A stretch of DNA of 64,000 bases, taken from Octopus vulgaris (Eukaryota). The position numbers were made by a program, and so were the translations under genes. The notes below the pieces were generated by a model. The model searched no databases and was not told the DNA's origin. It saw only the letters and a program-made list of their open reading frames with translations. This document shows positions 1-64,000 of this stretch, in pieces (the first letter of the stretch is position 1; every line of letters starts with the position of its first letter). Where the stretch lies: assembly GCA_951406725.2 (NCBI GenBank), contig OX597816.1:66154001-66218000 (forward strand), written 5' to 3'.

Positions 1-588
1 TATGATGACATGTAGCGCTCATCTGAGATAACATTCTCAATTGGTTTGCTAGCCTTAAAACAATATAGAGCCTGTTAGTTATGTAAGCAGCTTTTTGAGT
101 AGAAAAGCTACAAAATGCATGGTAAAGCTCTAATATAAAAATGTAAGGTAGAGTAATACTGCTGTACTAAGTAATTTTAGACAGACAGACAGACACATAC
201 ACAGATGCACGCGCATGCATACATAGACATACACACCCTTTTTAGGGTCTCTATAGAATAGACCCAAAAATATCTCCTGCACCAAAAATCATATTTTTTT
301 TTCAGATGTCTGTGTTTTAAGCATCTATGATGCTTAAAACATTCTGCTAAAACAAAAACAAAAACAAAAAACAAAATTTGGTGGAGAGTGGGGGGGCCTT
401 TTATCTTTTTACCAACATTTTTCTCTCGTGACTTTCTTTTGAAAATTCTTTTCAGATTTATGTTTTAAACATCTCAGACAATGATTCTTCAAAAATAAGG
501 GTAACTTTTTAAAACATAAATCTGGAAAAAAATTTTGCTGAAAGTCAAAACTGAAAAAATTATAAGTGGGGGAGGATGAAAAATTCCT

Positions 589-688
<100 letters not shown>

Positions 689-1314
689 TAAAATAACATT
701 TTATCTCGAGTTTTAGAATCATAATCTATGGTGCTTAAAACATAGACATCCACCAAAATTATGGGTTTTGTTGCACTAGATCATTTCTAACTCTGTTCTA
801 TAAGAATGATATGCATATATATATAAGAGACCAAAGTATACGTACACTGCTATATTTTTATATATAAAAAATACAAAAATGGGGCAAGAACACAAAACAT
901 CCAGACAGACGATACAAAGAAAACAAGGACAGGTCATTCAGAGTTTACTTTCCTCAGTCAAGTTCCAGATCATCTTTGCAATTTTCAGCTAGTTATACTC
1001 CTTTTCTCACCCCACTTTAATTCTTCTATCCTTCTGCCTCTGCCTCTCTCTCTTCTCTCCCCATGTGACTGGTGTTCAGCCAAGCCTGACATTTCTTTCT
1101 TGGTTCAACTACCATCCATGCAACCTCTATATTCCTCTCTGTGCCTGTCAAATCTTATGTCCTTACTTCCACGCATGCCAGCTTAATTCATGTTCAAAGT
1201 TGTCGACAACCTTGAACATGAATAGTAAGTATTAAATATAATATTCTAAGACCTGGTTGAATTTATATTCTGATTTGATGAATTTATGGGGATTCCTGTC
1301 TCTAATGATACTTT

Positions 1315-1351
<37 letters not shown>

Positions 1352-1352
<1 letters not shown>

Positions 1353-1691
1353 TCGCTTTTGGATTTGGTTTGCAAGATTCTTTATATGAGTTCGTGTGTT
1401 GAAGCATATTCTGTTGTGTCTGGGGAGAGTCATTTTCTTTTTGTGCCTTATAATGTAACACACTCACCGGTAAAATTTCCACTTATTTCTCTTTTATTTT
1501 TATTTTCCTAAAAATTTCGTTGTGTCTCGCAACCTTTTCAGTAGTTTTGACAATTGAAAAACTATTGAAAAGGTTGTAAGATGCAACAAAAATTTTAGGA
1601 AAATAAAAATTTTAAAAAAAGTGGAAATTTTACCTGTGAGTGTGTTACATAATAAGGCACAAAAAGAAAATGACTCTCCCCAGACACAACA

Positions 1692-1692
<1 letters not shown>
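1352..1692. mobile_element. Palindromic short element (family C) between (TA)n runs
   Basis: Arms 1411-1548 and 1557-1692 are reverse complements; duplicated ORF starts at 1482(-) and 1621(+). Confidence 0.8.
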
Positions 1693-1729
<37 letters not shown>

Positions 1730-2229
1730 TTACATTTCTTTATCATATTTGTCATATAAATTACTATCCTCTCAATTTTCGTCAGTCTTCATTCATTTGT
1801 TTATACTGTGCTTTCAAGAGGCCTTTGTTTTAGAGCTGTCATGGGTCAACCTGCAGCCAACAGATGATATTCCATATAACATTTGTAAATAACATTTTGC
1901 TAAAATTTTGTCCAAATTTGTTAATTTGAGCAATTTCATTCCTTTCTCTACCTCATTCTCTTATACTTTGTCTTGATTAAAGTTTAAATTCTCTGTAATA
2001 TATGATATACTATGTACTACAAATGATGTATGTTAAATCATTTCTTTGGTGCTGCCCTAATTTATGGTGGATGATATCTGATAATGCTGTTGCCAGAAAA
2101 GAAGTTGCCTGTACATTTTTTTTGTTCAATACCAATAGTATTTATATCTGTATATTATTCTTATTTTTGAACATAATTATAAACAACTGATTCATTCTTC
2201 TCTAATTCTCCTCTATCTCATATAAGCAG

Positions 2230-2408
2230 AATGGTTTGTCTGGCATTTTTGAAAAGAGTTGTATTACATGATCTTGAATTCCAAAGCCTCATATTACCTA
2301 GCATGATATTTACCATTTACTTTAAAGTACTCGATACTCGGTTTGATGTGTTGGAAAAATGTCTTCATTCGTATAGCTACACACATTGTTATCTATCTGT
2401 TTTGAGTG
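2230..2408 (+). CDS. Internal exon of an unidentified plus-strand gene (MVCLAFLKRVVLHDLEFQ...CYLSVLS)
   Basis: Pyrimidine tract plus aagcag acceptor; G|gtaagt donor; open frame, phase 2/1. Confidence 0.7.
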
Positions 2409-3600
2409 GTAAGTACAACTAACAGATACTGATGTGATCAACAGAAGTGTCAATAGCTGTACCATCTCTGATTTATTTATTCCCTCTCATAATACTGTAC
2501 ATCTCTCACATTTTGAGAATCATCAAAATATTAGTGATTGTTTTTAGGCGGTTATGTAATTGAATATTTCCATACATTTTATAGAGTTAATATAGAATGA
2601 AAACTGTGAGTGGTTTAACAAGTTGAAAAAGGCTTCATGAGAGAGATGAGAGTTCGTGTGCTATCAGTGATACTGCGATGTGCTCTGAATATGAATAGTT
2701 AAAAATAGATTAGTGAAATTGCAGGGACTAATTAGCAGTTTGGTGGTTTAGAGGAAAGCAATATACCATGTTATCTAATTAACTGTGAAAATACTTGTTT
2801 TCGGGTGGATACTAGATAATCTTTGTGCTGCTTATCTACTGAAATGTATGGCAGTGGATTGTCATGATCAGTAGAGTGACGCACAAAATGGCTGGTGATA
2901 TTACATTCTAAACTCAGATGGTGCTGAGGTTGACTTTCAACTTTTTGGTATTGACAAAACTAGAACCAGTTGAGTACTGGTTTGAAATCTGAGGCCTTGT
3001 GCTTATGCTAGAATCCAAAGTATGCTAGAAAAATACTCAAGATACACTTTACGTTGTTTAATACTGATAGATAAAAAAACAAGTGTTTCATCTTGGGAAC
3101 ATATAAATGCAGGATTGAAAATGAAAGAAAATAAAGTTGAGAATGAACAAAAATAAACTTGGCTATTCTAAGTTATCCTGAGTAAGTAAATGCTTAAAAG
3201 TTGATTTATTATCAAATGCCATTATTATAGGTTTCTGCTCTCATTTCTCAACAGTGTCATTTAGTTAACTTATGAATATATTTTTTTCCATAAAGTAAAA
3301 CATTTCATATTAAAAATATACACATGAAGGTAATTCATAAACTTCTCTTTTGAATAATATTTTGAATAATATTTTCATTTACTAATTTGCAATAACTTTT
3401 TCACGTATCTTTTTTCTACAAGAAAGGTCTTATTTCCTATGAGCCAACCTTCATAAGTTAATTAAAGAATATTGTTGAAATATGAATGCAAAAATCTTTT
3501 ATAATCAAGCATTTACTCATTTGTTTAGTTTATTCAGGGTAGCTAAGTTTATTTTTGTATATTCTCATCCTTATTTTCTTTCTTTATCAATCCCACACAG

Positions 3601-3644
3601 ATGTCTCTAAGGTGAAAGATCACAAAAAAATAGAAGAAAAAAAT
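3601..3644 (+). CDS. Short internal exon of the same gene (DVSKVKDHKKIEEKN)
   Basis: Strong pyrimidine tract plus cacag; weaker AAT|gtaaat donor; phase 1/0 exactly bridges the flanking exons. Confidence 0.55.
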
Positions 3645-5469
3645 GTAAATGGACAACTCATTTATATAAGAATCACAATTTTTCTTTCATATTGTAGATG
3701 CTTGACATAGACTTTATAATCGGCTTGGCTGTGGGGTTACGATGCTTACTTTGCTACTATGCAGTTTCAGGTTGAATGCTATGTGACACTTTGAGCAAGT
3801 ATCTTCTATCATAGCCTTGGACCTACAAAATAAATTTGTTAGAACATGTTGTGTGGATGCTTGTCAAAGGGACCATTCCTTTTCTTGATCATTAGGCTTA
3901 ATCCCTCATCCAGTTTAACACCAATGCCTGGCCATTGTGTGATATTATTCCCCTATGTATCAAACATTCAGCCAAAGTCTCAGATTCAAGGATAACTTCC
4001 ACCCACTAGATCTCTCTGCCTATGTATCAGTCTGTCTTACTTTTTAAGGTTAGCTAAACAGATTAGCGTTACCTTAACAAATTGGTTATCAGATGATCAT
4101 ATTACACTTTTATGTAAATGATTAAAGGACCAGAGAGTTTATTAAGTCAATAAAGAACCCTATATGTGGTCACTCGACCTGCTAAAAACAGTGACTAAAT
4201 CTCCCTCAACTCACATCCTAATACCTTAAATAAGGAAGGACATATTGGATAAGTTAGTCCCAGTTTTTTTATTTTATTTTTTTCTTGATCCCTAGGACTC
4301 ATAAGGCCAGTTACCCAGTTTCCACAGTTTATAAGTGACCAAGATCACCACATTCATCCTGAACAGGGTCGCAGGGTCCTATTGCATCGTTCAATGCAGC
4401 AATTTTGAAGGGAGGGGACAAATCGATTGGTACCTTATTTCATGGACCCCAAAAGGATGAAAAGCAAAGTTAACCTCAATAGGAATTGAACTCTGAATGT
4501 AAAGAGCTAGAAAAAATGTTGCTAAGCATTTCATCCAATGTGCTAACAATTCTGCTAACTGCCTATCTTAGTTCTAGGTATACTATACCTGAATAAAAGA
4601 AAGTATTATCATAGTGTAAAGCCTTTTCATCATAAGTTTACCTGATTAAGAAATATTCACAGCTCTCTTATGAGCACCAACTGGAGACAGAAAAGAGAAG
4701 GTACTTGTAACACTGTGTAACAGGATTTTTGTCCTTTATTTCCTATTTATTTACCTCTAGAAAGTATGAAAAATGGTTGATATTTCCTTCAAACTTTGCT
4801 TTTGTTACATTCATTCCAAAGAATCCGTCTCAACACATGGCTATGATGCTCCCCCACTATTCAGAGATGCACATATAATCAGCCACTAAGGGACATGCTC
4901 AAGTGGTTAAGGTCAAACAACTGACAAGTTAATCTGTGGTATTGAGCAGAATATTTGCTATAATGATATTTCTGCTTCAGCAACTGAACTGTGAATCCAC
5001 CTGAAATGTAATGGAAAGTAAGTCAGTCAGTTTCAAAGCAAAGTTTGAAGAGAATAGCAGTCATTTCCTTTGATTTCTTGATAGAAGCAAATAGGAAATA
5101 ACATTTACTAACCAAGAATAAAACAAATTAAAATTTTTTTACACAGTATGATGATAAACTATCATCATCTCTTGACTACAACTTGAACTTGTTTGATGAT
5201 AGATGGAATACATACCTTGTTCCATCATCAATCTCCTAAGTCCATCAACAGTCAATCACTCCTGTCATCTATCAGAAGTTTCACCATAGCATTAGAATGA
5301 TGTCCACAGATTAGTTCCTAGATAATTTGAATGGTATTGACAATTGATTTGCACATAATATTTTAGTTTTGTCTTACATAATGTTCTTGTTTTTCAAACA
5401 TCAATAACTCATTATGAACAGCATGTTTTCTCACAGTAATTTTGATTTTCCTTTTTTTCTTTTCCACAG

Positions 5470-5580
5470 ACGGAAGGAGACAGATTACCAATTGGAAGAC
5501 CAGCGGCAGGAGCTTTGTATGAGAAGTCTGTTATAACAAGCAATGGTCGCCAATATCGCTTCTATTCAGTGGCGTTGTAG
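5470..5580 (+). CDS. Terminal coding exon of the same gene (TEGDRLPIGRPAAGALYEKSVITSNGRQYRFYSVAL*)
   Basis: Long T-tract plus ccacag acceptor; GC-richer coding-like sequence; TAG stop; downstream poly(A) signal. Confidence 0.72.
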   Translation, partial: TEGDRLPIGRPAAGALYEKSVITSNGRQYRFYSVAL

Positions 5581-6003
5581 ATAAGGTTTAGCTAAAGCTA
5601 GATATATATATATATATGTATGTATACTCTCATTTTTAAAATACTGCAACACTATTTCAAATGAGTGGCATAGAATGAATCCTTTTGACTCAAAAGGATA
5701 CAATTTCTGTTTCAGTCTGTTTCACTGATTATCTACTTTCTTTCTATAAAGAAGCTATACTTGTGATAACTTGCTAATTCAACCCATCACTGACTTCAGT
5801 ATTTGTTAACTAATGTTACAGATGTTATTTCTATTACATCAGCAGCAATAAAAACAATAATAATAATAATTAATAGTTATTATAATGATGATGATGGGCT
5901 ATGTAATGATCAAACTTTATATAATTTTTTTCTTAGAAATAGATCACAAAAATTAAGTGTAAAGTATCTAAAAACTTTCATTTAATTTACTGATGTAGAT
6001 ATG

Positions 6004-6009
6004 AATAAA
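6004..6009 (+). terminator. Putative polyadenylation signal of the plus-strand gene
   Basis: AATAAA followed ~25 nt later by a GT/T-rich element (gtttttgttgttttttt). Confidence 0.55.
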
Positions 6010-6149
6010 ATTTATTACAACACTAGGAAAGACGTTTTTGTTGTTTTTTTAATACCTTTCTACATATAAACTAGTGATGAGAAATCAATTGTGGAGCCAG
6101 CACTTTGTGCCTGCTGAGGCAAGATTTGGCCAGAAAAGATTTGAAAGTT

Positions 6150-7120
6150 TTCAAGAACAGACCAGCTAATCAGTTCTCATTGATGTCTAGAGATTCTCCA
6201 AGAACACCATCACTCTTCCCACCACTAGTTTTCTAGGGAAGGCTAAAATGGAAGTTCCAAAAACTGCAAGAGGAATGCGAGTGCCTGACAACATTCCAGA
6301 TACCAGCATCCAGTCTTGATCTTCACTTGACCCAAGACTGCAGTTCCACCAAAGAGACAGGCTGTGAAAATATATGCCTAATAAAGAATGAATAAAGGAT
6401 GAATATTCATCCTTTACTAAGTACATATTACTAACTAAGAATCTCGGTTGATGCCACAGCCTCCACACATGTCTGTGCATCAGCAGTTATTACATACTGA
6501 ACCCTCAGTATAAAGGATGTTGATGGCAGATGGACCACCTGCTCAGCAGATATAAACTAGAGCAAGGCACAACGATTAGGTGGTAATGTATAACAGAGGT
6601 AATATATAGGTTTACCAACTCTACCCCACCTTTTATAGTAGCTTCCTCTCAACCCATTTCTGAGTGAGACTACTTATCTTGGTCATTACCTCATCCCAGT
6701 TCCGATCCACCTGAAAGTCTGAAGTAAACCAGACCCAAGAAACTTAACCAGGCCATCCTTCCAGTACCCTACAATATGGACTTGCTACTTGTATGTTGCA
6801 CTGCATGCTTACTGAGTTATCAAGTGAAATATTTGTTCCTGTCTAAGTTTCATATTCCTTCAGCATGGTACCACTTAATTCAATTTCTATGGTGTCCAAT
6901 GTGCCAAAGCAGCTCTCCCACCTCCCATCCCAAACAGAATATCCATCAAACACTCCTGTTTCTGCAGCAATAATGACTTGAGAGCCAATGAATACAGAAG
7001 AGATGAAATTGACAGATCAAGCACATAGCTTTGATAGATGGTCATTACTCTAGTCACTGAGCAGATATTGTTCTGCCTTGAAGCACTCCACCCTCTGAAA
7101 ATGGGTCAAAAACTGGCCAC
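6150..7120 (-). mobile_element. Possible very old L1/Tx1-like LINE fragment
   Basis: Remnant VKFLG.W...QVDRNWDEV near 6690-6750; weak. Confidence 0.35.
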
Positions 7121-8294
7121 TTTGTGATTTTTATGTGTGTTGTTTTTTTGGGTTTTTTTTGTTGATGAGATGAAACCATTCTGAGTGATGCCTGTGTTCC
7201 ATTAGTTCTTTATTGTTCATATTTATGGAAGTGAAGTCCATAATGTTTCTTCGCAGTTGTTGCTTTTGGTTTGTAGGAATAACGGAATTTGCTGGTGTTT
7301 GTAATGCCGATTGTGTCTGTGATGATGGTAGCTGTGATGGTGGTGGTTGTGATGATGGTGTTGTTAGTATTGGTATTGTTGGGAATGGTGTTGGTGTGTC
7401 ATTGTTGGAAGGTGATTCTTGGGTCTGTTTGACCCTCCCAGCTTTTTTGGTCAGCATGTTTTCTCTTTACTTTTTTTCTAGTTTATTACATGCTGCCATT
7501 TGCAATCTTCCCCATAAACCTCACTACACAACATGTCTGAGTGGTCCCAAGTAGGGAGGGACATGGCCCATAGCCATTGACTTCTTGTTCTGTCGTTATT
7601 GCTTTTATTCGACAATGTAGTGCTAGTTTCAGATACTTTATTATCTCTCATTTATGAATGCAACTTTATCTTTTACTTGTTTCAGCCATTGGATTTAGCC
7701 ACGCTGGAGCACCACATTGAAGGGTTAAGTCTAACAAATTGACCCCACTACATATTTTTCAAAGTCTGCAACTTATTTTCTTGCAAAGCCACTAAGTTAC
7801 AGACACATAAACAAACCAAAAACCGTTGTTAAGCAGTAGAACAACAAACACATACACACATTTCTTCCACACTCAGCTGTATTGGCATGGGTGATTGGAT
7901 AATTTATAGAGTGACGTCCCTTGCATACGAATAGTTTATGCAGAGTGACCTCCCTTCAGTGCATATCTGAACCAGCTCACAAAACTTAGCTCCATCTTTT
8001 TATGCTGCGATTTTGAATTGTTAGATTCTTTATGTTTTGTGACACTTTAAATCTTCGAACGTTATCTAAATGAATCTATCTCTTGTCAGTTTTAAATTCA
8101 ACAAGTTTTACCTCATTATCTGCGCTTGTGCGAGGAGCAAACTGCTCGTAAACGAGACAGCTTTTTCACAAATACTTCGCTCAAATATATTCACCAGGAA
8201 ATTGGGTTTCTTAAATCCACACTACGAAGAGATTTTCCTGCCTCATCCGTGTGCAAGGTATTACTGAAGCCTGTAAGTATCTTTGGCCGCTGTT

Positions 8295-8610
8295 TTTGTT
8301 TTTGTTTTTGTGCCCGGTTCAGACGCTTTCGGAAATTCCCGATATAAATTTTCCGAGGCCTCTCCCCCACCCCTCTTTCGCGAGAGCGCATTTTTTTTGT
8401 CATATTCGTTTAGAGCAAGTTGTTTTACACATATTACACTATTTTTTTTTGTTTTGGTGCCCGGGTCAGCCCCTCAGACGCTTTCGGAACTTCCCGATGT
8501 GAATTTTCCGAGGCCTCTCCCCCACCCCCCTTTCGCGTGCGCGAATTTTTTTTTTCATATTCGTTCATAGGAAGTTGTTTTACACCTATTACACACATTT
8601 TTTTTTGATT
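8295..8610. repeat. Two-copy tandem duplication of a ~160-180-bp CpG-rich unit
   Basis: gtgcccgg..cagacgctttcggaa..cccgat..aattttccgaggcctctccccc occurs at ~8310 and ~8457. Confidence 0.85.
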
Positions 8611-8852
8611 TTCTGATATGCGTAACGCCCTATATTAACCCATGTTTTAACTGTTTTCCTTTTCCAAAATTGTTTATTTTTCAAAATAGTGCGTATTGCA
8701 TAATGGGGCAAAATTAGTAACTTTCTCGCTTTTTTCTCCCTTCCTGTTTAAAATTATTACATTGCAAGTATTGCATCATATTTCAGAGTAAAATTTGGTC
8801 AGTATAGTTGTTGAAGTTAAGAGAGTACGAAACGTAGCCAGGTGGCAGGTCC

Positions 8853-10175
8853 TTTTTTTTTTTTTTTTTTTTTTTCAAGAAAGTTTTCCTCATCTTCGAC
8901 CCGATTGTAATTGAGGTTGCTACTAAAATATTTGGATAATTTTTGGTGTTTAATAATCAATATTCTTTTCTCTGTTGGATTCCAAGTCAATTTTTCCCTA
9001 CACTACTGTCTAATTTGATAATTTTCAAGTTTCAAAAAATTATGGCTAAAATGGGGTAAAATGAGTAATGTATAATTACAATAATTTCTTCTCTTTAACT
9101 GCATGGTGAGTAAATATATGACGAAGAAAACACTCTAGCAGATACTATTGTATATTTTAGCAACAATAACATGTCTCAGTTGGAAGTAGTATCTCAATAA
9201 CATTTTTGGATAGCTTCTGATTATTATTTCTCTGCAGAAGAGTGCCATAAATGGCACTTGTGGTTGCATTTTGGGATTTTAAGGGTATTGTCGTCTTGTT
9301 TTGTTTGTTCATGAGATATTTTGCAACTGTCTCTTGTTATCGGATTGCAAAAGCATAACCTCCAAGATGTGATATCATGTAGTGGCCACATATCTGGAAG
9401 AGGTTACCCTTCGTGCCTTCACTTTACTTTTTTTTTATATTTACATGTACTCTTGCCTTATTAGTATTCTTTCTTTTTTTCATCTATTGTTGGGGGTGGG
9501 GCAAGATACCACAAGATTTCTGCAATGCTGTCATCATCACTTTGTACAAAAATATGGAGGAAAAGTCTGACTGCTCCAACTACAGAGGGTGTTATCTTGC
9601 CTCTACATTGCACGCAAAATCCTTGCCAGAGAACTCCTCAACAGACTAATTGCACCTAGAAAGTTACCCTCCCAGGCACACGTCCGGGCAAGGTTGTTTT
9701 ATGGAAGACAAGAGAACTCCTCAGCAATGTGACTTCAGAGCAAATAGGAGCACTGCTGACCATGGGATTGCACCTAGAAAACAGATCGTTGTTCTCAGAC
9801 AGTTCCAAGAGAAATGCAGAGAGCAGAACAAAGGATTTTACATCACCTTTGTTTATCTCACCAAAGTATTCAACACTATGATCAGAAAAGATCTATGACA
9901 AATATTTGAGGATCTTGGATTCCCCCACCAAATTCCTCAACATAGCCATCCAGTTGCATGAAAACTAGCTGTGCTGGGTCAGGTATAGCAATTACCTCTT
10001 CAAGCTCCTCTCCATTGGCAACAGTGTGAAGCAAAGCTGGGTCCTCATGACAATCCTATTCACCATTTTTACATGATGCTCCAGCAGGCCACTGAAAATC
10101 CTGACAACAAAGACAGCATCTACATCTGGTACCCGAGGAGCCTGCAAGCTCACATTAAAATGTTGAAAGACCTGT
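8853..10175 (+). repeat. Left arm of a ~1.32-kb inverted duplication
   Basis: Reverse complement of 12734-14052; identical 82-aa ORFs at 9650-9898(+) and 13011-13259(-). Confidence 0.95.
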
Positions 10176-10500
10176 GGGTTATTTTTTGCAGAAGCTGCTG
10201 CCTTTGTTGCTCACACAGAGACAGCCCTGCAATACCTCATCACCTCTCGCTTTGCATGAGCTAGCCAGTGCTTTTGCTTAGAAAGCAATTTAAAGAAAAC
10301 CAAAGTCCTCCATCAACTCACACTACAGTAGGAATACCACTCCCTCACAACATCACTGAGGAGACTGGACTTAAAACAGTCAACCAGTTCACCTATGTAG
10401 GGTACATCATTTCGTTAGATGTCAAAAGGAACAAGGATGTTAACAGACTGGCCAAAGCAAACCGTGCAAACACTATCCTCTCAGCAACAGCCTCTTTTGA
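9495..10500 (+). mobile_element. Decayed RTE-clade LINE reverse transcriptase fragment
   Basis: IPQDFCNAVIITLYKN..KSDCSNYRG, QCDFRANRSTAD, LRQFQEKCREQNK, VNQFTYVG..RLAKAN; contains frameshifts and SINE-tail inserts. Confidence 0.85.
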
Positions 10501-10684
10501 AGACATTTGTAGAATCAAGTTTGCAGACAAGAGATAGAAGAGGAAAAACAAGGAAATTACAACCAACTCTGACACATCTTCCTGTGCAGTCTCTGCAGTT
10601 ATGCTTGCCTCTCCTGAAATAAATTCATCAAGCATCAGCAAGCCTGTAACAAACATGGATATCCTACCTCTGTAAATCTTTCCT

Positions 10685-10887
10685 TTTTACTCTTTTACTC
10701 GTTTGACTGTGGCCATGCTGGAACACTGCCTTTAGTTGAGCAAATAGACCCCAGGACTTATTCTTTGGAAGCCTAGTACTTATTCTATTGGTCTTTTTTG
10801 CCAAAGCACTAAGTTACGGGGATGTAAACACACCAGCATCGGTTGTCAAGCGATGTTGGGGGGACAAACAGACGTACATATACACAC

Positions 10888-10945
<58 letters not shown>

Positions 10946-11110
10946 GAAAGGCTTCTTTCAGTTTCCGTCTACCAAATCCACTCACAAGGCCTTGGTCAAC
11001 CCGAGGCTATAGTAGAAGACACTTGCCCAAGGTGCCATGCTGTGGGACTGAACCTGGAACCATGTGGTGGGAGGGAAGCAAGCTACTTACCACACAGCCC
11101 CTGCTGCACC
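10685..11110 (-). mobile_element. tRNA-derived SINE with internal (TA)n (also 51228-51596)
   Basis: ggctgtgtggtaag A box, ggttcagtccc B box, ccttgggcaagtg core, (gagtaaaa)n tail. Confidence 0.8.
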
Positions 11111-11229
11111 TTTGCTCACAAAGCCAAGCCAAGATTCTTCCTTGAAAGAGGAAGCTAGTTTCCTACAAAGACACAAAATCTTCATTATCTGAATGGCAAC
11201 AATGATAATTGCTACATGTTGAATGTTAA

Positions 11230-11449
11230 CCCATTAGCATTTAAACCAGCTATACCTGGCCAAAATATTCTACCATTTTTTTTATGATCAGACTGGCCAT
11301 ATCTGGCCTCTCACACCAACCCTACAATATCAGTCTTAAAATTAAGTTATCTCTTCAAAATCTGAAAGCTACAACATGATACAGGATTAATATAAAGCAG
11401 TGAGAATAAAAAGCTTTACTTCTGACAGAATAATGTGAATGCTGAACGG
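11230..11449. mobile_element. Degenerate piggyBac-type MITE
   Basis: TTAA|CCCATTAGCATT ... AATGCTGAACGG|TTGA. Confidence 0.5.
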
Positions 11450-12733
11450 TTGAGGATGTTTTGCATATTTTTAGTGTTCCACTTGCAGATTCATCATCAT
11501 CATCGTTTAACGTCCGCTTTCCATTCTAGCATGGGTTGGGCGGTTTGACTGGGGTCTGGGAAGCCAGGAGGCTGCACCAGGCCCAGTCTGATCTGGCAGT
11601 GTTTCTACAGCTGGATGCCCTTCCTAACACCAACCACTCTGTGAGTGTAGTGGGTGCTTTTTACGTGCCACCGGTACAGGTGCCAGGCGAGGCTGGCGAT
11701 TATATCTGTAAAGTTTGTTAGCCTCTTTAGTTCTTTGCTGGAGCATCCCAGCAATTCCATATTGATTATTGGTATAAATGAAAAGAAAGTTACCATCAGT
11801 GTAATGGAGCCGCAGGTTTTGAAGCAATTATCCAGGTACATTCTCACTGATTTTGGAAGAGATGTCTACATCTATAAGATATAGATGTATGACTTTTATT
11901 TTCCGTTTTTTTTTTTCCATGATCCCTTTTGATCGGAACCCACCCACCCCTTTTTTTCCCCTTCTCTTCTTCCCAAAAAGAAAAGCTCTACTTTGTATTT
12001 TGTCCCTTCTGTGTTTAGCCCTGCGTGGCCAATAAAGAAATCTATTAGGTCTGTTATGCTTGAACCTAGTTGAAGTTTTGATAGGAATCTTTCACCAATA
12101 TTCCTTGTATATGTGTGTCTGACGATTATGTACTGTAATGCTATTTTCACATATTTTCTACAACTGTCAGTGATTTCCTGAAAACAATGATTCCTTTTTC
12201 TCTCCATTTACCTACCTTTCTTTCATTGTTTTCATCCATTTATCTTCCTGTCATTATATTCTTCTTGTCCTTCCATATTTGTATGTGTTTATCCATTTAT
12301 CTCTCTGTATTTCTATCTATTCTTTGTTTCTTCCCTTCCAACTCTGTCTTGTCACTCATTTTCTCTCAACTTGCTAATTACTCTTTCTTTCTCCCATTTA
12401 GTCTCACAAGGCCTTCTTCCTGTTTCTCATGCTACTCTTTTTATAAGTGGTCATTGAAATAGTTATTCACTTCTTTTCCAATTCTGGGTTTTTCTAATTC
12501 TTTTTTTACCCTCAACGATACATTATCTTTCCTACAAGCATTCCTTTGCACAACATGTCTTTATTTTGTCTCCAAGTCAAATGGCATTTTAGTGTTTATT
12601 CCATTTTGAATCTTGCCCTGTTCTCCTCACAACTCATCTTTATTTACCATTTGGTATACAGATCTTATTTTTTCTATTACTCTCCTTCTCATTCCCTCTC
12701 TCAAGATATTTATCCATTAAATCAAGATCCGTT

Positions 12734-14052
12734 ACAGGTCTTTCAACATTTTAATGTGAGCTTGCAGGCTCCTCGGGTACCAGATGTAGATGCTGTCTTT
12801 GTTGTCAGGATTTTCAGTGGCCTGCTGGAGCATCATGTAAAAATGGTGAATAGGATTGTCATGAGGACCCAGCTTTGCTTCACACTGTTGCCAATGGAGA
12901 GGAGCTTGAAGAGGTAGTTGCTATACCTGACCCAGCACAGCTAGTTTTCATGCAACTGGATGGCTATGTTGAGGAATTTGGTGGGGGAATCCAAGATCCT
13001 CAAATATTTGTCATAGATCTTTTCTGATCATAGTGTTGAATACTTTGGTGAGATAAACAAAGGTGATGTAAAATCCTTTGTTCTGCTCTCTGCATTTCTC
13101 TTGGAACTGTCTGAGAACAACGATCTGTTTTCTAGGTGCAATCCCATGGTCAGCAGTGCTCCTATTTGCTCTGAAGTCACATTGCTGAGGAGTTCTCTTG
13201 TCTTCCATAAAACAACCTTGCCCGGACGTGTGCCTGGGAGGGTAACTTTCTAGGTGCAATTAGTCTGTTGAGGAGTTCTCTGGCAAGGATTTTGCGTGCA
13301 ATGTAGAGGCAAGATAACACCCTCTGTAGTTGGAGCAGTCAGACTTTTCCTCCATATTTTTGTACAAAGTGATGATGACAGCATTGCAGAAATCTTGTGG
13401 TATCTTGCCCCACCCCCAACAATAGATGAAAAAAAGAAAGAATACTAATAAGGCAAGAGTACATGTAAATATAAAAAAAGTAAAGTGAAGGCACGAAGGG
13501 TAACCTCTTCCAGATATGTGGCCACTACATGATATCACATCTTGGAGGTTATGCTTTTGCAATCCGATAACAAGAGACAGTTGCAAAATATCTCATGAAC
13601 AAACAAAACAAGACGACAATACCCTTAAAATCCCAAAATGCAACCACAAGTGCCATTTATGGCACTCTTCTGCAGAGAAATAATAATCAGAAGCTATCCA
13701 AAAATGTTATTGAGATACTACTTCCAACTGAGACATGTTATTGTTGCTAAAATATACAATAGTATCTGCTAGAGTGTTTTCTTCGTCATATATTTACTCA
13801 CCATGCAGTTAAAGAGAAGAAATTATTGTAATTATACATTACTCATTTTACCCCATTTTAGCCATAATTTTTTGAAACTTGAAAATTATCAAATTAGACA
13901 GTAGTGTAGGGAAAAATTGACTTGGAATCCAACAGAGAAAAGAATATTGATTATTAAACACCAAAAATTATCCAAATATTTTAGTAGCAACCTCAATTAC
14001 AATCGGGTCGAAGATGAGGAAAACTTTCTTGAAAAAAAAAAAAAAAAAAAAA
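12734..14052 (-). repeat. Right arm of a ~1.32-kb inverted duplication
   Basis: Differences seen from the left arm: homopolymer lengths and one substitution (att/act near 9992). Confidence 0.95.
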
Positions 14053-14649
14053 CTTAATGTCTGTGTGTGTGTGTGTGTGTTCTATAATGATAATATGTAA
14101 AAAATAAGTTACATTACTAGAAGTTTCAGGTAAGTCTGATGCACCAATGGTTATCTGCTGTGCATATCTACGTCTAGAATAATGTATAGTTTATCTGAGG
14201 GAAAAAAATGTTTCATTTACAAAGGTCGTAACCCAAGGTTGAGGATCAAAGAGTTATGTCCCCTGCTACAAGTAATGATGGTGGCTGGATTATAAAAAGT
14301 AGAGAATGACAGAGACAGAAAGAATAGAGGATAGAAAGACAGAAGGAAATTAGGAGAAAAGAAAAAGATTGAGGGAAGAAATGAATGGATACATCAAGTG
14401 AAGACTGCAAGAAGCAATAGGGATAGAGGGAAGAATAGGGGCAACAATTATACAGTGGATTAGATCAGTATCAGAGGCTGTACGTCCTTCATGTAAGGTG
14501 TAAAGTCTGCAATTTTAGATATAATCTGGATGTCAGCGAATTTTTTGGTGTTAGTCTCTCTTTTCTGCTAAATACAGTCTTTTGTATTTTGTGGCCCTTT
14601 TTTTTTTTTTTTTTTTTTTTTTTAAAGCCACGAGTACTTGGCCAAGATT

Positions 14650-15390
14650 TCAACATTTCATTCTTTATTATTCCTGAATTAGAAAGAGTGATTGTGCATG
14701 ACTTTCTAGAATACTGATGAAGTACTTTAGGCTGGATGCATTGTCCAGCTCTAGGCCTAACCTCATACCTTTGCAGTGATCATTGAGCAAGTATGGGATA
14801 TTAATCTCTGAGCAGCCAGCCCCTGTGCTACAGGAATACTTGTATGAAAGGATATACTTCATGTTGGTTGTGCAACAGAAAGAAATCTTAAGTGTGTCTC
14901 TGTTAAATACCTTCCTATACCAATGTATGAGAGGAAAATACTTAATTTAAACAACGTCTTGCCTATTCTGGACTTAACGGTTATAGAAAAACAGTGTAAA
15001 CCAAATAACTTTACGGAGCTATTTTCTTGTTGATGGACTTAGGTCGGATGTTAGGGATCTGATTTTGAAATCTGCTTATTGCATGGATATTTTGTATTAG
15101 GTGGCCACCTGATAGAAATTTTTCTTCCTAAGGAATCCAAGATCCTGTTGCTCTCTTTTTTTAACAAGGTTCTTTAACAATGAAGTTCGATGGCAGGGTT
15201 AATAGTGGTGAACTTTGTTGGGTTTGTAATCTAAACAGTTAACATGTAAGTTAGTTCCTAGGTGTGTCCATTGGTGCCCCTAGATATAGCCAAGGCATCA
15301 TCCCTGTATAAATAGCATTAAATTGAAACCTCTTATTCAATGCATATAATATGTAAAGTCCAATGAAACCACAAATATCTTTCTTGAAAT
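14650..15390 (-). mobile_element. Heavily decayed Penelope-like RT fragment of a different clade (Naiad-like)
   Basis: Minus-strand remnants LYRDDALAI, RKVIWF...VKSRIGKTLFKL and KVFNRDTLKISFCCTTNMKYI. Confidence 0.6.
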
Positions 15391-15495
15391 TATTTGCATG
15401 TGCCGCTCACTTCCTCCACAGCGATTTTGGCACGGACTGTTCTAAATTCAAACATGCCTGACAGCCATAGTTCTCTTAGACTTATGCAAAACTTT

Positions 15496-15873
15496 CAATT
15501 CTATATTTAAGAGATGAGGAATTATGTACATTTTTTATATTTGACGGATATTTGTCCTCATTTTGTTTGTTGTTAACACATTTCAGCTGATATACCCTCC
15601 AGCCTTCTTTAGGTGTCTTGGGAAATTTTGAACCCGAGTTCTCATTTCCTAAGGTATTTTTCGATGTTATTATTATTGTTGTTGTTCACGTCACTGCTTG
15701 GAATCGAACTTGGAATCTTGAGGTCAGTAGCCCATGCTCTTAACCACTATGCCATGGCCTATGGGCATATGGTGTAGTGGTTAAGAGTGTAGGGCTACTA
15801 ACCCCAAGATTCCGAGTTCGATTCCAAGCAGTGATGTGAACAATAACAACAATAATAACATCGAAAAATGCCT
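15496..15873. mobile_element. Second palindromic copy of the tRNA-head/pLTR unit (right arm truncated)
   Basis: Same sequence family as 25637-26129; centre ~15760. Confidence 0.85.
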
Positions 15874-16054
15874 CTGATGGAGAGAACATGCTGAGGCCCT
15901 TGTCCTATAGTAGACTGAACATGGGCAATCCAAACATAAATGTGTGCGCGTTTGTGTGAATATATATATATACACACATACACACACACAGTGGTCAGTT
16001 GTATTATATAACATGTTACATATGCATATATACATATACACATACAAACCAGAA

Positions 16055-16478
16055 GGCAGCGAGCTGGCAGAAACATTAGCACGCAGGGCAAAATGCTTAG
16101 TGGTATTTTGTCTGCCACTACGTTCTGAGTTCAAATTCTGCTGAGGTTGACTTTGCCTTTCATCCTTTCAGGGTCAATAAATTAAGTACCAGTTACGCAC
16201 CAGGGTCGATGTAATCAACTTAATCCGTTTGTCTGTCCTTGTTTGTCCCCTCTATATTTAGCCCCTTGTGAGCAATAAAGAAATAAGAAACGTTAGCACA
16301 CTGGGCAAAATGCTTAGTGGTATTTCGTCTGCCACTACGTTCTGAGTTCAAATTCCGCCTAGGTTGACTTTGCCTTTTAAGTACCAGTTACGCACCGGGG
16401 TCAATGTAATCGACTTAATCCGTTTTTCTGTCCTTGTTTGTCCCCTCTATGTTTAGCCCCTTGTGGGCAAAGAAATAA
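16055..16478 (+). mobile_element. Tandem dimer of a tRNA-derived SINE (other copies ~33760-34000(-), 52425-52560, 61649-61877)
   Basis: ggcagcgagctggcagaaac head, B box GAGTTCAAATTC, core gcctttcatcctttc..gtc.ataaattaagtaccag. Confidence 0.8.
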
Positions 16479-16799
16479 GGAACTGACAAACCAGAGGACT
16501 GCAACAAGCTCCACTGTCTACTTGGCCTGATTTTTACGGCTGGATGCGCTTCCTAATGCCAACCACTTTACAGAGTGGACTGGGTGCTTTTTAGGAGCAC
16601 TAGCAAAATCTGTTTTGGCATGGTTACAGCTGGATGCCCTTCCAAACACCAACTACTTTGCAGTCTGGCACCAACATTGGCAAGGTCATATACATACACA
16701 CGTACATATATAAAAATTAACTTTACAAATGTCACATCATACTCACTCATAACCCCAACTCAAAATAAAAGATGTTAAATTATGTGAAGATTACATTTC

Positions 16800-16805
16800 T
16801 TTATT
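16800..16805 (-). terminator. Putative NBR1 polyadenylation signal
   Basis: AATAAA on the minus strand ~1.3 kb past the stop, with T/G-rich sequence downstream, just before a repeat cluster. Confidence 0.5.
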
Positions 16806-17480
16806 TAATATATCAGCCAACAAAATGCAGCTACCAGCTGCCTCCCATACATGAGTAATGTACATACAGAGCAAAAAAACATTGTAACTGAGAATAAAAG
16901 ATATTAAAATAGTGATAGTAATAATTAAATTGTTAATATAATAATAATAATTCTTTTATATCATAAGTTTTACTTAGAGGCTTGTTTTATATAAATTGGA
17001 AACTAGAAATTTTGAAAGCCACTACTATATCATACTTGTGAATTAGTTAATAAGTTATAATTAGGAGCAAAGTAAAAGAAAAGAAAAAGATTAAGAAAAT
17101 GTTTGCATTTTCAAAGCAACTAATACCTTTGATTATGTATGTATATATATATAAATATATATATATGTAAAAAAAAACAAAAAAAAACATAGGCGAAGTT
17201 TTGAAACTGAAATGAAAATATAATTGTATATTAAAATCAGGGATTTTTTTTTTGCTTGTGTTGTATTTTTGGGGGGTGTTTTTTCTTTATTTCTCATCTC
17301 AAACAATGAATATTATTTCAGTTTCTTCCAATTGCTTCTTGAGTACCAAAAGTACGACAAGAGTTATCATAAAGAAAAGAAAACAATGCTACAAATTCTA
17401 ATATCTTATTTTCAATATTTTCTTTCAAGTAAGGTCAAGGTTTAAAAGCTTCAAAAGAAGTCTGAAATGAATTAAACCTC

Positions 17481-17492
17481 ACACACACACGC

Positions 17493-17534
<42 letters not shown>

Positions 17535-18045
17535 ATACATATATATATACATATATATATATACCTATACATACATAATACATATATATATACATATATA
17601 TATATACCTATACATACATTATACATCATATATATACATATATATACCTATATATATACATATATATATATACCTCTATATATACCTATATATATATACC
17701 TATATATATACATATATATATATACCTCTATATATACATATATATATATATACCTCTATATATACATATATATATATACATATATATATATACATTATGT
17801 ATATATACATAATACATATATATATATACATTATGTATATATACATAATACATATATATATATACATTATACATATATATACCTATATATATATATATAC
17901 ACACATATGCATACATTCACATGTATATACATATAAACACAAAAATTCACATTATATATATATACATGTATATACATATACACACACACATTCACATATA
18001 TATATATATATACATGAACATATACACACATATAAGAATATATAA
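17481..18045. repeat. Compound (TA)/(CA) microsatellite in the putative NBR1 3'UTR
   Basis: ~560 bp of TA-rich repeats with higher-order ~36-bp units. Confidence 0.9.
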
Positions 18046-18123
18046 GTTAAGACAAGTTTCATTAAAAAAAAAAATATATATATATAAAACAGCAAATAGA
18101 AGACAATAAAAGATAAGAGGCTA

Positions 18124-18582
18124 TCAATGACGCTTGGTCGACCAATTATTTAAATCTTCAGTACTGAGAATCTCTTGCACTACTTTTTGCACATCATTGT
18201 TGTGTTTATCCAACAAGGTCTGGTTAAGCTCTCGATTAGCAAATCCCATCTCAATCAGTTTGGTCATAGGTGACTGAGGTTCACGCTGAAAGTGAGGTTT
18301 TGGCCATTGCTTCTGTCCATTGTATTCAGTGGCTTCTCGGCTTTTACTTGAATCTGTTTGGTCAGAGTGTTTTGAACAATTACCAATTAGACAAGTGACA
18401 CAGTCTGTCTCATCAACACCAGTACCATTTCTGTTGCTGTTCACGTTAGTAGCATGCTTCTCACAACCAACAACACTACAAACAGGACAGTACTGTTCTT
18501 TGCCATCGTGCTTTCTGGTAGACGGAGACCAGGCAGAATTGGTTGCCATATTAGAGTGTCCTTGTTGAATTACACCATCAAC
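18124..18582 (-). CDS. NBR1: NBR1 terminal coding exon with UBA domain
   Basis: ctctgcag|GTT..., stop TGA at 18124-18126; MTKLIEMGFANRELNQTLLDKHNNDVQKVVQEIL. Confidence 0.95.
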   Translation of the reverse strand, partial: VDGVIQQGHSNMATNSAWSPSTRKHDGKEQYCPVCSVVGCEKHATNVNSNRNGTGVDETDCVTCLIGNCSKHSDQTDSSKSREATEYNGQKQWPKPHFQREPQSPMTKLIEMGFANRELNQTLLDKHNNDVQKVVQEILSTEDLNNWSTKRH

Positions 18583-21500
18583 CTGCAGAGAAATAACAAA
18601 AATTAATAGCAAGATGTTTTGGGGTTTGTTTTTTTTTTTGCCACATTTTATTTCTGACATTTCACTTATTTCCATTATTTAGAATGGACAGATAGGTATC
18701 CTCATCTTCATCATTGTTTAACGTCCGCTTTCCATGCTAGCATGGGTTGGACAATTTGACTGAGGACTGGCAAACCAGATGGCTGCACCAGGCTCCAATC
18801 TTGATCTGGCAGAGTTTCTATAGCTGGATGCCCTTCCTAATGCCAACCACTCCGAGAGTGTAGTGGGTTCTTTTACGTGCCACCAGCACAAGGGCCAGTC
18901 AGGCAGTACTGGCAACAGCCACGCTCAAATGGTGTTTTTTACGTGTCACCTGCACAGGAGCCAGTCCAGCGGAACTAGCAATGACCTCGCCCGAATGTTT
19001 TTTTACGTGCCACCAGCACAAGTGCCAGTAAGGCGTAGCTTATAATTTTAAACAAATGAAAGGTATGAAAAATTCTTGATTCTGTAATTTGATTATTTGA
19101 CTATTAGTACATAAAGTATACAAGCGGCCCTCAAAAAACTTTCTGCAATTTAAAGTGAGCCACAATGTAATTCGAGTTGGCCAGGCCTACTCTCAACACT
19201 ACTAAAGCCTATATCCAGTCCATGAGCCCTATATTTGACAACTTTAAACAATCACTACACCATGCACTATATATTTGAAAAGCAGCTTTTCTCTCAAACA
19301 TATATTTTAAGAGATATGACTATATTTCAGATTTTAATATTTCATGAAGAATTTTCTTAATTAGTTCTTCATTTTTCTCTGAAACAGCAAATTTCCTAGT
19401 TTGTTAATATTTTCAAGACATTGGAATACAAATATTCAAATGATTATTGCCTAGAATAACAATATAACAATCATTTCTTCCAAAACATAAGTAGGTCTTG
19501 AAATGATGAAGGACCTACAATATTTTCTTTCTTCAATTTTTCTTTGAAAGGAGTGATAAAGAAATATGAAACATCTCTGATAACACCGAAATATAATGGT
19601 GGTTTCATACACACGAGAGATTGTATGTCATTATTTTGTATCCATTTTTCTATTGCTTCACTTAGGGATGCGTATATATATTTATGTAAATTGAAGGAAA
19701 GAAGAAACAGTGATTATGTTGAATAGTGGAGACCTTTAAATGCATCGGCAAATATTTCTCTAGTGCAATGCTCTGCAACCAATATGCCGTGGTGAACTGG
19801 TGGGCCACACTATAACCTGAATATAATTGTTTCCCCCTATACTTTTAGATATATTTTTAGTTCAGGTCTGCTGCCAAATTTTAAAATGTATATAAGTCTA
19901 CCACAAATGCTCTAGTGCAACAAATATGCCTATTTTTTTTCTGTTGTTGTGTGTGAGATAGTAAAGGACTATGCCAACATGGAAAAATGGACATAAAATG
20001 TGATTATAAATCCATGTATATATTTGTTTACATATGATCAATGTACATGATAATTGTTTCATCGTTTATATAGATAGATATGTCATGCATGATGAGTGTG
20101 TGTGAGTGATATAAAATAGATTTTGTAGTTTTAATAAGTTTTCTAGTTGTTTGTTAAAATACAGTATATTCCACACACATGTAGCTTTAACTCAAATCTT
20201 TAGGCAGAATCAGCATAACAATGAGTGGCAAGGCTGACCATTTAAACCAGATTCCACACAGTTTTAGCCAGCCCATTTCATTCAAGATTTAGTTTGACCC
20301 AGAGTTATAGTAACTTAAGAGGCAGTTCATAACTGCGAAAGTGAATTTCTTTATCACTTCATCATAATTGCACCCATATGTGTGATGTGTGTATATCTGA
20401 ATATTTATGTGTATGGATATGAGTGTCTGCACATACATACATGTATGTGTGTGTATATATATATATGTGTGTGTATATATATATATATATATACATACAC
20501 ACACACACACATAATGATGCATATGTTTATACATAAGAACTTGATCATTAAACTTTCTATTTTTGATGAAGAATTTAAAACGAGTTGAATAAAGAATAAT
20601 ACTTACAGGCTTTGCTTGGAGAGAATAAAATGCATCTTTAGCAGTAGAATATGCATGTACTACTTTTGATGCGACGTGTACTGCCATTGTGGTTAGTGGG
20701 TTGGGAAGAAAAATTGGGCTGCAATAATAGAGAGAATGAAACAACTTGCAAGATGTTGAATAACTCAAAAAAAAAAATAATAATAATAATCTTTTCTCCT
20801 ATAGGCACAAGGCCTGAAATTTTTCAGGGAAGGTGCTAGTCATCAACCCCAGTATTCAACTAGTACTTAATTTATTGACCCTGAAAGGCAAAGTTGACCT
20901 CGGCAGAATTTAAAGACAGACAAAATGCTACTAAGCAAAATGACATCTCATTGCCTTAATAATAATAATAAATGTAAATCAGTAGAATAAGAGAAAACAA
21001 AGTTTGGTCTGATATGGTCACAGCTGTACGGTTGAAACCAATTAACATACTAAAAATACAGTCCTTTGTGGATTTGTAGACAATGAGAAAGAGAAAATAG
21101 AATTTGTAGTATGATGTTCTAGATTTATTCCCCACAAATTCTTTCAACTTAGGCACAAGTTGGTGGGTTAGCAAATTACATCAACTCCAGTGCTCAATTG
21201 GTACATTATTTTATTGACCCTGAAAGGACAAAAGGCAAAGTTGTCCTCAGTGGCATTTGAACTCATGGATCTTCATAATGATTTCTAATTTAGGAACAAG
21301 ACCAACATATAATACAGTTCTATATTTAAGAGATGAAGAATTATGTACATTATTTACATTTCACAAGGATGGTATTCCATTAAGTCCTATAGTGAGCTGG
21401 AGAGGTTCATTCATGTAAGCCACTGAGCTGCTTCCTTGTGGATATAATCACTCCATTAGCAGGAAAGTCAACATCATATGTGAAGTATTCCACCCACTTC

Positions 21501-23953
21501 ACAGAATTGATCAAGGATACCCCCATTGAATCCAACCAGATGGTGAGTCTAGATGTGATAAGTCTCTTCACCAAAGTCCCAACTGGTGAAGCACTATCGG
21601 TGATTCAAGAAAAACTAGTGACAAATACCCATCTAAAAGAATGCACTAGTATACCAATAAGAAACTTGATGGAAATGTTGACCTTCTGTGTAGAAACTAC
21701 TTCAGAACAGACACTGATATATATCAACAAGAGGAGGGTTTAGCAATGGGTTCGCCATTATCACTGATATTAGCCAATATATACATGGAATACTTTGAGA
21801 ATTTGGCTTTAGGATCAACACCACTAAAACCAACACTATGGCTACGATATGTTGATGGTACCTTTATACACTGGCCCCACCAGGAAGATGTCCAAGTGCT
21901 GTTAGATCATGTGAACTCAATAAAGCCGTCCATACAGTTCACAATGGAAAAAGACAGTCAGATGGCATTCCTGGACGTATTAATAACATGCACCAAGTAT
22001 GGTTTCAGGACATCTGTATACCGCAAGCCGACCTTTACTGGACGATACCTCAACTTCAATTCCCACCATCCATACAGTGTAAAGAGAGGGATTGCTCAGT
22101 GCCTAAAACATCATGCAAAGAATATAAGTAGCGACTGTGATACACACCACAAAGAAATGACCATGCTCAATAAGGATCTGTTAAGCAACAACTACCCCTA
22201 AAGTATACTATCCACTCCAATTATAAAGAATAGAGAGGATGAGGCCAATAAACTGTCCACAGTCTGTCTACCCAAAGTGGAAGGCCTCTCCGAAAAGATA
22301 CAAAAGATATCTGGCCCATATGACATCAGGACAGTATTCAAGAGTAATACAACACTTCTCAGATATCTCCTTCGAGTAAAACCACCAAAAGAAGAGAATT
22401 CGACCAAAGACTGCGTGTACTCCATCCCATGCAACTGTGGTAGTTTATACCAAGGCAAAACATGCTGCCCCCTCAAAATAAGGGCAGACGAACATCGCAA
22501 AGCTGTGACACAAGGAGATATTGGTAAATCAGGCATAGCTGATCATGTATGGGAAAATGGAGACCACCTCCCCCTGTGGGATGAAGTTAAAATAATAGAC
22601 AGAGAACACCACTGGAAACATCAACCTCCTAAGCAGACTGAGTGCGGATATGAGTAGTATATGGGAACTGGTATTAAGGAAAGAAAGGAAAATAGTAGTG
22701 GTTAAAAGTGCAAGATTCCAAGTTTGATTCCAAGCAGTGACCTAAATAATAATAATAATATCGAAAAATACCTTAGGAATGAGAACCCAGGTTCGAAATT
22801 TCCCCAAGACACCTGATGAAGGCCGGAGGGTGTATCAGCCGAAATGTTGTGTTAACAACAAACAAGATGACAAATATTTGTCAAATGTAAATAATGTAAA
22901 TAAGGCCAAAATATGTTAAGGAGAATCTGTTAGTCAGTACCTCTGACCCCAGTATTTGAATGGTACTTTATCTTATATGAACAAAATGCAAACTTGTTCA
23001 CAGTAGGATTTGAACCCACTAGGTAAAGAGCTGGAATAAATAACACAAAGCATTTTTCTGATACTCTTAACAATTTCGTCAATCCTTTGTATTCATGTCT
23101 TAAAAATAGAAGTATAATAGCTCAAAAACGGGAAGTAGAAAACAGCTGACAGAGTTAGTTAGATGAAAAAAGAAAAACTTTCCTATCACATATTATTGTT
23201 GAACTTAATTTGGTAGATATTATTTAACAGATCTGACATGCTGAAACAGATTGGACAGTTCAAAAGGATCTGACAAGTCAGAGGATCACATAGAGCTTCA
23301 ATAGTTTCTATGCCTGGATACTTGTGTTTCTTTTTATGTTTAGTGATAGTGAAATAAAATTTTACATTAACCCCTTACCCAACAATTATTTTGAAAATAA
23401 ATGTATTTTTTCAGACATATTTTTTAATTGTTTTATTTTACTATGTTTTGAATGGTGATTTCGAGGTATATTTCAAACCTTATTTATTATGAATTTTAAT
23501 TCAATAATATTGATTTTAAATTACGGCATTGGGCAGAAACGAGTTAACCCGTTTTTAGACAAAGGAACTCGTTTGCTGTCGATTTTGGCGAGTCTATCTT
23601 TTGACGAGTTAACTGGCCAGAGATGGAAAAAAACGATTTCGGTCAAAACGCATATATTCGTTTCTGCCAGGTAAGGGGTTAATCTGAGAGGTTACTCTAT
23701 ACTTCTGTAGAGTACATGTTTATTCTTAACAGTGACGAAGTTTCAGTCAGTTAACCCATCATTGGACTGCAGTCTGGTGATGGTTTCAACTGTCCGAAAC
23801 TTCAAAGTCACTGTCAACAATATTCCTTTTTTATGAACATATATATATATATTGGCCTGCTCGCTTAGCCAGTGGCGTCATTTGAAGGCAAAACAATGCG
23901 AAGCACATTGTGACCAGCGATGTGTAGCAACATCTGATAGCCTGGTCGGTCAT

Positions 23954-24002
<49 letters not shown>

Positions 24003-27000
24003 TGAATCAAAAATCAAAGAGGACACTATATAAGTTAAAGATAACTGTAAACCAGTTATATTTTACATATTTGATGTTTTAACAAGAAGACCCTGCTTTT
24101 TCTAATTCAACAAATCTGAGTTTCAGATGAGCTATTGAATTAGTGAAAGTAGAATTTCTTTGCTAAAACATAACTAAACACACATACACTATGTTCTTTG
24201 ACAAAGTATTTTAGATGGTCCAACACTACAAACTGGTTTTATTAGCCAGTTGAAAATATGACACATTTCTAATACACATAAGGAAAAATAATTATGATCA
24301 TCATAAAACCAAATTTTTGCTCCAGCTTTAAGTTTTTGTAGTTAAGTGTGTGTGAGAGAGAAATTCACGGTTGGTTGTCAGGCAGCATCGCCAACAGTTT
24401 TCACCCCATCATTAGCACTGCATCTTTGCTCATGGTAAAAATACTCTGTACTATCAAGCTGCAGATACTTGCCTATATAAACAGTTGCCATAAGGAACAT
24501 GTTGCTTATCACTAGAAGCAGTAAAAATTTACATGTTTTGCCAGACAGACAAGTTTCCTGTTGTTCTGGGTAAAAGGCACAACAAACAACTCTTGATGTG
24601 TTCTTTCACAAAACCCTTAAGATGTGCCTGCAGGGTATTCTGGTGATATCTCTAACTCAATGGGTGATGTATGCATGCCTGCTCATATATAGCATGGGAA
24701 AATGAAAGTAAAACAAATGTATATGTATAATTCACAAAGCTTTTGTGTATTGACTAGATGGTGCAGCATGAATTTCTCTGCAAAGTAAGCCAACAAGCAA
24801 TGGCTGATTCTTAGTCCAAATCATTTTGGTAAAGGTGGTGGGAGTTAGGAGTGATAGAAACATTAGTATTACACACATTTCAACCTGTTAAATTCTGCAC
24901 AGGAAATAAAAGGCAACTGTAAATTAAGAAATGTGTAAAATAACATCTATTCTTTGTGCTTGTTAACCGAAAATATCAAATGTATACAAAATTTCTTTGA
25001 AATGTAGACTTAAATAACAAAACAATTCAAATGAGTTTTTTTCCATTGTTTGGGAGAGACTTAAAATATAGCATTTAAAATAGCAAAATGAATTAGTTTG
25101 TGTCACCTAGAAACTTATATAGCAGCAATGACCATATGACAGACTTTTGAAATGTAACTAGAGTAACATTCTTTGTTGGTTATGAATTTTTTTTTTTTTG
25201 AGAAATACAAATACCCTCTCATACACACACATACAGTGTAAGTACTATTACAATTTCTTCAAGTTTTCAAGAGTGATAATTTTTATCTATGTGGGTGGGC
25301 ATGTATGTGCGTGTATTATCCCAGAAGTGCCACATGAGAATAATTAATGAATATATTTAACCATACGACCATTGCCAAAGTTGGAATATGGTTTGTATTA
25401 TCAACACAACCTGCACAAGTCTCAACAGATGCAGCTCATGGCTGGATACTATACACACATACTTAAAAATCTAAATAAGAAAACACTCATAAATAGATCT
25501 AACGTCCTCTGCAAAATTATTTATACACGATGTAGGAGGATACATTATGGAGGCTTTCTTAATGCAAACAATTTTTATAGCTTGGAGCTTTGTAAAAGCA
25601 GCAGCTTCATTTACATATGTTGACCATGAAGATTTTTACATTATTTACATTCGACGGATGTTTGTTGTTAACACAACGTTTTGGCTGATATACCCTCCAG
25701 CCTTCTTCAGGTGTCTTGGGAAATTTTGAACCCGAGTTCTCATTTCCTAAGGTATTTTTCGATATTATTATTATTGTTCAGGTCACTGCTTGGAATCGAA
25801 CTCGGAATCAGTAGCCCGCGCTCTTAACTACTATGCCATATGCCCGTGGGCATACAAGATTTGCCTATGGGCATATGGCGTATTGGTTAAGAGCGCGGGC
25901 TACTAACCCCAAGATTCTGGGTTCGATTCCCAGCAGTAACCTGCACATTAACAATATCGAAAAATACCTTAGGAATGAGAACCTAGGTTTGAAATTTCTC
26001 CCAAGACACCTGAAGAAAGCTGGAGGGTATATCAGCCAAAACGTTGTGTTAACAACAAAGAAGATGAGAACAAATATCCGTCAAATGTAAATAATGTACA
26101 TAATTCCTCATCTCTTAAATATGGAAATGAAGAAGTTTGTTTGAAATTGCCAAGCAGGCATCAACATTTGAAGTGCAATGAAGCCAGAAAAATGAAGAAC
26201 ACATGAAACCAAATTTTAAATTTACAGCCATGTTTGGAACATAGGCCTGAATTTTAGAATTTTAGAATTAGAATCTTTATATTAAATGCCTATGGTTATA
26301 TTAAAAGCAAGCAATATTTGGTCTAGAACTATATTTTTGATTTTGCCTATTTTTTCTTCTAGATATTGGACCATCAGAGCAGTTATTAGGTAAGTATATC
26401 TCTACGTTGTATAAATTTGAATCGAATTGTACTTGGGCATAACAATTTTAATTTATAAAAAAACGTTCCAAACTTTTGGCCACAACTGTATGTGATTAAT
26501 ATTAGAAATGTAGAGAGATTTTGGAAAATTCTTGTAGTTTTAACAGTATAACAAGGAGGTACATAGACATGAAAATCTAAACTCAGAAGTAGGAATTTTC
26601 TAAATAAAAATTATAATCATAATTTCAACACATACTTGAAAGAAGTATTTCCAATTTATCTCACACAAACACATACAAAGGTGGATTAATTTTCACTAAC
26701 TGCTATTATAATTTACTTCATATATAAGTGGTTAACTCCAAGTTCTACAAAACAAGAACTAGAAAGGAATTTCAAGAAGAAAACTCTGGACAAAAGGCAT
26801 AATGTGTTTAGCCCACAATCATAATAAAGAATTGGTGTAAGTAAAGTTGGTGATAATAATGATGAGTTATTAATGAAACTCCTGTAAAAATCACAACCTA
26901 GAAATTCTTAATATATATCCATAACCAAAACACATTTTAAAAGGGAATAAAACTTTATTCAGATATTTTTAGGGCTTTTTCTTTACAGCTTAAAATAAGA

Positions 27001-29214
27001 AGAGACAGGTTTGTTTTATAGTAAATTCTAACAATATATATCTTTACTTCCAAAAGACTGCATAGTAAAAATAGATTAATGAATTAACAGTTTACATAAA
27101 ACATACTTGGTGATGGGGATCATGTCTTATTTTACACTTGTTCTTATAAAATGTGTATTTTAAATGTCTAACATGATTCATCCAAGATATAATTGTTTCA
27201 GTTCCAACACACAATATCCAATCAAATCATCTAACATGTACAACTTCAAAACAAATTAAAAGTTATGTGAGTATCATTCAAGAGAATACCAAGAAATTAA
27301 AAACCTCTTAAATCCTGCTACTAATTTATTGATAGTTTCAAATTTCTAAGCTTTTTTTTTTTCTATGTCTTTTCAGAAATGTATACTGAACATCAGAGTG
27401 GTAGTTTCTAGTGTATAACTAGCTAAATGTAATGAAAGGAAGAAAATTTTAAAAATTGAAAGCAAACTCACTGAAATCATGAAGTGCAAAGAAAGAAAAT
27501 ATTGAATCAAGGGATTCCAAATATTTCTTCTGAACTTGAATCGAGATTTTGCAAGGTTTGTGTCTATTGGGGAGGTGCAGGAAACACTAAAGTTTATTTT
27601 TATTGAGCTAACAAAAAGATCAATAAAGCAAGCTATACAATTACTTTTCTTTCGGCTATTCAGAAACATTCCTATCAACCCACATCACCTTGTCAGCATT
27701 AGCATTGATAAGTTTCTTTTCTAGGTACAAGGAGTTAGTTGAATACATTGACTCCCAATACTTGACTGACAAGTGAAGTTGACATTAGCAGGATTTGAAC
27801 TCAGAAAGTAAGAGAGCCAGAACATAATAACACAAGACAATCCAATACTAACCAAAACATAATTAGTCAAAAATTTCTCAAGCCATCATACATAATATTA
27901 CGAAAAGCGTTAGAGATACCAATCATAAAATTATAGAGTGCATATCACTCTATATTCTATTTAGTTACCATCAACAATTTCAAAAGCAGTTCTTTATAAA
28001 TCTACAAGAAAGTTTAAACAAAGAAAAATTGGTTACTTAGAAATAAAACAAACTAGAAACAAGAACTTAAAGAACATAGCGAGCAGACCCATAAGACCAT
28101 GACTATGTTTTTAAAAAAATCTAACGCAATTTCATTGATCAAGAAATTAGGCCAGCTCAATTCAAACTGACATGAACTCTGAGAGACTTCCATGTAAAAA
28201 CAGTTCAATTTTTTTTACTGTTGGTTTAACTTAAAGAAATTAAATTAATTAGATCTACAAGAATTATGGTTACTTGCTTGATAACCTTGTTACTGACAAA
28301 GGTAGATATAGAGAGGGTTAGAAATACTTAAATGTCACACCATGCCTGAGGCATTTGAATTAACATGTACAATATATATAGAGAGAGAGATATCTGAAAT
28401 TACTCAAGCTGACAGAAATGGAAACCAAATCCTCAAATTACATGTTATCTTAAAAGGAAGGTATACTGCAGTTTTGGACATGTTATGCACAAAAAAAAAA
28501 TAAATAAGAGGATCATGGTTAAAATGTCATTGATCATAAGAATATTCAATCAGAATCTATAATTCTCACACAGAGCCTCAGATATAAACTTGAACTCAAA
28601 CTAGATATTAACCAACAATTGCACACAAAAGACAGTTTCTACAATTGTGTTTTGGGATTATAAATCACATCTAATAATTATTATCAAAATGATTGTCATT
28701 GATAAGATAAGGTTTTTATATATGCATATAAAAATCATGTAAATATATATATGAAGGCACATTGGAAGAAACATCAGAGCCTTCTGTTTTTCCTGTTTAT
28801 GTTAGAATTTTCATATACAAAAAGAACCTGGGGATGTCAAGACATTAAGAAATACTTTTTGCCAGTATTTAAATAATTAAGAGTCACAGTCTCTGCTAAT
28901 TCTATTTAAGAGTATACTTCTAGACTTCATCTAAAACAATTTTGAGGTTATGACAAACAGGTCTAACAAAAAAAAGTTTTCTAAAAAAAGCAAAAGGATA
29001 AGAATTCCACCTTAGCTGAGGTTTATCCAGTTTTAATTTTTTTTAAAAATTGTTTTAGTGTAAAGCTAGTATTTTGTTGTATTGAATTCCTATCCTACAG
29101 TGTTACATAAAAATTGATATTGGCTATTAAACAGAAGACGATACATACATACATTAATTATACCCAAACATTACTATTCAAAATACAAGTGTGCACATAT
29201 ACACTCACACATAC

Positions 29215-29251
<37 letters not shown>

Positions 29252-32200
29252 CATGTGTGTGTATTATTACATAAGGTTTCTAAAGAATAAGACTACACCT
29301 ATAAAAGTTGAAATGTTTCAAATGCTAAAGATGGCTTTTTTTGCTATGCAAACACACAGACAGACACACACACACACACAGAATAAATGAAGAGAATTAT
29401 TTGCCCTTCAAATGACATGATGTCTACCTTGAAGCTAATGTATCCCTGTGTAAAGGATCTTCTCTGTCGGCAGCAATTGCTGCATTAATGTCGCATGGGC
29501 CTGTTGTAGGCTGTTCCGGCGGCATGGCACAGTGGCCCAATTCAGCAGGTGCACCGGCAGATTGTTGTTGTGGCTGCTGCTGCTGTTGCTGTGCTGCTGG
29601 TTGCTGTTGTGACTGCTGCTGCTGCTGTTGTTGATGCTCCCGCATCTGCTGTTGCTGCTGATCCCGTTGCTGTTGTTGTTGTTGCTGGTGATGTTCCCGC
29701 TGCTGTTGTTGTTGGTGGAGGTGTTGGTGGTGCTGCTGTTGGTGGTGGTAGTGATGGTGGGCTCTCCTGTTAGAAGTGGTCTCAACACAGTCCCCAGCTG
29801 CAGCAGCACCTGCAGCTGAAATGCCTGAATGAGCAAGCAATGGCTGCATAACATTGTCACCGCTCGGAGAGGAGGCAGCTGCTTTGTCGCCTGCTGCAGC
29901 TTCCACTTCTTTATTGCAGTCTGTATTTGCCAATGTTGGGTGCAAAAGAGGCGGAGGAAAGTTAACATCAGCACAGGTCATCAGTTCATCCACAGATGCT
30001 GCAGATGCTGAAATAATAATAAGAGAAAGCCATTGCAATTACAATAGCTAGTATTAAATGTAAACAAAACAAAGAATTTACATTAAATTTTCAAAAAATA
30101 ACACCATCAATAACAAGGGTAAAATACCCCTTTGGTCATGAATGACCATGGGATCAAACCCAGAAAGTTACATCGTTTATGGAAGACCAGCAGTTGCCCG
30201 TGCATACCAGACTTCCCTCTCCATGCCACTGATGTTATTCAAAGGAAAGGCAAAGGTCAATACAGCTTGGCATCAGTAATGTCACAACTCATTTCTACAG
30301 CTGAGCTCAAGAACACAACACACAGCCTAGTCTGGGAATCAAACTCACTACCTCATGGTTGTGAGCCCAATGATCTAACCACTGAACCATGCGCCTTCAC
30401 ATCAATAACTAACATTAGTTATAAGTAAGCTGGAAACAAATATCATAAGACAATGTAACCCACATTGTATGTAACAGCACTGTAAAGTCGACAATAGTAT
30501 TTCATAAGATTATAGATCCACTACCTGTGAATATAGTTTAGTTCAGTGGAAGTGGAGGGTTTTAGCCGGTCTCTGTTTCTCTTTTTTTTTTTATTGGTTT
30601 AGTCTGAAGGGGCAATGTGTGTGTGTGTGTAGGTATGTGTACCTATAGCTTGTACAGGCTCTCCAAGACCAGTGAGATTGACACAATGTTCCTCTTGAAC
30701 AATCAATAACAGACAAGACAACATGTGCAAGGAGAGAATTCCAGTGGACCAACATTCAGATAGAATGTGTAAGTTAGTGTGGGGGCCTGGATGATGAATA
30801 CAATAGTGAATGGCAAGGTCGAGAAGCGAGTCAGGAGTTTCGCAGTAAATGTAACATGAGGTCAGCCCGCCCCAACAAACAGCAGCCATTGTAGAAGTAG
30901 GAAAAGCTAAAAGAGGAGACTAAAAGACTGTGGATCAGAAGTTGGAGTGTAATAGTGAGCAACTTCACATTAATCAGTCAAGTGGCCTTTCTATGAATAT
31001 GGTCAAAGATGTTTGTGTAAAACAGCACCATCTATTGAAAGTCTTAGTTGAACTTTGTAGAGAATTGGTACAAGTTGAGTGCTAAATTAATTTTGGGCTG
31101 AGAAGGAAGGCCTTTTTCTTTTTTTTTTTTTTTTGTGAGAATGTTTTTTAAATTGAGGGTGTGCGTATGCCAGGAGAGATCCTCAGTCACAGTGAGGACT
31201 ATTCTTTGTATTGATTTGAAGGTTCTAGTAACCTGCTGTTCCATGTTTAGGAGAAGTGAGGTACAACAATGTTTCCTAGAAATGTTTAGTGCGTTGTGTC
31301 TTTATACTGCAGAAGGAGCCAAGATTGGTATAAACCTACTGAAGATGTTTTGAAGTATCTGTTCATGGACTGAGAACAAATTTGGTGTGAGGGGATAGGA
31401 TGCAAGTAATGATATTTGGGTGCAGCAGATCATGAGGTAAGATTAGTATCATCTGCATAGAAATGGATGTCATGCTGATATTAAGATATTTGATGAATAA
31501 AAAGCAAATCTTAGAGGATGCCAGAGTTAATAGATTGTAGGCTTGAGAGAGCTTCCTCAGCATGTGCTGACACATTGTAGTCATAGATGGGCAGTTTTGT
31601 TAGTTTTTTCTGTGCCAGACATGATCAAAAGCCTTGTTGATGTTGAGGGCACTGTAACTACTTTCACCAAACACCTTGAAGTTGAGAGAGCCTACAGGTG
31701 ACACTGGAGAGAACTCTTCAATGGATCTGATTTTATGAAAGGTGTACTGGTGGTCACTAAGGAGAGAGGGTGATTTAAGATGTTAGAGAAGATTGTTGTT
31801 AATGGATCTCTTTCATCTTTGAGATACTGAAATGGTGTGCAAATACTTTGATAGATCTTGTAGAGAGTGAGATTGAAATGTTTGGTTAGTAGCATGCATT
31901 GTACGGAACAGTGTCAAGTTCAGTGGACTTGTTAGTTTGAAGGAAGTGGAGTTGCTTTTGCATTTGGCATGTGGCCTGATAGAGTAGAAAGGGATAACTC
32001 TGGAAGGGATTTTTTGACTATATGCAATTATCATCATCATTTAACGTCCATTTTCCATGCTACCATGGGTTGGACAGTTCGACTGGGGTCTGGAAGCCAT
32101 GGAGGCTGCACCAGGCTCTAGTCTGATTTGGCAGTGTTTCTACAGCTGGATGCCCTTCCTAACACCAACCACTCCGTGAGTGTAGCAATGTGGAGTCAAA

Positions 32201-32824
32201 TACAAAGCATGCAGTAGATGTGGAAGTTTCCTCCACTGAAGTACTTCTTACAGAACTCTTGTGAATATCAAGTTTTTTCAAATAACCCAGTGGATTATTC
32301 GGCACTCAATAAAACAGAATTCTAGGTGTTAAAATATCTGAGAAGTGTTGGAACTTACCAGGTGAATGTTCAGTGTTGTTATTGCTAACTATGGTGTTAT
32401 GGTTATTGTCCACTTGTCCAAGCTCTGTATCCAAGTGAGGTTCACTTGACCCAGCACCTTCCGATGTTCTTGGCTGCAAGGGTTTCATTGGATCGAAACA
32501 GTCTGGTAGTGGTACGATGTAGAAGTCGCTGTCACTTTGACTCAATTCATCATCACTCAGGGTATCAAGTGATTCTACATCAGCTTCCAAATCTAAAGAA
32601 TTTTTTTTCATAAAAAAATTTCATTTTACATTTTTATTGTTTATATCTTTAAAACTAAAAGAAAAAAAGCCCCATTAGAGTAAAAAGAAAAGATATAGAA
32701 ATAAACTTTTATATTTCAGAGTTATACTTTGTTTGCAAGTGACCCGATTTGAGATTGTGTGGTGACAGCAACATCATGATGCAGTCATGACAACCATCTA
32801 CAACAAAGACACACATACACACGT

Positions 32825-32859
<35 letters not shown>

Positions 32860-34560
32860 AATTTACTTTCGTTTTATTTCTTGTTGATAGATACACAATA
32901 AAACTTTGATATTTTATGGTGTATAATACTAACTGATCACTGACAATCCCTCTGCATAAATTTATACAGAATGGCCATGTAGTTAAGAAGTTTTCTATGC
33001 ATCTACATAATTCTGTGTTCAATCCCGTTATGCAACACACCTTCTGCAAAGTGTTTCCTATTACAAACATTGGAATTACAAACCAATACTTTGTGAGTAG
33101 AATTTGATTGACAGAAAAAAGACCATCACACACACAGTTTGTGTGTGTATATGCACATACATTTACACTGCTATTGTATTTATGTTAGATAACTTTATAT
33201 CCTGTAACTATGAGGTTAGGCAAAGAGATTAATAAAATAAGTACCCAGCTGAAATAAATGACTGCATATGTGTGTATGCATGCTTATACATATATATATA
33301 AATGATGCTGTGCAATGAAACTGAACTCAGAACCATGTGATTGCAAATTGAATTTCTTAACCACAAGGCCATTAAACCAATAAACAAAAAGAACAGGACA
33401 TGACAAATTTCATTGGCAAAGTTACTAAAACCCATTTTAGGAAACCAAACAGAAAAAAAAATAAAATAAAATAGGCTCAGTATATAAAGTTAATTCTGTA
33501 CAACAGATAAGGGAAGGAAAAAGAAATACAAAACAAAACTGCAAAATATCATTGGAAAAACCACACATACATGCTTGCTTATAGTTGAGGTAGAAAATAG
33601 AAAAATGTTTTGCACATGCACTTACATGTATGTGTCTTCAGCTCTACCTTTAGTAATTAGTCAGGAGATGAAGGACAGCAGCCATGATTTATCAAGGCTA
33701 CTGTCCTTTAATGTTACTATCCTATGTCCAGACTAGCAACATTGGTACTTCTAATACTATATTTATTTCTTTATTGCCCAAAGTATGGGGGGGGGGGACT
33801 AAACATAGAGGGGACAAACAAGGACAAAGAGATTAAGTCAATTACATCGACCCAGTGTGTAACTGGTACTTATTTAATCAACTCTGAAAGGATGAAAGAC
33901 AAAGTCGACCTCAGCAGAATTTGAACTCAGAACATAACAGCAAACGAAATACCACTAAGCATTTCGTCTGGTGTGCTAACGATTCTGCCAGCTCACCGCC
34001 TTTAATACTTCTAAAACTATATTGTGCATCCAAGGTGGTGGTATTAAACCAGGCAGCATGTTAGCCCTACCATTAAATGTTTATGTGTGTGTATACACAT
34101 GTGAGCATGAGCACATGAATAGAATATATATGAAAATGGTTTACATGCAACCATCAGGTGACTAATAATCAAGAAAGTGTGTTTGGAATTATTGAATTTC
34201 TACTTCTAAAGTGTGTGTATTATATTATATACATATACACAGTGTTCCAAGTTACTCAAATAATGGACCAACATACTCACTGAATTAAGTGGCTAAATAT
34301 TCCCCAGCCCCTTCTTGACATAATGCTTGGAAAGAATCAGCTTGACACAGACTGCAGTGAAGCTGGGCCACTGAATTACAAGTAGAGTTTCATCTGTCTA
34401 CCCAATTTCACTTACAAACCTCGGGTCATGTCATTGCAAGGATATAGTAGCAGGCACTTATGATGCAGTGGAATCAAATTGGGACCTTATGATTGTAGGG
34501 TACACATTTGATAATGGGTTTGCTCAATCATAGGTCAATTGGAGCTAAACTACAGCAACA

Positions 34561-34603
<43 letters not shown>

Positions 34604-37600
34604 TATACAGACAATGCAATCTATAATGCAACATCAATCCACCTACCTCTTTTAGGGTAGAAACTACCAAAGTTTTGTGCCCAATCTTTTGCAAAAGGAT
34701 TGTAGTCTGTATCAAGTTCATCAGGCAACAATGCCACGCTGCTACTACTGCTGCTGCTGTTGGAAACTGTAAGCTGGTCCATATCAGGGGTAGGTGACTT
34801 GGGAGGGCTCACATCTGTCACAGGTGCACATAACATTCAATAAACCAGGCAAACCACAGAAAAGCAAATTAACATCACAGAATAAAATAAAATAGCATAT
34901 ATTAAAAAATTATTTTATGGCTGTTTCTTCATGCTTGCACGAGTCAAATGTGTCTAGTTCAGCCATATTTCCGTTCATTTCAATCCTTGCTGATCTTGTA
35001 AGACCCAGAATCCAAAAATTTAAATTCATCACGTTTTATATCTTCTGAAGCCTACTTCTACCACTGTCAGCATATAACACTCTTTTGTCCAGTACTTACA
35101 AGAAATTTGCATCATGGATACACACAAGCACAACTGGTTCAGTCCTGTGTATATCGGCAGAAGCTATAACTGCATCACCAATCCACCAGCCTGCTATTGT
35201 GCCCTGCATGCAAGCTGACATTACACATTAAATGAATCATATGTGGTCCATCTGTTAGGCTCTACAGACCCTCCACATATAATGTCAGTGGTCTATAGAA
35301 ACACATTCTTTACACATGCTTTATACAGTCTAACTTTCACAGAGGAAAATCAATGCCAACAGAAGTAATAAGAAAAAAAACTTCCATCCTGCCACTTCAT
35401 TTTTTTTTTTTTTGCTCTAGCTTTACACAATTAATATAACCATGTCCAATACTAATTAGATCATCTAGATAATAGAAATTATTTACTACATCTAATGAGT
35501 CAGCTCAGCTGTTCATGGATTTCAATTCATAAAGTATTCCTATTGCCAACTATTCCTGTAAATATAGCATATTTGAAGTTTTGGTTCTACCAGAGATCTC
35601 TCTACCTCTTTTATCCATTTTTGTGCAAGAAAAAAAAATTATAAACATTAAACAATACAACAAGGGAAAGCTGGCTTCAGTTAAATTTGGTATGAAATAG
35701 TTTTTGGTTAGAAAAAGTCTATCCACTTTACTTCATATAGACAGCTTTAATTACATACATTTTGATTCCTGGCAGATTATAAAAGACAAAGTGACACAGC
35801 CAGCACAAAAATAGCAAAAATATTCATAAATTTATTCTATTATGCCTATGAAAGAAACAATCCAAATGCTGGCAACAACTGTAGAGTAGATGTAAGTTTT
35901 TTATATCAGGTGATCCTAAATTTCTACTCATTTTACACTCTGTAAGAAAAAAAAAATCCAATTTGGCTATTTAAGGTACATCATCATTTAACGTCCGTTT
36001 TTCATGCTAGCATGGGTTGGATGGCTCGACCGGGGTCTGGGAAACCAGGAGGCTGCACTAGGCTCCAGTCTGATCAGGCAGTGTTTCTATAGCTGGATGC
36101 CTTTCCTAACGCCAACCACTCCATGTATGTAGTGGGTGCTTTTTACGTGCCGCAAGCACAGGGGCCAGAGGAGGCTGGCAACAGCCACGATCAGTTGGTG
36201 CTTTTTACATGCCAGCCAAGGTGATGCTGGCATCGGCCACATTCAATTTTTATAAATGCTGTTGTAGCTGTACCCAATAGCATAGCTACAACATGTAGTG
36301 ACCCTCAGCATTATACCAACAATATGCTTCTATATGAAACCATATATGGTTTCATATAACAAGGTAATATGACCAGATGAGTATAAGATCTGACACTTGC
36401 TGTGATAATAGTGATACTATTTCAACTGCCAAGAATGGACTATATCTTAGGTACAGTTTGTTTTCAAGTATATCCTATAAATACCATTTACAACAAATAA
36501 AACATAGCTGTTCAATAACTCTAGCACAATAGAAGCAATCCTTACTGTTTTAATCTAACATTTACAAAAGGGACTGAAGAGATTTTAGTTAATAGCTCCA
36601 AGAATGGAATTATAAACTAGTAACAAACAAATTAGTAGCACACCAACATTTGAACAGGTTTCCAAATCTCTTGCAATAAAAAAAAAATAGCAAAACAAGA
36701 AAAAAAACCCCATTATCCTACTTTGGATACATGGCAATAATTCAGTTAAAATTGCTGTGCAAGCAGTGAAGGAAATTGTTTTACAGGTATGTCCAAGATG
36801 CAGGGAGAGAATGACACTGTGGATATGAGAATGCAGAAAAACCTTTTTCTGTATTTCACTATCTTAGCAAGACAGTCAGTAAGAGAAAATAAAAGAACAG
36901 AGTTAATTTTTTTTTAATGTAATTTTGCATCCAATTTTCCATTGTGATAAGGAATATCTGTATCAGAGAATACAAGCACTTGTAATAGTTGAGCTGTGTG
37001 AAATGGCCCGAGTTTCATTTTGACTGATTAAATGATAATAGGAATTGTTTTATCAAAGGGCAAACTATCCATCCATTGGAATTACATTAAATCAAAATAT
37101 ATGATCTCCCCTTACACCCTAGACTAAATCAGTGATAAAGTACAATTTATGTGTAGCTTACCTAATGGTGTATTATTTGGGGTGGCTGTGTGAGAAGCCT
37201 TTGGTGTAGACCGGCTGTGCATATTCAAATTCTCAAAAGACAGTAGGTCTTGCCCCAAATGGCAATTAACACTTGGTGATTCCATCGTCAACTTAGCCAT
37301 AGCACCTGCCACAACAGAGTTTAATACTTCAACATTGTCACCTTTCTTGGTCATGGTGGCACTGGTTGGTGCTGACTCCTCCTCTATCTGCTTCTCAGCA
37401 GCTGGCACACTTGCACCATCAACACATGCTGATTGGCTTTTTTCACTCCCAGGATAATCACCAAGTTCCTGTGAAACAATAATTCATGAAAAATATAATT
37501 TAACAGAGATAATTTTTGTGAAGGCAGAGTATAATTAATTAAATCAATAAACAGTGGTAGTAATTTCATCAACCATAGACAAATAAAAGGCAAAATTGAC

Positions 37601-38964
37601 CACAAAAGATAGAGGACAAAATTACATTTATACTAGTTCACAGCCTTTTAATAAAATATAAAGACAAATTTCAAAAACAAAAATAAGTTGCTTTTTTTTC
37701 TATGAATAGTATAAAGCGTAAAGACCCCTTTCGGTCATGAATGACCATGGGATTGCAGCTAGAAAGTTCCCTCCAAGGCACAAGTCCAGGCAAGGTTGTT
37801 TATGGAAGACCAGCAGTCACCCATGCATACCAGCCTTGCCTCTCCAGGCCACTGATATTATCTGAGCGAAAGGCAAAAGTCGATACAGCTTGGCACCAGT
37901 GATGTAACAACTCATTTCTGCAGCTGAGTGAATTGGAGTAATGTGAAATAAAGTGTCTTGCTCAAGAACGCAACACACAGCCCAGTCTGGGAATCGAACT
38001 CACTACCTCATGATTGTGAGCCTGACACTCTAACCAGAGTTATGCACCTTCATATGAATAGCTTTTGATTTTTCTATGAATAGTATATAAAATACAAAAA
38101 GAAAAAATCTGATCCATTTAAAAATTAAGACCTGAAATCAGATTTGATATGTAAGCAACATTTATGAAAATAAAACATTTTGCTGTTGTACACATTTCCT
38201 AATTTGTCAGATAATGGACTGAAACAATGATGACGATATCTGAATATTGACGTAAGAACATAAATAGCAGGTAGAGATTAGCTTGGTGCTTGCATCAAAC
38301 AAATACAAAACTGCAACTCATTCATTCAAGACACTGACTAAAAGAAAAATTTAAAAGTAGCCTTTGATAAGTATTAACTGTTGAAGTGCTACAATATTGA
38401 GATCAGAGTGGAAAATATTGTAGTTCAATATGGCTATTGTTGGTAGTGGGATCTTGACAGGTGTTTGTAACCATGGCCAGACATGTTTTCATGGAAGAAT
38501 AGGAATAAACATCACTTGTACGACAGTGATGCTCATTTAACAAGTATCATGTGAAGTCAAAACAAAGGTACACACACACACACACACACACACCTGTGTA
38601 TATACATCATCATCATTTAATGTCCGCTTTCCATGCTAGCATGGGTTGGACGATTTGTCTGAGGACTGGCAAACCAGATGGCTGCACCAGACTACAATCT
38701 GATCTGGCAGAGTTTCTACAGCTGGATGCCCTTCCTAATGCCAACCACTCCGAGAGCGTAGTGGGTGCTTTTACGTGCCACTGGCACGAGGGCCAGTCTA
38801 TCGGTATTGGCAACAGCCATGCTCGAAATGGTGTTTTTTACATGCCACCTGCACAGGAGTCAGTCCATCGGCACTGGCAACAACCTTGCTCGAATGCTTT
38901 GTTCACGTGCCACCGGGACAAGTGCCAGTAAGGCGACGCTGGTAACGATCACTCTCAAATGGAG

Positions 38965-39011
<47 letters not shown>

Positions 39012-42000
39012 TACACACACACACACAGGCATTTTTTTTTTGTAGTTTTCATCTACCAAATCAGCTCACACGGTTTTGGTTAGCCTAGAGGTGACAGCAG
39101 AAGACACTCACCCAAGATGCTGCATAGTAGGACTGAACCAAGAACCATATGGTGGGGAAGCAAGCTTTTCAACCACAGTCACACACAAAATTATTTAATA
39201 AAAATACATATGAACTTCCTAACCTCTTTCAGGAGTGTGTAGTTACCCAGTGCAGATTTGTCTGCAGGCTTTGGTACTACTTCAATGCTGCACCAGACAC
39301 GAGGTCCAAACAAAACTGATGAATGACACAATTTCCAATAGCTTAGGTATTTACCTGGAACAAAGAAAAAACAAAGAAAAGTTATAGAAACCTAACAACC
39401 TTACTTCTTAAAAGTGGTTTCTTTTTACAGAACCATTTCAAATGAAAGTGAAAACAAATCCACTTCCAGGTCAAAAGTTCAAACTGCAATTCATTACTTC
39501 TAAATTATAAGCATACTAGCACTATGACCCGGCATTCAATTGGCATATCAAGTTTTGAGCATTTTGATTGGGTTTTGGATAGAAAATTCACAAAAAAGTC
39601 ACTTCTATTGATTTTTTAATGGCTTTGCGGGGTGACTGGGGAAATGTAAAGATGTGCACGACCACCCTTGGACAGTTTTGAATGACCATAGAAAGTGCGA
39701 GCCCTCTAACTGAAAAATTGTGGATTTGTATAAAGGACACACACACACACACACACACAGACATTTTGCCGTTTATATAAATAGAGATAAATAACACTTA
39801 TAAACACAATGCAAAACACACTACACACACACACTCATAATTCATGTATATGTTTCAGTTTAAATGCTGTGACTATGCACACATTTCTTTTAACACACTA
39901 TTGCCTACATCAAAGACTATATCCAGATTCTACCTATCCTGCAAAAACAGACAGGAGATATGAACCAAAACTTAACAACAAAAAAGCTATCAAGAATATA
40001 TTACAAAATTCTGAAAATTAAAAAAAAACATCTATAATAAAATAAAGTGTGTACTGACCGGGTTGTTCTGGGGCACTTAAACATACAGTAACATCACCTT
40101 TTTCGCCTGGTTGCAAGAAAGGGACAGTTACCTCAGTGGCAAGAGGGCAGATATTACCAGACTTTAATCGCATCTAATTAAATGCAAAAGAGAAAAAACA
40201 TACTTATAATACTTGATATAAAAAAAAAGCACTTATTTTACTAGACCAAAAACAATGAAAATTCCCAATTTATAAAAACATGTAATGCAGTCATATTAAG
40301 GTGCTGTACACAAACTACATATTCACAAGTTCAAATCTTGCAGCTATCATTGAATTATGTTTATAAACAAGACTACTCACTGCTTACTCTTGGTAAGACA
40401 CCATAGACTCTACAGTCTACTTCATAGCACAGTGGTTATCAATACATTCATCCAGCTATAAAAACAGTTGCTCAAAACAAATAAACCAACCTAGTCATGT
40501 AAGCATGGAAATATGAATGTAAAACAGCTAACAAAAAATATATCTATTCAACATATTCATCTATTCTTTGTATTAAATATATTTACTCAAGTATAGTGCA
40601 ATCTTGAACATAATGTTTTAGTCTGTTATAAGTTCCATGTTGTGTAAATAACTGAGATTACAACACTCACTTCTGAATGGGATGCCGGTCTGCCACAAGG
40701 TTAACTTCCCACCTGTTTCTGGAATTCATATACAGCTAAGTGAACTGGAACATGAAGTGTTTTGCTCAAGAGCACAATATACACTCTCTGATTGGGGAAT
40801 CAAAGCGATGATCTTACAATCATAAGTGCAACACCCTAACTACTAAGCCATATGTCTTCCATATTTATAGAGTGTTACACTAAAAATAATTTTAAATATG
40901 TTATTTTAAGTCTCTTACACTGTTTAATTATAGCTTCTCAAACCATTTTTTTTGCAATACACATCTTTTTCACTTTTAGCAATATAACTGGCTACCATGC
41001 CGGTGGCACGTAAAAAGCACCATTCGAGCGTGATCGTTACCAGCATCGCCTTACTGGCACTTGCGCTAGTGGCACGTGAAAAAAACATTCAAGAAAGGTC
41101 GTTGCCAGTGCCGCTGGATTGGCTCCTGTGCAGGTGGCACATAAAAAACACCATTTGAGCGTAGCCACTGCCAGTACCGATAGACTGGCCCTCATACCAA
41201 GTGGCACGCAAAAGCACCCACTACACTCTCGGAGTGGTTGGCATTAGGAAGGGCATCCAGCTGTAGAAACTCTGCCAGAAAAGGATTGGAGCCTGGTGCA
41301 GCCATCTGGTTCACCAGTCCTCAGTCAAATTGTCCAACCCATGCTAGCATGGAAAGCAGACATTAAACGATGATGATGATGATGATGATTTTGGAGGCTG
41401 GGAATATGGCTTTTGAGAATATTTTTTCATATTTTAATTGTACTGACAGTTGCCAAAGCTACCTCAAATACTAGGTAAAAAATTTCATTGTAGTTTTCAG
41501 AACCTTGGCAATTAATAAAATAACAGCATTAGAGAAGCATTTAATCAGCTCTGTTGCCAATTGCACATAACAAGCCAACAAATATGTGGTAATGCCTTCT
41601 ACTCTACATAACCTAAAGAATGTTAATGACCAATTAAAAACAATATTAGTGGAAATATAAGTAAACTACTATGTAATAAAATTCCTCAGAAAAACCTGCA
41701 ATCAATAATCATTAATAAAAAAATCTGCCAAAGAGACTTCTAAATATATCTCATATTACCCAGAAAAAAAGAACCCAACTTTTTTAAAACTATTCTGAGA
41801 AGGATAAGAAAAACGAAATAGTCAGCCAACTGTGATGTGTAAAATCTTTCAATTTCAAGAAAGTGTTTTATCAGTAATATATGAATAAAAGAACACTAAC
41901 AACTGTTTTTTCAGTCCAAGCAAATTTTCCAGTGTTCTTCATCCTCCAGGTTTTATACAGCCTAGCAAGAGGCTGGACTTTTGTTCCATCAGGAATAGTA

Positions 42001-44694
42001 ACATCACACACAAAGGCAGCACTATCAAAAAGAGAAGAAAAGAAAAATGAAAGTAAAAATTGACAATATATTTGAGCAGTCTTTCTTCAAAATATTCTGC
42101 AGCTAATATACCTAACAAAAATTACTTTTCCATTAAGTTACTTCACAAACCAAACATGAAGTCTGAGAAAAAGAAAATGTAAATGATTTCTTGTATAATT
42201 TGTTAAAAAAATAAAACCTAAGCTTATAACTTCAAAGAAACAAAGCAACACAAGCACCTCTACAGTTGCTCAACCTACCACAAATAGCAGCCAAATCTGG
42301 CTTCAATGCTTAAGTATGCAACTGTGTAGAATACTTACCCTAATGAATTCCTTAATTCCATTCTTTCCTTTTTCATGGGACAACTCTGTCTATAAGCTCG
42401 CTTCAATTTCTCATCATACTTCATCTGCAATTCCATTAGCTTTTCTTCTTTCTTCTTCTTGTTAAGCATCTTGGCCATTTTGACTTGACATCTGGTCAAA
42501 CACAAATAATACAACTCATAGTACTTTAGATAAGCAGCATCCTTCCATAGATACTACTGGCCACTAATAACAACAATATATAACTTTCAGGGAGTTTCAA
42601 ATAGCCAGCCAAGTAAATTAGTGGCTGGCCTTTTAGCATGAGTCCAGTGAGTCTGGGATTAATCTCTGTTGATAGATATTACTCAAACAAAAAGTAGATT
42701 TCTATTGCACAACCTGCTTGCTAAGCAGAGCTAGTTAACATGAAGGTTTTTTAAAGGTTGATTTTTCTCAAGTAAAAATATCTTCCATACAGCAAAATTG
42801 AAACAACATGCCTTCACCCTCACATTGCATTTCACATAACTAAACACTGGAGTCTTGAACAAGACAGAATTATAAAATATTTAAGGATGACCTGAAGTAT
42901 TTAAGTATGGGCCTGTATGTTGTCCTTGAACAGCATTTTGAGATAATTCAAAACAACTGAAGTCAAGGTAAGCATTTCAGAAATTTAAAAAAAAAAACCA
43001 ACATACAAATAACAAAAAAATGTACATTAGGTGCAGGTGTGGCAAGAAGTTTACTCCCCCACAGTTCAATGACTAAAACAAGTACAAAATAAATGATAAA
43101 AAAATATCTATTGATTTACAATAGCTAAAACTTAGTTCTGATTTCATGGTGTTAAACAGGATGACAACATACTTCAGGTAACATTCCCAGACAATCAAGT
43201 ACTTATTTCCAACAGATGAGTGTTACATTTAAAATAAAACTACTTAAAAGCAAAACAGCTTCAGTAAATTTGACAATAACTCATTCTACTGATAGGTAGA
43301 TAAGTTGGCCATTTGGCCATTTTTTTCTCAATATTAATCCTTAACTAAAGAGAGAAAAGTATGCAGCTGAAAGTATGTGGCTGAACATGTGGCTCAAGAG
43401 AAAAAGAAAATCACTTGAAATAATTCATTGAGTAATATTGCAGTGTGGAAGGTGTTTATAAGCCACTTAAGAAACACACTAGATCTGTCAGATTCACTTC
43501 AACATTTAAATTTAATTTGTGAAAATATTTTAGTCGCTTTAAGACCATGACCTGTTCACTGACAAAATTTTGTGCTGCACGAAATTTGTCAGTAAACAGG
43601 TCGCGGTCTCAAAGCGATGAAAATTAAATTTAAATGTTGAAGTGAATCTAATGGATTTTGTGTGTTTCTTAAATGGCTTATAAACACCTTCCACGCAGCA
43701 ACTGTTTTCGTTCCAGCACACAATCTCAAATCAGGACAGTTGCTATGCAAGTACATCTCCGTAATTGAGTAATATGTTCTGAATAAATAAGTAACTAAAT
43801 AAAATTGGTAACAATGTATTTGATAATAAACTTGATACTTTACTTTGACAACTTGGCATGCTGTCGCATATCATCTGGAATGATTTCATACTCTCCACTG
43901 GCTGGCTCGCAAAAATTAATAGCAGCAGAATAATTGTGGCCCTCAGGTTTATAAATTATGCTACGTAACAACGGTTGCAATTCTGTATCAATTTGACAAG
44001 GACGCCGCAACTTTAAGAATACATGAGTAGAGTCATGAACACTCGTCAGATTTTCACACTGTTCACACAAATCATAATCTGGACAATTGCTGCAACAGAA
44101 AACAAAATAATCAAATTTCGTGTGTGCATGAATGTGAGTGTGTAAGAAGGAAGGAATCTAAACATTTTTACTTATTATATAAAAAGCAGACGTGCTGTAC
44201 TAAAGTTTATGTCAATGTACATACAGCAGATAATCTCGGTAAAGCTAGTATTTGTTGATGTGTATCAAGCAACATACACCTACATATAAATCTCTTATAT
44301 TGTGTACACACGTTTTTACAATTTTGTATATGTATACTAGCACTATGACCTGGCAGCGCTGGCTCATAGTGTTAGTGCATGCATATACAGCTGCGTGCGT
44401 GTGCACATACACGCGAGTACTGTCCAAATCTCCAACCAATCTCATACCGCTAGCTGGCATTCAATTGGCGTATCAAGTTTCGGGCATTTTGATTGGGTTT
44501 TGGATAGAAAATTCACAAAAAAGTCACTTCTATTGATTTTTTTAATGGCTTTGTGGGGTGACTGGGGAAATGTAAAGATATGCACAACTACCCTTGGATG
44601 GTTTTGAATGACCATAGAAAGTGCGAGCCCTCTAACTGAAAAATTGTGGATTTGTATAAAGGATACACACACACACAGAGGCAGACATTTCACC

Positions 44695-44785
<91 letters not shown>

Positions 44786-47700
44786 AAAAACTAATCACTG
44801 TTGGATATAAGTTTTGTCAATGATGTATAAATTGTTCTTTGCATCATAAATGGCCATTTATAAATTCCTTTAAGAGTCATAGAGGAGATAATGTGGGAAA
44901 ATTTAGGTTTTGTAACCAAGGAACATATAAGCCAAATGTGACTCCATAATTCATATCTCAGATTATCTATAAGACAGTAATGTTAAATAAGAACTAATAC
45001 AGGGTAGAAGTGACACTATAGTTATCTTCACATAGCACAACCACACTTGTACTAGTAGCACCTAGTACACTTAACTGGTTGGTGATAGAAAGAGCATCCA
45101 GTTGTACAAAATACACAAAAATAAAACAGGCAAGAAAGAGATAACCAGATGCTACCCATCTAGGAGGGTATTAACTCTAGAAAAGAACTGACGCAAGGAA
45201 GTGAAGACTCTTTAGTTTTTCCATATAGGAATCTCTTCCAAGTACTAGCATCACAATAAAACACATCCAGTCAACAATGGAAGATATACACAACAAAGTT
45301 GGTGTTACTGTGAATGTGCAGACCGTAAAAATCCATCTGATATATGATAGCATGGAAAAAAACAAATGTAAAACAACAATAATAATCATCATCATCGTTT
45401 AACGCCCGCTTTCCATGCTAGCATGGGTTGGACAATTTGACTGAAGGCTGGCGAACCAGATGGCTGCACCAGGCTCCAATCTTGATCTGGCAGAGTTTCT
45501 ACAGCTGGATGCCCTTCCTAACACCAACCCCTCCGAAAGTGTAGTGGATACTTTTACGTGCCACCAGCACGGGGGCCAGTCAGGCGGTACTGGCAATGAC
45601 CTCGCTCGAATCTTTTTACACATTCCACCTGCACAGGTGCCAGTAAGGCGACGCTGGTAACGATCACGCTTAAATGGTGCCCTTTTACGTGCCACCGGCA
45701 CGAAAGCCAGTTAGCCGCTCTGGCAATGATCACACTCAGATGGTGCTCTTAGCACCCTACTAGCACAGGGCACAAGTGCCAGTAAGGCGCTAGTAGTAAT
45801 AATAATAACAACAACAACAATAATAATAATAATACAACAGCAGAAACCAGGATCAACATCCACAAACGCTATATTTCTTATAAGAGAACTTCCAACATAT
45901 TAGAGTGAATAAAAAATCTATGCTAGAAAAAACAGGAAATAATTGTATAAGCACAAGTAGGTATTGCACAAGATTTTGCTGGAGTAGTTGCTACATCACT
46001 TAAGTATTGATCAAATTGATTTCACAATAAGAATTTAAGAATCTGTCTAGAATCTTTGAAAAGCACTTTTCAAATTCAGTTTACAATAGAAATTTCTATG
46101 AACATGAGAGTTTTTACTTTAGAAACTAACTAAAATCCTAATTGCTAAAGGCAAATTTCCAGTGATACTCACCCACATTTGAAACGAACCCCAACAATGG
46201 TCCGCTGGCAATAATCACAAATGATTCCTTCATGCCAGTATAATTCTAAGAAAGGAAAAAAGAGAATATTAATTAGTATTACTTTATAATCATTATATAT
46301 TAAGCTAACAAAGATTGGTGATTGAATCAACTGCATATTAAACAGCTCATAATTCTTGCAGTTTCACATACTATACACAAAGAAAATTACAAAATTTAAA
46401 GCTTGGATGAATTCTATAAATTCTTTGTACTTAAGCAGTTAAAATACCTGGCAATTGTTGTAGAATTGCAGTCTTTTTTTTACAAATTTATTTATTATTT
46501 TTAAATAACAGAAAAGAACAATTTTTGAGGATTTAAGCATTATAGCACCAAAGCATGGACACTTGCACTGCTTTAACAAATTAGGTTTTTTATGTTTTTC
46601 TAGCTAGGTTAGCAAGTTGATTTTCTTTGAAACAAAATTACTTACGATATGGAGAATCAGCAGGTAAAGTCTGGGTGGTACTGGTAGTACTTGAAACAGA
46701 GTCTTGAGTTTTTGTCATTACATCTTGCACAATTTCTGACTTCAATTCCTGCTTCAACTTTAATGAAAGAAAGATTAATAAATAAATAAGATCATTTATA
46801 TTACAGACTGGCACTATGACCCGGCAACACTGGGTCATAGTGCTAGTGCATGCATATACAGCTGCGTGTGTGCGCACATACACGCGAGTACTGTCCAGAT
46901 CTCCGACCAATCTCATACAGCTAGCTGGCATTCAATTGGCGTATCAAGTTTCGGGCATTTTGATTGGGTTTTGGATAGAAAATTCACAAAAAAGTCACTT
47001 CTATTGATTTTTTTAATGGCTTTGCGGGGTGACTGGGGAAATGTAAAGATGTGCACAACCACCCTTGGACGGTTTTGAATGCCTATAGAAAGTGCGAGCC
47101 CTCTAACTGAAAAATTGTGGATTTGTATAAAGGACACACACACAGATAGACATTTTGCTGTTTATATAGAGAGAGATGCCAAACATTAGAAAACAACTTA
47201 AGATTGATTTCTGATTTAAATTTTTTTCATTAGTTATTGAACCAACAATAACATTCAAATTATATTAATATGGATTGTTACATCAAAAAAAAAAACATAT
47301 CAATAGAATATATTGGTGTTGCTAAGAAACTTGCTTCAGGATCATACAGTTTCAAGCTTCATCCCACTGCATGGCACCCTGAGCCAGCAGAAGCCCATCA
47401 TATGTATGTATATATAATTGTGTGTGTGTGTGTGTAGGTACATCTCTCGATGTACATATATCTCTGTGTGTTTCCATATTGACATCATTTGGGTAGTTTG
47501 TTTTTACCAAACAACTAGGCAGTTCAACATGAAAAGACAAGTACCTTATTTAAAAACAAAGGTTGCCATCAGGAAGGGCAACCTACAGTTTATCAGATCC
47601 ACCCACACCATGGAAAATGCAAGCATAAAATAATGAAATTGGCAATACATAATATATACAAATATATTGCTATTTTCAAATAATTTCAATGGTGTACAGA

Positions 47701-48961
47701 GTTAACAATATATAAAAGAATTTCTTTTTCTTTTTTTACAAATGTCAAGTTAATTCCTTAAAGAACATTTTTTATGATTTAAATAGCATAAAATTTGCTT
47801 TTAATTTAACTTTTAAAACTAAAACTGAATAGTCAATCTTTTGAAAGCTTTCTTCCATGAAAAAAAAAATCCAAAGTTAATTTGACAAGTTGGCTTTAAT
47901 AACTAATAAAAAAATTAAGAATCTCACTTGTTTCAATAGCTGAGTCAGAGAATTGAGGGGTATAGTATCAGAATCTTGACTGGAATTTGAAGACAGAGAA
48001 GTTGGTGCCTTCTCTCCAGATTCAGAGTCACACTGAGATGATGATATATTTGGTTTAGGTTCTGCTGTGTCAGTAACTGGTTGAGTTTCAACACATTCTG
48101 GTGCCACATAATCATGAAGAACCGGGCGGCTTATAGACAAATTTTTCAAAGACGGTACAGCCTAAAATTTATCAAACAGAAAGAATATATTAAAACTAAT
48201 TACAATGTATTAACTACTGCAATCAGTTTTGTTCTCTTTTTCTTGATAACTTTTCCAGTATAAAACACATGACATTCAAAATTTTACACACTGCATTCAA
48301 AATTTAAAGTTAGTGAGATTAATGTAAACGATGGTGAACAAAATATCTGTGAGTGAGGCTGGTACTGTAGTATGCTCAGAGAAATCTGGATATGCAACCT
48401 ATATTTAATGCCCAGTTAAAACAGTTTCAATTATTTTGCTAATATCCTAATGAATTACATGCCCATTATACTTCCAATTTCTTAGTATATAAAATACACC
48501 ATAAAGTTGTTAGGCACAGGCATGGCTGTGTGGTTAAGAAGTTCACTTTGCAACCATGAAGTTTCAGGTTCCATCTCACTATGTTGCACCTTGAATAAGT
48601 GTCATCCACTATAGTCCCAGGTTGACAAAAGTCTTCAGCAAATTTGGTATTTGGAAACTGTGAAGAAGTCCATTATATATAAATATATCATCATCATTTA
48701 ACGTCCGCTTTCCATGCTAGCATGGGTTGAACAGTTTGACTGAGGTCTGCAGAGCCATCAGCTGCACCAGGCTCCAATCTGATCTGGCAATGTTTCTACA
48801 GCCGGATGCCCTTCCTAACGCCAACAACTCCAAGAGTGTAGTTGGTGCTTTTTATGTGCCACTGGCATGGGAGCCAGTCAGGTGGGCCTGGCACAACGAT
48901 CACGTTCATGCCACCAACATAACCTGTGCTAGCACGCAAAACGGACGTTAAACGATGATGA

Positions 48962-49008
<47 letters not shown>

Positions 49009-49392
49009 ATTTTATTTGTTAGGGAATAAAAATTCCGGCATAACAGAGGTTCAAATTATTCTCAATGAGGAATTGAAACATATACAGTCTTTATTAACCT
49101 TTTCCATTCCTTACATTTTTTGAGCTATATATCATCATTATCATTGTTTAACGTCTGCTTTCCATGCTAGCATGGGTTGGACGATTTGACTGAGGACTGG
49201 CGAACCAGAAGGCTGCACCAGGCTCCAATCTTGATCTGGCAGAGTTTCTACAGCTGGATGCCCTTCCTAACGCCAACCATTCCGAGACTGTAGTGGGTAC
49301 CTTTACATGCCACCGGCATGTGGGCCAGTCAGGCGGTACTGGCAACGGCCACAAAAAAAATCATGTTTTTTTTTCCTTTTCTTTTATATATG

Positions 49393-49435
<43 letters not shown>

Positions 49436-49692
49436 CTTCTGAAGCATACACTTCATTTTAATGGCTCCACAGAAACTATAGAATACTGAAAAAATACCCA
49501 CCAACTCTGAGAGAATTGCTTCTTATAGTACAAAATGCTGCACACTAATGAAAGTGATTACAGGACTTCTTTTGTCATTCATTAACTGATATTGTGCTCT
49601 GTACTCTTCTGGTACTTTACTCTAAAAGCTGAGTTCTAACAACAGGTTATTAGTATCACTATGTCAAAGACAAATCATAATTATAATTATAA

Positions 49693-49736
<44 letters not shown>

Positions 49737-52700
49737 CATCATCATCATCGTCGTCGTTTAACGTCCGCTTTCCGTGCTAGTACGGGTTGGACAGTTTGAC
49801 CAGGGTCTGGGAAGCTAGGAGGCTGCACCAGGCTCCAGTCTGATCTGGCAGTGTTTCTACAGCTGGATGCCCTTCCTAACGCCAACCACTCCGTGAGTGC
49901 AGTGGGTGCTTTTTACGTGCCACTGGCACAGGTGCCAGGGGAGGCTGGCAGCGGCCCCAATCGGTTGGTGCTTTTTTATATATATATATATATATAATTA
50001 TTAAAATGTTAAACAATGCTATCAACTGATTAAAAAGAAATATAGATTTTACTAACTTTGGATCTTATAACTGCACCAGTTTCTTCATCTCTTGTTAAGA
50101 CAGTGTTATTCTCACAGTTCATATCTACAATTGCAGGCTGGTTTGTTCTGAAAAATAAGTATATCATTTGTTATCATTTCAATCATTTACCAGCATATAA
50201 ATAAACCAAACTATAACTTTACTGAACAATTTTCAAAAAATAATAATAGCTTTTGATCGTTGGATCTATCTTGTTAGGGTTGTGGTAGAATACACTATTT
50301 GGTAGTAAATATATTATTGATTTTACAGAATTTTCAAATCTTACACACAAATAAGAATATTTTCTTTGTTTTTTTTTCACTCTGACTTCTACTTTGCAGT
50401 TAAATTGTTGGTGTTTTATTTATACTTTAGAGATCCTACTGAATAATATTTCAAAAAGACCTGTTCATCAGAAAACAAAAATTAAATTAATTTTTTCCCC
50501 CTTTATCATGTATATTTGCTTTTGATACAGTTAATAGATAATGCTACAGCAATGAGGCAGGACGATCTTCACAAACTATCAAGTAGCTCACTTCTCTGAT
50601 ATTGATTTTATAATATCATCAGTTTATCAGTTTAACATAAATTTTCCTATGTTGATATTGTCTAGATTTGTATTTTCTTTGGCAAGTTTGCCCAATTCCT
50701 TCTCAAGTGTCAGGTTTTGATAGAATGGGTTGAGTATATTTCATGAAACTCTACATTAGCAAAGCTGCCTTCTCGAGCATTAGAGACTTTCGCATTGTAG
50801 TACTTTGCCTGATTTATTTAACAATAAATGCTTTACTAGCTGGCTGAAGGAGTAAAAGACACTTATTGACAATTAAGAAGGGAGAACACCATAACAAAAA
50901 TAAAGGTGTGAAGGAAAAGTATAATCGCAGATGGAAAAGTAAATAGAGAAGGGAACATGAGAATGGACATTACTGAAAATACCTCTTTCAGCAGGGTCAA
51001 TTACTAGTCAATCTTAAAAACAACTGAAATTATCATACTTGATGACATAAAAGAATATACTAGGTACATAAGTATACTAGACACACCCCAATTTCAGCAG
51101 TACATATTTTTAAAAAAATGGTTTTAAGTGCATTAAAGCTTGTAATGTGTGCTCAATCTTACATATAGGACCCAAGGTAATTTTTCTGAGACATTTAAAA
51201 AACATCTTTTATGCCATCAAATACAAAACTCTTTTACTTGTTTCAGTCATTTGACTGTGGCCATGCTGGAACATCGCCTTTAGTCGAGCAAGTCGACCCC
51301 AGGACTTATTCTATCGGTCTCTTTTTGCCGAACCACTAAGTTACGGGGACATAAACACACCAGCATTGGTTGTCAAGCGATGTTGGGGGGACAAACACAG
51401 ACACACAAATATATAAACACACATACATACATACATACATATATACGATGGGCTTCTTTCAGTTTCTGTCTACCAAATCCACTCACAAGGCTTTGGTCGG
51501 CCCGAGGCTATAGTAGAAGACACTTACTCAAGGTGCCACGCAGTGAGACTGAACGCGGAACCAATGATTGGTAAGCAAGCTACTTACCACACAGCCTATT
51601 CAAATTCAATATCTCTGCCCTGATCAGTAATCATCACTCTGAAAATGTAATCCCTTCTATTTTAAAATGTTAACCTCAGTCTTATGCATTTGCTATTTAA
51701 TTTTCTAAATAAATTCACTTACTGTGTAGAGGAGTCCTTGCCAGCAAAAGGATTGCTGCTAGAGTCTACAAATTCCACTCCATTGACTTCATTGGAATTA
51801 ATCAGTAATTCAAGTTCGTCATTATTTCTCTTGGCCATCTACAGAGATATAAAAAAAAACACATGTAACATGACCAAACATAACTTGCACTTAAACTACA
51901 GCCTTTATATTAGCATTTCCTATTAAATATGAAACTAGATATCAAGTACATGTAAGAAATTATAATATAAAGTACATTACAATTATAGGAAGAGAATGCT
52001 GCTAAATTCTTAGAAGGAAAGGAAGAGCCCATAACCTTTTTCAGGACCTCTGAGACTGGTGGGAAGGAAAAGGAAGTTACTCTCAACCAGTGACCTGGCC
52101 CAATCACTTGCAACAGAGCAGATGACTTTGCCAAAGGCAACCAAGGGCCACGGGGTGGAGTTAAAAGATATTTTCATTACTGCATCAGCTAAACTGGAGA
52201 TGGTAGAATTGGCTGGACATACAAAATATTTATTGTGTTCAGTCATATTCTTTCAGATAGTGTGTTCAAACTCCATCAAGGTTGTGAGTTTTCCCTTTTA
52301 ATCTTTTTGGTGTCAAAGTACCAATCAAGTGGTGGAGATCAGTTATCTTGTTCATTCAAGTTATAACCATGTGCTAATGTTAGAAATGATCATCATCATC
52401 ATCATCACATTATTATTACTATTAAGGCGGTGAGCTGGCAGAATCATTAACACACAAGGCAGAATGCTTAGCAGTGTTTTGTCCGTCCTTCCATTCTAAG
52501 TTCAAATTCCGCCAAGGTCGACTTTGCCTCCCCAAAAATTTCAGGCCTTATGCCTATTGTAGAAAGGATTATTATTATTATTATTATTAAGCAATCCTAA
52601 AAAAAAATTGGTAGAAACAATATTAAATTGATACTATTTAATTAATCAAAACAAAATCAAAATAATTAAAATTAAAATTCATATGTCAATTTACAGATGG

Positions 52701-55700
52701 TAAGTGAAAACTAAATATTGAACAGATTACAAACATTAAACTTGAGTGAAATATTACAAAGGGAAATTTGCTATTTTTACGGTAATTTTAAACTAATTAA
52801 AAGTAATTTTCTATAAGACAAAAAATGTAAAACATACTGTGAAGGCTTCAAAGAGTTCTTCAGGGCTGCTTACTATAATCTGAAATTAGAAAGTTTTATT
52901 TTTTAGATAAACCATTTTTAATATTTCACAACTAAAAACAGAACAAACAGCAAATGCCTTTAAAAGGAAAAATAGCACAGGATATATGACATTTCAAGTA
53001 TCTGAGAGGAAAGGAATGACCTGAAATATTCTAATTGTATTTCTAACACTCTACAGAAAAACACAAACATGCTAATTATATCAGAACTGTTGGAAGAAAC
53101 AAAACAAGGCTAACAACAGAAGAATTAGATAAACACAAATAAATAAATTTTAGATATATATGATATAAATAATTTTAAGTATTGGCTTCCATTCAGTTGT
53201 TTAATCTCATAGCCTAAAAATATTAATTGCGTAAATAAAAAAAATGAAACTTCAAATTACTTTAAAATTTAACCCAATTTTTTTTTAAATTCCAGAATAT
53301 TAAATTCAAATTTTTTGAGTAGAAATACTTCTAGATACACTAAACACCAATCTCATCCTAAGATACATCAATAGTAATCTATTTAGAGGTTATGAGAGGT
53401 AATGGTGTCAATAAGACCCAAAGGTGTCAGGTAATGCTGGGTAAGTACTCTGGACAGACCACAGTTAAGCTCCAGGTTCAGTGATTATGCGAATAAGGAG
53501 TCCAGCGTAGGTCATATATCAGTATGTGTATATATAAAAAAAATTTTTTTTCAGAACGAGATAAAAAACCAAGGCTGTGAAGAATTTAGAACATTTATAA
53601 ATAGGTCTTACAGCTGTTTCCAGGATATTTATTATATCCTTTCATCGGAGATGGTGTGAGAAAATGGTTAAGCAATAGTTAATTTAGATAAGATACGAAA
53701 TAGAGAGTGAAGTAGAAGAATGAAAATAGATGTGAGATATGCAGAGATATTGCATTTGTAATTCCATTATTTAGGCAGAATGGTATATACATATAAGATT
53801 CCAATACCAGGTATTGGAATCTCATTTATCTCATTCTGAAAAAAAAAAAATTTTTTTATATAATAATCTATTTATTAATCTATATATTCTTAAAGCAGGC
53901 CACTATCTTCTTTTTTTGCACAAAAATGATGAATCTACAGATCAACCAATTATCTTGAAATAGAAAGGGAAATGAACAAAATGTTTTTATACTTTTTTCA
54001 TTTGCCATTGGTGTTGCTCTTAAAAGTATGATGGTTGTAAGATTAAAGTGCAGGATTACTGACCACATAATTGTACTCTAAGCAAGGCCTCTAAATCTGC
54101 TTCTTCCTACTTAAGTGGTTAGGTAAAATAGATATCCAACTGTTAAGTTAAATCTACCAGAGACTCGCTCTCCTCCACCATATATCAGTTGTCTTTTATC
54201 AATAGCTGCTCATATATAGTTTACTCTCTCCTTTTCTCTCATCTCTCAAATCAGGAATGTCCTGTCAGACCACATCATCATTCCAACTCACTGCTCCGCT
54301 GGATATGTAATGTCAGTGTGCATACTTGACAGAGTGTAAGTACCTTCAGAGAAAAGTTGGACCTAAGAAGTATCAGATGTGGTGTACAAGAGAGACGACT
54401 GTGGTAGTATGGTCATATGGCAGGATGAGGATAGCTGTGTGAAAAAGTGCCACACCCTAGCACTTGAGGGAACTTGTGGAAGAGATAGACCCAGGAAGAC
54501 CTGGGATGAGGTGGTGAAGCATGACCTTCGAACATTAGGCGTCACCAAGGCAATGACTAGTGACTGAGACCTTTGGAAATATGCTGTACTTGAGAAAACC
54601 CAGCAAGCCAAGTGAGACCTTAACCCATGGCCTATGCCAGAGGTGTAACCAGCCCACTTGTGCGTACCTTTCCCTCATTGGACACTAAACTCTGCTTGCA
54701 AAGACCGGTTGAGGCAAGTGAAATCGAAATCAAATTCAATGACTGGCATCCATGCTAGTCGAACACTAAGAGCACCATCTGTGCGTGATCATTGCCAAAA
54801 CAGCTGACTGGCTTCAGTGCCGGTGGCATGTAAAAAGACCATTCGAGCATGATCGTTACCAGCATTGCCTTACTAGCACTTGTGCCAGTGGAACGTGAAA
54901 AAATATTCAAGCAACGTCATTGCCAGTGCCGCTGGACTAGCTCCTGTGCAAGTGGCATGCAAAAAACACCATTTGAGCGTGGCCGTTGCCAGTACCATCT
55001 GACTGGCCCTCTTGCTGGTGGCATGTAAAAGCACCCACTACACTCTCGGAGTGGTTGGCGTTAGGAAGGGCTTCCAACTGTAGAAACTCTGCCAGATCAG
55101 ATTGATGTCTGGTGCAACCATCAGGTTCGCCAGTCCTCAGTCAAATCATCCAACCCATGCCAGCATGAAAAGCGGACGTTAAATGATGATGATGATGATT
55201 CTATTGTCTTTGGTATATCAGAAACTGTAGTTATGCTTTTCATACACTCATCCTACATTGTGTAACTGACAGTAGTGGGTGCTTTTTACATGCCACTGGT
55301 ACAGCATCAGTCATGACTACTATCTCACTTGGCTTGACAGGTCTTCTCAAGCACGGTATGTTGCCAAAGGTCTTGGTCACTTGTCACAGCCTTCAGGAGG
55401 CCCAAAGTTCAAAGGGTGCTTTTTACATACCAGTTACACAACACTGACAGCAGCCACAACTATAGTGCTATTTCTACATAGAGACACACTCCTTAACCCT
55501 TTTATTACTGTATTTATTTTGAGGTGCTCTGTGTTTCTTTCAATTAATTTTAAATATAACGAAGAATTTAATAACTTAATTATCATTAAGCTAGTGTTAG
55601 GAACATAAATTGTGACTAAGGTTTGGTGGAAGACTTTAATTCAGAACTTATAAGACATTCGTACTACAGAACCAGAGGCAGTTTCAGCCAAATATCTTCC

Positions 55701-58700
55701 AATAAGATCATAACTACTTAGTCCACTTCAACAGCACAAGGGAAAAAAAAACCCAATACTATAGATACCAAGAAAATAATTATACATGAAAACAGTTACA
55801 GCATTCAAGATATTATGCATTAAAAACCCATAAACACAGTTAATTTCATTTAAACATTTATCATTTGGTGTCAACTGAACTTGGTAACAGATGCAACTCC
55901 ACTACATCTAGCTTGTGGTGAAGTTGTCGGCTGATATATTGCTTGTTTTTCTATGTAGATCAGTCATTCTGGTTGGGTGCTCATAGTTGATCAGTTATTG
56001 GTATTTGGTTGTCATCATCATCATCATCATCATCGTTTAGCGTCCGTTTTCCATGCTAGCATGGGTTGGACGGTTCTACTGGGGTCTGTGAAGCCAGAAG
56101 GCTTCATCAGGCCCAGTCAAATCTGGCAGTGTTTCTACGGCTGGATGCCCTTCCTAACGCCAACCACTCCGTGAGTGTAGTGGGTGCTTTTTACGTGCCA
56201 CCCGCACTGGTGCCAGACAGAGCTGGCAAACGGCCACGAACGGATGGTGCTTTTTATGTGCCACCGGCACGAGGGCCATGCGAGGCTGGCAACGGACACG
56301 AAACGGGGCGGTGCTGGCAACGGGGCGGTTGTATTTCATGTAATCTCTAGTCTTTCTCTTTTCCTTTAGCATTGCATACAGTGAGTCAGAAGATTAATGA
56401 CCTCAAAGAAGTGAACTTACCAGAGAACGGAGATAATAGGAAGATGCAACAGACATAACAGTACACCTTCTCATGATCACCCAACTCAGATACCCAAAGT
56501 TGACACAGATGCCGAGCATTCACAATTTCTCAAGGCAACCACAAATATATAACATTGTCAATATTGCATCTCAAATGATTCAACTTCCTCTTTAAGACCA
56601 GAAAATATATCAGCTCTGATCAGTTTTAGATCCTCAATAAAGTTCAAAAGTCCGCTTTTAAATATCCAGGAAGGTGCTTATGTTTCACATACACACACAC
56701 CTAATTGTAAATTGCGGTAAAGAAATTATTTTTTAAATCCAGAAGAAATTACTCTTCAACCTGTGCCAACAAGAACCAGCCAAGACCTGGAGTTTGGTAA
56801 ACAGTGCAAAACTCCTCAAGAAACAGCTGTGGGTTTGTAGTAAAGTAGTTTGTTTCACAACCATGTTGATGCTGGTTAAGTCCCAGTGTGAGGCACCTTA
56901 GGCAAGTACCTCCTACTACAGCTTCAGGCTGACCAGTGATTTGTAGGTGGAACTGATAGATGGACACTTGAGAAGCTCATGTAGGTGTTTGTATGCATGC
57001 ATGTGTGTTTGCATGCATGCACATGTGAGACTATTGTTTCTACAAACACTCACTAACACTTCCTGAGCAAAAAAAAAAAAAAACAGGATGTCTTTATTTA
57101 AATAGAAGACTTAGTTTCAGGTTCAGCAGCTTCATTGTTTTCAACATGAGAACTTGTGAAATGAAAATACCTTATTTGAAAATATATAAGGGTTAATGAC
57201 AGGAAGAGCATCTGGCTGGAGAAAATCTACAACAGCATGTTTCATCTAACCCACGCCAACATGGAAAAATAGACATAATGGTATATAAGATTTCGTTCAA
57301 GGGCCAAGAGTTCTGTGTAGCATGAAAAAAAAAGACACAGAACACATGGTAAAGTGGTTGGCATTAGGAAGGGCATCAAACCATAGAAACCATGTCAAAG
57401 CTGACGATGGAGCTCAACACAGCCCTGTGGTCCACCAGATCCTATCAACCTGTCTAACCAATGCCAGCGCAGAAAACAGACCTTAAATGATGGTATTGAT
57501 AATGATTTTTTTTATGTACATTGGTAAAGAATGTTTTAAACATTGGTAAGATGGGGTGAAAACTAAGTCCTTTGACATATTTGTTCTGCACCAAGTTACA
57601 GAGACTTCCTCATCAGAAATGCAGAGAACCAGTGATTGGCCCATTAGAAACTGAACAATGGCACTTGTTTACCAACTGTGATATGAAATAAAATTATCAA
57701 ATGATAAGAAAGAATGAAATACAGCTATTAATACCCATTTGAATCCTGATAAGCTGGCATTAAATAAATTCAACCTGTTGGGTGTCCACAGTCACCTAAT
57801 CTACTGTTTGTTCCTATCTTTCTCTCAGGTAATTTCTAAAGACAACAGATCTTTTATTTGTTTCAGCCAATGGACTGTGGCCATACTGGGGCACTGCTTT
57901 AAAAGGTTTTAGTCAAACAGACCAACACTAGTACTTAATCTTTTACTTAATCTATCAGTCTTTTTAGCCTGACAGCTAACTTACAGAGACACAAACAAGT
58001 CAACACCAGCTATCAAGCAACAATGGAAGTGAAATAAACAAAGACACATGCACATACATATCTTATATATTACATACATATAAGGAGGGGGTGTCTACTT
58101 CTAGCATAATGGATGTCCACTTAGTAGTCATCCCTCTTATATGTATGTAATATAATTTTTCTGAATCTTCAGATTTTTCAATATGCTAGACCACTGGTTT
58201 TAAATTGATATTAATCAAATTAATATTAAATTTTTTACCCTTATTATTTTGAATTATATATATATATATATATATAGGGAGATGTACTCGCATAGCAAGT
58301 AATTTGATCTGAGATCGTGTGCTGAAACGAAAACAATTGCAGCGTGGGAGGTGTTTATAAGCCATTTAAGAAACACACAAAAGCCGTTCGATTCACTCCA
58401 ACATTTAAGTTTAATTTGTCAAAATATTTTCGTCGCTAAAATCCGCGACCTGTTCACTGACAAAGTCCGTGCTGCATCTCAGTGTATATATATATATATT
58501 TAGGTAGTGGGTAGCGATTTTCTTCACTACTTCAGGAAGTGACGACTCTGCCCAACACGAATCCCAGGCTCAGCTGGCTCCAGCTGATAGTAGCTGGTAT
58601 GGGTCCCTATCCAGGGTTACGGAAAGAAGGCAACCTTCAAAGAAATCCGGAGTGGAGCCCCGTAAGTGGTTTAGTTTTCAACTCGACGCTCTTCCGGAAG

Positions 58701-59635
58701 CTCCTGCAACCAAGCTAGTGCCAAACATAATGCTCTGCACTCCTTTGGACTACGTCAGCAAGGTCGAGAGACGAATCCTGACGATTGGGTTACCCAGGAT
58801 TTTCTTACATCTAGCCCAGGCCTGCGCAAAACTGGAGAGGACATGAAATGTAAAAACCAGACTGGATTAGTTTATCCACAACTCCATTGACTCCTGAGAC
58901 AAAAGGATGCTAACAATATATATATATATATATATCATCATTTAATGTCCATTTTCCATGCTGGCATGGGTTGGATGGTTTGACTGGTAAGGTGGGGAGC
59001 AGCATCAGGTTTCAATCTGATCTGGCAAGGTTTCTACAGCTAGATGCCCTTCCTAACGCCTTCCACACCAAGAGTAGTGGGTGCTTTTTACGTGCCACTC
59101 GTACAGGTGCCAGTTGTGGCACGCCAGCATCAGCTATGACTACAATCTCACTTGGCTTGACAGGTCTTCTCAAGCATGGTATATTGCCGAAGGTCTTGGT
59201 CACTTGTCACAGCCTTCAGGAGGCCCAAAGTTCAAAGGTTGCTTCTTACATGCCAGTTACACAACACTGGCGTCAGCCACAACTATATATATATATATAT
59301 ATAAACACACACACGACAAACTTCCAGACAGGTTCCATTTATCAAATTCACTCACAAGGAATTGGCTGGCCCAGGGCTTGCCCCATGCGTCATGCAGTGA
59401 GACTGAACCCATAATCTCATGGTTGCAAAGCAAGCTTCTTAATCGCACAGCCATGCCTGCGTCTATAATCTCATCCACTAATTACAGACTAGGAAATGAA
59501 AATTGATGTTAATATACTTTTTTGGTGTTTCCACCTTAACTTTTTATTTTACATTAGAAAATACAGACTTACCATATCTGCATCTTCATCAATATACTTG
59601 ATTTCAACTTTTCCAAAATTGTAGGCAGTTTTTAT
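18124..59635 (-). CDS. NBR1: NBR1 autophagy cargo receptor homolog, multi-exon and 5'-incomplete: join(59573-59635,52838-52879,51723-51838,50057-50147,47928-48161,46646-46757,46173-46245,43844-44089,42339-42491,41901-42021,40059-40173,39224-39354,37162-37468,34647-34814,32359-32592,29428-30007,20607-20718,18124-18582)
   Basis: All 18 exons have AG/GT ends and chain in phase into one open frame. Domains appear in NBR1 order: PB1 (IKYIDEDAD), ZZ (CDYC...CGNCPDYDLCEQC...H), Lys/Glu coiled coil, FW (WRMKNTG...W...YWKL...FGPRVWCSI), LIR (DSDFYIVPLPDCFD), amphipathic helix, UBA (LIEMGFANRELN). Confidence 0.95.
20607..20718 (-). CDS. NBR1: NBR1 exon, amphipathic (juxta-UBA-like) helix (MAVHVASKVVHAYSTAKDAFYSL)
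   Basis: ttgcag|...CCT|gtaagt; 112 nt, phase 2/0; resembles the ALSVAASAYKALF helix of vertebrate NBR1. Confidence 0.87.
21315..22903 (+). mobile_element. Decayed, 5'-truncated Penelope-like retroelement (RT + GIY-YIG endonuclease + 3' pLTR, inverted terminus at the 5' end)
   Basis: HKDGIPLSPIVS, SLDVISLFTKVP, MGSPLS, WLRYVDGTF, VYRKPT..YLNFNSHHP and CVYSIPCNCGSLYQGKT..R..EH over broken frames; imperfect 13-bp TSD aagaccaacatat (21298) / aaggccaaaatat (22902). Confidence 0.92.
22808..22853 (+). ncRNA. Minimal type-I hammerhead ribozyme motif in the Penelope pLTR
   Basis: GACAC-CTGATGA-A-GGCCG..CAGCC-GAAA-TG-TT-GTGTT: stem I GACAC/GTGTT with intact CUGAUGA and GAAA boxes. Confidence 0.75.
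23371..23678. mobile_element. piggyBac-type MITE
   Basis: TTAA|CCCCTTACC ... GGTAAGGGG|TTAA: 9-bp TIR with TTAA target duplication. Confidence 0.8.
23729..23814. repeat. 86-bp palindrome made of two overlapping hammerhead-like motifs (family E)
   Basis: Plus: CAGT-CTGGTGA-T-GG..CC-GAAA-CTTCAAAG-TC-ACTG. Minus: CAGT-CCAATGA..GAAA-CTTCG-TC-ACTG. Centre gactgcagtc. Confidence 0.6.
25637..26129. mobile_element. Head-to-head palindromic dimer of a tRNA-head + Penelope pLTR + hammerhead unit
   Basis: Arms are reverse complements around ~25857; A box TGGCGTATTGG (25876), B box GGTTCGATTCC (25920); hammerhead-like motifs at 25670-25715(-) and 26005-26050(+); matches 22690-22903. Confidence 0.85.
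29428..30007 (-). CDS. NBR1: NBR1 exon with poly-Q/His low-complexity tract
   Basis: atttcag|...AG|gtagac; 580 nt, phase 1/2, needed to keep frame; SVDEL motif at the start. Confidence 0.88.
30950..31850 (-). mobile_element. Decayed CR1/Jockey-like LINE RT fragment
   Basis: ALNINKAFDHVWH motif near 31610-31650; many stops; boundaries approximate. Confidence 0.55.
32359..32592 (-). CDS. NBR1: NBR1 exon carrying the LIR (SQSDSDFYIVPLPDCFDP)
   Basis: ctttag|...G|gtaagt; 234 nt, phase 1/1; acidic residues, then F-x-x-V, then LPxCFD, as in the NBR1 LIR. Confidence 0.93.
34647..34814 (-). CDS. NBR1: NBR1 exon (DVSPPKSPTPD...DYNPFAKDW)
   Basis: gtgacag|...AG|gtaggt; 168 nt, phase 1/1. DVSPPKSP follows NTP as in NBR1. 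An alternative in-phase donor lies at 34668. Confidence 0.8.
37162..37468 (-). CDS. NBR1: NBR1 exon (ELGDYPGS...QDLLSFENLNM...ATPNNTPL)
   Basis: ttcacag|...G|gtaagc; 307 nt, phase 0/1; DLLSFE and PxNTP resemble conserved NBR1 motifs. Confidence 0.9.
37722..38052 (-). mobile_element. tRNA-derived SINE, third family (also 30125-30400)
   Basis: gagttcgattccc B box on the minus strand; tail gaccatgggattgc...ggcaaggttgtttatggaagacc also seen inside the 9.6-kb LINE. Confidence 0.7.
39224..39354 (-). CDS. NBR1: NBR1 exon, FW domain end (GKYLSYWKL...FGPRVWCSIEV)
   Basis: gttccag|...GAG|gttagg; 131 nt, phase 1/0. Confidence 0.95.
40059..40173 (-). CDS. NBR1: NBR1 exon, FW domain (VTVPFLQPGEKGDVTVCLSAPEQP)
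   Basis: taattag|...|gtcagt; 115 nt, phase 0/1. Confidence 0.93.
41901..42021 (-). CDS. NBR1: NBR1 exon, FW domain (AAFVCDVTIPDGT...KTWRMKNTGKFAWT)
   Basis: tttgatag|...|gttagt; 121 nt, phase 2/0; diagnostic FW-domain motif. Confidence 0.95.
42339..42491 (-). CDS. NBR1: NBR1 exon, coiled coil (KMAKMLNKKKKEEKLMELQMKYDEKLKR)
   Basis: gaccag|...|gtaagt; 153 nt, phase 2/2. Confidence 0.88.
43439..43763. mobile_element. Palindromic short element (family B, GUGAACA hammerhead-like) with 12-bp TSD
   Basis: Arms inverted about gtgctgcac (43572-43580); flanked by a perfect ATTGAGTAATAT direct repeat at 43427 and 43764. Confidence 0.85.
43844..44089 (-). CDS. NBR1: NBR1 exon, ZZ zinc finger second half (NCPDYDLCEQCE...HDSTHVFLKLRRP)
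   Basis: gttgcag|...|gtaaag; 246 nt, phase 2/2. Confidence 0.92.
44337..44737 (-). mobile_element. Non-autonomous Helitron-like element (also 39516-39787 and 46808-47176)
   Basis: Minus strand starts TCT(A/C)TATA and ends in a GC hairpin plus CTAG; internal (CA)n; no TSD. Confidence 0.7.
46173..46245 (-). CDS. NBR1: NBR1 exon, ZZ zinc finger first half (WHEGIICDYCQRTIVGVRFKCG)
   Basis: ttcttag|...|gtgagt; 73 nt, phase 1/2; ZZ consensus. Confidence 0.95.
46646..46757 (-). CDS. NBR1: NBR1 exon (LKQELKSEIVQDVM...ADSPY)
   Basis: cattaaag|...C|gtaagt; 112 nt, phase 0/1. An in-frame CAG acceptor 9 nt downstream is also possible. Confidence 0.8.
47928..48161 (-). CDS. NBR1: NBR1 exon (AVPSLKNLS...LTQLLKQ)
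   Basis: ttttag|...CAA|gtgaga; 234 nt, phase 0/0; overlaps ORF 47877-48149. Confidence 0.85.
50057..50147 (-). CDS. NBR1: NBR1 exon (TNQPAIVDM...RDEETGAVIRSK)
   Basis: ttttcag|...|gttagt; 91 nt, phase 2/0, bridging the neighbouring phases. Confidence 0.8.
51723..51838 (-). CDS. NBR1: NBR1 exon (MAKRNNDELELLINS...NPFAGKDSST)
   Basis: ctctgtag|...|gtaagt; 116 nt, phase 0/2; end of PB1. Confidence 0.85.
52838..52879 (-). CDS. NBR1: NBR1 exon, PB1 domain (IIVSSPEELFEAFT)
   Basis: aatttcag|...ACA|gtatgt; 42 nt, phase 0/0; continues the OPCA motif. Confidence 0.85.
53531..53862 (-). mobile_element. Short element (family D) with inverted termini and a hammerhead-like motif at 53605-53652
   Basis: ~35-bp inverted ends; internal 27-bp palindrome at 53796-53822; TCT-CCGATGA-A-AGGATAT..ATATCCT-G-GAAA-CAGCTG-TA-AGA. 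Confidence 0.7.
54310..55198 (+). mobile_element. 3' end of an RTE LINE (ORF C-terminus + 3'UTR + (GAT)n tail)
   Basis: EDSCVKKCHTLALEGTCGRDRPRKTWDEVVKHDLR is an RTE C-terminus; the UTR matches the many short copies in the window. Confidence 0.85.
58278..58476 (-). mobile_element. Single-arm copy of family B inside a (TA)n run
   Basis: Homologous to 43439-43763. Confidence 0.8.
58415..58464 (-). ncRNA. Type-I hammerhead-like motif with G3-C8 swapped core
   Basis: TTTGTCA-GTGAACA-G-GTCGC-GGATTTTA-GCGAC-GAAA-ATAT-TT-TGACAAA: 7-bp stem I, 5-bp stem II, palindromic stem III. Confidence 0.65.
59573..59635 (-). CDS. NBR1: NBR1 exon, PB1 domain (IKTAYNFGKVEIKYIDEDADM)
   Basis: ttgcatacag|...ATG|gtaagt; 63 nt, phase 0/0; PB1 OPCA acidic motif. 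Confidence 0.9.
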
Positions 59636-62600
59636 CTGTATGCAAAAGGAAGAAAGTTAATCAAATCATATAATCAATAAATTTTAAATTGCTAATTAAA
59701 AAAAATACTAACGTATTTATGTAAAATTTCATTTGAACATTCCCTACTTAAAATTTTCAATTCAGGTTCTTGTTTAGCCCAAGTCACTGACACTTGTAAT
59801 CAACATCTGTGACCATGCAGCTTTATTTTTTTCAAAGTACAACACCACATTATCAAATATGACCTTCATTGGGGGGGGGGCATATAGGCACAATATTTTG
59901 AGGAAGGTTTGGTAGCTATTTCTATCAGGTTGAGTGACCAAGTTGAGGATGCTTCCCATCAGCTTGTTTCAATTCTGGTAATGTTAAAAGCTAGGGGCCT
60001 ATCTTCTATATCTAACAGTTAAACCAAGATAATCACAGCTGTCTCAAACTCTAAAGGATCTTTTATAAGGACTGGTGAGAAGCAGATGGAAGGTTTATCT
60101 TCCTCTGTATATGACACTAGTCAAATCACCAGTAAAATCACCAGGCAATCGGATACCAATTATTGACAGCTGTGTGAACTGAGAAAATAAAGAATAAAGT
60201 GTAATTAAATACCTGTTGTCCAGCTGCAACTCATGACTTATCAAATAATCTAATACCTTATCCAAGTAGCCATTCAACTACTAATAAATTGCAGTGATGA
60301 CAGGAGAGTCAGCTTTAGAAAGCAATTTACATGAGAATCTTATTTGCTGTATCTGCATTCAGCAACAATATATGAACTAGGTTTTTAAGAAACTTCCAGA
60401 GGCTTACAATATTCAACCAGACAAAATACACAACCTCTTAACTGAAAAGTTATTAGCTTATCTCCAAATTGCTTATATTTCACTGTATGGCATTTTATAC
60501 AGAACACTTCTGGCTCAGAGTAGGCTAAGTGAAAAGAGAATAAAATCACTTGATTTTGTGACAGTGATGAACACAAAGAAAATTTATGTGTACTTTCGAT
60601 GGCTTTACTTTGTCAAGATGATTAATACCTCTTATTCATCATTTTCATATATTATCTAAATTATTTTACTGTATACGGTATAACAATAATTCAAGAAATA
60701 TGAGGAAGTGATTACAAGATATTACACATTATTCATCATCATCATCGTTTAACGTCCGCTTTCCATGCTAGCATGGGTTGGACGGTTTGACTGAGGGCTG
60801 GCAAACAAGATGGCTGCACCAGGCTCCAGTCTTGATCGGGCAGTTTCTACAGCTGAATGCCCTTCCTAACACCAACCACTCCAAGAGTGTAGTGGGTGCT
60901 TTTACATGCCACTGGCACGGGGGCCAGTCAGGTGATACTGGCAACGACCTCGCTCAAATCTTTTTACACATGCCAACAGCACAGGTGCCAGTAAGGCGAT
61001 GCTGGTAACGAACCCGCTCGAATGGTGCCTCCTACATGCCACCGGCATAGAAGCCAGTTAGACGCTCTGGCAACGATCACGCTCGGATGGTGCTCTTAGC
61101 ACCCTACTAGCACAGGGTACATATTATGAACAGGAATTTGGAAAAAGTAAATCCAAAACCAAAATATAAAAAGATGTCACTAAATAACACAAGGGTTATA
61201 CTAAAAAATGTTACATAAACAATGCTGCTATACAAATAATCAAAGACTATGCATTTTAAGATATAAGACAATTGCTGCTGCTCTTGTTTCTACTTAGCCC
61301 TGGTCAATCCTAATTAAAGACAGAGACTGTTTTTAAGGCAGTTTCGTTTAAGGAGAATTTAGTTGCTATTTTTAAGGTTTATTTAGAATCCTGTGGTTGC
61401 AAAGCAAGCTTCTTCACCACACAGCTATACCAGAAAGACAAGCAATCAGATAGAGTAAGCAAACAGACAGATATAGCTCTAATCTCTTTTTCATTAAGTG
61501 TCATAACCATATCTCTAATGAAATGCTCAGTGTGTTTCAATAAATTTCAAAAAGAATATGTAAGAATTTCATCAAGTTCTTCATTAAATGATATATTAAA
61601 CTTGTGTTTGGAACATAAAAGATTGTTGAATAATATTATAAATTAAAAGGCGGCAAGCTGGCAGAAATGTTAGCACGCCGGGCGAAACGCATAGCCGTAT
61701 TTAGTCTGTTGTTACATTCTAAGTTCAAATTCCGCCAAGGTCGACTTTGCCTTTCATCCTTTCGGGGGTCGATAAATTAAGCACCAGTTACGCACTGGGT
61801 TTGATGTAATCGACAATCCATTTGTCTGTCCTTGTTTGCCCCCTCTGTGTTTAGCCTCTTGTGGGCAGTAAAGAAATTGATATTATAAATTAAACATCAA
61901 CACTTTAAAACTTAGAGGAAGTGAGCTAGTACTCATGGCTTTGATGCTTTCAAGACTGATGATAGGAAAGGAAAAAAGAAATCATGATTCATGAGTTGCT
62001 GAAACAAGAAGCAGTGCTCTAAGTCATCCTCAGATTGGTGACCTACTACAACAGGTACCTAAAGATCAGGTGGTGGTGTTAAAGTGAGGGATGGCGTAAG
62101 TGTACAAATGAAACAGTTGCAGTCCAGTGACCTTCTCCACAGGTTCTGTCTAGCCAGTTAAACACAGCTTGGCTCAACTCAAAGCAATGGTACAATACAC
62201 TTACACAAGACACAATGTAGTGAGATCAAACCTAGAATCACCTGACGGTGATGTCAGCTAAACCACACAACTAGAACTGCACTGTTATTTTCTCAGCAAA
62301 ACAATGTGGTTTATTCTCTGAACAAAACAATCCCAAAAAATTGCATACTTATAAAATTCCCACTCCACACACTCCCTTGGCTTGCAGTTTGTTTTCTTTC
62401 ATTACAAATACAAGCAATAAATCATACAACTTTTTTCACCAATAAAAATGCTAGTTGCTTTTGTAATGAATCCTTAAACAAAATCCTAATTTAAAACAAT
62501 TTTTAAAAAACAGTCAACATCCTCCTTAAACAGTCTGAAAAATAGCTTTGAAACATAGTAGTATCTATTTTTATAGGAAAGCTGTCTGAAATTGCATCAT

Positions 62601-62907
62601 CTGTTATGTCTAAAGACAACATTCTGAAGAAGTATTTGAAGTAACGACCTATTAATTAGTCAGGTTCTAAGTGCTTTAAGTACATTTCATTAATATTGAT
62701 TCAAAAGTATATTCACTTCATTTCAAACACTCAACAGAGTCACAAAACATTGATAATTATAAATAATTAATCAGTAGTTAGGTTACAATTAATTGTAGGC
62801 TAATGTATCAATGATAATAGATAAAAACAAAGCTATATATATATATATACTTTGTCAAAAAAGCAGCAAAGATATAAAAACTGCTTTTTTAGTGCTTACT
62901 CTGGTAT

Positions 62908-62945
<38 letters not shown>

Positions 62946-64000
62946 GTATATATATATGGGTTTGGTAATACAAACAGGTAAAATAGAACTCAAAATATAA
63001 GTGTAGGGCATCCAGCTGTAGAAACATTGCCAGATCAGATAGGAGCCTGGTGCATCCGCTGGTTCTCCAGACCTCAATCAAACCATCCAACCCATGCCAG
63101 CATGGAAAACAGACGTTAAACGATGATGATATACTTTTTTTTTATTATTCTTAATTGGTAGAAGTTACAAGTTGCCTTCATTTATAAAGACCAACTTAAA
63201 TGATAAATATAATTATCCCTGGATTCTAGTAAAAGTTAGAAATTTTTTTTATATCTAGTGCCAACTGAAATGAAACACAGCTGCAAGAAACAAACTACTC
63301 TAAACAGTGCTTTCTTTTAGTTTTAATTCAAAACATCTGTGTGACGAAGGTTTTTTTTTTTTTTGACTGATTGCTCCAAAATACTAGTTCAAAATGCACC
63401 AACTTCGTTTAACCTGTATCTTAAGATAATCAAGTCAAGCTATCCAGTTGAAAAACTGGTAATCACTTCTCCAACATCAACTTCAACAAAGAAATCCAGC
63501 TTCAAAATCTCATAAAAATCATGGTGGAGACATCGTGGGTATTAAACATGTATACACTATAATATTCACTTTTAGTTTGTTACTATCAAGATATCAAAAT
63601 CTTTCATTGTACACATACAACTTCATCACCGACTGTCAACATTGTTTTTAACAGCTACAATGATGACTCCAATGAAAGAGTTTCAATCCCAACATAGGAT
63701 TAGATCAAATTCCTTGCCAGACAAATGCAACTCAAGAATAATTACCTTTCATTAAGAAACATTTTTTCATAAAATACTATGGACCAGCCTGCTGACTTAA
63801 CCCTAGTAAATAATTAGTACTTACATTATACAAACATGATTCAAACTAAAAATCCTTCTTGTCTACTGCTAGGTAACAAGTAAATATACTACTATATATT
63901 GCAAAACCAATATATAATTTTATATGCAATACAAATATATCTTAATTTCGGTGCCAGTGTAGAATGTGATCTACAGCAACTTAAATCTAGACGGGCTTCA

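Follow-up and report, generated by a model that had tools for sequence, protein, structure and literature searches.

The closest described counterparts of the octopus repeats are the minimal type-I hammerhead ribozymes of metazoan Penelope-like elements (PLEs). According to the accessible sections of Cervera and De la Pena 2014 (PMC4209133), these combine a short helix I, a long helix II, an extra base between positions 9 and 10.1 and a palindromic helix III, include a U3-A8 core already published in 2014, and occur as many families per genome; the octopus hammerheads are alike in all these features. That study also reports opposite-strand minimal hammerheads about 100-700 bp apart, which it ascribes to truncated PLEs. 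Its accessible sections do not mention the G3-C8 core found here in family B, do not include octopus and do not analyse junction rules.

The accessible descriptions of Penelope in the rotifer Adineta vaga (PMC3846280) and of the PLE plan in Craig et al. 2021 (PMC8557442) supply the insertion context. Shared with the octopus copies are an inverted pseudo-LTR (pLTR), a one-sided tail, head-to-head junction palindromes, a pLTR carrying the first codons and the transcription start, duplications (8-10 bp in these descriptions) and, in some clades, microsatellite targets. Poseidon_Ac (PAc) of Anolis resembles them in that its hammerhead overlaps the ORF start, two internal reverse transcriptase (RT) start sites define the tail, and both strands are nicked and extended (Frangieh et al. 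2024, PMC11167929). The work as presented there is in vitro, with inverted dimers and solo pLTRs outside its scope. Metazoan non-LTR retrozymes are likewise short hammerhead-bearing repeats with a proposed origin in PLE pLTRs; in the accessible descriptions (PMC7229834; bioRxiv 10.64898/2026.07.22.740005) their defining features are arrays in head-to-tail order, hammerheads that are mostly canonical, and circular RNA, whereas no such array is seen in the octopus window and its family A is coding.

The window, a stretch of 64,000 nucleotides of Octopus vulgaris DNA, contains five families (A-E) of such repeats, most of them within one gene (Table 1). The mirror-image repeats are decayed copies of hammerhead-ribozyme motifs. 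Family A is the pLTR of a protein-coding Penelope element in the same window, and families B-E are likely the pLTRs or short passengers of other PLEs. Combined with a probable origin of the palindromes by two-strand priming on the same short RNA end, this reading is given a probability of about 0.78. The layout is already published, so the repeats are ordinary genomic debris and not a new ribozyme system.

Table 1. Host gene, Penelope element and hammerhead-bearing repeats in the window
Feature	Position	Strand	Description	Basis
C	1350-1697	.	Head-to-head pair in (TA)n; ~55-bp tail, left side only; A8-type hammerheads 1506-1546 (-, C3.A8 unpaired) and 1560-1600 (+, U3-A8, G12>A)	
A1	15496-15890	.	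Two solo pLTRs head to head; full left arm with the tail and a hammerhead mutated at G5 (15572-15617, -); right arm stops short of the hammerhead	
Host gene NBR1	18127-59635	-	17 matched stretches	P0086 (named Octopus sinensis NBR1), 69-100% per stretch
Inverted A end	21313-21360	-	Inverted copy of family A 3' end including tail (long end); caps Penelope insertion	Contig loose ends at 21313 and 21360
Penelope ORF	21359-22690	+	Penelope/Poseidon-type ORF, RT then GIY-YIG-type endonuclease; 5'-truncated, decayed	Pfam, homologues, tblastn
A2	22690-22903	+	3' pLTR of ORF element; partial tRNA-like head, ATG 22779, hammerhead 22808-22853 (CUGAUGA, intact core), short end 22903	
E	23721-23822	.	Two decayed hammerhead-like arms forming a 100-bp palindrome; the weakest case	E 1.1
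A3	25637-26125	.	Two solo pLTRs head to head, with the short end on the left and the tail on the right; G12>A in each hammerhead; Pol III A/B boxes 25838 (-), 25876 (+)	
B1	43439-43763	.	Head-to-head pair; short end left, ~60-bp tail right; both G3-C8 hammerheads damaged	
D	53531-53865	-	Single hammerhead 53606-53651 (CCGAUGA, 8-nt palindromic stem III, 10.1-11.1 mismatch); 35-bp inverted end; 33-bp palindrome (53793-53825) at junction	
B2	58278-58486	-	One arm only, its tail in (TA)n; G3-C8 hammerhead 58415-58464 intact and in sense orientation relative to NBR1 pre-mRNA	

Hammerhead layouts in the eight repeats

All eight elements named in the original prediction lie where it placed them, and blastn returned no match between its five families. 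Of the 13 arms, 12 show the layout it described (stem I, box, extra base, stem II, GAAA, palindromic stem III, UH, stem I); the right arm of A1 stops before the ribozyme. Inverted dimers were seen at 1352 (C), 15496 and 25637 (A), 23721 (E) and 43439 (B), as were the inverted termini of D, while the copies at 22690 and 58278 proved not to be dimers. The expectation of a ribozyme on both strands failed: among the nine hammerhead-bearing arms of the five dimers, none retains an intact core on either strand. The only two intact cores are those of A2 and B2, which also keep the paired N3-N8, extra base, helix II, palindromic helix III and UH of the minimal type-I form; D is imperfect. With 3-7 bp in stem I, the hammerheads fit the minimal PLE type and not the canonical retrozyme type.

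Measured against chance, A and B2 stand well above expectation, C and D are borderline and E is not significant. A covariance model was trained solely on 18 hammerheads from PLE loci of other organisms, which had been picked by descriptor and across which alone covariation was shown, the octopus families having 1-4 arms each. Its 27 hits were led by six arms, four of them from A with E 5e-7 to 0.011 and two from C with E 0.021 and 0.092; the right arm of E (E 1.1) and B2 (E 2.1) came lower. This model, which expects a 4-nt stem III, gave no hit at E<=10 for D, for either B1 arm or for the left arm of E. B2 reached a descriptor score of 15, while 0 of 60 local shuffles got to 12. D scored 9 with a looser descriptor; shuffles give this result at a rate of 0.42 per window, and a score of 9-10 is also reached at two unnamed places. 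The two unnamed descriptor hits at 19379 and 33641 were dismissed as low-complexity. Family E was missed by both descriptors, and its case depends on reading the two arms jointly. Rfam returned zero hammerhead family matches at E<=10; standard hammerhead searches miss families with G3-C8 and U3-A8 cores.

Family A is the pseudo-LTR of a coding Penelope element

The original prediction had linked the repeats to PLEs and proposed a search for partner ORFs. The link is right and stronger than it knew: one partner, that of family A, sits in the window and had been overlooked. The ORF carries frameshifts, one stop and a deletion close to the C-terminus. It matches Pfam RVT_1 at E 1.9e-5, short of the curated cut-off, has 85 homologues (best 71-73%), matches P0002 by tblastn at E 4e-145, and aligns at 42% with P0049, which carries PF01541; Pfam alone gave no match on the C-terminal piece. 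Judged by likeness and domain order, the element is an EN+ PLE of the Penelope/Poseidon group. A single ORF joining RT and a GIY-YIG endonuclease was found for family A only, and within the window it is the sole PLE ORF, no coding partner having been found for B-E.

The A2 copy abuts this ORF directly, and the opposite end of the ORF is an inverted A end with tail. Translated, A2 resembles the N-terminus of the full-length PLE protein P0038 (12 of 17 residues identical, E 0.001 among 85 proteins). The pLTR of family A thus contains both the hammerhead and the ORF start, with a short end roughly 125 nt and a long end roughly 160 nt past the ATG, as in PAc. An inverted upstream copy with a one-sided tail is present in the ORF element and in A3; A1 keeps the tail, its right arm being cut. 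At A3 and at the ORF element the sign of a target duplication is weak, 7% of random pairs scoring equally, and none was found at A1. The A pattern had 0 matches in viral contigs.

The pLTR of family A opens with tRNA-type boxes. All four dimer arms start at the tRNA head, and intact-looking Pol III A and B boxes stand at the 5' end of all four solo arms; the window holds 6 matches against 0.015 in shuffles, with a pattern tuned on these arms. The head scores only 22 bits with the Rfam tRNA model (E 5.1), and ARAGORN found 0 tRNAs. The Sm-alpha promoter is of tRNA type. Schistosoma SINE-like elements, as described in the accessible part of PMC6765202, place a promoter head before a hammerhead, like solo A; unlike them, octopus A belongs with a PLE ORF and shows the short and long ends of a PLE. 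The rotifer pLTR opens with TATA/Inr-like motifs rather than tRNA-type boxes (PMC3846280, as far as accessible).

These features bear on the strongest alternative, in which B, C, D, E and solo A are self-propagating non-coding families, retrozyme- or SINE-like, with their own promoters and PLE proteins borrowed in trans. The Pol III boxes of the solo arms would fit it, as would the A at position 7 in all three hammerhead-bearing solo arms (U in the ORF-linked copy) and the summed contig depth of the A hammerhead, 6.0e6 against 3e4-4e5 for the ORF, a rough ratio that gives no copy number. Three raw-read runs contributed 11, 84 and 0 reads and were set aside as too sparse. No ORF was found for B-E, their 5' starts are fixed, and non-autonomous PLE derivatives are already published, as far as the accessible literature goes. 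Family A, however, is physically joined to a coding element and encodes its N-terminus, which also removes the label "non-coding" from it; the hammerheads are of the minimal PLE type; and priming at a coding RNA's 5' junction accounts just as well for the fixed starts. Nor does the 64-kb window contain a head-to-tail copy of any family, retrozyme arrays being built of 150-450 bp units. The alternative is unlikely. The community of non-coding, retrozyme-like derivatives originally proposed is not supported, the head-to-head layout being a published by-product of PLE insertion; B-E, for which no partner ORF was found, may nevertheless be non-coding.

Families B to E

The likely attribution of the remaining families to PLEs draws on their ends and cores. 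B1 is flanked by a 12-bp target duplication (43427-43438 and 43764-43775), a score matched by 1 in 300 random flank pairs, and the three B arms all start within about 10 nt. The predicted MFE structure of B2 contains stems I and II (z -2.96). The G3-C8 core, natural in family B, was also seen in ORF-linked pLTRs of unrelated contigs; in PAc it is an engineered double mutant, C3G/G8C, reported as partly active (PMC11167929, accessible part), and the accessible literature on G3-C8 hammerheads yielded only engineered forms. Candidate open frames traverse the B and C tails. Peptide searches for a coding partner, each with one reading frame, gave 0 hits for B and no candidates for C, a weak line of evidence. 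A family B 16-mer present at 20 loci extended past 24 bp at none and was taken as chance, and the B pattern had 0 matches in metagenome contigs. Across families A-E, comparison of the DNA with 79 external PLE loci gave a single 29-bp match and nothing else; on those loci, ARAGORN with relaxed settings produced noise.

Public assemblies corroborate the ends of family C. Contigs stop at two points, 1348-1350 and 1406-1408, in all four runs, with mixed flanks (agreement 0.42-0.48). The majority letters at 1514 (~99%, four of four runs) restore the palindromic stem III, and those at 1523 and 1528 restore stem II. Position 3 is mixed, U making up 22-76% of left-arm depth depending on the run, so the unpaired C3.A8 form is common. 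Among the 15 joints shown (161 in total), 14 fall at 1557-1562, the other arm being cut at varied places; this pattern is biased, the right arm being represented by only 36 nt in the reference.

D pairs perfectly over 7 bp in stem II and has symmetric ends, with no one-sided tail seen. For E, neither tail nor target duplication was found. A MITE-like element of very different appearance adjoins E (23367-23682, TTAA on both sides).

A second alternative takes some elements, D and E above all, for foldback DNA-transposon derivatives (MITEs) or chance palindromes in which the hammerhead layout is incidental. It draws on the equal 35-bp inverted ends of D in a TA context, on the failure of D and E to reach significance with the external covariance model, and on the two unnamed places that equal the score of D. 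Set against these are the stem II and 8-nt stem III of D and a junction palindrome like those of rotifer PLEs, and the genuine MITE-like neighbour of E looks unlike any of the elements. Equal terminal inverted repeats with a fixed short duplication, akin to the fixed TIR ends and transposase-type duplications that the original prediction named as evidence against itself, were not found in A, B or C, where the ends are unequal and the B1 duplication is 12 bp; D stays compatible with them. A one-sided tail in three palindromes, two fixed 3' ends in C and the B1 duplication are published marks of PLEs and not of MITEs; the second alternative is very improbable. That such repeats would look like MITEs to standard annotation is a fair judgement; these abundant octopus repeats belong under PLE ends, away from MITEs. 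No literature linking Penelope pLTR palindromes with MITEs was found.

Origin of the palindromes and their place in NBR1

Under the preferred PLE reading, the palindromes probably arise in five steps. The pLTR comprises a promoter-like head, a hammerhead and the first ORF codons, as family A shows. As published for the anole PAc, the protein nicks and extends both DNA strands, and RT starts at a pair of internal sites some 110-170 nt inside the ORF, the span between them forming the tail. If the start motif also lies near the RNA 5' end, priming there would copy the pLTR alone and halt at that end, which would yield solo pLTRs with a fixed start. Both strands may prime, one per site, and the two cDNAs, joined head to head, would leave one short and one long end. 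The copies then decay, as is seen here; with cores mutated and arms predicted to lock each other in a hairpin, no cleavage is expected.

The one-sided tails of A3, B1 and C support this model, as do the B1 duplication and the location of C and B2 within (TA)n, in the manner of microsatellite targets. Among 43 testable ORF-bearing PLE loci of other organisms, some of them near-duplicates, a hammerhead lies just 3' of the ORF in 20 and an inverted upstream copy is present in 19. Two external loci (L095 and L069) combine an inverted copy with tail, a G3-C8 core and a short 3' end. Against the model count the tails of B and C, at 55-60 bp longer than the published 30-40 bp and unlike those of Adineta vaga Penelope (PMC3846280), from which the window also differs in that solo palindromes dominate. 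The lack of an ORF partner found for B-E, the symmetric, tail-less D, the non-significant E with neither tail nor duplication, and the weak duplications at A3 and the ORF element count against it as well. Arkhipova et al. favour self-priming on an antisense template (PMC3846280, accessible part). The fixed starts and short and long ends offer a direct test between two-strand priming and antisense self-priming. Titles on twin priming with Penelope indicate nothing on the PLE mechanism.

A more far-reaching combination is tentative. The palindromes would record two-strand priming at the 5' pLTR-ORF junction, with the apex as each family's RNA start; the A start would be a tRNA-type Pol III promoter making the solo pLTR a self-renewing, Penelope-mobilised, ribozyme-bearing SINE; and the natural G3-C8 core of B would have been kept functional. 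A PLE read by Pol III or a PLE-carried SINE would, if true, be unusual, and the accessible literature yielded no description of either.

NBR1 introns contain A2, the ORF, E, A3, B1, D and B2. Placement of the repeats in host pre-mRNA was therefore correct for six of the eight elements; those at 1352 and 15496 lie past the stop codon. The long stem foreseen in this pre-mRNA is likewise predicted to form on the transcribed strand, with 206 pairs and a perfect run of 61 bp in A3 and 128 pairs and a perfect run of 35 bp in B1. A functional ribozyme reading fails for these copies: a palindrome transcript has a single sense hammerhead, folding predictions place its two arms in one hairpin, and the cores carry mutations. 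That the host keeps the palindromes as regulatory RNA, whether as ADAR or Dicer substrates or as intronic ribozymes, is least probable of all: the intronic positions, the predicted hairpins and the intact, sense-oriented B2 would suit it, but identity between the arms has fallen to 77-87%, they carry deletions as well as core mutations, several of the CpG-decay kind, and show no sign of conservation, minimal hammerheads are reported without monomer cleavage and with low cleavage as dimers (PMC4209133, accessible part), the PAc hammerhead requires protein (PMC11167929, likewise), and editing would be a side effect common to any inverted repeat. B1 lies about 80 bp from the NBR1 ZZ-domain exon.

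Hammerhead motifs and the state of their cores

The evidence was drawn from the window, public contigs aligned to it, and related loci from other organisms. All named elements were present, and blastn found no match among the five families, in agreement with the original observation that they share no obvious sequence. A minimal type-I hammerhead layout was seen in 12 of 13 arms. In a descriptor search using published features, the single arm B2 was the top match (score 15; 12 or more in 0/60 shuffles). An independent covariance model, trained on 18 hammerheads from Penelope-like element (PLE) loci of other organisms, gave 27 matches, of which the best six were the four arms of A and two of C. 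D scored 9 with a looser descriptor, against a chance expectation of 0.42 per window, while the E hammerhead was not significant and readable only from both arms taken together. Measured against chance, the layout stands out clearly for A and B2 and is borderline for C and D.

Features of the window, with coordinates
Feature	Position	Strand	Description
A1	15496-15890		family A pair
A2	22690-22903		family A pLTR (PLE pseudo-LTR)
A3	25637-26125		family A pair
B1	43439-43763		family B pair
B2	58278-58486	-	family B single arm
C	1350-1697		pair
D	53531-53865	-	
E	23721-23822		palindrome
Decayed ORF	21359-22690		RT domain, Pfam RVT_1 match below the curated cut-off
Inverted copy of A 3' end	21313-21360		with tail absent from A2; other end of ORF element
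NBR1	59635 to 18127	-	17 stretches mapped
NBR1 exon	29424-30038	-	long His/Gln-rich low-complexity tract
MITE-like element	23367-23682		40 bp from E
SINE-like copies	11491-11697, 18704, 32034, 35973, 38602, 45385, 48682, 49134, 49743, 56021, 58931, 60733		
Old palindrome	3112-3593		480 bp, arms 64% identical
Decayed element	4736-5101		~70-bp inverted arms, 75% complementary
Fragment	13260-13592	-	no Pfam support
Young repeat	44336-44681, 46807-47152, 39612-39755		copies 93-95% identical

Intact cores are confined to A2 and B2. The claim that each insertion puts a ribozyme on both strands finds no confirmation in the five dimers, in which 0/9 hammerhead arms are intact. G12 is altered in both A3 arms, the right arm of C and the left arm of B1, and G5 in the left arm of A1 and the right arm of B1; the left arm of C has C3 opposite A8, both boxes of E are changed, and the right arm of A1 ends ahead of the motif. 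For C, 10,000-27,000 public contigs aligned in each of four runs, and their majority letters bring back the AAUU palindrome and helix II. Left-arm position 3 is mixed (U, 22-76% of depth), the right-arm UUGAAAA stretch is ~5x deeper with no change listed, and G8 was not seen at the 15% level in contigs. U3-A8 is probably the main form of C, though the data are not clean. The feature is real and of a known kind, in decayed copies; what is new is the families themselves, their fixed arm starts, the Pol III-type head found in family A and, within the literature searched, a natural G3-C8 core.

Penelope-like ends and the coding partner of family A

Family A represents the pLTR of a protein-coding element. 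The decayed ORF has 85 homologues (identity up to 73%), and its alignments with them extend over the endonuclease region; A2 lies directly 3' of its stop. From an ATG at 22779, a frame crosses the A2 hammerhead, and its translation matches the N-terminus of a full-length protein (P0038). First codons in the pLTR, an inverted copy and a one-sided tail are likewise the PLE plan in the portions of PMC8557442 and PMC3846280 consulted. The partner ORF that had been sought is thus present for family A, which does not fit a non-coding derivative. Summed contig depth, which is not a copy number, was ~6.0e6 for the A hammerhead, 3e4-4e5 for the ORF, 3.5e3 for E and 57 for a unique bin, and is read only as ends greatly outnumbering ORFs. 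A tRNA-type head with Pol III A and B boxes starts 4/4 solo A arms (those of A1 and A3). Two further box pairs outside family A, at 30389 (-) and 4545 (-), are probably heads of other tRNA-derived SINEs.

B and C resemble PLE ends. B1 is short-ended on the left, carries a ~60 bp tail at its right end and is flanked by a 12-bp target duplication, and B2 is one arm including the tail, within (TA)n. In the four runs, C contigs stop either at 1348-1350 or at 1406-1408, and their flanks are mixed. The expected partner ORFs of B and C did not emerge from peptide searches in one reading frame each. The first bases of B2 (58476-58486) are predicted to pair with its short-end and tail regions (58324-58345), and the letters before the fixed start of C (joints at 1557) are complementary to a 7-mer near its short end (1418-1424); either could be a closing helix or junction microhomology.

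The element layout in the window is the generic PLE layout. Among 79 related PLE loci, 27 matched the hammerhead descriptor; 43 reach the ORF end with flank, and, some being near-duplicates, 20/43 carry a hammerhead just downstream of the ORF and 19/43 an inverted upstream copy. A U3-A8 core occurred in one locus and G3-C8 in seven (L064, L065, L069, L070, L071, L079, L095), all seven belonging to one ORF-bearing PLE family of another organism that carries this core naturally in its pLTRs. L095 reads inverted pLTR with tail, direct pLTR, ORF and short-ended pLTR; a head-to-head hammerhead palindrome thus forms its 5' end. The minimal type-I hammerheads in the sections consulted of Cervera and De la Pena (PMC4209133) already include the U3-A8 core and pairs lying 100-700 bp from each other on opposite strands. 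In the literature searched, G3-C8 appeared only as an engineered core.

Origin of the palindromes

We consider the elements to be PLE ends, or PLE-mobilised passengers, of an ordinary kind (probability about 0.8). D, whose single hammerhead is imperfect and which has a 35-bp inverted end and a junction palindrome but no tail, is the sole element for which a MITE origin is still a candidate. How the pairs arise is more evenly balanced. In the excerpts available of PMC11167929, the Anolis Poseidon_Ac protein nicks each of the two strands and extends it, and reverse transcription starts at two internal sites within the first 172 nt of the ORF, defining the tail; the hammerhead is protein-dependent and dispensable for insertion, and a C3G/G8C double mutant is partially active. 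Family A has comparable ends, ~125 nt (short) and ~160 nt (long) past its ATG. Priming at a start motif near the RNA 5' end would leave solo pLTRs ending at the RNA start, and priming from both strands would give a head-to-head pair with one short and one long end; we give this scheme even odds. Arkhipova et al. (PMC3846280, in the part consulted) propose self-priming on an antisense template instead. Fixed arm starts favour the priming scheme: A begins at its tRNA-type head, B starts fall within ~10 nt, and 14 of the 15 C joints shown lie at 1557-1562, a count biased by the reference used.

Host gene and neighbouring repeats

The window is AT-rich animal DNA and contains most of an NBR1 gene (best named match, Octopus sinensis NBR1). 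Placement in host pre-mRNA applies to six of the eight elements (A2, E, A3, B1, D and B2), which are intronic, and not to A1 and C, which lie past the stop codon. A head-to-head pair offers only one sense hammerhead per transcript, from either strand, and its arms are predicted to bind each other; both work against the cleavage as dimers that minimal hammerheads need according to the consulted part of PMC4209133. B2 is the sole intact motif sense to NBR1, with no intact partner in the gene. The A3 and B1 hairpins, as predicted by folding, are plausible candidate editing substrates; the sequence data gave no sign of selection on them. Inverted-repeat hairpins are known substrates of ADAR editing.

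The MITE-like element, presumably piggyBac-like, is flanked by TTAA at either end; its short inverted ends begin CCC, and it is repeated in public contigs. The old palindrome, in which a hammerhead was searched for and none detected, is possibly an ancient foldback, and the minus-strand fragment resembles LINE reverse transcriptase. The SINE-like family (200-230 bp) has at least 12 copies, and some opposed pairs (54525/55415 and 55027/56191) could likewise be sources of intronic double-stranded RNA.
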